Source: Carcharhinus longimanus (taxonomy: Eukaryota). Taken from it: DNA of 64,000 nucleotides. The stretch lies in contig JASCQW010000099.1 in NCBI GenBank assembly GCA_030264375.1, forward strand, positions 17,239,874-17,303,873, read 5' to 3'. Each line of letters starts with the position of its first letter. Within the stretch, counting starts at the first letter, position 1. Below the pieces are notes generated by a model. That model did not search any database and was not told where the DNA came from. It saw nothing but the letters and a program-made list of their open reading frames with translations. A program made the position numbers and the translations under genes. This document shows, piece by piece, positions 1 through 64,000 of this stretch.

Positions 1-41
1 CAGAACTGAAAAAGTGAGAGCAAAACCCTGTAAGGGAGCAA

Positions 42-218
42 CAACAGGTTTATTTGGAATCATGAGCTTTTGGAGTGCTGCTCCTCCATCAGGTGTGTGG
101 AGGATGAAGGAGCAGTGCTCTGAAAGCTTGTGATACCAAATAAGTGTGTTTGGACTGTTAGCTGGTGTTGTGAGACCATCCCACCTGAGTCCAATGCTAG
201 CATTGCCAACTCATCACT
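42..218. mobile_element. Palindromic Penelope-like element end with degenerate hammerhead motifs
   Basis: Arms 50-90 and 103-143 are imperfect reverse complements. Each carries a decayed CTGATGA-aGGAGCagcGCTCC-GAAAGCT motif. Same family as 16061-16227. Confidence 0.65.
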
Positions 219-481
219 TAAAATATTCTTTGTAGAAAGTCACAGGAGGTAACAGTTCAGCTGGCTGTACAAACCTGGTCAGAGATGTAGGGCTTTCAGG
301 AATGTTTTAAAGATGGGAGGGGGGAATTTAGGGAGGGAATTTCAGGGTTTAGAAACCAAAAAAGCTAAAAGCACAGTCACTTAAGGTGATGAAAATAGGA
401 AATGATCAAGAGGCTGGAACTGGAAGAGTGCAGATGAGATTATGAAGTGCAAAGCTATGGAGAAATGCAAATAATCTGAGT

Positions 482-760
482 CCCTACAGAAAGAGGCCAT
501 TCAGCTCAGTCTGCACTGACTCTGACAGAGCACCTTACCCAGGCCCACCCCATGTATTTACCCTACTAATCCCATTAACCTATACATGTTGAGCCACTTG
601 GGTGATTTAGCATGATCAGTCTACATCTTTGGACTGTGTGAGGAAAACTGGAGCACCTGAAGCAAGTGCAGACACTGCAAACTCCAGTCATTCAAGGCTG
701 GAATTGAATCTGGATCCTTTGTGCTGTGAGGCACTAGTGCTAATCACTGTGCTGCCACCA
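482..760 (-). mobile_element. HE1-type tRNA-derived V-SINE
   Basis: Reverse complement begins ggcagcacagtgattagcactagtgcctcacagc (tRNA-like head), then the V core and a CR1-like 3' tail. Confidence 0.8.
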
Positions 761-839
761 CTGTGCTGTCACTGAAGGATTAGGATTTTAAAACTGAGTG
801 CTGGAGTCAATGGAGGGCTGCAAATGCAGGAGTGATGGA

Positions 840-1725
840 TTGGGTGAAACAAATTGGCCACAATACTGTAGAGGAAAAATTCCTGGAGGGTATATGGAAT
901 GATTTTGTTTGAACCAGTTTGAGGAACCAACTGTATAATATGCCATCCTAGACTGTGTATTGTGTAATGAAAAAGGAAAATTGGCAGCCTAATTGTGACA
1001 CTCTTGAGGATGAGTGACCAGGTTATAACAGAACTCTTCTTCAAGTTGGGAAGTAACATAGTTGATTCTGAGTCACGGGCCTGAATCCTAATGATGGTAT
1101 GAGATGCAAGTTGATTATAATGGGTTGGGAAATATTGTTTCAAGGGAATGTGGTGGATAGTCAATGGTAAACATTTTGGTGAGCACATGGATGAGCTCCA
1201 AAGATTGATTATTCTTGTCTGGTGCAAAAATAAAATGGGAAAGGTAACCAAACAATAGTTTACAAAAAAATTAGATATTAAATTTGAGGAAAATTGGTCA
1301 CAAACAACAAACCTGAGGATTGGGAGCAATTTAGAAATCAGCACGGGAGGACAAAGGGATTGATTTAAGGGGAAAGAATGTATGAGTAAATGTAGGAAAC
1401 ACAATTGGATTGTAAAAGCCTCTATNNNNNNNNNNNAGAAGAGACATTTGAAGACAAATGTAGGTCCATTAGTCAAACAGGGAATATGAAAAGGGGAACA
1501 GAAATGGCTGACAAACTACATATCCTTCCCTTCTGCCTTCACAAAGGGCACAAATAATGCACCAGAAATGTTGGGGTGCACAGAGTTTAGTGAGTGAAGA
1601 ACAGAAGGAAACCAGTATTAGTAGAGATGGTGTTGGGGAAAATTGATGGACTTGAAGGCCAGTAAATCCCCAGGACCTGATTATCTACATCCCAACGTAC
1701 TTAAGAAATTGGCTCTAGAAATAAT
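840..1725 (+). mobile_element. Decayed CR1 LINE ORF2 fragment (endonuclease to pre-RT region)
   Basis: Remnant motifs EEKFLE..EEPT, SDQ(H), and LKASKSPGPDYLHPNVLKKLA (ORF at 1643). Confidence 0.8.
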
Positions 1726-3672
1726 TTCCACAGTCAAGTTGTTGCTATGGGGGTGGATCCTGGTGGCTCCCAATAGGGAGGTGGGGGGAGCTCCCAAACC
1801 TAAATCTCTGCAGCTATATCAGACCATCCCCCACCCCAATCTCCTGATACCAGGCCCTAATATCTGTCAACCCTAATTATCTATCTTTAAGGATGGCCAA
1901 TCATTGTGATACCCTGTCCTTGTAGCTGTCAATGGCTAACTCTGATTGGGGTGGCAGCTCTTGGGGGCAGGCTTCCATCAGACAATGGCCATCGCCTTCA
2001 CATCCTTCCCAAGTTCCACTGCCATCTGAAGTGGGATCATTACTTACATCCTGCTCTAGTATTGGGACTTCCTTGTCACTGATACCATTCCAGCACTCCT
2101 GTGAGGGAAGAGGGCATAAAATATTAAAATTATTGGAAGCTTGTTAGTGTGGGTAAGTTAATTAAACTGGAGACAGTTGACTGGCAAGATATAGGACATC
2201 AAAGGTGAGAAGCAGGCATTGAACTATGCATAGTCAAGTTGAACTTTGTTAACCAATGAGCATTTGGTAGAAATTTGCATTGGGGATAAAAAGGCATTGT
2301 TTTAACAGAGGGAGCAATAGGGAGAAAGTAAATTATTTTTATATTCTGAGGCCAAATTCAAAGGAGGATAAGGACAATGGAATATGGATGTGAGGCCAGA
2401 ACTACTCAGAAAAGAGAGCCATGTGGGGAGTGGCCACGTAAAACTTTCTGAAATGCTGTTCTGTGCTGGGAAAAGTGATCTGAGGATGCAAAGTGAAATG
2501 GCCTTCAGCTGACCTAGAAATGTGCCTGTTTTGTCAGAAAGCAGGGTTTTTTGTTTCTTGAATTTTCAGTTGGGAAACTGACACTTTCCCTACTGTAACA
2601 CTGGGTTTGATTTGTAGCTTCTGACTTCAGTACGTGAATCTTCTCACAGTCAAAATACAAAAGTGAATAGTTATGATACACTTGCCAAGTTTCCCTTTGG
2701 TATTTGGTTTGTGTGACAACTACCTGCTGCTGGATTATGACACTCCCTTCAAAAAGAGTGGTTATAATATTCAATATGATTGAGCAAGTGACAACAGGAG
2801 TCACTCATGGGGCTGAGCTGGTTGTGGTAGTCACTGCATGATTTGTATCACTTCTCACTGGGGAGAAATTCCCTTTTGGCTGCTTTTGCTCATAGGGAAA
2901 ATAAGTGCTGGTGTTGACATTAGGGAGGGGATTCTTTGATTGTGCCACTGACATGTAAAACCCACATGATATCATAGTCAGTCCTCTAAAGAGGCAAGGA
3001 GCCTGCTAGTCTGCTGCTCTATTATGCAAACTGTTGTCATACACTGGCTATAGGAGACTTGCAAAATCTGTGAATAAATGGGCAAAACAAACATTTTGGC
3101 TCCATGAGAACACAGAAGGTCATTGCTAGTTCATCTCCTCTCCCACCCTGTAGCTTGACCTGCCTCTCCCACACCTGTGGAACTTGCTGTGAGGAGTTCA
3201 GTGTTGAAGCTGACTAAGATTCATTAGGCTTCAACCAACAAACTGCACCCAGTCTGTTTGTTGCTCATAACACAACTGCTTCTGTTCACATGTGATTTGA
3301 TGCTGATTTGGTTTGGGCCTGTTAATTTCCCAGATATGGGGGAGACATTGACATTGTAAGATGGTGCAGCTTGCTTTAATCTGTCCCAATTTTTAGTTGC
3401 ATTGGCTTCAATCTGTCACACTCCAGATTATAGAGGACATTGAGCAGGAATTTCCAGCCCTGCTTGGTGCAAAACCAGAAAATCCCACCTGATGTCAATG
3501 GACCTTTGCATGATTTCCCCCCCCACCACCTTGTCACAATTCCCATGGCAGGTGCTACAGGAGTATTCCCCCNNNNNNNNNNNNNNNNNNNNNNNNNNNN
3601 NNNNNNNNNNNNNNNNNNNNNNNNNNNNNNNNNNNNNNNNNNNNNNNNNNNNNNNNNNNNNNNNNNNNNNNN

Positions 3673-3800
3673 CGCCCTAGACACATCCTCATAGAACTCC
3701 AATAAATTCGTCAGACACGACTTCCCCTTAACGAAACCGTGCTGCGTCTCCTCTATCAAACAATTCTCCTCAAGATGCCTCGCTATTTTCTTTTCCATAT
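3673..3800 (-). mobile_element. CR1 RT fragment, young, adjoining a gap
   Basis: ORF translation QHGFVKGKSCLTNLLEFYEDV; CpGs retained. Confidence 0.9.
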
Positions 3801-4229
3801 TTCAGTTCCATATTCTAAATTAAAACATACGAACACATAAGAATGCCATGCATAAAATTATATAATACTATAAGTCAGATTTAAATAGTAGTTTCACAGA
3901 TTTAAAACAACTAACAAATCCTACATTTGTTTATACATATTAAGTAATACTCATCTCTGTCTTCACTTTAAAACTTATATTTTGAGGCTAGACCTCAATA
4001 GGTGTTCGCAATCTGGCCCTACGATCAGGGTACATGGCTGGAGTCCTCCTGCGCTGTGCTGGAGCGTGTACAGACTTTATGGCTGAAGGCCGAAGGCATC
4101 TGCTCCCATCAGTAACAGTAATTGGATTTCAGCTCAGGTAAGTACACAAAAAATTCACCTAAGCCCCTGGCTTTCCGCCGCCAGTCGAAAGTTATGGCCA
4201 TCATCTTTCCTTATATCCCCGCTAAGCTG

Positions 4230-4740
4230 TTGCCCACGACTGGTTTAATGACTCCCTTCTATCTCATTTCTGACTTCAACTAACTTTGAGGGACTCTATT
4301 ATTCATATTAATCTAATATCATTTATTTATGCCTAAAGCTATTCTTGAGACCTGTTAATAAGCTGTTCAGTTTATAGCTATTGACAGAAGTATATGTCAT
4401 TTGTGCTTAACTAAGGAAGGTAAGAATAGTATCAAATTAAAACAAAAAGTATGCAATACTGTGAAGATTAGTGGTAGGTCAGAAGATTGGGCAAATTTTA
4501 GAAATCAGCAAAGAATGGTGAAAAAATTAGAAGGGAGAAATTAGAGAAGGAGAAAAAGGTAGCTATAAATATGAAAACAAGTCTTAAGAATTTTTACACT
4601 ACAAAGGAAACATGTAACCAAAGTGAGCATTAGCCCCTCAGAGGGTTTGATTGGGGAATTAATAATAGAAAGCAAGGAAGTGGTAGAAGCATTGAACAGG
4701 CACTTTGCACCTGTTATCACTATAAAAGACACAAAAACAT
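4230..4740 (+). mobile_element. Decayed CR1 ORF2 fragment
   Basis: Similar to the 1200-1560 CR1 segment (EDW..FRNQQR, EALNRHFA.V). Confidence 0.65.
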
Positions 4741-5199
4741 TCAATTTTAATATTTTAGCCAGAATCTTCCCAAAATATGCACAATGTTGGTTTAGGTGAG
4801 AAAACCAGTGTGTAGCCAGCTTTTCTTGACATATTGGTCATTACTCAATTTCAGATGGGAAGTAAGATTCAAACAGCTGGAGGGACGAGGCCTAAGAAAG
4901 CCAGCAATGCTGGAAATCCCAAGATTGGGGCAGCTTTGCTTTAAATAAAAGGCGTCAACCTCTCACGGACAATGAAATACCCCACAGTATTTCATGGACT
5001 CAAAGTGCTCCCTTTGGAGAAGGGGAACCACCCCACACGCAGAAGAACAACTCCCATTAATACGGGAAACCCTACAATGGAGCACCCTATAGGGACCTCT
5101 GGCAGTGTTCCTGACCTGGAGGCTGTACTTACCTATGCACCCCAATGTGATCATCTCAACTAGTTTACATTGTTGAATTTGCAGATGTGCCAGAGGCCA

Positions 5200-5650
5200 G
5201 GACTGGATGAGCACAGAGATCTTCAAAGGTTGTAAAGCTTGAGGAGTTTACTAAGGGAGGGAGGAACAAGCCCTTGGAGGGCATTGAAACCAAGGATGAG
5301 AACTGTAAAATTGAGACAATGCAGGATCAGGAGCCATTATTTGATAGCCAGTTAGGATAAGTACAGTGGGGATTTGGATGAGACTGAATTTATGGAGGAT
5401 GGAAAATGCAAGGTTGGCAAGAATTTTTTTTAGAATAGTCGAATATATAGATAACAAACATTTGGGGAGGATTTCAGAAGCAGATGATCAGAAGCACAGC
5501 ACAGCTGGGCTACATTGTGGAATGATAATGACAACCTTGGAAAAGCTCATTACAGAGTAAAGTACTACACCAAGGCTGTATGTAGTCTGGTTCAGTATCA
5601 AGCTGTAGCCAGGGAGAAGTATGGAGTCAATGACTAGGAACAGAGTATTG
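5200..5650 (-). mobile_element. Decayed L2-type LINE fragment
   Basis: Resembles other L2-like remnants in the window (250-470, 41640-42420, 63200-63530). Confidence 0.45.
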
Positions 5651-5966
5651 TAATAACTTTGATTTATTTGAACTAAGATTTATGGAGTTCACTTATTTGC
5701 AGTAACTGCCCCTAGTTGTAAATCATACCAAATTCTAGAGACTTAACCACATTGCAAGAAAGAACATTTTAAATGGTGAATTCAGAAAGTTTATTAACCA
5801 ATAAAAAGGTGACAAGTTGGATAGATAAAAAGCAGTGATTAACAGTAAGAGGAGAAAGCTTAACTTTATAACAGTTGAACAGACTTCTCACTACTCTTCT
5901 CAGACCACAATGTGAAGTGACGGCTCTGAAAAAATGGATAACTTGTAAAGCTAAAACCTCATCAAC

Positions 5967-6074
5967 ACCTCTCTGTAAACATCTCTCTCTACCACCTCTC
6001 TGTAAACATTGCTCTCTACCACCTCTCTGTAAACATCTCTCTCTACTACCTCTCTGTAAGCATCTCACTCTACC
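5967..6074 (+). repeat. Tandem repeat, 4 x 27 bp (acctctctgtaaacatctctctctacc)
   Basis: Four consecutive near-identical units read directly. Confidence 0.95.
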
Positions 6075-6129
6075 AACATGGCTGGTCAAAACCCCTTTTT
6101 TATACCTTAAAATGTTGAAAGCCAATTTT

Positions 6130-6510
6130 GGTTGGTCTTTTGGGTCGAACCAAGTAAACAAACTTAAATTACGTTTGGACAAAGAAAAAGGGGGCAGCTC
6201 CCCAAAAGGAGGGGGAACGGCCCGAACAGAAACAAAAGGTACAAAGGAAACTTAAGACACGTCAAATCAAAATGTGATTATCGGGGTCTATAAGGCACCT
6301 CAGCCCCTGCGGTGCCCAACGGGCACGGAAGGCCTCGACAGTGCCCGCGGACACCGCGTGCTCCCTCTCCAGGGACACCCGGCCGCGAACGTAGCCGCGG
6401 TAGAGGGGCAGGCAGTCGGGACGGACGGCCCTGTCGGTCGCCTGCTGCCTTGACCTGTTGATGGCGCGTTTCGCCAGGCCCAGGAGCAGGTTCACGAGGT
6501 CGGCGTCAGT
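6130..6510 (-). mobile_element. 5'-truncated L1/Tx1-clade LINE 3' end (ORF2 C-terminus plus 3' UTR)
   Basis: ORF 6262-6495, NLLLGLAKRAINRSR...RVSLEREHA...FRARWAP, resembles Tx1-type ORF2 C-termini. GC- and CpG-rich relative to flanks. Confidence 0.75.
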
Positions 6511-6989
6511 CTCTGCTCAGCAACTGTTGCCATGTCATGAAGTCTGCCTTGGAGAATGCTTACCTGAAAATCAGAAGTCAAATGCTCATGACTATATTTG
6601 ACTGAAGAATTGTTTATCTCAGCTGTGGCCTGCTATGACTTCTGCCAAAAGATCACTATTTTGACATTTTAGGACTGATAGTCAAAAGAATTGGTTGGAA
6701 TTGATAAAGAAATAAAAGCAAATGCAAAGTGATTTGTGCCACTTTGCATTCAATGTAAAGTTTAATGCTCTGGATACTACCCAGCTCTCTAAGACATTAC
6801 CAGAACTAATTTATGATAACAATGACAGAATTGAGCTTGGATTTGGAATTGAGGCAGGATAAAGAAAGAAAACAGCTGACCAACAGTGTGTAGAGAAAAG
6901 AAGGAAGGGAGAATGTGATTGCTGATGCTTTATGATGACTTTGATGAAAGAAGAAATATTCTTGATATTAGAAGAGAAGCACTGGACTG

Positions 6990-8080
6990 GACTATACTAC
7001 TGTTACGTTTGCATGCTTTGATATAGCAAACTGTCGTATTGGGATACAGTGAAAAGTGTTTTGCTTGCATGCTATACAGACAAACACATTGTTCGTAGAG
7101 TATGTAGAGACAGAGGAAAGATGAGGGTGTAGACTGTATGTTATAGTCATAGCTAGGGTGAAGAGAAAGATTAGCTTAGTATATGGTAGGTCCATTCCAA
7201 AGTCTGGTGGTAGATGGGAAGAGGCTGTTCTTGAGTATTATTACATGTTCTCAGTCTTCTGTATCTTTTTCATGACAGAAGGTGGAAGAGAGTATGACCA
7301 GGGTGTGTGCGGTCCTTGATTATGCTGGCTGTTTTTCCAAAGCAGCGGGAAGTGTAGACAAAAGTTAATAGATGGGAAGCTGGTTTGCATGATAGCTTTG
7401 TTCACAACACTTTGTAATTTCTTGTGGCCTTGATCAGAGCAGGAGCCAAGCTGCGATATATCCAGAAAGCATGCTTTCTATGGTTCATCTGTAAAAATGG
7501 TGAGTCACAGCAGACATGCTGAATTTCCTTAGTCAATTGTGAGAGGCGTTGGTGGATTTTCTTTGGTGTGGAGGGATGAGGATTGATCTGAACAGCCAGA
7601 AATGTGAAGTTCTCAACCATTTCCACTTCATCTCTTGAAGTTGATGAATATCTCCTTTATTTTTCTAACTGAGGGAGACATTATTGCCATCGTGCCATTT
7701 CACCAGATTCTGTTTCCTGTACTCCATCTGGTCATGTTTGAGTTCCGACTCGCTATGGTGGCGTTATCAGTAAACTTGAAAATGGAGTTGGAGCAGAATT
7801 TGGCCTCACAGCCATAAGCAGATAGGAGTATAGTAAGATGCTGAGGACACAACATTGCAGGACACCTGTGTTGAAGAGGAGGTGTTGCCTATCCTTAAAG
7901 AATCCTTACAGATCCAGTATTGGAGAGAAGCTGGGCTCTAGGCCACCAGGTTTGGAGATGAATTTTGTTCGGATAATGGTGTTCAAGGCTGAGTTGTAGT
8001 CAACAAATAAGAGACTGACATAAGTGTCCTTGGTTGAGTGTAGGACGTGGGAGACTGAATATAATGTGTGCCGTGACTAA
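6990..8080 (-). mobile_element. Decayed Rex1/Babar-type LINE 3' half
   Basis: Minus strand near 7780-7875 gives a decayed NTG.PQGCVLS.LLYS..KF.D.. RT signature. The 3' end is shared with 18830-19410 and 36140-36465. Confidence 0.7.
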
Positions 8081-10045
8081 CCTCATTGTGCTGATTTGCC
8101 TGCACACCAGGCAGCTCACACAGAATATAGGTTAATGACTGATTTTAGCTAGGGATGTGTTTGTTTCAATCTGAATTATTGCATTTGTTTATTCTGGTTT
8201 TTCCCCTGGAGTTTCATAGTGGAATGTTGATTTAAGTTGATTGACAAAGTTGTGATATTAAGGGGAGGAGTTAAGCTTATAGGGAAATGCAAGCAATTAC
8301 TTATTCTCTCTCTATTGCTCTTTCTGGAGGCTGCTGTTTTGGGACCTGCTAGCTGAAATAGATCTCTTGTGGTCTCTTTCTCCAAGTGTTCTGGATGCCT
8401 CAGAATTGGCACCCCAAGTGTAAATAGGTAGTATGTGTGGTGCCAACCAATTGTGTGAACAGGAATTAAGTGTTTAAGAGGAGTATTGCTTGATTTGGAA
8501 CTAATAGAGAAAGCTTAGCAGTTAAGAATTGTACCTTGTCATTTTTAGGTATTTAAAAGGTAAGCTAATTCATGTTATATTTGAACTGTATTGTTAAATA
8601 AAGTTTGTATTGATAAAAGCTCTGTCAATATAAACACATTAAAGCCAAAATAAAATAGACTCAAAGACTGTTGGGGTCTAGTCACACTTTGTAGCAGACT
8701 TTGGGTTTCTGATCTGGTACATTACTGAAATATTGATAGTAATTATAAGATTAGTTTTATATGTTGCAAACTGTATAACTTGTGTCGAAGTTTGTTCATT
8801 TTCATCAAATTGGCTTCCTTTTAGTTTTGATACTAATTGAGTGACCTAGCCAATGTTATAAATTTAGTGTAGAATTACTTCACACACATGTCCTTGTTAT
8901 GGTGACATTAAACTATTTCTTTTATCGAAATAGGCTGAGGTAGAAATGGGGGCAGAAAGGAAATGAATCAGTGAGTTAAAGGAACCATTGCTCCTAACTA
9001 TTTATTTATATGGCTAAATTCACAGCCTTGATATTCTTATAATTCCCTCGTTCTGTTATTGCCCTAGTCCCTATCCTTATTTTTCTGCATACTCTACAGA
9101 TATCAAATCACAAAGTATCAAGCTGAAAGAATCCTTAGGAAATGGTGTGTGGTGAAATACAGTGGTTGCTGTGTACATGGATTTTGAATAAGCTACCACA
9201 CATGATCTGACCAGAGAAAATGAAACAGCATTAAATCAGCAGGAGGGAAGCAAACTGCTGAGGTGGAAAGAAGCAATGGAAGTTGAGAACAATTTCTCCA
9301 AGTGTCTGGAAGGTGGCAGTGGAGATCTAGAGGAGTTTTGCTCTGGACTACAGCAATGATCTGGATACAGGGCTAGAGAGCGACCAAAAAATTTGTACAC
9401 AAAATAAAAATAGTAAGTGCAATAATGAATTCTGAGGATCAAAGCAACATAGCTAAGATAAATGGGTCAATGAGTAACAATGGAGTTTAATATCAGTGTG
9501 AAATTTTACATTCCACTGAAAACATATTTTGAATGGGGGTAAAAGCTGGATAATATCAAAAAGCTGAAGGGTTTGGGGATGCTGGCTCCCAACATTAAAA
9601 ACAGCACCGCAAGTGAATGAAGAGCTGATGAGATACTGATTTTGATGACAGTTGGTATAGCATATTAATGTCAAGATGCAATGGTGAACCTAGAAAAAAA
9701 ATCTCTGCAAAACCACAGTGGAGAAATGTGGATTTTGATTTCCCAATATTGGAAGATTTTGCTGGAATCTCGAGTCTACAACAGATTCCCCATATTTCCT
9801 GGTATTGTAAGGTGTTCTCTTAAACAGTTTGCTGCGTTCATACATCTGGAAGAAAGAATTGGAGATAACAACTTAACTTAAAGTGAAGGTTTAACTTGCA
9901 GTAACTTAAAGTGCAGGTGAGTGTAGTCAGAACCCACATATGTACACAAGGGATAGTTAGCAGTATCTCTAGATGTGTAATGGGTGACTTCCCATGTTGA
10001 AATCCATGACAGACAAGTGTATTTTTAAAAATATTAGTGTCCTAA

Positions 10046-10853
10046 TGTTACTAATCCTCTGATTGTGAAGTTGAGTTTATAATGTACAGAATTCTAAGAG
10101 TAAAATACAACGGGAAAGAATGGGCCAGATTCCTTTTTAAAAGCTGGTTGTGTCAGTGCCTGAGAAGCTGCTTTGGGTTCAATGGTGAAATGTTTAAGTT
10201 GTAGAGAGCAGGCCTTTGCAAAATTGTATCAGTGATCCAACCTAACCAAAACAGGCTTTTGAATTAGACCAATGAGTTTAAAGCAAGCGCACAGCCACAG
10301 AAGCAATGGAATTCAAATGTAAAGGCTATTGACAGCCTCAAGCCATTCAGATTGCAGGTATACTGAGGTAATTCCAGGTATATAAACCCAGACAATGGCA
10401 GAGTATGCTGCTAACTCTTAAGTCAGAAGGAGGGTAGGTGAGTCTCTTGTATGAATTCTGTAGTTTCATGAATGTCTTTGTAAATGACCAACAGAATAGA
10501 CAGAAATACCAATGCAAGAAGTGTTCATTGAAGAAAGGTCATATTTTCAAAGATGCCTGTATGCATTTTACTTAAGCGACAAAATTCTGTAATGATTGAT
10601 TTCCCTATTCCTGAATGAATCTTGTATTCACACAAGAATATTGGAATTTTATTTAGTTTTTAAGTGTTTTCAACAGGTGGTAACCAGCTTAATAGTAACA
10701 TTCTGCTAATTGTTCATGCTACAGAGTAGCAAATCCTGTTTTAATTTGCCAAAACTAATCACTTCCTACAACCTCACACACTTGTACAAAATTATAAAGG
10801 TATATCCTCTGGTTCCAAAATCAAACAGACAAAGTCCCCTCTGCATTGTAACA
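10046..10853 (+). mobile_element. Candidate solo LTR
   Basis: TGTTAC...GTAACA termini and an internal TATATAAA near 10379. No clear target-site duplication. Confidence 0.35.
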
Positions 10854-11094
10854 GATTTTATTGCCTTTTCTCACTCCTGTTTTTGATTAATCAGGCCTTT
10901 ATCTCCTCTTCCCTTATCCCATCCTATGCTGTATCCCATGATCAGTTCCACAACTCCATTCAAACATCCTGTCTTTCAGCCCTCAAAGTTAATTTCAGAA
11001 TATTCATCTGTAAGTCTTTGCCTGTTTAATGTACTTCCTAATGGCTATCAAGTCCAACCCTTACACAGAATCAATAACTTCCACATTCCAGAAT

Positions 11095-11395
11095 TAGAAA
11101 GTAGGGGATTAAGGGTTATGGGGAGTGGGCAGGAATGTGGAACTGAGCCATGACAGATCAGCCATGATCTTATTGAATGGTGGGGCAGGCTCAAAGGGCT
11201 AGATGGCCNNNNNNNNNNNNNNNNNNNNNNNNNNNNNNNNNNNNNNNNNNNNNNNNNNNNNNNNNNNNNNNNNNNNNNNNNNNNNNNNNNNNNNNNNNNN
11301 NNNNNNNNCAGATCAGCCGTGATCTTATTGAATGGTGGGGCAGGCTCAAAGGGCTAGATGGCCTACTCCTGCTCCTATTTCTTATGTTCTTACGT
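11095..11395 (+). mobile_element. CR1 3' end, duplicated across a gap
   Basis: gatcagccatgatcttattgaatgg...ggcctactcctgctcctatttcttatgttctta tail. Confidence 0.85.
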
Positions 11396-11479
11396 TTTTC
11401 CTCTTGTAACTCATCAATCACTCATTCCACTAGAATCAAATCTGGATGCAGATCAGATCTGAGCTCTGCAGTCCTTCCA

Positions 11480-13130
11480 CATCCATTCATGAATGGTTAT
11501 TCCCATTTTCAATAATGGAGAAGCCCAGCACATCAGTGCAAAAGATAAGGCTGAAGTATTCACAGCAATCTTCAGCTAAAAGTGCCGAGTAAATGATCCA
11601 TCTCGGCTTCTTCCAGTAGTCCCCAGCATCTCAGATGCTGATTCATTCAACGTGATGTCAAATGGTTGCAGGTAATGAATACTCCAAAGGGATAGGGCCC
11701 TGATAACATTCTGGCAATAGTACTGAAGATATCGGCTCCAGAGCTTGCCACACCCCTAGCTAAGCTTTTCTGGTACAGTTGCAGCACTGACATCAACCCA
11801 ACAATGTGGAAAATTGCCCAAGTATGTCCTGTACACTAAAAGCAGGGCAATCTAACCCAGCCAATTACTGCCCAATATGTCTACTCGAATCATCAGTAAA
11901 GTGATGGAAGAGGTCATCGCCAGTGCTATCAAGCAGCATCTGCTCAGCAATAACCTGCTCAATGACATGCAGTTTGGGATTCACCAGGGTCACTTCATTA
12001 CAGCCTTGGTTCAAACACAGGAAAGAGATGAAGTGAGTGACAGCCCTTGACATCAGGGCTGCATTTGACTGTGTGGCATCAAAGAGCCCAAGCAAATTTG
12101 GTATCGGGGGCAAACACTTCGCTGGTTGGAATCATACCTGGTACATAAGATGGTTGTGGTTGTGAAGAGTCAGTCACCTCAGCTCCAGAACATCTCTGCA
12201 AGAGTTCCTCAGGGTAGTGTCCTTGGCCTAACAATCTTCAGCTGCTTCACCAATGACTGTCCCTCCATCATCATAAGTGGGGATGTTTGCTGATGATTGC
12301 ATTCACGACTCCACATACTGATGCAGTCCATGTTTAAATGTAACAAGATCTGGACAATGTCTGGGCTTGGGCTGACGAGTGGCAAGTAACATCTGTGCCA
12401 CACAAATGCCAGACAATCTCCATCAGCAACAGGAGACATTCTGACTACCACTCCGTGACATTCAATGGTGTTACCAAGACTGAATCCCCTGCTGTCAATA
12501 TCCTTGGGGTTACTATTGACCAGAAACTCACCACATAAACAGTGGTTATAAGAGCTGGTCAGAGGCTAGGAATATGTGGCGGCTAACTCGCCTCCTGACT
12601 GCCCAAAGTCTATCCACCATCTAAAAGGCACAAGTCAGGAGTGTGATAGAATACTCTCCTTGTCTGGATGGGTGCAGCTGCAACAACACTTGAAGTTTGA
12701 CGCCATCCAGGAAAAAGGAGCCTGCTTGAAAGGCACCACATCTACAAACATCCAATCCCTCCATCACTGCTCAGCAGCAGCAATGTATGCTATCTACAAG
12801 CTGTAATGCAGCAATTCAGCAAAGATCTTTAAACAGTACCTTCCAAACCCTTGACCACTTCCATCTAGAAGGACAAGGGCAGCAGATACATGAGAACAAC
12901 AACACCCCCTGCAAGCCAGTCACCATCCTGACATGGGAATATAGTACTGCTCTGTAGTCGCAAGGTCAAAATCCTGGAATTACCCACAAATGGCATTTTG
13001 GGTCTAACCCCACAGTCTAACCTGTGGCAATTCAAGAAGGTAGCTCGCAACCACCTTAAGAGCAACTAGGTATGGGCACTAAATGCTGGCTAGCCAGTGA
13101 TGCTCATGTCCCATGAATGAATTAAAAAAA
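11480..13130 (+). mobile_element. Decayed CR1/L2-group LINE 3' part (RT domain to tail)
   Basis: GPDNI, PANY.PI.L, VPQGSVLG, FADD remnants and a gaatgaat-A tail. Absent from the paralogous unit near 18630. Confidence 0.8.
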
Positions 13131-13339
13131 CACAACCTGAAAATGCTCATGTTTTTCACAATTCCCTACAGTTCATCCCTGCCCAGGGCTTTCCTTGCCT
13201 GTGAAAAACAGCCCATAACATTCAACAATTATATGTTACCTTGTAATGTTTTTATTTTTTGCCAAGCATGCTGGTAGATAAAAATAGGCCAGTTTTTAAG
13301 TTGGTCAAATTACAGCAAACTGTAGAACAGTGAAGTTTT

Positions 13340-13622
13340 TAAAGTTTATTTTTTAGTGTCACTGGTAGGCTTACATTCACAGAGTTACTGTGAATATCCC
13401 CTAGTCGCCACTCTCTGAAGCCTAGTCAGGTATACGAACATAGAATTTAGGTTGGCCAATGCATCTCGCCAGCATGTCTTTCAAACTGTGGGAGGAAACC
13501 AGAGCAGGCAGAGGAAACTTATGCAGACATTGGGAGAAGGTGCAGACTCTGTACCCAAGCCAGGAAATGAATCCATGTCCCTGGCACTTTTGAGGCAGCA
13601 GTGCTAACCACTGTGCTGCCCT
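13340..13622 (-). mobile_element. HE1-related V-SINE
   Basis: tRNA-like head at the 13622 end, V core, aataaac-type tail. Confidence 0.8.
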
Positions 13623-14789
13623 GGCTGAAGTCTTAGTCTGAAATTAGACAAAGCTGTGAACAATTGACTTTGTTAGCAAGGATATAATTAAGGGTGATTT
13701 TAAAACATTTTTAATTATGAAGTGAAGGAACAGGGTCGACAGAAACAAACAGTCGAGGCTGATGGGACACAGACACAAATGGGAGAGACTTGGCCAAGAG
13801 CAGGAGATTCTGTTTCTCACAGTGGAATGTGAGTCAGTGGAATTATGTTTGTATCTAGCCATATTCTCAAATAGGAAAATGTGATGGTGTTTCAGGCATT
13901 TTTTCAATGATGTGGAACAATGCAGCATGTGGGGAGGCCTCCAGTTAATTGGAGGTGACATCCAATCTGAACAACAGTGGCCAATTAGGAGAGAATTGTT
14001 ATAACAATGTTTTAAATCTGCTCATTCGCTCTCTATCAAACACTTGTTTTACAGAGAGCGACACTCTTCCTCAGTCTGAAGAGCAAAAAGACCTGGCCAG
14101 TTTATCATTTCATGAGAATAAGAATTCTTATCACCCTTGTCAATTGTTCCTACATCATCCTTGGTGCTTCTATATCCTTTTTATAATGTGGTGACCAGAA
14201 CCATACACAGAGCTCCAATGTGATCTGACCATGGATTGTACAGGTTCAGTTGCAACTCATTAATTTTCAATTCCAATCCTCGAGACACAAACGCTAATGT
14301 TTGGTTTGTTCCTGTAACAGCCTTAATACCTTGGTCACCAGTAATCTGAGACTACTTTGCATCTCTGCCTCATTTAGATTCTTATTTTCCATCTTTTATC
14401 TGATCTTTTGATTCTGAGCAAATTATCACTATCAATGTTGAAATTAATTTGAAATGCTCTTTTAAGTTTATTATCTTATTTGTTGCAGTCCACCCTCAGT
14501 ACTGACGGTGCTCCTCAATGTTGTCATTGACAAGTATGGAAACTGTTGTTGGTTTCATCCATGTTTCACTGTCTCCTCAGTTTGTTCTTCATTGTGAATA
14601 TTGTTCATGTTGTTTGAGGTGAGAACAACAATGTTCCAGCATTGGTCCCTGTGGGAGCTGCTTTCCACTTCCTGTGAAACTTTACCCTGACTCCCAGTTT
14701 CCTGTCTTGCAGTCAGCTATCTGTCACATTGCCAGCAGAATGTACCATATAGAACATTGAGCAATATGTTTGATTAGTGCTTGGTGGGC

Positions 14790-15075
14790 CAATATGGTGG
14801 CATAGTGGTTAGCAATGCTGTCTAACAGTGCGAAGAACCTGGGTTCAATTCCTGGCTTGGTCACTTATGTGGAATCTGCACGTTATCCAAATGACTGCAT
14901 GGGTTTTCTCTGGTTTCCTCCCACAGTCCTAAAGACATGCTGTTTGGGGGTCATTGGATGTATTAGGTCCTCCTTCAATGTACCTGAACAAGTACTGGAG
15001 TGTTGGGACTAGGGGATTTTCACAGTAATTTCATTGCGATATGTAAACCTGCTTGTGACACTAATAAATAAACTT
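14790..15075 (+). mobile_element. HE1-related V-SINE
   Basis: ggtggcatagtggttagc...gggttcaattcc A/B boxes, V core, aataaataaac tail. Confidence 0.8.
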
Positions 15076-15089
15076 TAAAGATGTAGGAA

Positions 15090-15870
15090 TGGAGATAATA
15101 AGGCATGGGATGATTGGCCCTCCAAGCCTGCACTGCTCATGTGCCCTCTATTCCTAGTCTATTCATGTGGCTATCTAGATAAGTCTTAAATGATCCCAGC
15201 ATGTCCACCTCAACCACCTTGCTTGGCAGTGCATTTCAGGCCCCCACCACCCTCTGTAACATACATCCCCCTNNNNNNNNNNNNNNNNNNNNNNNNNNNN
15301 NNNNNNNNNNNNNNNNNNNNNNNNNNNNNNNNNNNNNNNNNNNNNNNNNNNNNNNNNNNNNNNNNNNNNNNNTCTTTGGAGCATGGAAGGAAACCACAGC
15401 ATCCAGAGGAAACCCATGCAGACACGGGGAGAATGTACAAACTCCACACACACAATCCGGGAATCAAACCCGGGTCCCTGACGCTGTGAGGCAGTAGTGC
15501 TAGCCACTGTGCCACCGTGGGGTGTCTTGTCAGCTTGGATCTGTTTTGAATTGGATTTGGATTGGGAATAAAGTATCGAAAGATACAAAAAAAACCAATG
15601 TGGTTGACTCTTACATGCCCTCTGAAGCGACCTAGTAAGCCACTCAGTTCAAGAGCAGCTTGTGATGGGCATTCTGAAGAATGAATGGTCACAGAGCTGA
15701 AATCCTGACTGTATTTCTCTCTCCATATTAACACTGCAATGAAGTTACTGCAAAAATCTCCTAGTTGCTGCACTCTGGTGCCTGTTTGGGTATACTGAGT
15801 GTGAATTTAGCACAGCCTATCATCTAACCAGCACGTCTTTCAAACTGTGAGAGCACCCGGAGGAAACCAG
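15090..15870 (-). mobile_element. Cluster of CR1 3'-end and SINE fragments around a gap
   Basis: CR1 tail 15090-15272, SINE 15373-15517, LINE/SINE tail 15590-15690, SINE part 15720-15870. Confidence 0.7.
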
Positions 15871-15889
15871 TCTACCAAAACGCAACATT

Positions 15890-16385
15890 AGAATCATACG
15901 ACTCCTACAGTGTAGCAAGAGGCCATTTGGCCCATCGAGCCTGCACCTACAACAATCCCACTCAGGCCTGATCACTGTTACCCCATGCATTTACCGAGCT
16001 ACTCCCCCAACACTAAGGGGCAATTTAGCAGGGCCAATCTACCTGACCTTCACATCTTTGTAGTTATGATGTGGAGATGCTGGCATTGGACTGAAGTAGG
16101 CACAGTAATAAGTCTCACAACTCCAGGTTAAAGTCCAACAGGTTTATTTGGTAGCATGAGCTCCGTAGGCTTGTTTCACCAAATAAACCTGTTGGACTTT
16201 AGCCTGGTGTTGTGAGACTTCTTACTGCATCTTTGGAGTGTGGGAGGAAACTGGAGCATCCGGAGGAAACCCAATGCAGACACGGGGAGAATGTGCAGAT
16301 TCCGCACAGACAGTGGCCCGAGGCTAGAATTGAACCTGGGTCCCTGGGGCTGAGAGGCAGCAGTGCTAACCGCTGTGCCACCGCA
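15890..16385 (-). mobile_element. HE1-type SINE interrupted by a palindromic insertion
   Basis: SINE head at 16385, tail at 15890, split at the duplicated catctttg. Confidence 0.85.
16061..16227. mobile_element. Palindromic Penelope-end-derived insertion with 8-bp target duplication
   Basis: Arms of about 50 bp at 16103-16152 and 16178-16227 are near-perfect inverted repeats. catctttg occurs at 16053-16060 and 16228-16235. Confidence 0.75.
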
Positions 16386-16394
16386 CCGCCCATG

Positions 16395-16830
16395 GATCAA
16401 AGAACATTACAGCACAGGAAACAGGCCCTTCGGCCCTCCAAGCCTGCGCCGCTCATTGGTCCAACTAGACCATTCGTTTGTATCCCTCTATTCCCAGTCT
16501 GTTCATGTGACTATCCAGATAAGTCTTAAACGATCCCAGCGTGTCCACCTCCACCACCCTGCTTGGCAGTGCATCCCAGGCCCCCACCACCCTCTGTGTA
16601 AAATATCGGAGTTAAACCTTGCCCCCCTCACCTTGAACTTGTGACCCCTTGTGTTTGTCACCTCCGACCTGGGAAAAAGCTTCCCACTGTTCACCTGATC
16701 TATGCCCTTCATAATTTTATACACCTCTATTAGGTCATCCCTCATCCCCCTTCTTCCCAGGGAGAACAACCCCAGTTTGTGCAATCTGTCCTCATAGCTA
16801 AGACCCTCCATACCAGGCAACATCCTAGTA
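16395..16830 (-). mobile_element. CR1 (HER1-type) LINE 3' end
   Basis: ORF MLPGMEGLSYEDRLHKLGLFSL.RR..R.DLIEVYKIMKG..TRGH, the CR1 ORF2 C-terminus. Confidence 0.9.
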
Positions 16831-17462
16831 AAAGGATGACTATTGATCTAATGACTGTTGATCACAGAGTGCATTGGATGGGCTGTACAACCTGCTTCAG
16901 AAAATTTGCTCACACTGCATTTTCTAAATCTAGTACAAGTGAGGTGGTTTAAAGTCCCCTTTCCCAATGCTGTTTGTTCTCCCCAGGTCGATGACTACTT
17001 TTACCATGTTCCTGCTTTCCAGAAGTTTTCAGTGCGTCGACATTCTAAATTCCTCAAAGATTTCACTTTCCCTGAAAAGACAGTGTTCAAACTATTTTCA
17101 TTGTCGTCAACAACAACAATCACCATTTTTACACAGCTTCTTTGGTTTTTCTGCTTCCATTCCTTTCAAACTCACAGTAACTTTTCTGTGGAGATAATGA
17201 AGGGTCATTATTCTGTGTCATTTGACTCTTTGACTTTTAAAAATGTCTTAATTTTAACTAGATCTCCATTTAAACTTTCTATTTGAGACAAACTAAAATA
17301 AACTGTTTTCAGAACCTGGAGAATTCACTTTTAAACTTCCACCTGACTATGCTGTGTAGATTTGAGGAAGATTCTGATTCTCATTTTCAAAGCCCTTTGG
17401 ATATGTTTATTCAACAGGAGTTCAGCTGGATCAGAACAATAACTTTGAGACCCAGTCCAGGT

Positions 17463-18052
17463 TTAAATTTTTGAGTTTCCTCCCCATTGTTTAATGAAAT
17501 TCTGAATGACAGTGAAGGGATATTTCACAGCGTTCGTCACCTCCTCTCTGAACTTCCTCTGTGTGACTGCATAAATAAATGTGTTGGTGCAGGAACTGGA
17601 TAACTGAAGCATTGATCCCAGCATTTCCAACATGTCAGGTGTTTTAAACAGAGCCACTTTGGAACTCATCCGAGGAATTGATAGATACACAACACGTGTC
17701 ACCCATAACACAATAAAACTGCCTGATATGGTGAAGAGTAAAATGATGGATCTTCTTCGATTCTTCATTTCTGGATCGTTCTGCCCCTCCCCGTTTCCCT
17801 GTCCCCTCAGTTTCCTGCGGACTACACTGGCCAGCAGGATCTGCCTGACAGTGAGAGTATTGAGCAGCAGTATCAGCACGAAGGGGAGCACTGGAGTTAA
17901 AATGCGGTCCGTCCAGTCAAAGACTTTCCATACAAGTAAAAAGTAGTAGTCAAATACTATTTGGCAGAAGAATTGTTCATACTTAAAAAACACTGGGATT
18001 TTGGTGAATAAACACAGTAAACTCACCGTTGTGATAACGATGGCTGCTGTTT
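17463..18052 (-). CDS. GPR139/GPR142-like class A GPCR, unit A (TM4 to C-terminus; 5' part lost in gap 18053-18152)
   Basis: Uninterrupted frame with TM4-TM7: LTPVLPFVLILLLNTLTVRQI, DPEMKNRRRSIILLFTISGSFIVLW, LQLSSSCTNTFIYAVTQRKFREE. Confidence 0.85.
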
Positions 18053-18829
18053 NNNNNNNNNNNNNNNNNNNNNNNNNNNNNNNNNNNNNNNNNNNNNNNN
18101 NNNNNNNNNNNNNNNNNNNNNNNNNNNNNNNNNNNNNNNNNNNNNNNNNNNNGATTTTAAGTCTAGTGGCTGTAATCAAAAGCCACATATGTACAAACAA
18201 GAGCAAGAGATCAATTCAACATTGATGTTTAATTTGTGACTGACCATTTTGGCCTTGACTACAGTTCCAAATACCTTTTAAAGATATTCAAAGTGAGCCC
18301 TCATATTACTCATCATCTAGGAGATTTTAGTACCTTTGCTCATTCTTTCTGTCTTGGATTAACTAGGCCTTTGTCTCTTCTTCCCTTATCCAATCCTGTG
18401 CTGTTACCCATGATTAGTCCCATAACTCCCTTCAAACATCCCATCTGCAATCCTCAAACTCAATTTCAGGAGATTCACTGTCTGTCTTTATCTGATTAGT
18501 GCTTCCCCTAATGACTATCTGCTCCAGCCCTTACATGGAATGAATAACTTCCATATTCCAGAATTGGAGTGTTCTTTTTCCCTCTCGTAACTCATCAATC
18601 ACTCATTCCATTGGGATTAAATCTGGACACGCTATCATCTGGAGATGCTCATGTTTTTCGTCATTTCCTACAGTTCATTCCTGCCCAGGGCTTTCCTTGT
18701 CTGTGAAAAACAGCTTGCAACATTCAACAAGTATATTTAATTTGCTGCTCTTTAGATAAAGTGTGGTCACTTCTTAGGATTGATCAAATTATAGCAAAAT
18801 GTAAAACAGGGTATTCTGAATATTTGATC

Positions 18830-19910
18830 TGATTTATTATTGTCATGTGTATTGTTATATAGTGAAAAGTATTGTTTCTTGCTCGCTATACAGACAAAGC
18901 ATAGAAGCAAATTACTGTAGATGCTGGAATCTAAAATCAAAAGAGAAAATGCTGAAAAATCTCAGATCTGGCAGTATCTGTAAGGAGGGAAAAGAGCTGA
19001 CGTTTCAAGTCCAGACGACCCTTTGTCAAAACTAAAAGGAGTAGGCATAGGCCCTTTTCTATGCCTTTTAGCTTTGACAAAAGGTCATCTGGACTCGAAG
19101 CATCAGCTTTGTTCTCTCCTTACAGATACTGCCAGACCTGCTGAGATTTTCCAGTATTTTCTTTTTTTGGATATAGACAAAGCAAACCGTTCATAGAGAA
19201 GGGAAGGAAAGAGTGCAGAATTTGTTGTGCAGTGTTGCAGTCATAGCTAGGGTACAGAGAAAGATCAATTTACTGCAAGGTAGGTCCATTTAAAAGTCTG
19301 ATGGCAGCAGGGAAGAAGCTGTTCTTCATTTGGTTGGTACGTGGACTCAGACTTTTGTATCTTTTATCCCGATGGAAGAAAATGGAAGAGAGAATGTTCA
19401 GGGAATAATAAGTGTGAAGAAAGACAGATGGAAAGACAGCCTTGGACAATTATTTTGTTACCAAGGTGATTTAATCTCTTTTTAAATTATAAAGTGATGG
19501 AACAGGATTGATGGAAACAAGCTGTAGAGGCTGATGGGACATAGACATAAATTAAATGGAAGAGACTCGGACAAGAGCAGGAGGTACATTTATATGCAGA
19601 GGAATGTGCATATTTGAAATTCTGTATTCTGTCTCATCACTGTTTGAGATTTGACCCACTACAGTGGTGTCATCAGCAAATTTGAAAATTGAGTTGGAAG
19701 GCAATTTGGCCACAGAGTCATTAGTATAGAAGAGGAATAGTAGAGAGCTGATGACACAGCCCTATGGGGCACCGGTGTTGAGAATGATCATGCAGGAGGT
19801 GTTGTGCCTATCCTTACTGATTGTGGTCTGTGGCTTAGGATGTTTAGGATCCAGTTGCAGAGGGAGGGGCCAAGACCCAGGCCACAATGTTTGGACATGA
19901 GTTTGGAGTC
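18830..19910 (-). mobile_element. Rex1/Babar-type LINE fragments (18830-19410, 19640-19910)
   Basis: Minus strand near 19670-19780 gives LNTGAP.GCV.S..LF..FKFADDTTVVG. The 3' end matches 7000-7300. Confidence 0.75.
18905..19170. mobile_element. Palindromic Penelope-end-derived insertion (second family) with hammerhead-like motifs
   Basis: Inverted arms of about 100 bp at 18938-19039 and 19064-19170. agacaaagca is duplicated at 18892-18901 and 19175-19184. Confidence 0.75.
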
Positions 19911-20029
19911 ACAGCAATAGTACAAATGAAATGTGTTCCCCCAAAATCAATGAGAAAGGGGAATAAGTTTCAAGATAGTTCAGAGAATAATTTGGGTACT
20001 GATGAAGGAAATCAGGTTATTATTTCTGG

Positions 20030-20340
20030 ATATCCTTTTCAAAAAGGGCAAAGAAAACCAGTAACCAAATTAAAATTTTGCAAGATACTGGAGCAGATAA
20101 ATCACTGATAGTGGCTTATGATGCAGTTTATATTCCAAAACTTTTTATGATGAAAAAAGTAATAATAAGGAATATTAATTGAGAGATGTTTCTTTGCATG
20201 AAGTTAATTTAAGAAGTAACTTAGTAAATGAAATTGTTACAGTAGAAATTATTCCTAAGTTACCTATTGGAGGGCTACATTTCATTCTTGGTAATGACTT
20301 GGCTTGTGGGGATAGTAATGTGATGACAGCTATGTTGTAA
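20030..20340 (+). mobile_element. Gypsy (Gmr1-like) aspartic protease remnant
   Basis: LQDTGADKSLI and LPIGGLHFILGNDLACG remnants. Confidence 0.65.
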
Positions 20341-20589
20341 CAGGCAGTTGATCATGTTAACCTAAATTGCATATAACAACCAATTGAAGGAAAAACTAAT
20401 CAATGTCGAAAAGCAACTTCCACAAAGGAAAGAGGAGTTTGCTAACGAAAAACTAGAAATGATGAGAACAATTGAGAATCAATTGTGGAAAGTGGTACAC
20501 TTGACTAAGGAATTGAAATGTCTAAAGTATAAGCATGTGAGTCGTTAAGAAATAACACTCTACCACTCATTGCTGCGCTGAGGAAGTTA

Positions 20590-20760
20590 ACAAAGAACAA
20601 AGAACATTACAGCACAGGTATAGGCCCTTCGGCCCTCCAACCCTTCATCGACAATGCTGCCTGACTTAACTAAAACCCCCTACCCTTCCAGGGACCGTAT
20701 CCCTCTATCCCGTCCAATTCATGTATTTGCTAAGATGCCCTTTAAAAGTCACTATCGTAA
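20590..20760 (-). mobile_element. CR1 3' tail fragment
   Basis: aagaacaaagaacattacagcacagg...ggcccttcggccc, as at 16400. Confidence 0.75.
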
Positions 20761-22384
20761 CACTATATTAACAGTGTGAAGAAAGACAGATACAAAGACA
20801 GCCTTGGGCAATTGTTTTCTTACCCAGGTGATTGGATACAATTTTAAATTATGAACTGATGGATCAGGACAGACAGAAAGAGGCTGTAGAGGCTGATGGG
20901 ACGTTGATGTAAGATTAAATGGAAGAGACTTGGACAAGAGCAGGAGATACAATTATACACAGAGGAATTAAATACTTGTATTTAGACACCGTTCCAAATA
21001 GGGGTCAATTCATTGAGCTCTTGTAATTTTTCAATGGTAGAGCAACTATGCATCCTGTGAGGAGCCATCAGTTAATTGGAGGTGACCACCATGTGACATT
21101 CCAGGGGATTATCGCAACCAGAGACTGAGGATCCCATATATGGGGATGGAAGATGGCAGGGAAGGTTCCACATTTTAAAAGTATTTTGGTGCATATTTCC
21201 TGGCCCAGTTCCTGAGGTTTCTTCCTGGCTGAGCAGTCAGAATCTCTCCCAATGGAGTGACAGAGCCACAGCATCAGGAGCCTTGCTTAGAACAGTGAAA
21301 ACACCAGTGACCAATTAGAGCCTGACATCCAGCCTGTTTATCATTTGTTGAGAAGTAGAATCCGTATCATCCTTGACAATCATTCCTGCATCCTCCTTGG
21401 TGCTTCTATATCCTTTTTATAATGTGGTGATCAGAACCATACATACCATCCAAGTGTAGTTTGACCATGCTTTGTACGGGTTTACCTGCAATTCTCTAAT
21501 TTTCAATTCCAATCCTCGAGAATGTTTGGTTTGCTCCTGTAACAGATTTAATACCTCAGTTACCAAAAATCTGAGACATCTTTGTATCTCTGCCTCATTT
21601 AGATTCTTATTTTCCATCTTTTATCTGATCTTATGATTCTGAGCAAATTGTAATTTCTCACACTTAGCACTGTGGAAATTAATTTGAAATTCCTTTTCTG
21701 TAAGCTTATTCATATTTTCTCCTCATTTGTTGCAGTCTCCCCTCAGTATCAACAATCCTTCTCAATGTTGTATCATCTGCAAATGTGGAAATTTTGTTGG
21801 TTTCATCCACATTTCACTGTCTCCTCCGTTTGCTCTTCATTGTGAATATTGTTCGTGTTGTTAATATGAATTGGAAACAACAATGTTCCAGCGTTGGTCC
21901 TTGTGGGAGCCACTTTCCACTTTCTGCCAATCTGAATAGCTGCACTTTATCTCCCAGTTTCCTGTCTTGCAGTCAGCTCTGTCCATTCTACATTGCCAGA
22001 GGAATATACCGTGTAGAATATTGAGCAATATGTTTAATTGGTGGCTAGAGGAATGGAGATAAAGAGATGTGGGAATAGCAGAAACACACAGGATGATGAC
22101 TATTGATCACTGAATGAATCAAATGGGTTGTACAACCTGGTTCACAATGTTTGCTCACATACCATTTTCTAAATCTAGTACAAGTGAGATGATTCAAAGT
22201 CTCCTTTCCCAATGCGGTTTGTTTTCCCCGGGTTCATAATTCAACAACTACCTCCATGTTCCTGCTTTCCAGGAGTTTTCAATTTGCCGACATTCTAAAT
22301 TCTTCACAGAGATTTTACTTTCTGTCAGAAGGCCGTTTTCAAACTATTTTCATTTCCAGTTCTCAACAACTGCAGTCATCATCA

Positions 22385-22712
22385 TGTAGCACAGTGGTTA
22401 GCACTGCTGCTTCACAGCTCCAGGCACCTGGGTTCGATTCCTGGCTTGGGTCACTGTCGGTGTGGAGTTTGCACATTCTCGTGTCTATGTGAATTTCCTC
22501 CGGGTGCTCTGGTTTCCTCCCACAGTCCGAAGATGTGTAGGTTAGGTTGATTGGCCATGCTAAAATTGCTTCTTAGTATTCTGAGATGCGTAGATTAGAG
22601 GGATTAGCAAGTAAATATGTAAAGGTATGGGGTAGGACCTGGGTAGGATTGTGGTCGGTGCAGACTCGATGGGCCTAATGGCCTCTTTCTGCACTGTAGG
22701 GTTTCTATGATC
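22385..22712 (+). mobile_element. Full-length HE1-type SINE
   Basis: gcacagtggttagcactgctgc...gggttcgattcc head and ctgcactgtagggtttctatga tail. Absent at the paralogous site near 17125. Confidence 0.9.
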
Positions 22713-23075
22713 TCTACACAGCTTCTTCAATTTTCCTGCTTCTCACTGAATCAGCTGCTTCCATTTCTATCAAACTCACAATATTTATTCTTTGGAGGTA
22801 GTGAAAAGTGAAATCTGTGTCATTTGAATCTTTGCCTTTGTCTTGTCAGAATGTCTTAATTATAACCAGATCTCATTTAAGCTTTCTATTTGAGACAAAC
22901 TAAAATTCATCCCAATATCCGCAAATCAATTGTTCCTCAGAACCTGGAGAATTCACTTTTAAACTTCCACCTGACTATGAGGTATGGGTTTGAGGAAGAT
23001 CCTGATTCTCATTTTCAAAGCACTTTGGATATGTTTATTCAGTAGGAGTTGAGCTGGATTGGAACAATAACTTTG

Positions 23076-23237
23076 CTACCCAGTCTGGGAAGAAATTTTC
23101 CAGCTTTCTCTCGATTGTTTAATGGAATTCTGAATGACAGTAAAGTGATCTTTCACAGCATTCCTCACCTCCTCTCTGAACTTCCTCTGTGTGACTAAGT
23201 AAATAAACGTGTTTGGTGCAGGAACTGGATAACTGAG
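23076..23237 (-). pseudogene. GPR139-like unit B, TM7/C-terminal fragment only, frameshifted
   Basis: QLSSSCT and NTFIYLVTQRKFREEVRNAVK lie in different frames. Paralogous to 17490-17605. No TM1-TM6 sequence between it and the exon 1 at 24.0 kb. Confidence 0.85.
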
Positions 23238-23965
23238 CCAGCGATAAATCCTCTGCCCTAAGTGTCGTAGGATCTTTAAAATCCACTTGAAAGAGAAGAC
23301 ACAACTTGACTTCAACATTTCACCCTAAAGGCAGCACCTTCAGTAGTGCAGCTTTTCCTCGATATTGCACAGAGCTGTCAGCCTTGAGTTCCATGCAAAA
23401 AACTGGAATGACAATTGAAGCTGGAACTATCTGACTAAGAGACAAATGTGCAACCAACTGAGCTACTCACACATAATGAAGTCGTTACAACAGTGGTGGT
23501 GCTTCCAATTCACCTCATTGACTAGTGCACACTCTAAAATTACAAAAGGTGCTATATAAATGCAAGTTGTTCAGTAATCAGTGTCAGCGAACATTGCGAA
23601 GGAATTGAAATGATTCCTTAAATGCCATTCAGAAATATTATCGAGAGGGAGAGAGAAAGAAAGAAAGAAGGTTGATAAAAATTACAATTCATTCTCATTG
23701 CACTCTGGAGATTAACCTAATTGGTTTTGGAAATCAATAAGATCCCGGTTAGATAGGATTTAGGACTGATTGGCCAAATACAGGAATATTGAATAAAGCA
23801 GATTGATTCGAAAGTCTAAAACCATGGAGAGGCTGTAACTTGAATAAGGGAAAATATCGAGGAATATCAATGATCAACAGGATTTGAAATAATAACCACA
23901 GACATAAGAAACCAACAAATTCTACTATCAGAAAAGTCAAACCAGCAATGATCATAATAACTCAC

Positions 23966-24046
23966 TTAGAACTCCAATCACTGCAAGGATGTGATAGAAA
24001 ATGGGTTCAACATCAATGAGCATAAATAATAGAGCTCCAGATGCAT
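23966..24046 (-). pseudogene. GPR139-like unit B, first coding exon
   Basis: MLIDVEPIFYHILAVIGVL from the ATG at 24023, then a phase-1 GTGAGT donor. The upstream ATG at 24046 is out of frame by 1 nt relative to the paralogues. Confidence 0.75.
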
Positions 24047-24089
24047 GTTCTGTGATGAACTCTATTGTCCTTTAGTTTCATTGATTCTC

Positions 24090-24250
24090 TGAACTCATTC
24101 GCTCAGTGGAGCCTTTTATCAATACAGGTGAGTGACACCCACTGAGACCATGAGACTTATGTAAACATTGTTATTAGTTCCAGTAATTGGAGTAAACAGA
24201 TTAGACATGCATGAAACCTCGATTAGTTAAAGAAAAACAGAACTGTTTTA
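24090..24250 (-). promoter_or_regulatory. Putative subfamily I proximal promoter (paralogues at 32130-32300 and 35100-35270)
   Basis: AT-rich TATA-like box about 70 nt above the ATG, within a block conserved in three copies that contains RTAAAC and TAATTGG motifs. Confidence 0.45.
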
Positions 24251-24286
24251 CTTACACTTGATAAACGGCAGTACAAGCACTGGAAT

Positions 24287-24570
24287 AGGGTGCACGGAGT
24301 TGGGGGTAAGGTGTTAGCATGGATAGAGGATTGTCTGTTGAATAGGAAGCAGAGAGTTGGTATCAATGGGTGCTATTCTGGTTGGCAGTTGGTGACTAGT
24401 GGAGTGCCGCAGGGATCNNNNNNNNNNNNNNNNNNNNNNNNNNNNNNNNNNNNNNNNNNNNNNNNNNNNNNNNNNNNNNNNNNNNNNNNNNNNNNNNNNN
24501 NNNNNNNNNNNNNNNNNGGCTTGAGGGGCTAGATGGCCTACTCCTGCTCCTATTTCTTATGTTCTTATGA
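24287..24570 (+). mobile_element. CR1 insertion (RT region plus 3' tail) spanning a gap
   Basis: GVGGKVLAWIED.L.NRKQRVGING..SGVPQG, followed by a ttatgttcttatg tail. Confidence 0.9.
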
Positions 24571-24734
24571 GTAGAAACATCATGGCTACAGAACAGAGAC
24601 CATTTAACTTCTCATACCTGCTCTGGCTGTTGAATGAATGATCCACTCACATCCATTTCCCTATCTTTTCCACATGTTCTGTCCTTTTTGAAAAACATTT
24701 AATGGGTTCAGTGTCCTGTTGTAATAACAATTTT

Positions 24735-24802
24735 GTGTGTGTGTTGTGCTAGTGTGTGTGAATGTGTGTGTGTATGAATGAGTATGTATGTGTGTATGTG
24801 TG
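24735..24802 (+). repeat. Degenerate (TG)n microsatellite
   Basis: Read directly; occupies the same position in its unit as 35480-35790. Confidence 0.85.
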
Positions 24803-25329
24803 TCAATCTCATGGACTCTGCATTCCAGTTACTGCGGATTAACTGAATTTTAGATTATACTGAAGGAACAGTGAGCAAGACTTTTCCATTGTCTTCATTC
24901 GGCATCATTTGAGTGTCAAATATGCCGAAACTTTTGTAAAGAACACTAATTAATATAGTATATCAGGAATCTTACACATACACATATTTTCTGTTATATT
25001 CTTCCCTTTAAAATTTCCCGAAGCCACATTCATAATGGAAGCTGCCAATGTCAAACAGTCACACTTGTTAGGGGCCCAGACAAGAAACAAAAGATACGTT
25101 GTGAGGCCGGTCTAGATCCCAACAACTTTCCTCTTCCCTCCCCCCTTACAAAAATGCAGTTACAATGTGCAATGATGGCTTCATTTTTCTAAAGCTTCGT
25201 TTTTTTCCCCCCAACATTATTAGAACTCTCAAAGTTCTATATCTTATCACATCTAAGCCTGCAAAATTAAATAGGAGTTTAGTCCAGTTCAATCTTCCTT
25301 GTCCAACGTTGAACATTTTATCCTTTTAC

Positions 25330-25510
25330 ACCAAAGTTATAATAAAACATCTGCAATCACGTTCTCTCTCCCTGCCATGTGTATAATTTTCAAATTGAAT
25401 GGCTGTAATAATAAGCTCCATTCAAATAGTCTTGTATTTTTATTCTTAAACTTCTCCACAGTTTTCAATGAATAATGGTCAGTATAAGTAATTGCTCTGA
25501 TGAATTGCTG
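25330..25510 (-). mobile_element. Gypsy/Gmr1-like RNase H remnant
   Basis: YTDHYSL...KNTRLFEWSLLLQPFNLKIIHMAGRENVIADVL. Confidence 0.8.
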
Positions 25511-25555
25511 GAAACATAAATATTGAAATGTTGCAATGTCAGTATCAAAGTCATT

Positions 25556-26740
25556 GGGTGCAATGTCACAATCTCGTTGTGCTCGTGCATCGGAGTGGTG
25601 AGGTTGTAAGATTGCATGAGAGGCCAAAAATGCGAATCGAGCCTGTTTTCCCACTGGTTCCCATCATATAAAATGCTTTTTCCTGGGCGTTATGAGATCA
25701 TAGAATGAACTTCATGCAAGTGTGTGCATGACACTGAGGCAGCGTGCACGACAGCATCATACTGCGAAGCTCTGACATCCCCAGCCTCTTCAAGGGGCAG
25801 CCCAAGCAGTTGGGCTGGCTGCTGGAAAATAAGGGAAATCCGCTAAGGACATGGCTGATGATGCCAGTTCAGAGGCCACAGATGGAGTTGGAGACCCATG
25901 ACAAAGAGGCTCACGCTGCCACCCAGTCAATCAAGCGATGGCATTAGGCTCCTCAGGATGCAGTTTCATTGTCTAGACTGCTCTGGCAGGGCCCTCCAGC
26001 ACAGACCCCTGACAGTTTCCCACATCGTTGTGGTGGGCTATGTGCTCCACAACCTGGTGCAGCAGTGGGAAGGCTTCTTGGAGGAGGTGGAGGGTGACCT
26101 GGTGGACATCCCGGGGAGGGGGGGTTGGCAGGGGAATGGTTGGGGAGGGGGGAGGTCCAGGAGGATGTGGAGATGGAGGAGGATGAGTAGCAGGAGACCA
26201 AGGAGGATCTGGGGGAGGAAGGCTGGTGGCAGCAAGGGTCCANNNNNNNNNNNNNNNNNNNNNNNNNNNNNNNNNNNNNNNNNNNNNNNNNNNNNNNNNN
26301 NNNNNNNNNNNNNNNNNNNNNNNNNNNNNNNNNNNNNNNNNNNNNNNNNNNNNNNNNNNNNNNNNNNNNNNNNNNNNNNNNNNNNNNNNNNNNNNNNNNN
26401 NNNNNNNNNNNNNNNNNNNNNNNNNNNNNNNNNNNNNNNNNNNNNNNNNNNNNNNNNNNNNNNNNNNNNNNNNNNNNNNNNNNNNNNNNNNNNNNNNNNN
26501 NNAAAACAAGTCTGACTCCTACCTGGTCACCGCATGCACACTGATGTCTTGGACTATGTTTGGGTGGCAGTTGAGGGCACCACCGTTGCTGCAATGTCCC
26601 AGAGATGGGAAAGGGGTGCGATTGTAGGGTCCAGGTTGAATGACACTGTGGGCCTGCAGGGCACCGACAGCTGGTACAGTTTGTGGTGACTCTTTGGAAT
26701 GCCACGTCAGTCAGGAGTATGCCATGGGCGTTGGGATATG
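25556..26740 (+). mobile_element. PIF/Harbinger transposon remnant (HARBI1-like DDE transposase C-terminal half at 25735-26075, frameshifted)
   Basis: HDSIILRSS..GWLLENKGNPLRTWLMMP..EAHAAT, then IRLLRMQFHCLDCSGRALQH..VLHNL and an acidic tail. Boundaries approximate. Confidence 0.8.
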
Positions 26741-26744
26741 AAGG

Positions 26745-27439
26745 TTTAAACAGAGCCACTCTCCCACTCATCTGTGGAATTAAGAGAGAGACAACACATG
26801 TCACCTATAACAGGATTAAACTGCCTGATAAAGTGAAGAACACAACGATGGATCTTCTTTGATTCTTTATTTCTGGATCATTCTGCTCCTCTCTGTTTCG
26901 CTGTCCCCTCAGTTTCCTGCAGGCTAAGCTGGCCAGCAGGACGCGCCTGACGGTGAGAGTATTGAGCAGCAGTATCAGCACAAAAGGGGGCACTGGAATT
27001 AAAATACGGCCGAAAGCTATCCACACAGGTGAATAGTAGTAGTAGATCTGATACATAACAAACATAACTGAATCGTACAGTCTGTATTTGGAAAACACTG
27101 GGATGTTGGTTAACAAACTCAACACACTCGCCGTTGTGATGATGGCTGCTGTTTTCTCAGTCTAGTATTTTATCTTCAATTTCTGGAAGCAAATGGTCAC
27201 CATTCGGTCAAAGTTGAAGACGACTGTGAGCCAGACAGAGCTCTCTATGGCGGTGGATGATATCACTTCTCTGATGTTACAGAACAAATAATACAGATTT
27301 AAGAAATTCATTTTGCACACAATGACGTCAAGAATGATGACCAGTGGATCTGCCAGGGCCATAGAAATTAGATACCAAGTGACATCTTTGGAAAGACCAC
27401 ACCTCCCTCGAGATAGAGCCACAATTGTGACAAAGTAAG
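26745..27439 (-). pseudogene. GPR139-like unit C, exon 2 (TM1b-TM6)
   Basis: TIVALSRGRCGLSK..YLISMALAD..SVWLTVVFNFDRMVTIC..PFVLILLLNTLTVR..DPEIKNQRRS. In-frame TAG at 27162-27164 and 26805-26807, acceptor reads TG, and TM7 is missing. Confidence 0.9.
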
Positions 27440-27829
27440 CAATTTAAAAAAGCAGTTACATAAAATTGTCCATTGTATAGAATGAAAAATATGACAAGCT
27501 AAATGGATAAATGTTGGAATTTAAAACATTACAACTGAGATTGTGTCAAGTCAACTTGCCAACTAACCAATACTCTTCTCATGCAGTATAAATTGTTGTT
27601 CTGTTTAAAGTTGATATTCTTGTGAAATGTCCATATCAATGTAAGATGAGAATGTTCAAAAGCACGTCTCTTTCTTCAGCAATCCTCAATTCTGCACGAG
27701 CAAATCCCAAAAATGGAGATTGATAATGCAGTGGGTGGTGAAGGAAAGTTACAGTGTTTAGGGGCAGCAGGTACTGCACCTAAAGATCAGCCATGATTTT
27801 CTGTTGAGGTCCTGGGCTCCCGTCGACAC

Positions 27830-28145
27830 AGGGTGGCACGGGGGCATGTTAGCACCACTGCCTCACAGCAGCAGGGACCCATGTTCAATTCCGTCCTTGA
27901 GTGACTATGTGGACTTTGCATGCACTCCACGTGCCTGCGTGTGTTTCCTCTGGGTCCTCCAATTTTTTCCCACAGTCCAAAGATATGTGGGTCAGGTGGA
28001 TTGACCATGTTAAATTGCCCCTTCATATTCCAAGCTGTGTTTGATAGGGGGATGTAAATGCGTGGGGTTACGGGAATAAAGTCTGGGTAGAGTGCTCTGT
28101 TGGAGAGTGTGGACTGAATTCTTCTGCACTGTAAGGTTTCTGTGA
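27830..28145 (+). mobile_element. HE1-type SINE
   Basis: tRNA-like head, V core, ctgcactgtaagg tail. Confidence 0.8.
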
Positions 28146-28339
28146 AACTGTGTAAGAGACAAGAGCGCTGCCAACCGAGCCATTGGCACCTAATGGGGAC
28201 AATTCTTGCAGCCCCTCCCATTGGCCAGTCTCCCTGCTCTCACGGAAGCCAATGGGCTATTGAACGTTTTGCACATTTTAAAGGCCTGCCCCAGATGTGA
28301 CACAGCCATGATATTCCAGCCAATGGGCTCTTTCCAACA

Positions 28340-31300
28340 GTGACATAGAAACATAGATAGAAACATAGAAAATAGAAGCGGGAGTTGGCCATTTGGCCCT
28401 TTGAGCCTGCTGCACCATTCATTTTCATCATGTCTGATCATCAAAATCAATACCCTGATCCCACCTTCTTCCCATATCTCTTGATCCCTTTAGCCCCAAG
28501 AATTAAACTTAATTTCTTCTTGAAATCACACAATTTTTTGCCCTCAACTACTTTCTGTGGTAGTGAATTCCATACATTCACCACAGCCTTGGTGAAGAAA
28601 TTTAGTCTCACCTCGGTACTAAACATTTTACACCTTATTCTCAAAATGTGATCCCTAATTCTGGACTTCCCCACCAGCAGAAACATTCTTCCTGAATCTA
28701 CCCTGTTTCATCCTGTTAGAATTCTGTATATTTCTATGATACCCCCACTCACCCTTCTAACCTCCTAACTGACTTAATCTCTTCTTATATGACAGACCTG
28801 CCATCCAAGGAATTAGCCTGGTCAACCTTTGCTGCACTCTTTCTAATAGCAAGGACATCCTTCCTCAAATAAGGACACCAAAACTGCACACAGTACTCCA
28901 GGTGTGGCCCCACCAATGCTCTATACAATTAAAGTAAAACATCTATATTCATATACTCACATCCTCTTGCTATGAAGCCCAGCATACTATTTGCCTTCTT
29001 TACTTCTTGCTTTAGCTGTGCACTTACTTTCAGTGAGTGATGCATGAGGATACCAAGGTCTCACTGAGCTTCCTACTCTCTCAATTTATGCCTGGTCAAT
29101 AATAATCTGTCTTCCTGTTTTTGCTACCAAAATGGATAACCTCACAGATGTCCACATTATACTGATTCTGCTATGCATATGCCCACACACTCAGCCTGCC
29201 CAAATCATGCTGAAGCATCTCTGCATCCTCCTCACAGCTCACCCTTCTGCCTAACTTTGTATCATCTGCAAAGGTGGAGATAATATATTTAATTCCCTCT
29301 CCCAAATCATTGATACATAATGTGAACAATTGATCCCTAGCACAGATCCCTGTGGTTCCCCACTAGTTACTACTTGCCAATTGAAAAAAATACCCACTTC
29401 TGCCAATTCTTTGATTCCTATCTGCTAATCAGTTTTCAATCCATCTCAAGACACCACCCGCAATCCCATGCGCTTTAACTTTACATAATAGTCTGCTATG
29501 TGAGACCTTTTTGAAAGCTTTCTGAAAGTCCAAATAAACCACATCCACTGGCTCCCCCGGTCAACTTCACTTGTTACATTTCAAAGAATTCCAATAGAAT
29601 CGTCAAAAATGATTTCCTTTTTGTAAATCATGTTGACTTTATCTGATTATACCACTGCTTTCCAAATGCTGAGCTATGAAATCCTCGATAATGGACTTTA
29701 CCAATATTAGGCTCACTGATCTGTAGTTCTCTTTTTTTCTCTCTAGCTCCCATTTTGAATAATGGGCTTGCATTAGTTATCCTTCAATCTGCAGAAATCT
29801 GTCCAGAATCCAAAGAATTTTGAAAAATGACCTCCAATATATCCACTATTTCCTGGGCCACTTCCTTAAGCACTCTGAGTTGAAAATAATCAGGGCTGGA
29901 GATAAAACCACCTTCAATCCTGTCAATTTCCCTAAAACCATTTTTCTACTAATACTGATTTTCTTCAGCTCCTCACTAAAACTTTTCTCTCTGAACTTCT
30001 GTACATTATTTATCTCTTCCTTTGTGAAGATAGAAGCAAAGTGCGAATTTAGTTCCTTGGCCATTACTATGTTCCAAATTCTGAATTCTCCCGTTTCTGT
30101 CCGTAAGGGGCCTACATTCATTTTTGTCAATCTTTTTCTCTTAACATACCTTTAAAAACTTCTACAGTCAGTTTTTATGTTCCCCACGAGCTCACTTTCA
30201 TAGTCTCTTTTTTCCCAATTAAATCAATCCTTTGATCCTTCTTTACTGAATTTACAGTTAAAGTTTATTTATTAGTGTCACTGTAGGCTTATGTTAACAC
30301 TGCAATGAAGTTACTATGAAAACCCCCCCAGTTGCCATACCCTGGTGTCTGTTCAGGTACCCTGAAGGAGAATTTAGTATGACCAATGCACCCAACCAGC
30401 ACATTTTTTGGACTGTGGGAGGAAGCCAGAGCATCCATACAAAACCCATGCAGGCACAGGGAGAACAACTCTGCACAGACAGTGACTCAAGCCAAGAATT
30501 GAACCTGGGTCCCTGGAGCTGAGAGTGCTAACCACTGTGCCACCAATAATGCTCCCAATCCTCAGGTCTATTTTTTTTCTTGCCAATTTGTATGCTTCTT
30601 CCATGAATTCAACACTATCTCTAATTTCCCTTTTAATCCATGGTTTGGCCACAATTTCCTTACCACCAAACATGAATAAACAACTTCTGGAGTTCACCTA
30701 TTCGTGGCATAAATGCCTGCCATTGCCTATCCACTGCCCTTCCTTTCAGTAATGTTTCCCAGTGTATCAAAATCAATTCAAACCTCTATCATCATAGTTC
30801 CTTTGAGATTCAGGGCCCTTGTTTCAGAATCAACTGCATCATTTTTCACTTTGAGAATGAATCCTATCATATTATGGTCAGTGATCTCCAAGGATTCTCT
30901 CATAACTAGATTGCCAGCTAATTCTTTCTCATTGCAGAGTATCCGAACCAAGATAGCCTGCTCCCTTGTTGGTTCCCTTGGGAGATTGAATATAAAAGTA
31001 GGGAGGTCTTGCTGCAACCGTACAGGGCACTGGTGAGGCCGCAGCTGGAGTACTGTGTGCNNNNNNNNNNNNNNNNNNNNNNNNNNNNNNNNNNNNNNNN
31101 NNNNNNNNNNNNNNNNNNNNNNNNNNNNNNNNNNNNNNNNNNNNNNNNNNNNNNNNNNNNTTACTTTCCCAATCTAAATGCAGATTAAAGTCACCCATAA
31201 TCCTTTAACACATGCATCTTTGATTTCCTGTCTAATGCTATTCCCAACATTACCACTATTTTGATGATTTGTAAACCACCCCCACAAATTTTTTTTTGCC

Positions 31301-31470
31301 CCTTGGTGTTTGTTAATTTGACCTATACAGATTCTACATTGTCTGTTCTAATATCTTTCCTCAATAGTATTAGTATGTCAATATTTCCTTTAATCAACTA
31401 TGCAACTCCACCATCTTTCCCTTTCTGACTGTCACTCCTAAACATCGAATAGTCCTCAATGTTTTGTTCC
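28340..31470 (-). mobile_element. Long decayed CR1 LINE (endonuclease, RT, 3' tail) in the intron of unit C
   Basis: (tttctatg)n tail at 28345-28375; NFFTKAVVNVWNSLP; FADD near 29265; REPTREQAIL; MGDFNLHLDW. Confidence 0.9.
30255..30545 (-). mobile_element. V-SINE nested in the CR1 (duplicated at 32740-33030)
   Basis: SINE head and core interrupt the CR1 at the same point in both duplicate copies. Confidence 0.85.
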
Positions 31471-32013
31471 AATCTTGGGATGTCGCTTCAATATCAATCT
31501 ATTGTCTTCGAAAGACTTTAGGATATCCTAAAGTTGTGAAGCGCACACATGAGTTCCAATCATTTTTTGTATATAATGCGTTAGTCTGTGTTAGAAAACA
31601 TTTCAAAATCATTGAAAAGATTTTTAATCACACATCTCACACCATTGAAGAAAACTGCACCCGCCAATATAGGCTGAGACATATACCTATGTAAGTAGAG
31701 GGAGAGAAATAAAAATTACAATGGATCCTCACTTCATGCTGGAAATAAATCAATTGGATTGTGGAAATCAATCCATGGCTAGTTAGAATCCATTGACTGT
31801 GGCAGAACAAACACAACAGTATTGACTGAAGCAGATTGACTCCAGTCTGAATATCTGAAGCAGTGGAGAGGCTGCAGTAAAGGATATTGAGGAATGTCAA
31901 TGATCAAGCAGAATTTGAAATAATCACCAAAAACATAAGTACTTGTAACAAATTCTACACCAGCAAGTTCCATTATCAAAGCAATCAAACCAGCAATGGT
32001 TATGATAACTCAT

Positions 32014-32095
32014 ATAGAACTCCAAACACTCCAAGGATGTGATAGAAAAAGGGTGCAACATGAGAGAGTAGAAATATTACATCCACCTGAACCAT
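32014..32095 (-). pseudogene. GPR139-like unit C, first coding exon (donor mutated)
   Basis: MVQVDVIFLLSHVAPFFYHILGVFGVL plus 1 nt, followed by ATGAGT where unit B has GTGAGT. Confidence 0.8.
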
Positions 32096-33509
32096 GCTCT
32101 ATGATGAATTCTATTGTCCTTTAGTTTTCATTGACTCACTGAACTTACTCAGTGGAACCATTTATTAATATAGGTGAGTGACACCCACTGAGACCGTGAG
32201 GCTTACATAAACATTGTTATTAGTTCCAGTAATTGGACTAAAGATTAGACATGCATGAAACCTCAATTAGTTAAAGGAAAACAGAATTGTTTTACTTATA
32301 CTTGATCAACAGAAACACAAGCACTGAATAGAAACATCATGGAAGTGGCTACAGAAAAGAGTCCTTTCAACTTCTCATACCTGCTCTATCCACTGAAAAA
32401 ATGAACCACTCACACCCCTTTCACTCTAATTTAACTCTACTTCAGCCCCCACAGAAACTTCCTTCTCTCTGAATTTCTGGTACGTTATTCATGTCGTCCT
32501 TTGTGAAGACAGAAGCAAAGTACGTATTTAGTTCCTCAGCCATTTCATTACTTTGTTTCAAATTCGGAATTCTCCTGTTTCTGTCTGTAAAGGGCCTATA
32601 TTCATTTTTATCAATTTTTTTCTCTTTATACATTTTTTAAAAAAACTTTTAGTCAGTTTTTATGTTCCCCACTCGCTAACTTCCATACTCCTTTTTTCCA
32701 ATTAAATCAATCCCTTGATCCTTCTTTGCTGAAATTACAGTTTAAAATGTATTTATTGGTGTCACAAGTAGACTTATGTTAACACTGCAGAGAATTTACT
32801 ATGAAGAATCCTTAGTTTCCACACCCTGGTGCCTGTTCGGGTACCCTGAGGGAGAATTTAGCATTGCCGATGCACCCAACTAGCACATTTTTCAGAGTGT
32901 GGGAGGAAATCAGACCATCCATAGGAAACCCAAGCAGACACAGGGAGAATGTGCAGAATCCATACAGACAGTGACCCAAGGTGGGAATTGAACCTGGGTC
33001 CCTGGAGCTGAGATTGCAAACCACAGTGGCATCGGAACTGCTCCCAATCCAAAATTGACATGATTTATCATACCAATTTTTATGCGTTTTCCTTGAATCT
33101 AACACTATCTCTAATTTCCCTTTTAATCCATGGTTTGGCCACAATTTCCTGACCAACAAACAGGAATAAACAACTCCTGGAATTCACCTACTCCTTCCTT
33201 AAATGCCTGCCATTGCCTGTCCACTGTCCTTCCTTTAGTAATGTTTCCCAGTCCATCATAGCCAATTCATACTGCAGACCATCATAGTTCCTTTACTGAG
33301 ATTCAGAACCCTTGTTTCAGAATCAGCTACGTCATTATTTACTTTGAGGATGAATTCTATCATTTTATGGTCACTCATTCTTCAGGGTTCTTATTGTTCC
33401 AGAAAACCATCCTGTATACATTCCAGAAATTCCTACTCTATTGTACTGTGACTAATTTTACTTTTCCAATCTAAATGCAGATTAAAGTCACCCATAATCA
33501 CATTTGTTC

Positions 33510-34174
33510 TGTTAGCAAATTTTCTGAAATTGGGTATATAATATGAAAACAGACTAAACTGCACTCAGAACCCCTCCATTAAGGATCACAAGGGAACAGA
33601 TCCAGACAAGCAGGCAAAAGGCAAGCTTCTAAAATGCAAACAAGGTCTAACACACAAAGGGAACCAGACAGGATGGCACCAACAGAAACTAAATTAAAAG
33701 TACACCCTCATCTAATCAAATCAACACCACTGACCTAATCAAGTGATATCAGGAAGCCTCTACAGAAACACCTAAGGAGAGGATTAACATAACTAAGGAA
33801 ACCTTCTTGGCCTCAAAAGACTTCCTGAATTCAGCCAAACACCCATTGTTCAAGAAACCTCGGAGATTCTAGACCATTGATAAACCCATCAGACAGAAAC
33901 GATTACCATACTTAGAACATCGATACTGTACTTGAAAACATCGAAACAGAATGGTCAGAGTCAAACACTGTAAACAAAACATTAACATTTGAATCATACA
34001 ACGTGTCAAAGTTTGAGTATAACTGTAGCCCATTGCTGCGGGCTTGTAGAGTGTTTTCGGGACAGTGCTGTTTGGATGTCCTGATTGCACCTCCGTCGAT
34101 GTTAAATAAAACTGTACCGCTGTTGAACCTGACTCTGAGTCTGTAGTGGTCGTGTTTGCCCGCTCACGCTAACA
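33510..34174 (+). mobile_element. Solo LTR (665 bp) with 4-bp target-site duplication
   Basis: Termini TGTTAGC...GCTAACA, flanking gttc at 33506-33509 and 34175-34178, TATAA near 34018, AATAAA near 34106. Absent from the duplicate copy near 31200. Confidence 0.9.
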
Positions 34175-34978
34175 GTTCCTTTAACACATGCATCTCTGCT
34201 TTCCTATTTAATGCTATTCCCAACATTATCACTAGTTTAGTGGTCTGTAAACCACCCTAACAAATGTTTTTTTGCCTCTTGGTGTTTCTTAACTCGACCT
34301 ATACAGCTTCTACATTGGCTGTGCTAATATCTTTCCTCAATATTATATCAATATTTTCTTTAATCAACAATGCAAGTCCACCACCCTTTCCTTTCTGTCT
34401 GCCCATCCTAAACACTGAATAGTCCTCAATGCTTTGTTTCCATCATTGGGATGCCACTCCAATAGTAATCCATTGACTATAAAATACTTTAGGACATCCT
34501 AAGGTTGTGAAGAGCACTATATGATTCCAGTCATTTCTTGTAGATAATTCACTAGCCTGTGTTAGAAAACATTTCAAAATCATTGAAAAGATCTTTGGCC
34601 ACATATCTCACACCATTGAAGAAAACTGCATCCACTAATATGGGCTGAGATATATACCTGTATAAGTAGAGAGAGATATACAAATTACAATGGATCGTCA
34701 CTCCTGGAAATAAATCAACTGGATCGTGGAAATCGATTCATGGTTAGTTAAGATCTACTGACTGTGACAGGACAAACACAGCAATATTGAATGAAGCAGA
34801 TTGACTCCACACTGAATATCTGAAGCATTGGAGAGGCTGCAATAAAGGATATTGAGGAATATCATTGATCAAACAGGATTTGAAATAATCACCACAAACA
34901 TAAGTACCTGTAACAAATTCTACACTAACAAGTTCCACTATCAGAGTAGTCAAACCAGCAATGGTTATAATAACTCAT

Positions 34979-35060
34979 ACAGAACTCCGATCACTCCAAG
35001 AATGTGATAGAAAACAGATGTGACATGAGAGAGCAGTAATATTACATCCACCTGAACCAT
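34979..35060 (-). pseudogene. GPR139-like unit D, orphan first exon
   Basis: MVQVDVILLLSHVTSVFYHILGVIGVL plus 1 nt, then ATGAGT. No exon 2 of its own. Confidence 0.8.
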
Positions 35061-35479
35061 GCTCTGTGATGAACTCTATTGTCCTTTAATTTTCATTGAC
35101 TCTCTGAGCTCACTCACTCAGTGGAACGCTTTATTAATACTGGTGAGTGATACCCACTGAGACCATGAGGCTTATGTAAACGTTGTTACCAGTTCCAGTA
35201 ATTGGCGTAAATAGATTACACATGCATGAAACCTCAAATAGTTAAAGAAAAACAGGATTGTTTTATTTACACTTGATAAACACCAGCAGAAACACTGGAA
35301 TAGAAACATCATGGAATTGGCTACAGAAAAGAGTTCACTTAACTTCTCATATTTGCTTTGGCTGTTGAAAGAATGACTCATTCAAATCTTTTTCCTCTCC
35401 TTTCCCAATATCTTTTATCCTTGGATATACCTTCAATGGATTAACTGTACTGTTGGGTGCTGCAAAATCTAATAAGTTT

Positions 35480-35791
35480 TGTGTGCGTATGCGTGTGCGT
35501 ATGAGTCACTGTGTGTTTATGAGCGTGTGTGTGTGAGAGAGAGACTGTGTGTACATATGTGTGTGCAAGGGTGTATGTGTGTGAGTGTGTGTATGTGTGT
35601 GAGGGCGTGTGTATGAGTATGGGTGTATGAGTGTACGTGACTGTGTGTATGAGTATGTGTGTATCGGGGTGTGTCTATGTGAGTGTGAGGCTGTGGGTGT
35701 GTGAGATTGTGTGTGTGTGTGTGTGTGTGCAAATGTGTTTGTATGTGGATGCTTGTGAGTAAGTGTGTATGACTGTGAATGTGTGTGTGTG
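35480..35791 (+). repeat. Degenerate (TG)n-rich microsatellite
   Basis: Read directly. Confidence 0.95.
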
Positions 35792-36139
35792 AATCTTCTG
35801 GACTACGATAGTGCAGAGTAAATGAGACTTCGGTTCTCTATACTGATGGAAGACTTTTCCATTGTCATCATCCCTCATCATTTCAGTGTCAAATCTGCTG
35901 AAACATTTGTAAAGAGCACTGACTAATAAAATATATATGGAATCTTTACAAATTTCGTGATAACTTTTCCCTCTGAAATTTCCTCAAACAACATTGATAA
36001 TGGAAGCTGCCAATGTCAAACTGTCACACTGTAATGAGAGCCTCCCACCAGAGGATGTTCTGCAGCATTATCCCTGACGAGAGGAGGTAACACAGAGAGA
36101 GAGGTTTCTAAAGGGAGGTAGAGGGGAGAGTTCAAGATT

Positions 36140-36465
36140 GAGCATATAGTATATTGAGTATCCAGCATAATCACGGAACCCACACATTCCAAGCTACTCT
36201 CTTCCACCTTCCAATGGGCAAAGGATACAAAAGTCTGAAAACACGTACCAATCGACTCAAGAATAGCTTCTTCCCTGCTGCCATTAGAGTTGTGAATGCT
36301 CACAAAGGGAGCTGATCTTTTTCTTTAACCTACCTGTAATTGCAACACTAAATTCAATAATCTGTCCGTTTGCGCTATGTGCTCTAGAAATGTATGTTTT
36401 TGTCTGTACAAGAACCGATATGTTCACTGTGTCGCAGTACATGTGACAAAAATAAATCAATTCAA
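36140..36465 (+). mobile_element. Rex1/Babar-type LINE 3' end
   Basis: LP.G..YKSLK.RTNRLKNSFFPAAIR remnant and an aataaatcaattcaa tail. Confidence 0.8.
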
Positions 36466-36685
36466 TTGACAACAGAAACAAAATCTCTGAGGGGATTTTC
36501 CAGTGTGCGGACCCCAAGACAGGAAAATCCCATCATGGTCAATGGACTAAGCTTATAACCATTACTCTCCCAATGCCTCCTTCTTCTGTTTGCTGTCATC
36601 TTTGACCACTTGCGTTCTTGTGAAGCACCTTGGAATGCGAGGTCAGGTTGTAACTGAGAGCTATCATCAATTTGATTAAATCCAT

Positions 36686-36812
36686 TGGGCGGGATTTTAC
36701 AGCTTCGCTTGTCCCAAAACCATAAAATCCCATACGAGGTCAACAGACCTTCCCATTGTCCGCTTATCTCCCGCTTCGATTTCTATGGCAGACAGGGCAG
36801 TAAAATTGTGAC
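36686..36812. mobile_element. Short MITE-like element (relatives at 3443-3572, 55845-55960, 57672-57790)
   Basis: Imperfect terminal inverted repeats gggcgggattttac...gtaaaattgtgacc and a shared internal aaaatccc...gtcaa..gacct segment. Confidence 0.55.
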
Positions 36813-37310
36813 CACTGGATCATTTTGGTTCACTCAGATTAGGAGTTTAGGAAACACTGAAAGAGATCATTTATTATAACAGGAACCACCTTTATAAACA
36901 GGAACCACCCTTTTAAAACTCTTCCATCTTCTCAAGATGGAGCAGAATTTATTCCCCATGAAAATTTCCATCCTCATTCTCATTATTTTCTTTATTTTAT
37001 ACCCGCCCCATTCCGCTCTGAGCGATTGCTAAGATAAAGAATTGAGTAAAATCCATCACCATTCTGGCCATTTCGAAGCTGTGGTAATTTTCCGGAGGGA
37101 AACCTCACACATAGAGCTGGGACATTTCCATCAACACATCAGTTTGCAAAATTAGCGGGATGATCCAGCCCCCAGTTACCAGTGGCCCGGCTAAAGAAAG
37201 GAAAAATATTTTGACTTTAGGACATTTCAGTTACAATGACTGACATTGCGGTATTTATAAGTTAACACCCTTGTTGTGAATTTGGATTGTTGGTCTTGAC
37301 TTTATGACAC

Positions 37311-40290
37311 TGTAATAAATCCAGGGCAACTCGATGTGACTCAAAGTAACAAGGAATTTCTGGCCGATGATAAATAATATTTACAACAGAAGGTCAGGCT
37401 GAATCAATATGTGACTGTTCAACTCTCTTCCCAGGATCCAACCACAGGACCTCCTCGACCCGGGATATGACTCTTGCTCCCGATTGCCTCAGCTTCTCAT
37501 CTCAACAGTCCATAGATTCCAGCTCGATCACGTGGCCCTGAGGGAGAGCTCCCTTAAAAAGGGGCCACGCCCGCACATCCCTTCCCCCCAACTCCTGAAT
37601 TCATCAATGGAGGAAACAAAGTAAACCATTAGCATAGGCAAACAATATTTTATTACAGGAAAGCGGGAATACCCCCGGGAAAAACCCAACATAAGTTTAG
37701 TCGATCTGGGGATTCCAGACCTGGGTAGAATGTTTCAGTTCTGTGGGATCATTTCAGAATTTGGAGAATCCAGCCAGACGGATGTAAAAGGCAAACACAT
37801 CAGTCTGAAGTTGAGCTCTTCTATAACTGTTGATTCCTCAGTTACAGTAACCACCAGTTGCTCAGATCCCTCGTTTCCAACCAGAATCCAGGTAACCAAT
37901 CCTGGCAACTTGGAATGCATGGGAGGGGCCATCTATTGATCCCCTGTATCGCTCATTGCTCTCCCCCTCAGATGTGTTTCTTGTGATGACAGTCTTGTAT
38001 CTCCACGACATGGGAGACGATTCCTGTTCTCTCCACAATCTTACCTACCACACAAGCCAGTCCTGCTGCAAATTTTCTGACCATGACTGAATCCTCAACC
38101 CAGAACGCTTCTGTCTGTTTTCCTTGAATTGTGATTTCCTCTCTGAGAAGCTTGCCAACCCGCACCCTCCCCACCAAATCTGGGAATATCATGTCCGATT
38201 GTCGCTTAAGCTGCATCCCATGAGTAGCTCAGCTGATGTGAACGCTGTAGTCGTATTTGGCATGGTGTTAAAAGACAACAAAAAGCTGGCTGTACGTAGA
38301 GGAAGAGGCTGATTGAGTTGTGTCTTCATCAATGACTTGAACATTTCTACTTTACGCTCCACTAGTCCATTTGAGACTCAGTGGTGAGGTGCTGACCGAA
38401 CATGGAGGTTGATAAATTTGATTGATAAGTTTTTGGAAATACTATGCTGTGAATGTTGTGCAGTTGTCTAACACATCACACTTCCATATGCCATGAATGG
38501 CAAAAACTTTCCTTAATTTGACAAAGGTGGCAGTGTTTATTGTGGACTTCATCAACTTCACATTAAACCACTTAGAGTGTGCATCTACTCTTATAAGAAA
38601 CTTGTGACCCATTAATAATCCAGCAAAGTTGATATGTCTCCTTGCCCAGGGTCTATCAGGCCACTCCCATGGATTCCGTTTCACCAGCGGTAGCAGCAAG
38701 CCCATTGAGCTTCACAATTTGGGTGTTGATAGTAGTCATGATGTGGAGATGCCAGCANNNNNNNNNNNNNNNNNNNNNNNNNNNNNNNNNNNNNNNNNNN
38801 NNNNNNNNNNNNNNNNNNNNNNNNNNNNNNNNNNNNNNNNNNNNNNNNNNNNNNNNNNNNNNNNNNNNNNNNNNNNNNNNNNNNNNNNNNNNNNNNNNNN
38901 NNNNNNNNNNNNNNNNNNNNNNNNNNNNNNNNNNNNNNNNNNNNNNNNNNNNNNNNNNNNNNNNNNNNNNNNNNNNNNNNNNNNNNNNNNNNNNNNNNNN
39001 NNNNNNNNNNNNNNNNNNNNNNNNNNNNNNNNNNNNNNNNNNNNNNNNNNNNNNNNNNNNNNNNNNNNNNNNNNNNNNNNNNNNNNNNNNNNNNNNNNNN
39101 NNNNNNNNNNNNATTTCACAGGTTATTCCCAACCTTCTGCTTTGGCAGAGTTTTACTAACTCTGCTTTCTCATATTGACACCCTCCGTGTGACCATCTTG
39201 TTTACTTTGGACAATACAGGGTCTCTTTCTGTTCACATCGTTACATGTTTAGCAGAGACTGGAAATGATAGCAGGTACAGAACCAGTGGAATCTCTTGAG
39301 GAAGCGATGGTGCTGCCACTGTTTGTGGTGAAGATAACCCGCTCAGCGCGTCTGTGTGTGATATCTGTGTTCCAGGGTGATGCTGAAATGTGTAACTGTA
39401 CACTGCTAACAAGACAGCCCATGTCTGCAGCCTTGAAGAGGCAGTTGGCGGTTCTTGATTATCTTTTCTGAATTGACGTAACAATGGCTTGTGGTTGGAA
39501 ATTATAACATGTCTCATAAGTATACTGATGAAATGCTTTGATTGCACAGATGACCAACAAACTTTCTTTATCTTTCTTGGAAGACTTTTATTCTGAATCT
39601 GACAATATTTTAGAAGCAAAGGCAAGGCCCTTCCGTTACAACAGGCACTGGGTGGGACACACGGTGGTGCATTGCAGGTTATTACCAAAGCTTTAGTTGG
39701 ATTGAAGAACATGAACAAAGCATATGACTGCAGAACAAAGGCTTTCCCACCTCCATCGTTGATGTTTCTTTAACTTTGGTGGACATTTTTGAAAAAAATC
39801 TACCATAGTAGTTCACCATGCCCAGAAATGACTTCAACTCTGATATGCCTCTGGCTGTTGAACCTCCTTAATGGCCTTAACTTTCCGTTCTGAAGGATAT
39901 AGCCCTTTGCATCTACCATAAAACCCAAATATGTAACTTCCTCTGCTTGGAACATACATTTCTCCCATTTCAACCTAACCCCTGCTTATTTAAAGTTTCT
40001 CAATACTTCTTCCAAATTTGATCTGTGTTTCTCAGGTGAGGTTCCTGTAACTAATACGTCACCAAGATAAACCACTAAATTAGAGATGCCTTGGAATTAG
40101 CTCTCCAATGTACACTTGGAAATGTTGGAAGCTGTTGAGCCTCTAATAAGTAACAGTTTGTACTGGTACAAATCCTTGTGGGTGCTGACAGTAGGTAGCC
40201 TTTATGAATCTTCATCCAGCTCCAGATGCTGATGGGTGTGACTGAGGCCTAATCTGGTATATTTTAACCCTCCAACTAGTTTGGCCTCTC
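37311..40290 (-). mobile_element. Decayed Gypsy LTR retrotransposon (RT, RNase H, integrase, PPT, 3' LTR at about 37311-37577)
   Basis: RT VVYLGDVLVTG near 40060; RNase H SNHKPLL..ASSRLQTW..HTDALS; integrase WEWPDRPWARRHINFAG..VDAHSKW; purine tract GGGGGGAAGGGA directly before TG at 37577. Confidence 0.85.
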
Positions 40291-41422
40291 TACTTACCAT
40301 GTTATACAGATCACTGCTCCCAGTGTCCCGGGGGGGTGGTGGTGGGGGGGGGGGGGTGGTGGAATCTGGTTTTGATGCTGCCAGGTGGGGAGCTACAACG
40401 AGGAGCTACAATCTAAGAGGGGTGGGGTGCCTCATTGTACAAAAAGGTCCCTAACGAGTACACCCCACCCCCTGGCTCCCCACCCTTTAGCCAATTATAA
40501 TGGATGAATGGTCTTCCCATTCCATCTGAATCCCACTGCCCAGAGAATAATGGCAGTGGAGGTGGGCTGAGCTCTTTAAATGGTCATTAATTGGTCTTGG
40601 ATAATGATGCAGAGTCATNNNNNNNNNNNNNNNNNNNNNNNNNNNNNNNNNNNNNNNNNNNNNNNNNNNNNNNNNNNNNNNNNNNNNNNNNNNNNNNNNN
40701 NNNNNNNNNNNNNNNNNNCTTATTGAGAATTGAGTTATTGCCATTCAGCCTTAAATAAGCTGTATTTCAGGAAACAGATTTGACTACAAACTCTTCTGAT
40801 TTTCTTCACAAGGGATTTTCAGCATTCAACAAAGGAGGTTGGATTCCAGTAACAAGTGAGCATTAACCTTTGATGTATTGTGCTTATTTGGAGTGTTTTA
40901 TGTATTGGATGTTAGCTTTGGTTAGAACACATTAGAGATATTCCTTAAGGGTTAAACGTTATTGTAGTTGTTGTGTTTCTTGTTTGCAATTGTTAGAAGT
41001 TCTTGCTAAGTGTCTTAATATACACGTCAACAATATTCTTAATTAAACTTTGTTTTTGGTAAAAGCTCCTCATGGTCAGTTGAATCACAAATAAAGTGAA
41101 ACCTCTCATCCTCATCCTAGTCAAATTCAAAGTAAATATAGAACATCTTGGGGAATCCAATTTGAGTTGTAACAATAACGTCACATGCATGTCACTGAGC
41201 AAACAGTAGGGGGGCTTAAACAATGTCTCTGCTGTGGAGAATGAACTCTGGGAATGGGGGTGGGGGTTTTCCTGCAGTACTCTCCAGAGTCCATGTCCTG
41301 TTTCCTCCTCATCTGCTGCATTTTCACAACCTCACTAACATGAGGGCTCTGCCCTTACCACCAGGTATACAGGGAGTGATGGAGGAGGAAGCGACAAGAC
41401 ATCCAACACATTTCCCTTTTAT

Positions 41423-41555
41423 AAAAGCAAATCACTGCGGATACTGGAATCTGAAAGAAAAGTAGGAAATGCTGGAAAATCTCAGGAGGTCAGTCAGCAT
41501 CTGTGGAGAGAGAATGCAATTAATATTTTGATTCTGGATGACTCTTCATCAGGTT
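41423..41555 (-). mobile_element. Penelope-type 3' end with hammerhead-like core
   Basis: Minus strand reads CTGATGA-aGAGTCatccaGAaTC-aAAA..., followed by the same tail as the 18905-19170 family. Confidence 0.6.
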
Positions 41556-41639
41556 TCTGTCCCTGTTATAGAATCACAACATCTCTTTCTGTGGAAGGGG
41601 ATTTGAGTTGCCTTAGTTTAAGACACAATTGGTCACCTT

Positions 41640-42420
41640 TTAAAATTTCCCCACAACTGCTCCCAATGTAACTATGATGTCCCACGTGACTATGAATGTG
41701 GTCATCAATCCTTCCTTATCCTTCTTGACCAATCTGCAGCCTTTAATAAGGTTGACCCCACAATCCTTCTCTAACCCCTCTTCCCCATCACTCAACTGAG
41801 AACATCTTTTCCCACCTGCTTCCATTCTTATCTGTCCAATTGTAGTGAGAGAATCACCTGCAATGGTTTCCTTTCTCATTCCAACACTATTCCTTCTGGA
41901 ATTTCCCAGTATCAATTCCTGATCCCCCCTGTTTCTCTTTGACATGCTGCCTCTTGGCAATATTATCTAATGACACATTTCCAGATGCAGTACGTAGGGG
42001 GACAACATACAGCTCTATCTCACCACCACCTCTCTCACCTTCTTCACTGTCTCATCATTGTCACCACTGGCTGTAAATAGTCTGACATCTATCCTGGATG
42101 AGCAGTAATTTCCTCCAATAAATTACTAGGAAGACCAGAGCAAGGCACAAAATCCATTGGCTAGTCACTAACATCATCAGTATCTCTGGAAACAAGCTGA
42201 GACTGAATCAGATTGTAACTAACCCTGGTGTGTGATTCAATCAGGAGATGACATTCTGATTACATATCCATGCCAGTACTCAGACAGATCACTTCCAACT
42301 CTGTAACATTGCCTGACTCCATCCCTGCCTCACCTCACCCATTAATGCTCATCTATTTTATTGTCACGTCCAGCCCTGACTATTCCAATACTCCTGGTCA
42401 GAGTCCCAACTTGCACCTTC
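41640..42420 (+). mobile_element. Decayed L2 LINE RT fragment
   Basis: LL.LSAAFN.VD..ILL, W..SYLS, and Y.GD.IQLY remnants. Confidence 0.7.
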
Positions 42421-43958
42421 CAAAAATGAAAAGGAAACTTGATGTTTACTGACTGGTAGAGACTGGAGAAATGAGGACAGTTTATATTGACTCCCCCTCG
42501 TATCCGTGACAGAAGCAATGCATGCATTGAGGAAAGAACTGTGGAAAGGTTCAGGTGAGGGGAAGTTGAACACCTTGAAAGGTATAATCATGAGTCTGTC
42601 AGAGTTAGAGAAATTTACTGCATAGAGCAACCTCTGAGGCCACAGTTGTTTCCAACTCAGATAAATCACCCAGATTTAGAAGCTCAAAGCAAAGTAGCCG
42701 GATTTGTAGAGAATGCCAAGCTGGGATAGATGTTAGATTTGGAAGAGGCAGCTCCAAAACCACAGCAAGATTTGAACAAGATATTTCAGACAATAAAACA
42801 ATGGTGGGTGAAATTGAATGGAGACAGTTTTGAATATTATTGCAATGGTGCACAAATAGATAAGGAGGAATCTAAAAGAGATCGAGGATTCTTAGTAGAT
42901 TCAATGTTAAATATCACTGAACAATGCAGAGCAGCACAAACAAAGCCAATAAGATATTAAACAACAATCGCCAAATCAGCAGAATAAAGGAACAGATCAT
43001 CAAACTAACTGAAATCTTTTCTGATTACATCATGAATATTTTGTCCAGTTTTCCTCCCCTTCAAAAATGCGGGAAATGGGAGTTGGCAAGTGGGAAGTGA
43101 ACACATTGGAACAACACGGATGTGACACAATCATAAAACCACAATACTTCCTAAAGAGGAAGTCTTTCTTTCTGTGATTTATCTCAGGAAAATAACAAGG
43201 TAGAAATTCACTGGTGTTTCTCAAACTGTGAGCTCTCTTCAAACTGTTGTATTGAACAATGTTTCTGTATTCCTGAAATAGATTGTTCACTGGCTGGACA
43301 CATTCTACATTAGCTATTGGTTGCCATGATGTGTATTTTAAAATTAGCACAAAGATCAAATGTATTAATTAATGCAACAATTTAAATTGTAAGCTTTAAA
43401 NNNNNNNNNNNNNNNNNNNNNNNNNNNNNNNNNNNNNNNNNNNNNNNNNNNNNNNNNNNNNNNNNNNNNNNNNNNNNNNNNNNNNNNNNNNNNNNNNNNN
43501 NNNNNNNNNNNNNNNNNNNNNNNNNNNNNNNNNNNNNNNNNNNNNNNNNNNNNNNNNNNNNNNNNNNNNNNNNNNNNNNNNNNNNNNNNNNNNNNNNNNN
43601 NNNNNNNNNNNNNNNNNNNNNNNNNNNNNNNNNNNNNNNNNNNNNNNNNNNNNNNNNNNNNNNNNNNNNNNNNNNNNNNNNNNNNNNNNNNNNNNNNNNN
43701 NNNNNNNNNNNNNNNNNNNNNNNNNNNNNNNNNNNNNNNNNNNNNNNNNNNNNNNNNNNNNNNNNNNNNNNNNNNNNNNNNNNNNNNNNNNNNNNNNNNN
43801 NNNNNNNNNNNNNNNNNNNNNNNNNNNNNNNNNNNNNNNNNNNNNNNNNNNNNNNNNNNNNNNNNNNNNNNNNNNNNNNNNNNNNNNNNNNNNNNNNNNN
43901 NNNNNNNNNNNNNNNNNNNNNNNNNNNNNNNNNNNNNNNNNNNNNNNNNNNNNNNNNN

Positions 43959-44070
43959 GACAACCTCACATTTGCCAACATTAAATTCCATTTGCCAGTT
44001 CCTGGCCCATTCGCCCAGCCTATCTAGATCCTTCTAGATAGCAATTCGCCCAGCCTATCTAGATCCTTCT
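43959..44070 (-). mobile_element. CR1 fragment (rest in gap) with a 27-bp junction duplication
   Basis: WQMEFNVGKCEV translation; attcgcccagcctatctagatccttct at 44009-44035 and 44044-44070. Confidence 0.8.
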
Positions 44071-45135
44071 GATTGGCAGAAAGCAGAGCAATGGGATAAA
44101 TGCGTCCTTCTCTGGCTGGTGGTGAGATATTAATGGCAAGATACGACAGGAGTCAGTCCTTGGACCTCAACTGTTTATTATCAATATAAATTATCTGCAA
44201 GCGGGGACAGAGTGTACTAAAGCAAAATTCTCAGATGATACTAAAATAGTTGGGAAAGCAGGCAGTGAAGAGGACGTGTATAAATAGACGAGGAGAACCG
44301 GCCAAAAGTTAGCAGATTGAGTTTAATGTGGATAAGTGTGAGGTGATCCATTTTGGCTGAAAAAATAGAAAGGTAAATCATTATCTAAATGGAAAGCAGA
44401 CTCCAAATGCATCCGGGCAGAGGGAGCTGGATATCTTTGTTCATGAATCATAGATTCATGAACAAATCACAGATCACAGCATGAATCAAAATAGGCAAAT
44501 GGAATATTAGCATTTACTGTGAAAGGATTGAAGTATAAAAGTAGACAGATGTTGTTACAATTAGATGGAATGTTGGTGAGTCCACACCGAGAGCATTGAG
44601 TCCAATTTGGCCTCCTTTTGATGTGGTGGCATTGGAGGCAATACAGAAAATGGTCATCAGATTGATCCTGAGGATGAAAGAGTTGACCAGTAAGGAGAAA
44701 TTAAACAGTTTGGGCTTATGTCGCTGGAGTTTAGAAGAATGGGAAGGGATCTGTTCGAGGCATATGAAATTCTAAATGGGATTGATAGAGTGAATGTGGA
44801 CCAAATGTAATCCCCTTATAGAGCAATCTAGAACAGGAGGTCACAGTACAGGTTGAGAGGCTGAAAATTTAAAACTGAAATGAAGAGGAATAATTTCTCC
44901 TGGAGGGTAGTGAATCTGTGGAACTCGCTGTCCCAAAGCACAGTGGAATCTGAATCATAGAATGGTTTAAAGAATGAGATAGATATATTTATCATAAAAA
45001 ATCGGTGGAGGGAAATGAGGAAAAGGTAGGGAAGTGGATTTGAGACCAGGAGAGATCAACATGATCTGATTGAATGGTGGAGCAGTCTGAAAGGGCTGAA
45101 TTGCCCCCTTCTGCTCCTAATTCCTACGTCTATGG
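44071..45135 (+). mobile_element. Decayed CR1 3' half
   Basis: Q.SVLGPQLF, KFSDDTK, FNVDKCEVIHFG, RVVNLWNSL, and the 3' UTR tail. Confidence 0.9.
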
Positions 45136-45346
45136 CGCATAAAATCTTTTCCCTCCACCCAAGGGGGCAGACGGGCTTTGATTTATGCACTGCTCTGAAA
45201 TGAGCAGCCGTCCGCCTCAATTATATGCTTGAACAGAAGACCTACTGAATCTGAAGTGGGAATATGACGGAGGAGCCAAGGCTGACATTTCCTGAAGTGT
45301 CAACCTCAAGAGTACATAAGATTGTCATAAATTTGTTTGCAACTTC

Positions 45347-45675
45347 CATAGAAATCATAGAAACCCTACAGTGCAGAAAGAGGCCATTTGGCCCATCCAG
45401 TCTGCACCAACCACAATCCCACCCGGGCACTACCCCCACTAATTTATTTTACCCACTAATTCCTCAAACCTACACATCTCAGGATACTAAGGGGCAATTT
45501 TTTTAGCATAGCTAATCAATCTAACCCGCACATCTTTGGACTGAGAGATGAAACTGGAGGAAACCCACACTGACATGAGGAGAATGTGCAAACTTCAGTG
45601 ACCCAAGCCAGGAATTGATCCCAGATCACTGGAGCTGTGAAGCAGCAGCACTAACACTATACTACCGTGCCGCCC
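45347..45675 (-). mobile_element. HE1-type SINE in the 3' flank of unit E
   Basis: Head gggcggcacggtagtatagtg at 45675 and an (ttctatga)n tail at 45347. Confidence 0.9.
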
Positions 45676-45699
45676 AACTTTTGTTTCAACTTGCTTGTA

Positions 45700-46604
45700 T
45701 TATTTGACATATTCAATAATCACAAAGAATGGATGCATTATTGCGTTTTTCAACTTCTCTCTGAATTTAGTCTGGGCCAGTGCATAAATGTACGTGTTTG
45801 TACAGGAGCTCAGTAGTTGGAACATATCTCCGGTATATTTGGCGATAAGTAAGGGATCCGAGTATTGATCGGGTTTGTAATATCTGTCTGTAATTCTGGA
45901 AATGAGGAAAAATACAACATATGGCATCCACAGCACAATAAAAGCACCAGAAATGGAGAAGAGTAAAATGATGGATTTCCTTCGGCTCTGCATCTCTGGA
46001 TCATCGCTGTTCTTGATGTTGCGTTGACCTTGCAGTGCTCTGCGACTTCAATTAACCAGCACAATGTGTCGCACAGTTAGAGCGTTGAGAAATATTATCA
46101 GAAAGTACGGCAACAAGGGGTTTAAAACTGTGTCAAGCTAGTCATAAATGACCCATCCTGGCACAGTAAAGTAAGTTGCTNNNNNNNNNNNNNNNNNNNN
46201 NNNNNNNNNNNNNNNNTAGACAGGCTCAAAAGCAAAATACAGAGGGATGTTTTTGAAACAGAACACAACACACATGGTCACTATAATCACAGCTGCAGTT
46301 TTCTCTCTGCAACACTTCTGTCTGAATTTTTGACAACAAATGAAGACAAAGCGATCGACGGTGAAAGCCACCGTCAACCAGACAGAGCAGTCAACAACTA
46401 CATAGTTTATAACCTCATTAATTCTCACTATGGAAGTGAAGTGTAGAAGTGAAAATGGAAAATAGTAGTAAAGAATGTAATAGATGATCACATTGAAAAT
46501 AATAACCAGTAGGTCCACAGTTGTCATACCCACCAGGTAAAGAGTGATCCCTTTGGATAGGCCGCAGCCTCCCCGGAACAGAATCACAATTGTCAGGAAA
46601 TTAG
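45700..46604 (-). pseudogene. GPR139-like unit E, full-length exon 2 with two premature stops
   Basis: ttgcag acceptor at 46605-46606; NFLTIVILFRGGCGLSK..SVWLTVAFTVDRFVFIC..QLLSSCTNTYIYALAQTKFRE. In-frame TAG at 46138-46140 and TGA at 46048-46050. Confidence 0.9.
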
Positions 46605-47643
46605 CTGCAAAGAAAAGAACAGGTTTCCCAATTTGTTACATTGAATTTCTTGGAAATAACAGCCTACAATCAGCTCATATACTTCAATAGGTCTATGCTG
46701 CTTGTTCATTCTTCACAAACACCTCTACCCACCCTGCTCCATCCATCTCACCCTATCAACATAATCTCCTACTCTATTCTTCCTCATTTACTTATTCAGC
46801 TTTGCCTCAATAAACAAGCTTATTATGTCTGTCTGGGTAACAATGCTGCACAGATTAGAAGGAAACAAACACTCTCTCAAACTAGAATATTTTTAGGGAG
46901 GTGAATTGAGCAGGTGACTCCCCTTCCAGCCAGGTCTCTGTACAATGATGTTGGATCACAACCTGTCTCAACACTCCAGCCTCAGTCTCACCAAAAGGTG
47001 TGCTGGATTCTAACATCTGGGGCCCCCTCCAACTTCCAAAATTGATTAATTTAATTATATGGAACCTTGTTATGAGTCCAATTGACCATGATTTTAGGGA
47101 CCAATTTCATTTTCTGGAGGTCACATGGGATACCGGAGAGGATTTCCTGGCAGTTTTGCATGGGTGACACTGGGGCAGAGAACCAAGCCTCAAAAAGTTT
47201 GAAAGGTGAGAGGTTAGATGCAATCAGTGATTTTACTGAAATTTTAAACTCCGTCTGGTTTACTGTTATCTACATTGTATAAGGATAACATTGACCAATG
47301 AGAGCAATCAATCCCAATCAATGAGTCTACAACAGTTCCGACATGACAACAGGAACCCCCACCCCTCCGTCTAAAGTGGGAACCAGAGGTCTGAAAACAC
47401 TTGTTCCTCCTCAAGATGGAACATTTATCCCATCCCAAACTCCTCATTTGCTGCATCCCAAAGTGTTTCTGAAATAAATAAAGTGAATCTAGAGCAGAAA
47501 GTGCTGCCTATTGAAGGAGGAGAGGAAACTGGATTCAGCACGAAGAGAGAAAGTCTCAGCTTTTAGACATTGAGAAATCCAGCAAGAGAACAGAGTTAAA
47601 GACTGATTGAAAGAAACAAAACCCACCAGTTTTAGCTTCTTAC

Positions 47644-47713
47644 CGTGAACTCCGAAGACTGCAAGAAAATGATAATAAATAAAAGCTGTCTGTTCAAGTG
47701 TTGATAATTCCAT
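47644..47713 (-). pseudogene. GPR139-like unit E, first coding exon
   Basis: MELSTLEQTAFIYYHFLAVFGVH plus G, then a GTAAGA donor. Splices in frame (phase 1) to 46604. Confidence 0.85.
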
Positions 47714-47788
47714 TTTCAGAGAGTGGGGACAACACCAAACAGTGAGAACAGAGCTGAAGCAGCAGAGTTTCTTCATTAGTGATACTCC

Positions 47789-47800
47789 CTTTATATAAAG
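47789..47800 (-). promoter_or_regulatory. TATA box of subfamily II (palindromic ctttatataaag; also 49406-49417, 49583-49594, 52993-53004)
   Basis: TATATAAAG about 75 nt above the ATG, identical in all copies. Confidence 0.65.
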
Positions 47801-47916
47801 AAACTAAAACCTCCTGNNNNNNNNNNNNNNNNNNNNNNNNNNNNNNNNNNNNNNNNNNNNNNNNNNNNNNNNNNNNNNNNNNNNNNNNNNNNNNNNNNNN
47901 NNNNNNNNNNNNNNNN

Positions 47917-47952
47917 CTCCTTGGAACATGATCACAATTGTCAGCAAATTAG
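47917..47952 (-). CDS. GPR139-like unit F, start of exon 2 (rest in gap 47817-47916)
   Basis: tttgtag acceptor followed by NLLTIVIMFQG; the intron is paralogous to that of unit E. Confidence 0.75.
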
Positions 47953-48469
47953 CTACAAAGCAAAGAACAGGTTTCTCAGTTTGTTGCATTGAATTACTTG
48001 GAAATAACAGCCTACAATGAGGTCATTTACTTCAAAAGGTCTACGCCGCTTGTTTATTCACTCACCACAAACCACCCTACTCCTTCCATCTCACCCTATC
48101 AACATAATCTCCTACTCCATTCTTCCTCATGTATTTATTCAGCTTTGCCTCAACAGATAAGCTCACAAGGTTGGTGTGGGTAATAATACAGCACAAATTA
48201 GAAGGAAGCAAACAATCTCACAAATCAGAATACTTTTAGGGTGGTGAATTGAGCAAGTGATACCCTATCCACTTTCCCCTACCAGCCAGATTCCTGGGAT
48301 ATTGGATATTAGAGCACAACCTGCCTCATCACTCCTGTCTCACCAAAGTCACACCAAAGTTGGGCTGGATTCTGACACCTGGGGTCCCCTACGCCTTGGA
48401 AAATTGATTAATTATGCAAAACCTTGTTATGAGCCCAATTGACCACAATTTTAGGGGCCATCATCATGC

Positions 48470-48720
48470 GTAGAATCATAGAATCCCTACAGTGCAGACA
48501 GAGGCCAGTTGGCCCATCAAGCCTGCACCAACAGCAATTTAGCACAGTCAATCTGCTGGACCTTTGGATTGTGGGAGGAAACGAGAGCACCCGGAGGAAA
48601 CCCATGCATACACAGGGAGAACATGCAAACTCCACACGGACAGTGATCCGAGGCCAGAATTGAACCTGGGTCCCTGGCACTGTGAGGCAGCAGTGCTAAC
48701 AACTGTGCACTGTACCACCC
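48470..48720 (-). mobile_element. HE1-type SINE in the intron of unit F
   Basis: SINE head and tail present; absent from the paralogous position near 47105 in unit E. Confidence 0.85.
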
Positions 48721-49264
48721 ATATTCGCTGGTGTTCACATGGGATAACAGGAGAAAGTTTCCCAGCAGTGCTACATGGGTGGCCCTAGGAGAGAAAAAAG
48801 CCTCAAAAATGTTCGAAAGGTGAGAGGTTGCATACAGTCAATGATTTTACTGACATTTAAAACTCTGTCTGATTTACCATCTACCATCCTGATATTTATA
48901 TTACATAAGGATAATGTTGACCAATCAGAACAATCAATTCTGATCAATGAATCTACAACAGTCCCTGACATGTCACAAGGAAACCCCCGCCCTCTCCCAC
49001 TCCCCCTCTAAAGTGGAGAACTTTGGAAACCAGAGTTCTGGAAACACCTGTTTCTAACAACATGGAACATTTACCCCACCCCAAACTCTTCATTTACTTC
49101 TGCAATAAATAAAACGAACCTAGAGCAGAAAGTGCTGCCTATTGAAGGAAGAGCGGGAACTGGATTCAGAATGGAGAGTCTCAGCTTTTAGACATTGAGA
49201 GATTCACCAAGAGAAGAGAATTAAAGAATGAAAGAATCAAAAGCCACCAGTTTCAGCTTCTTAC

Positions 49265-49334
49265 TGGGAACTCCGAAGACTGCAAGAAAATGATAATAAA
49301 TAAAAGCTGCCTGTTCAATTGTTGATAATTCCAT
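49265..49334 (-). CDS. GPR139-like unit F, first coding exon
   Basis: MELSTIEQAAFIYYHFLAVFGVP plus A, then a GTAAGA donor; in phase with 47952. Confidence 0.85.
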
Positions 49335-49567
49335 ATTCAGAGAGAGGGAACGACACCAGTGAGAACAGAGCTGAAGCAGCAGAGTTTCTTCATTAGTGAT
49401 ACTCCCTTTATATAAAGAAACTAAAACCTCCTGNNNNNNNNNNNNNNNNNNNNNNNNNNNNNNNNNNNNNNNNNNNNNNNNNNNNNNNNNNNNNNNNNNN
49501 NNNNNNNNNNNNNNNNNNNNNNNNNNNNNNNNNCAGTGAGAACAGAGCTGAAGCAGCAGAGTTTCTT

Positions 49568-52380
49568 CATTAGTGATACTCCCTTTATATAAAGAAACTA
49601 AAACCTCCTGTGATTCCATTCACTTTCAGAGGGAGCGCAATCAGTTCATGGTCTCTGAACAAACAGATGGATTTTAAAAATGGATTTTAACAGGGATTGG
49701 GCAATACTGTTTTTACATTGGAGCCAAATGGTTCCAATTGAAGAAAATTGTTCTAAATATATAAATAAAGGAAATATTAAATCATTTGGAGTTTTATGAA
49801 CTGGAAGATTAAAGTTGCATTGTGGGAAATTTTTCCCTGTATCAATGTAAAGAGTCAGACAAATTAGAGGCAAATATATTTCTGTTATTGATTCTCAAAT
49901 CTGAAGCATCAAAACCAGGATTCCTCCACTTGCCATCAGTGAGGCTGAGTTTCCTGGTTTATAGTTACTATTTATATTTATTACAGTCATTTACCTTTGA
50001 AGCTGGAATGATTGATTTACTTTTAGACCTTTTCCTGTGTAACCAAGTTGGACATGAATGGATTTTAACTGAATCAACTGCAGACTTAAGTTTCTTGGTG
50101 AACTCATCCTGGAGTGTGTTTTCCTGCTTATCTGCATTATTCAGACAAAGCCAATGATGCTCTTGCTGGTTTTTCAAGAGATTTACCCAATCAGTCCATC
50201 TCCTCTGCTCTCCCCCCATAACCCTGCAAATCTTTCCTTTCCAAGTATGTATCCTATTCTCTTTTGGAAGTTACAACTGAATCTGATTCCATTAATCTCT
50301 CCAGCAGTGTCTTTCAGAAATAATGATCATAATATTGTTAGGTTTGCAGTGGAAAACTTTCCCCAGGTGGAGGTTTAACTTTCATGAGTTGAAAAGAGAT
50401 CTAAACCAGGTGGATTGGAGTCAAATGTTCACCTTCTGAAAACTGTAACATCATATGGAGAACGTCTTGGGGAAAATTCAGCGGAAAGAATTAAGGGGAG
50501 GGTGGTAAGCTGGTTAGAAGTGTAGCCATCAAGGTGAAGTTATACCTTTTGGTGAAAATGCATTTTGAACGTAGGAAAGAATGATAATGTCAAAAAGGGG
50601 TTTGGGGATTCAGTACTACAGCCTAAAAAGAGGCTTTCAAGTGGATAAAGTGAAAGAGTTAAATTTAAGTGTTTGGTGCTGGGACCACTACGAATTCAAA
50701 CTGATGTACATTATCTGGATTCAGAAACTCAATGCAGAGTGACCAGTTTTGCAGCAGATACCAAATTGAGAGGGGCAGTGGAATAAGGAGAGAAACTACA
50801 GAATGAGTTGAACAGGTTACTTCAGTCAGTGGAAGAATGGTGGTGAAAGCTAATGGAGACAGTGTAAAGTGTTACAGGGCGGAAGGAAACCTTGACAGTA
50901 CGTGCTTAGCCAATGGTGCAGAAAATGACAGGAATGAAATTGAAAGAGACCTCAGAATCTGAGTCAATGCTGAATATCAACAACAAATGAGGAACAGCAA
51001 TCAACAAAGCCAATTGAATATCAAACAACAATAATGTAATGGAATTGATGCTATGTTGAGGCAGACTCTAACTAAAAATGGGACTGAATTTTACATTCAT
51101 CACTGATGCGTTTATAGTTGGTGGGGGGAGAGTGTACAATTCCTCAGATGGATTTCCTGCTGAGTTCTTGCCCACTTGTTCTGGTCCCTCCATAATTTCA
51201 TCCTTGGGTGGCAGAGACCTTGGCTGCAAACCCCTCCCTTCCTCTCCCCCACCTCCCCCCCAATATTTGCCCACTTGAGGCCCTTCACTATTATGGAACA
51301 CTCAATTGACATTTCCCACTCAGCCCCAATTTTCAGACTGGCCATTGTACTGCTGAATCATTACAATGCAGAAAAAGGCCATCCAGCCCATTAAGTCTGC
51401 ACTGACTCTCTGAAAGAGCATCTTACCCAGGCCCACCACCCCTCCTTATCCACATACCCCTGCACATTTCCTGGAGGATTTCTGGGAAACGCCCAAAAAT
51501 AAATTGGGTTCAGATCTCAGTCTGGAAGGGGCAGGAGTGCTTTCATCAGTAGCCTCCTGTTATCATTGGACACTGCCACTTTAAGTCTGGTAACCGCAGA
51601 ATCTAGCCCCACCCAAGCCTTCCCTTCAATTTCCAAATCCCTCTCTGACCATCAAGTTTCAGACCTCCCCTCCCCTTCCCATTCCAAGACCCCACAACTC
51701 CTCTGTTCTTGGACACCCGGGAGTTAGGCTTTGGGGCCTGTTTGCAGCTCCTGCCAGGAGGAGGGAGCTGCCGGGATTGGTCACCAGCTCTCTCAGGCAG
51801 GAGTTCCTCCTGAGTGACGGGTGTAAGGCCCCCCTCCAGTCAATTATCTCTGGCTGGGATGTTGGCATTTTTCAGATTGGGTGATGAATATGTGTCCCTT
51901 TTCTGGTCACATTCAAACGGCTGAAAAATGGGAATTGTATTTACAACAGATGGAGATTGGGAAGTGAACACATTGCAACAATTCTGATGTGACCATTAGA
52001 AAAGCACAATACCTCCCAAACAAGAAACTTTTACCTTTGTAATTTATTCCAGGATAATAGCAAGAGAAAAACACGCTTATGTTTGTACCTGTGAGTTCTC
52101 TCTCTCCAAATGGTTGTATTGAAGAGCATTACTGTATTCCTTAAATCCATTCTTCAAAGGATGTTCACATTGTTTGCATTGGTATTTATTGCCATGATGT
52201 TTATTTCCAAAATAACATTCAATAAAATGGTGATCCATATTGCAAGGATCATTTCCATGTACAGAAAGAGTGAGATTTGCATTGATATTGCACCATTCTG
52301 TTCCTCAGTAAGTCCCAAAGTCTTTCACAGCAGTGAGGTACTTTGAAGTTACTTACTGTTGAAAATTGGGAAATGTTGTA
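49568..52380. repeat. Upstream unit of subfamily II, copy 1 (copy 2 at 52978-55790; older partial copy at 42740-43360)
   Basis: Collinear similarity over about 2.8 kb, including shared nested repeats. Confidence 0.9.
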
Positions 52381-52384
52381 CTGA

Positions 52385-52877
52385 CTGTGTACAGTATTGG
52401 TCCCCTTACTTGAGAAAAAATACACTGGCACTGGAGGGGGTGCAGAGGAGATTCATTAGGTTGATTCCAGAATTGAGAGCGTTGGCTCATGGGGAGAGAC
52501 TGAGTAGACTAGGGCTATACTCATTGTAATTCAGAAGAACGAGGGGAGATCTTATAGAAACATATAAAAGATTATGAAGGGACTAGATAAGGTAGAAGCA
52601 GGGAAGTTGTTTCCACTGGCGGGTGAAAGTAGAACTAGGGGGCATAGCCTCAAAATAAGGGGAAGCAGATTTAGGATCTAGTTGAGGAAGAACTTCTTCA
52701 CACAAAGGGTTGTGAATCTGTGGAATTCCCTGCCCAGTGAAGCAGTTGAGGCTACCACACTGAATGTTTTTAAAGCAAGGATAGATAAATGTTTAAACAG
52801 TAAAGGAATTAAGGGTTATGGTGAGCGGGCGGGTAACTGGAGCTGAGTCCACAAAAAGATCAGCCATGATCTTATTG
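52385..52877 (+). mobile_element. CR1 3' end, relatively young
   Basis: VQYWSP, VQRRFIRLIP, RGDLIETYK, NFFTQRVVNLWNSLP. Confidence 0.9.
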
Positions 52878-52977
52878 NNNNNNNNNNNNNNNNNNNNNNN
52901 NNNNNNNNNNNNNNNNNNNNNNNNNNNNNNNNNNNNNNNNNNNNNNNNNNNNNNNNNNNNNNNNNNNNNNNNNNNNN

Positions 52978-55790
52978 CATTAGTGATACTCCCTTTATAT
53001 AAAGAAACTAAAACTTCCTGTGATTCCATTCACTTTCAGAGGGAGCGCAATCAGTTCACGGTCTCTGAACAAACAGGGTCAATGGATTTTAACTGGGATT
53101 GGGCAATACTGTTTTTACATTGGAGCCAAATGGTTCCAATTGAAGATTATTGTTCTAAATACGTAAATAAAGGAAATATTGACTCTTCGCTGCCTTATTC
53201 AGATATTAATAATTTGGGGTTTCATGAACTGAAAGATTAAAGTTGTATTGCGGGAAATTGTGCTCTGTATCAATGTAAAGAGTCAGAGAAATTAGCAGCA
53301 AATATATTTCTGTTATTGATTCTCAAATCCAAAGCATCAAAACCAGGGATCCTCCATTTGCCATCAGTGAGGCTCAGTTTCCTGGTATATAGTTATTATT
53401 TCACGTTACATTACCAATTATTTACCTTTGAGTTTGGAGTGTTTGATTTACTTTTAGACTTTTTCCTGTGTAATCTTGATGAGCATGAATGGATTTTAAT
53501 TGATTCAACTGTAGATGTAAGTTTCACATTGAACTCATTCTGTAGGGCGTTTTCCGGCTTGTCTGCATTTATCAGGAGAAGGCAAAGATGCCCATACTGA
53601 TTCTTCGAGTAAGTTAACCAATCAGTCCACCTCCTCTGCTCTTCCCCCATAACTCTGCAAATCTTTTCCTTAAACTGTATACCCCATTCTCTTTTGGAAG
53701 TTACCACTGAATCTGATTATATTACTCAATCAGGTAATCCCTTCTAGAAAGAGTGATCATAATAGCTTTAGGCTTACAGTGGTTATGGAAAAATCAATAG
53801 TGAAAACTTTCACCTGGTAGAGGCTTAACTTTCAGGAGTTGAAAAGAGTTCACAGCCAGCTGAATTGGAGTCAAATATTCATCTTCTGAAAGATATGAAA
53901 GATACAGGAGATGATTTGGGGAAAATTCAGTGGAAGGAATTAAGGGGAGGGTGGCAAGCTGGTTATAAGTATAATAGCCATCAAGATGAAGTTGTACATT
54001 TTGGTGAAAATATATTTTGAATGGAGGAAAGATGGATATTATAAGAAAAAGGGGTTGGGAGTTCAGTATTCCAGCTTAAAAAGACCTTTTCAATTGATGA
54101 GGTGAAATAGTTAATTTCGACTTGGTACTGGGACCACTATGAGATCAAACTGCGATAAATAATACAAATTCTGAAACTCAATGCAACGTCAAATTTGCAG
54201 TAGTTGTCAAACTGAGAGGAGCAGTGGAATAAGGAGACTACAGAATGAGTTGCTCAGGTTACTTCAGTCAGTGGAAGAATGGTGGTGAAAGTTAATGGAG
54301 ACAGAGTAAGGTATTCCAGGTCGGAAGGAAACCTAAGCAGTAAGTTCTTAGTGCAAGAATGAAACAGAAAGAGACTTCGGACTTGGAGTCAATGCTGAAT
54401 TTCAGCAATAAATGAGGAGCAGCAATTTGCAAAGCCAATCGAATACTAAATGAAAATAATGTAATGGAATTAATGCTACGTTAAGGCAAACGCTAACTAA
54501 AAACGTGACAGAATTTACATTCACCTTTGGTGGCTGTGTAGATAGTGGTGGTGAGTGTACAATTCCTCAACTGGTTCTCTTGCTGAGTTACTGCCCACCC
54601 GCCCCTGTCCCTCCACAATTTCATCCTTGGGTGGGCACGGCCTTGGCGCAGCCCCACCTTCCTCTCCCTACCTCCACCCCTCGCAATACTTGCCACTTGA
54701 GGCCCTTCATTGACTCATTATGGACCATTAAATGGCCATTTCCCACTCAGATCCAATTTTCAGACTGGTCATTGAACTATAGAATTACTACAATGTTGAA
54801 GGAGGCCATTCAGCCCATCGGGCCTACACTGACTCTCTGAAAGAGCATCCTCTCCAGGCCCACCACTTATGTGTATCCCTATATCCCTGCACATTTCCAG
54901 GAGGATTTATGAGGAAAGCCCAAAAATAAATTGGGTTCTGGCCTCGGTTGGGTAGGGTCAGATGTGCTTTCAGCAGTAACTCCCTTTTATCATCAGATTA
55001 AAGCCTGGTAACCACAGGATCTATCCCCTGTCCCAGCCTTCCTACTGATTCCCCAATCCCTCTCTACACATAATCCTCCAAGCCCACCACCGTCCCCCCC
55101 AACCTCTCCTCCCTTCCTCAGCCTAAAACCCCACAACATCCCAATTCTTGGACACCCTCGAGTTTTGGCTTAGGACCCTGTTTTCAGCAACTGCCAGGAG
55201 GATGGAGCTGCAGCTCTCTTAAGGTGGTACTTCCTCCTCAGTGACGGATGTAAGACCTGCCTGCAGCCAATTACCTCTGGTGGCATGTTGGCATTTTTCA
55301 GATTGGGTGATAAATGTGTGTCCCTTCCTAGTCACATTCAAACAGGTGAAAAATAGGAATTATATTTAGAGCAGGTGGAGATCGGGAAGTGAACACATTG
55401 CAACAATTCCGAGGTGACACCATCAGAAAAGCACAATACCCACCAAAGTTGAAACCTTTCCTTTTGTAACTGATTCCAGGGAAATAACAAAATAGAAACA
55501 CACTTGTGTTTGTGTCTGTGAGTTCTCTCTCCAAACTGCTGTATTAAAGAGTGTTAATATATTCCTTAAATCCATTCTTCACAGAAGGTTCACATTGTTC
55601 ACATTTGTAGTGCCATGATGTCTGTTTCCAACATAACATTCAATAAAATGATGATCCATGTTGTAAAATTCATCTCTCTGTACAGGAAGAGTGAGATTTG
55701 CATTGATGTAGCACCTTCCACTTCCTCAGTAAGTCCCTAAGTCTTCCACAGTAATGAGGTACTTTGAAATTAGTGGGAAATGTGGCAGCT
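52978..55790. repeat. Upstream unit of subfamily II, copy 2 (promoter of an unassembled unit G)
   Basis: Starts at a gap with the same TATA block; collinear with 49568-52380. Confidence 0.85.
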
Positions 55791-56247
55791 AATAATTACC
55801 AAGGCCTCACCGATAACACTGAGATCGTTGAACAGACGTTCTGGCTGGGGTTTTCTGGTTGTGCTTGACCCAAGACTAGAAAATCCTGCCTGGGGCCGAT
55901 AGACCTTTGCATGGTCCTGTCCCTCTCATTCTGATTCGCAGGATAGGAAGTTCCCGCCCTGTAACTTTGGAGACATTGATTACGGGATAAATATTAGCCA
56001 GAAGACTCAGAAGATCTCCATTCAATTTGTTCAACTTAGTGACTTGGGCACTTCCACAGCCACCTAACAGGGGAGAGGAGTCTTGATTTATTAGCTTGTT
56101 TGAAATGCACGTTTGAAAGTTCAGTTCCAGATTGTTTATGGGCTTAGAGTAAGTATCAATCCCAGGAGAGAATTTAAGATAAAATTTAGCAGAATGCTAT
56201 CAATGCTTTGTTACTTGTTTTCATGTTGATTTGGTTATTAGACACAA

Positions 56248-56349
56248 TCAAAAAAAAATTATTGCACTTCTCAACTTCTTTCTGAATTTAATCTGAACCA
56301 GTGCATAAATGCACATATTTGTATAAGAGCTCAGCAGTTGGAATGTATC
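56248..56349 (-). pseudogene. GPR139-like unit H, TM7 fragment
   Basis: DTFQLLSSYTNMCIYALVQIKFRKKLRSAIIFF*, homologous to unit E DMFQLLSSCTNTYIYALAQTKFREKLKNAI. Cut by the CR1 insertion at 56350. Not in the ORF track. Confidence 0.8.
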
Positions 56350-56555
56350 ATAAGAACGTAAGAACTAAGAGCAGGAATAGGCCATCTAACCCCTCGAGCC
56401 TGCTCTGCCATTCAATAAGATCATGGCTGATCTTTTTGTGGACACAGCGCCACTTACTCGCCCACTCACTATAACCCTTAATTCCTTTACTGTTCAAAAA
56501 TTTATCTATCCTTGCCTTAAAAATGTTCAATGAGGTAGCCTCAACTGCTTCACTG
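56350..56555 (-). mobile_element. CR1 3' end inserted into unit H
   Basis: EAVEATSLNIFKARIDKFL and a (ttctta) tail; same family as 52740-52877. Confidence 0.9.
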
Positions 56556-56599
56556 ATTGCTACGATTAGCAAACAGTTCCAATATCCCAATTTCAGTTA

Positions 56600-56725
56600 G
56601 GGGGAGGTGGTGACATAGTGGAATTGTTACAGGACTCTTAATCCAAAGACCCAGGGCAATGCCCTAAGGACCCAGGTTCAAATCCCACCACTGCAGATGG
56701 TGAAATTTGAATTAAATAAAAACGT
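56600..56725 (+). mobile_element. tRNA-derived SINE head (SacSINE1-like)
   Basis: ggtggtgacatagtgg...ccaggttcaaatcccaccactgcagatggtgaaatttgaatt. Confidence 0.6.
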
Positions 56726-57949
56726 CTCATGGTGACTGTGGCTGAATGGACATTTAACTTTTAAGATGCTGAAAGATCTTCAATCAAGCAAACCTTTTTT
56801 TTAGTTAAAGTTGTTTTTCCATTGTGCTGGGATTTCTTGTGGTGTCAGATGTAACAGCTTGTCCTTGGTAGGGAAGAGTGATATACAATCTTTTGGAGCC
56901 AGTGTCCTTCATCTGGGCATTGGACTGTAAATTATATGTACTTCAGAGGCCGAGAGATTAGGCTTGAGGTGACCAACGCCTCTATTCTGCCTGCATGAGA
57001 TTGGCGTAAGCAAATGACGCAATTGGGGTTTCTGATCAATTCATTAGCTTGATGGCAGAGAATCTTCCAGAAGCGAGCGGAGGTTTATGGATAAAGAGAC
57101 ATGTGAGCTTTTATTTTCGAGTGATAACTCATGGAGACAAACCAGCACATGAAGACATTGACCCCGAAGGATGCTTCAGAGAACAGGAAGATAGATTCTA
57201 CATCGAGGCTATTTCTTGACCAAGCTTTTCCTAAACATGGTAGCGTATATTTTCAGTGAAATAGTTAAAGTTATGTCTAATTAAAGTTGACGTTCAGTTA
57301 AAGTTGAAGTGCAATTTAAGAGTTAAAGTTCCATTGGAAGTTAATGTTCAGTTAGTGTTAAAGTTCAGGAAAGAGTTAATGAGGTTGCAAGAGTTTATTT
57401 TTGAGTTGTTAGTAGAAGTGTTAAATCAAGGAATTGTTGAATTACTGTCCTTGCTTGTCTCAATAAACTGGAATGCTTGGAAAGTGTTCAAATTCAAGCT
57501 GTGTAACAGTGATTATGAAATCATTATTGATAGTTGTAAAAACTCATCAGGTTCACTGATGTCCATTAGAGAAGGAAACTATCTCAAGAAAAAAATAGGT
57601 AAGGAGAATATGTAAAGTATACTCTAAAGTGGGTTTAATTTAATGTTGTTGCATAAGGTAATGTAAACCTAGAGGCTGGAATTCTCCAGTCTCGCATTCC
57701 TGTGGCCACTGCCAATGAGAACAGAGAATTTGGTGCTCAACAGCAGGTCTGGAAAATCCCAGCAACGGGCGAGGTCAGGGAATCTGGCCCATCGTTAAAT
57801 TCCTGTTGGGCAAAGGTGATTTCATCTGGGAGATTTTGGTTTCACATTAAACAAAATAGCAACATGGTTTTGAGGATTATGACTAGATATAAACAAGCAT
57901 GGAGAAGCATAAAGTTGATGCTTTAGGGTAGGAAGGCGTTTTAAGTTTA

Positions 57950-60250
57950 ATTTTAGCTGAACTCTTGAGCAGTTGGAGTAATGTAGTGAGAGAGAAGGAA
58001 GTTACCACATCTCTGCTGGAAGCAGTAAAAAACAGACAATGGAGTAAGTCGCACAAAATCAAACCTCAGGGGAACTAAAGGACAGTTAGTTCCAGAAACC
58101 AGAGAATGGAAAAGGAGCTTTGAGAATATTAAGGGAAAAGGATCAAAGAGTAACTGCCATTGAGAGCAGGATACTGGTAATGAAATTCAAAGTCAGATCT
58201 GGGGAGAGAAGAGTTGATAAGTTTGGCTACAGACAAGTCACATATCTGAACTAATTGTAAAGTTTGTGTCCTTATTTCTAGTGTTTGCGGCAATAATATT
58301 CTATTGGGGACTGAGTACCTGAGTTTGTGTAAAAATATTTATGACAAGGGAAATTTGAAAAAGGGATGGAAAATCTGGAACTGGATTCCTTGTTAAAGTG
58401 GGGTGGAAGCTTTGTCTGACAGTATTGGTGGAAAACCTGGATTGGGCTTCTAATGCAAGCAGTTGATGGAACGCATTGTTTGAAAGAAGATTTTAAAGCC
58501 TGTCTTTTTGGGAGTGGAGTTCCGGAAACCATCACGTCACAATCAGCTGGGGGGATTGTGAGAGAAATCCACAGATCATTGAGTGGTATCAGCCATTTAA
58601 TTCAGAGTTATCTTTGAAAACTACATATTTGTGAAGCTTAAGAGGGAATTAAAGGAGTATTGCGTCAGAATCAAACTTTTCATATTTAAAAAATGCTTTT
58701 TCCTTGTTAAAATGAATCAACAGTCCTTACACTCTGTACCTCTATGTTTCCTAAAAAAAAATTAAGATCTTTTGAGCAGTGTTCCATTCTGGAATTTTCC
58801 CATCCACTAGTAACACCAACTGGGGTTGCAACAAAAGTGGGGGCTCTTCTAGGATTTCAAAATGTGCAGAAAGGTTACTGATGCTGATCAATAAAACTTG
58901 GTCTGAGACTAATTGTTAAAACCTGGGAATTATGGATCCTGAAAAAAAAAGTAAGTGGGACAGTGAGGTGCTGGACATAGAAATTGCAGTTACTGAGGTG
59001 TAATGTCTGGGTTAGAATCCAAAATGGCATGAGAGATTGCGAAGATTTCCTAAAGGTGGAAGATGTCGCTCTGACCGGTTTACAGAAAGTAACCAAGAGT
59101 CAGTTAAACAAATTTGGCAAAGAACTGGAATTAGGATTACCTGTGGGGAAATGAAACATGAGATTACTGAAAACACACATTTAAGTGTGCGAGGATAGGT
59201 TGAGAAACCAAATACCCTGAAATGTGAGGCAATTGAAGTAGCAACACTTCAATTACAAATGAAACAATGAGCGATGCAGGAAAGGGGAAAATGAAGAAAT
59301 GGAAATGGGAAAACCTGAAGTGCAAATGGAAAAAGTCAGGAATGGAAGGAAGAGAAAAGTAGAGAGAGAATTTCAGTTTAAAATGCTCTTAGTTTAAAAA
59401 GAGACACCGGCGCAGGTGGAGGAAGGTTGTCGTTCTAGAGAAGAACCTTGTGCGGAAATATTTAAATTTATAAAAGCAATTACAAAATTTGAGGAGAATG
59501 ATGTGGAAGCATTCTTTATTTTTTTTGGAAAGGAGGCAAAATAAATTTAGACATTACTTTTGCAAAACAAAATAGTAAGTACAGCGAGTGAGATGTATGC
59601 TTCTTTGTCAGAAGAGATATCAGTAGATTACGATGCGGTAAAGAAACATATACTTAGTGCATAAGAGTTGATTCCTGAACTGCATGGGTGAAATGTTGAA
59701 GCAAAAGAAAACAGTCAGACAAACCTATATTGCATTTGAGTTAGTGAAGCAAAACAATTTTATCTGTTAGAGATAGGGAGAAAATATGGAATGCTTAGAC
59801 AAGTAATTCTTTTGGGAGAAATTGAAGGTTCACTGTCTCTTAGGACTCATGCTGAGGGACAAATAGTTAAAACTTCTAGACTGGCAGCAAAGCTAGCAGG
59901 TCATTTAAAAATGGCCCATTGGAACAAACCTGTTTTTGTCATCCTTTTAAACGTCAGAAGGATAGAAGGTGGGAAGGACAAAAGAGAACAAATACTCAAG
60001 GAAAAGATAGAACAATTGGGAATGATCAGGAAATGTTACCTCAGTTTAGAAGGAAGATGCTGAGGGAGGAGCCTAAGTGTTTCCATTGGAACAAAGTGGG
60101 GCATATTTGGGCAGGTTGTTGGAAGGTAAATGGAAATCGAGTTACAGTAATAGAAAAGGAAGCACAAGAAAAGGCTATGACTGTTAAAAGTGGTACAGAT
60201 GAACCATCCTCCTTCAGAATCAATGAGAAGGGGGGTAGATTCAGGTAGTG
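57950..60250 (+). mobile_element. Gmr1-like Gypsy 5' portion: LTR ending near 58833, tRNA-Pro-like PBS, decayed gag
   Basis: ...CAACA followed by TGGGGGCTCttctaGGAT (58838-58855); KFEENDVEAFF, YDAVKKHILSA*ELIPE, and a degenerate zinc knuckle CFHWNKVGHIWAGC. Left LTR edge uncertain. Confidence 0.75.
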
Positions 60251-60464
60251 GGTAACAATTGCTTTTGTCCAAAACCCCTTATTTGAGACAAGATGACTTT
60301 AGCGGTCGCAGAACTGCGGCGTGCCAGAGTACATAAAGGGTATTGGAAGACCAAGGCATTTCTCCAAATATTTCCCTTTTCAATAAAAATAAAAACAGAA
60401 ATATTGCATACAAAATCCTTTGCTATTGCAAGTTATCCACATATTGCATCTATAATTAAACTCA

Positions 60465-60870
60465 GAATCACAGAATTGTTACACTATCTCTCTGAACATG
60501 AGTGCCATTCTATTGTCTTTTCCTCGAACCCCTGCATAGTGTTTCTATTCGAATAATCATCTAATACCCTCTGGAATGCTTCATTTGAACTTGTCTCCAT
60601 CACACACTGAGGCAGTGCATTCCCGACCTGAACTACTCGCTGTGTGAAAAAGTTTATTTCTGACATTGCATTCACTTATTTTGCAAATCACTTTAAATCC
60701 CTGTCATCTTGTTCTTGATCATTTTCCAAGCAGGGAAATTTCTCCCTATCTACTCTGTCCAGACCCCTCATGATTTTGAGCAACTCTTCTCCAAGGAGAA
60801 CAGTCCCAACTTCTTGAATCTATCTTCATAACTGAGTTTTCTCATCCCCGGTATCATCATTGTAAAACGC
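60465..60870 (-). mobile_element. CR1 3' end
   Basis: INFFTQRVVQVGNALPQ in the ORF track, with the CR1 tail at 60465. Confidence 0.85.
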
Positions 60871-61109
60871 TTTTTGCTGTCCCTACTTGCACATCCAGGT
60901 CTCTCTGCTCTTGTGCACCATTTATATTTGTGCCCATTATTTTATTTTCTCTCCATGTTCTTCCTACAAAAACAAAACAACTTACAATTCTCCATGTGCA
61001 ACATCATTTGTCTGCTGTCTATCCACTCTACCAACTTATCTATAGCCTTTTCAAGTTTCACATCGACTTCCTCACAGTTTGCAATGCTTCTAAGGTTTGT
61101 ATCATCCAC

Positions 61110-61675
61110 ACTTCCCAAATAGGGGTTAATTCATTGGGCTCTTGGCATCTAATCAATGATGGGGCAACTCTGCATCCTGAGAGGAGCCATCAGTTAATTG
61201 GAGGTGACCACCATGTGGCAGTCCAGGGAGCATTGCTGCAGAGACTGAGGATCCCACAGATGGGGACATGGGCAGGGAAGGTCCCACATTATAAAAGTAT
61301 TTCTGTGAACATTTCCCGGCCCAGTTCCTGAGGTTTCTTCCTGGCTGAGCAGTGAGAATCTGTCCCAATGGAGTGACAGAGCGGCAGCATCAGGAGCCTA
61401 GCTTAGAACAGTGAAAACATCAGTCACCAATTAGAGCTCGATACCAGCCTGTTTATCATTTGTTGAGAAGTAGAATTCTAATCATTCTTGTCAATCATTC
61501 CTGCATCCTCCTTGGTGCGTCAATATCCTTTTTATAATGTGGTGACCAGAACAATACACAGAGCTGTAAGTGTGGTCTGATAATGCTTTGGACAGCTTTA
61601 GCTACAATTCTCTAATTTTCAATTCCAATCTTTGAGAATTAAATGCTGTTTGGTTTTCTCCTCTAACAGCCTTAA
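61110..61675. repeat. Third copy of the subfamily I downstream-flank unit
   Basis: Closely collinear with 20990-21555 and more distantly with 13860-14330. Confidence 0.85.
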
Positions 61676-61799
61676 TAGCACTCTGCCTCACAGCGCCAGA
61701 GACCTGGGTTCAATTCCAGCCTCCGGTGACTGTCTGCATGGAGTTTGCACATTCTGCCTGCGTGTGCGTGGGTTTCAACCGGATGCGCCAGTTTCCTCA

Positions 61800-63180
61800 A
61801 CTCAGTGAGCAACCTGAATGAGTTTGCCACTGCAGTAACAGACTTCATTAGTGTTAGAAGGCTGTCGAATAGTGTATGCCAAAGAAGCTAATCCAAGTGT
61901 TTCCCAACTGGAAATCATGGATGAACAGGGATATTCACTGCCTACTCAAGTCCAGGTCTAAGGCATTCAAGTCAGGTGACCCTTAGATCCAAGAAATCCA
62001 GATACGATCTATGGAGAACCATCAAAGATGTTAAGGGACAATACCAGGGCAAGCTAGAATCCCAGGCTAGCCACACGAACACTCACTGATTATGGCAATG
62101 CCTGCAAGACTAAACTTGCTATAGGGTGAAGATGAGTAGAATCACTGGCAGAAATGCATCTCTCCCCGAAGAGCTCAATGTAGTCTATGTCCGTTTTGAG
62201 CAAGAGGTCAGCGAGACACGCCTTTCACCCCAACAACCTCAGTGGAACTGGTATCCAAGGTCACCATCGCAGACATTAGAACAGCCTTCATAAAAGTCAA
62301 CCCCACAGTTGGGCTATCCAGAGGAGCATTTAGATCCTGCACTGACCAGATGGCAGGGATATTTGCAGGTATCTTTAACCTCTCCTTCTGCTGATCTGAG
62401 GTCCCTACCTGCTTCGAGAAGAGAACAATCATCCCAATACCAACAAGAATCCGAGCAGTGTGCCTTAATGACTATCGCCCAGTGGCTTTCATGTCCATTA
62501 TTATGATGAACTCTGGTCCTCAGATTGCCTGGATCCCCTCCAATTCGCCTATTGCTGCAACAGGTCCACAGCAGATGCCATTTCTCTGGCCACTGGAGCA
62601 CTTAGATAACAAATACACTTATGTAAAAGTTAACATTTATTTATTAGTCACAAGTGGAATTACATTTTATTGTGAAAATCCCCTTGTCGCCACTCTCCAG
62701 CGCTGGTTCGAGTACACTGAGGGAGAATTTAGCATGGCCAATCCACCTAACCAGCATGTCTTTCGGACTGTGGGAGGGAACCGGAGCGCCCGGAGGAAAC
62801 CCACGCAGACAGAAAGAGAACGTGCAAACTCTGCACAGAGAGTGACCCAAGCCAGGAATTGAACCCAGGCCCCTGGCTCTGTGAGGCAACAGTGCTAAAC
62901 ACTGTGTCACTGTGTCGCCGACCCTTTCGACTGACTACAGCTCAGCTTTCAATACTATTATCCCATCAAAACTCATCTCCAAACTCAATGGCAGAGAGCT
63001 CGGCTGTAATAACATCTCCTCCTTGATCATCTCAACACCAGTGCCCCACAACGCTGCATCCTTAGTCCTTTACTATACTCCTTATATGCTCATGACAGCA
63101 TGGCCAAATTCCAATCCAAATCCATTTTCAAGTTTGCTGATGACACCACCGTAGTGTGTCAGCTCTCAAACGATGAGATG
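61800..63180 (+). mobile_element. Decayed Rex1/Babar LINE with a nested minus-strand V-SINE (62625-62918)
   Basis: FPNWKSWMN, CLNDYRPVA, DYSSAFNTIIPSKL, FKFADDTTVV. Confidence 0.85.
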
Positions 63181-63734
63181 GAGTCATTGCACATGTGGAA
63201 CATGAGGTGTATTCACATGGGTTGGAGCTGAGTGTGTGGATGAGAAGCCGGAGACCAAGAAAAGATCTTTGACAGTGTGAGGGAAGCCAGTGTGAGTGAA
63301 TTTCGACAATGACTGAACACTGAAGAATGGAACCAGTGAGGGGAAACTGGGAATGAGGCATTGACGGAGGATGGGATGGTTAACCATGTCAAAGTTGTAG
63401 ATAGGCTGAGAAGGAAGAGGAGGGAGAGTTTGCTGTGGTCACAGCCACATGGATATAATTTGTAGCATGAATAAGGGCTGTTTCAGAGCTGTGGCAGAAG
63501 TGGAAACCTGATCAAAGGTGGAGCTATGGAACAGTCCTTGACTGTTGGACGTTTGAGTTATGATGGCTGGCGATGCAGCATTTATAATTTAATACTGTGC
63601 AGTGAATTTGAAATGATAATTCTGACTTTATGACTCTGTAATAAATTGGGCATTAATAATTAAATTGATGTGACTCAAAGTAACAAGGGATTTAATGCCA
63701 ATGATAAATAATATTTACAACAGAAGGTCAAGAG

Positions 63735-64000
63735 GGCAGACAGATGGCAGATGAAGTTTAATCTGGACAAATGTGAGGTAATGGCATTTTGGAAGGCCTA
63801 ATACAGATAGGGAACATACAGTAAATGGCAGAAGAGTATTGATAGGCAAAGAGATCTGGGTGTACAGGTACACAGGTCACTGAAAGTGGCAGCGCAGTTG
63901 GAGAAGGTAGTCAAGAAGGCATACGGCATGCTTGCCTTCATCAGCCGGGGTATTGAGCTTAAAAATTGGCAAGTCATGTTGCAGCTTTATAGACTCTTAG
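63735..64000 (+). mobile_element. CR1 ORF2 fragment
   Basis: ADRWQMKFNLDKCEV, RDLGVQVHRSLK, VVKKAYGMLAFI. Confidence 0.9.

Follow-up and report, generated by a model that had tools for sequence, protein, structure and literature searches.

The window, by which we mean the whole 64,000-nucleotide stretch of Carcharhinus longimanus DNA analysed here (C99:17,239,874-17,303,873, C99 being the label of its contig and other contigs being labelled likewise), is a decaying corner of a chondrichthyan receptor family with several hundred two-exon genes for G protein-coupled receptors (GPCRs) of class A. Translated searches and a reading of the minus strand place eight units of two subfamilies, A and B, between positions 17463 and 56349, and all features given below lie on the minus strand. 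In these units a short first exon ends in YH(F/I)L(A/G)V(F/I)GV at a phase-1 donor, exon 2 begins directly ahead of N1.50, and the sequence motifs RGxCGLSK, SVWLTVxFxxDR, DPExxxRR(K/R)S and SSCTNTxIY can be read. The array is real; five of its eight units are broken, three are cut by N gaps and none is demonstrably intact. They comprise a complete gene and a lone exon 2, both interrupted by stops, two 3' remnants, first exons whose donors are broken, and genes cut by gaps, and a large share of exon 2 is present in three units only (46604-45700, 27443-26742 and 18050-17463). Of five exon-2 fragments from the window, three match the Pfam profile 7tm_1 at E values of 6e-6 to 7e-8, one at 1e-3 and one not at all. 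None of the five matches an OR, TAAR or V1R Pfam family at an E value of 0.1 and their nearest relatives are GPR139-type genes, which rules out sequence membership in those families.

The sole whole two-exon gene of the window is B1, the unit E of an earlier sequence-only reading of this DNA. Its first exon (47644..47713; 23 codons and one base, GT donor at 47643) recurs in intact genes on C927 and C328, the small contigs on which complete two-exon B genes were found. After an intron of 1039 bases the second exon (45700..46604) runs from the end of TM1 to the stop codon, with N at 46181-46216 and two in-frame stops, TAG at 46140 and TGA at 46050. A public run from near the source genome (X1), read in short contigs where paralogues are mixed, retains the TAG at 46140 and has CGA at 46050, so that the TAG is supported and the TGA reflects either a variant or an error. 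Two other organisms have TGG at 46140 in their runs, with the same caveat. B1 as an intact gene is thus ruled out, and since it is 91% identical to the intact copy on C927 it is a recent pseudogene. B2 consists of a first exon (49265..49334; MELSTIEQAAFIYYHFLAVFGVP) with a phase-1 GT donor and a TATA box about 85 bases upstream, and of the start of exon 2 (47917..47952; NLLTIVIMFQG), 36 bases that run into an N gap. B3 (52978..55772) is represented by the upstream region and TATA box of a B-type unit; it stops at an N gap, shows no visible coding sequence and is 78% identical over 2871 columns to 49568-52351. B4 (56257..56349) is a 3' remnant of a B-type exon 2 containing TM7 and helix 8, cut on its upstream side by a repeat (tblastn E 2e-8; its DNA is 83% identical to that of the intact B gene on C328). 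The same 77 bases adjoin both the gap at 49434-49533 and that at 47817-47916, and the order of the B pieces may therefore be a product of the assembly.

Two A-type first exons have lost their GT donor to AT, whereas outside the window the GT survives in three of four A-type first exons. One of them, A4 (34982..35060), is followed by no exon 2 and forms part of a local duplication together with a LINE piece; the other (32017..32095) is probably the first exon of A3. The second exon of A3 (26742..27443) has lost its acceptor, carries Y in place of N1.50 and stops at 27164 and 26807, and has had its 3' end replaced by unrelated sequence. A2 retains a first exon with a GT donor (23969..24046), the original ATG of which is out of frame, and a frameshifted 3' remnant of exon 2 from TM7 onward (23115..23283) from which TM1-TM6 have been deleted; its flank is 82% identical to 17151-17607. 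A1 (17463..18050) is an open frame of exon 2 from TM4 to the stop codon (7tm_1, E 7e-8), its 5' part lying in or beyond the N gap at 18053-18152.

The sequence-only reading had described a head-to-tail minus-strand array of about eight units in two subfamilies, with a very short N-terminus, a phase-1 intron, distinctive ICL1, TM3, pre-TM6 and TM7 motifs and at least five units disabled in different ways. The subfamilies, the gene plan and all of the motifs could be re-read in the window units, and the disabling lesions (stops, loss of donor or acceptor, truncations) account for the five broken units; the head-to-tail order is true inside the window but not just beyond it, where two neighbours lie on the plus strand. 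The wider cluster of 264 kb, 21% of which is N, contains eight more pieces of exon 2 along with a third subfamily and a single exon 2 that is intact. No 26-base satellite upstream of the promoters was found in the window by a tandem-repeat scan, and no such array recurs in 76 family loci; only 12 of these loci include exon 1, and gaps lie directly upstream of the B promoters.

Outside the window the family is large. A C-terminal query returned at least 150 matches (150 of 150 scored, from 838 candidates; weakest E 3e-22), and the exact TM7 and TM3 patterns occur at 317 and 258 genomic places, respectively, compared with one and none for their controls. With the overlap taken from contigs C1-C99, where both lists are complete and 30 of the 63 TM3 hits pair with one of the 87 TM7 hits, the union comes to about 450 loci and capture-recapture to 670-750, a rough figure that assumes independence and counts fragments. 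The C. longimanus genome contains several hundred copies of the family, roughly 450-750 loci, which excludes one or two copies and makes the family far larger than the sequence-only reading supposed. Inflation of the count by haplotypes is ruled out, as the 76 intact second exons have a median identity of 49% and just one pair exceeds 90%. The genes form clusters on many contigs and follow a common plan, in which a phase-1 intron separates a first exon of some 21-32 codons from a second exon of 300 codons.

Integrity was assessed in 80 of the 100 listed TM7 hits, taken in contig order so that C27 and C81 are over-represented. In this sample exon 2 is intact at 49 loci, runs into gaps at 10 and is broken at 21; three broken loci and one gapped locus score below 30 bits with the family profile, leaving 49 of 67 resolvable members intact. 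About seven in ten resolvable copies are therefore intact and about three in ten dead. Among 30 disjoint pairs of at least 60% identity, many of them at dS near or above 1, dN/dS is about 0.22 (range 0.10-0.42), with 0.26 in the outer half, 0.18 in the inner half and 0.20-0.25 in the pocket. Purifying values in all 30 pairs imply that the intact copies are working genes. Positive selection, including at pocket sites, was not detected by pairwise counts, a crude method, in these 30 pairs.

All of the best 120 of 1699 homologous protein clusters are chondrichthyan, from sharks, a ray and a chimaera, and 119 of these 120 are named probable or putative GPR139. RefSeq and UniRef models called 'probable G-protein coupled receptor 139' (e.g. 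XP_038654761.1) belong to the same family, and the subfamily of unit E is 80-82% identical to models from catshark, white shark and horn shark. One chimaera protein groups with the B subfamily (96/94) and, single row though it is, its place within the family indicates that diversification began before the split of chimaeras and sharks. A birth-and-death family of chondrichthyan GPCRs related to GPR139, which the sequence-only reading had proposed with the remark that pipelines may already label such genes GPR139-like, is thus borne out on both counts, with many dead copies; of the rapid turnover that it envisaged the frequent death of copies stands, whereas the subfamilies are old. A literature search, from the coverage of which subscription journals mostly fall out, found no published description of the family. 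GPR139 names do not occur in the supplements of PMC3964593, PMC11372145 and PMC13188829, nor does the main text of PMC10620051 mention GPR genes; in the supplement of PMC13689627 the inspected occurrences (2 of 13 and 2 of 14) are rows of ortholog tables.

The family is of class A (rhodopsin-like). D3.49, R3.50 and W6.48 are each present in 75 of the 76 intact exons, alongside N7.49, Y7.53 and the match to the 7tm_1 profile; the invariance of CTNT is partly produced by the search pattern itself. The structural model of a catshark orthologue has a confident seven-helix class A fold (pLDDT 86.5) with about four residues before helix 1, and aligns with peptide receptors over 265 residues (Z 27.0, rmsd 2.9 Å), although class A receptors are near ties in this comparison and the fold does not discriminate; GPR139 is not among its 50 rows. 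Computed without the search motif, column entropy stands at 2.16 bits for the outward half of the receptor and at 1.14 for the inward half. Eleven positions lining the pocket, taken from those that line the GPR139 pocket in the available text of PMC8807744, reach 2.54 bits compared with 1.43 for 118 TM positions, a value attained in none of 20,000 random draws. Pocket positions are hypervariable and the cytoplasmic face is conserved, which resembles a sensing repertoire. On the other side, many GPCR families have an outer half that varies.

Where the family comes from was addressed with two trees, a quick one of 83 rows and a careful one that uses 35 of those 83. In the careful tree the family is a clade (100/100), followed in turn by a lineage we call L3 (95/87), a second called L4 (96/93) and three amphioxus genes (95/90). 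GPR139, GPR142 and the cyclostome (lamprey, hagfish) genes make up a separate clade (100/100), joined at 99/98 to give a wider chordate GPR139-related clade set apart from the sampled invertebrate receptors. The quick tree agrees, with the order of the family, L3 and L4, the deepest join and the separation from invertebrates left open there. The stem of the family is long (0.95), and its exact sister is consequently less sure than its exclusion from GPR139/GPR142. Cysteines in TM3 and ECL2, present in 73 of 76 members, in L3, L4 and amphioxus and absent from GPR139/GPR142, and the median identity of the family, 29% to L3 versus 20-24% to GPR139/GPR142, concur with the tree. We therefore infer that the family is probably a cousin of GPR139, which would have arisen from a GPR139-related gene and the closest living relative of which would be L3 of jawed vertebrates.

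L3 is an unnamed single-copy gnathostome receptor (coelacanth XP_005988539.1, catshark XP_038675532.1) that surfaced when a GPR139/142 profile was run against 50% representatives, the coelacanth protein scoring 189 bits with the family profile and 116 with that of GPR139/142. C. longimanus has one copy (C142:45.84 Mb). L3 occurs in sharks, sturgeon, teleosts, amphibians, turtles and squamates, conserved at about 50-66%, and no bird or mammal is found among the best 120 of 145 matches. L4, likewise unnamed and single copy in jawed vertebrates, is present in bichirs and on C27. The trees thus expose two unnamed relatives of GPR139, of which the one nearer to the family, L3, is present in ray-finned fishes and Xenopus, so that its ligand and the cells that express it are open to study there.

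The genome also contains one true GPR139, located by motif search on C128, 99% identical to a Mustelus model and 87% to the human protein. The sequence-only reading held that GPR139 has its intron at the same TM1 position, and this proves correct as a trait of the wider clade, since GPR139, L3, L4 and the family loci of this genome use the same acceptor of a phase-1 intron before N1.50. Its placement of the family inside the GPR139/GPR142 clade did not hold up: the family lies outside in both trees and forcing it together with GPR139/GPR142 is rejected (p-AU 0.018 and 0.023). GPR139 senses L-Trp and L-Phe through a pocket that includes E3.32, F3.33, H5.43, R6.51 and N7.38, according to the accessible part of PMC8807744. 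These residues are fixed in all five GPR139/GPR142 rows and variable in the 76 family rows, where R6.51 is kept in at most 2, N7.38 in 7 and H5.43 in 19, so that amino-acid sensing by descent, another of the earlier proposals, is unsupported.

There is about an even chance, in our estimation, that the family serves sensory cells as a set of chemical sensors. Its large clusters, numerous pseudogenes, purifying selection and variable pocket favour such a role, as does the scarcity of ORs, the OR profile giving three strong full-length hits among 24 matches in the same genome. Pfam Srw (PF10324), a nematode chemoreceptor profile, also matches the family weakly (E 3e-5), and the related GPR139 is itself a sensor of L-Trp and L-Phe. 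Unequal crossing-over among repeats would multiply and delete the tandem units; each receptor may have a ligand of its own, small and waterborne or peptide-like, and the many ligands would feed one shared G protein, most likely Gq/Go acting on phospholipase C. The last step is suggested by the preference of GPR139 for Gq (PMC8807744, available text) and by the expression of Go and TRPC2 in nearly all catshark olfactory neurons (PMC10116579, available text). The family would then putatively fill the role that odorant receptors have in bony vertebrates. We put forward more tentatively, as a plausible proposal that falls short of even likelihood, that chondrichthyans possess in it a further vertebrate chemoreceptor family, several hundred genes strong and independently derived from the GPR139/FMRFamide-receptor lineage, sparsely expressed in olfactory or other chemosensory cells and replacing the missing ORs, to the point of lying inside a T-cell receptor (TCR) V array as mammalian ORs do. 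The available text of PMC10116579 tells against a sensory role in that it already accounts for the olfactory neurons of the catshark as microvillous cells of V2R type. Against it, too, stands a catshark 'brain and olfactory epithelium' library whose top 50 genes include no GPCR in the accessible part of PMC11979771, a weak point because in a large family each member taken singly would stand low in such a ranking. The failure of pairwise counts to show positive selection (pocket dN/dS 0.20-0.25) falls on the same side.

The most serious alternative, unlikely on balance but deserving of attention, is an immune or barrier repertoire, carried by leukocytes or epithelia, that might detect microbial or parasite products. 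Formyl-peptide and MRGPR receptors, which have expanded in mammals, provide a parallel, and a variable pocket would suit pathogen ligands equally well. It draws on the neighbourhood of some clusters: C191 carries 16 family loci in alternation with 24 V-set hits, further V-set hits lie near family clusters on C10, C81 and C119, and on C3142 a family gene is 2.3 kb from a V segment with a heptamer-23-nonamer signal, a signal present on five V segments in three stretches of C191 and C3142. The one V segment compared matches antibody and TCR alpha V domains, and from motif and signal type the C191 array is probably a TCR alpha/delta array. At least 16 family loci are thus interleaved with TCR V segments, which is also an observation to be set against a sensory role. 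However, the available text of PMC4574546 places OR genes among the TRAV genes of human, mouse and sheep, so that the neighbourhood does not imply an immune function and fits the sensory and immune readings alike. Moreover, the V-array location is established for a minority of the sampled clusters, the window's own not among them, and amino-acid change is not in excess by pairwise counts.

An internal signalling role, in which the receptors would respond to neuropeptides or metabolites in brain, gut or gonad and so continue what FMRFamide/MIP receptors and GPR139 do, appears rather improbable. The accessible text of a GPR139 review, from which the word 'cartilaginous' is absent, connects MIP, proctolin and FMRFamide receptors with the lineage (PMC12208981), the non-discriminating fold match to peptide receptors points the same way, and some subfamilies are old, with about 80% conservation between shark orders. 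Hundreds of unlike pockets, with about three in ten copies dead, would nevertheless call for an equally large set of internal ligands, and the single-copy relatives, GPR139 included, are still present in the genome. Passive amplification without function, carried by repeats or inflated by assembly duplicates, could be imagined from the window's own cluster, which is mostly broken and gap-ridden in an assembly of 68,774 contigs, but it is very improbable: the purifying dN/dS values largely refute it, near-identical exons are all but missing and orthologous subfamilies persist across sharks and a chimaera. Hardly credible, finally, is a family of direct GPR139/GPR142 duplicates sensing aromatic amino acids, given that the intron position, the missing NPxxY proline and the best match among solved structures in the PDB (GPR139, E 1e-10, 44.6 bits) are outweighed by an identity of only 20-27%, the rejected grouping and the loss of the pocket residues.

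The sensory reading bears on a puzzle, in that small olfactory gene sets sit oddly with the large olfactory organs of chondrichthyans. The available text of the whale shark genome paper (PMC8455134) describes cartilaginous fishes as comparatively poor in GPCRs, and that of PMC10116579 gives 34 V2R genes and four to nine genes in each other olfactory family for the catshark. Several hundred receptors under selection have been hidden beneath a misleading pipeline name, and they would be new in either case, as the sensory repertoire that was missing or as one of immune function; sparse sensory expression, if true, would make them a new vertebrate chemoreceptor family.

Compared with known systems, the RefSeq and UniRef 'probable GPR139' models correspond to the family itself, under a name that stems from the pipeline only and wrongly suggests orthology with GPR139. 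GPR139 and GPR142 share with the family the wider clade, the phase-1 intron before N1.50 and the lack of proline at 7.50, and differ in their separate clade, fixed pocket and absence of the TM3 cysteine, GPR139 being present in one copy. L3 is closer, with the same intron, the ICL1 cysteine, the TM3-ECL2 cysteine pair, RKS preceding TM6 and TQxKFR following TM7, yet it is single copy, retains R6.51 and shares only 24-32% identity with the family. The nematode srw genes expanded out of the lineage of FMRFamide-type peptide receptors; the weak Pfam match is a point of likeness, whereas theirs is an independent expansion in another phylum, and the trees here were built without srw sequences. The OR, TAAR, V1R and V2R repertoires resemble the family in their clusters, many pseudogenes, short N-terminus, variable pocket and conserved cytoplasmic face, but are of other ancestry, and the family has a coding intron and no positive selection seen by pairwise counts. 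ORs and TAARs have one coding exon, and the two-exon coding structure of the family, which differs from theirs, is a further observation on the side opposed to a sensory role. Mammalian ORs, for their part, share with some of the family loci a location within a TCR V array.

Three 100-N gaps in the window are bordered by one shared sequence of promoter and 5' UTR (49355-49433, 49534-49612 and 47740-47816), which points to collapse where copies are nearly identical. The arrangement of the B pieces along the window is accordingly uncertain. At position 46050, within exon 2 of the B1 unit, the window carries a TGA stop where a public sequencing run close to this genome (run X1) reads CGA, and the two differ further at 46014 and 45937; these differences may come from a variant, from a paralogue of very high similarity or from an error in the assembly.

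In the B subfamily (here B1 exon 2 at 46604-45700, minus strand, and loci L002 and L003), the paired TM3 and ECL2 cysteines have both been lost in every one of the ten shark proteins checked. Locus L022 likewise lacks both, whereas a chimaera member of the B subfamily retains them.

By eye, 28700-33400, 37900-40200 and 25700-26700 contain putative mobile-element sequence: decayed parts of LINE reverse transcriptase, what is left of an LTR-type pol, and a segment resembling a DNA transposon, which takes the place of the 3' end of the broken unit A3. The sole intact exon 2 found within the 264-kb local cluster, L047 (G000:C99:17,351,376-17,352,239), belongs to a third subfamily.

Elsewhere, on contigs C191 (1.49-5.61 Mb; L016, L034-L036, L145-L148) and C3142 (L149), family genes are interspersed with TCR alpha/delta-like V segments bearing 23-spacer recombination signals; C191 holds 24 V-set matches and 16 family loci.

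Two further unnamed receptors are relatives of GPR139. The single-copy L3 (L140, G000:C142:45.84 Mb) is conserved from sharks to reptiles, with no bird or mammal among the 120 matches listed of 145; two database models fuse it to TMEM183A, which suggests that this gene is its neighbour. The second, L4 (L141, G000:C27:20.41 Mb), has an orthologue in bichir, XP_028654722.2.
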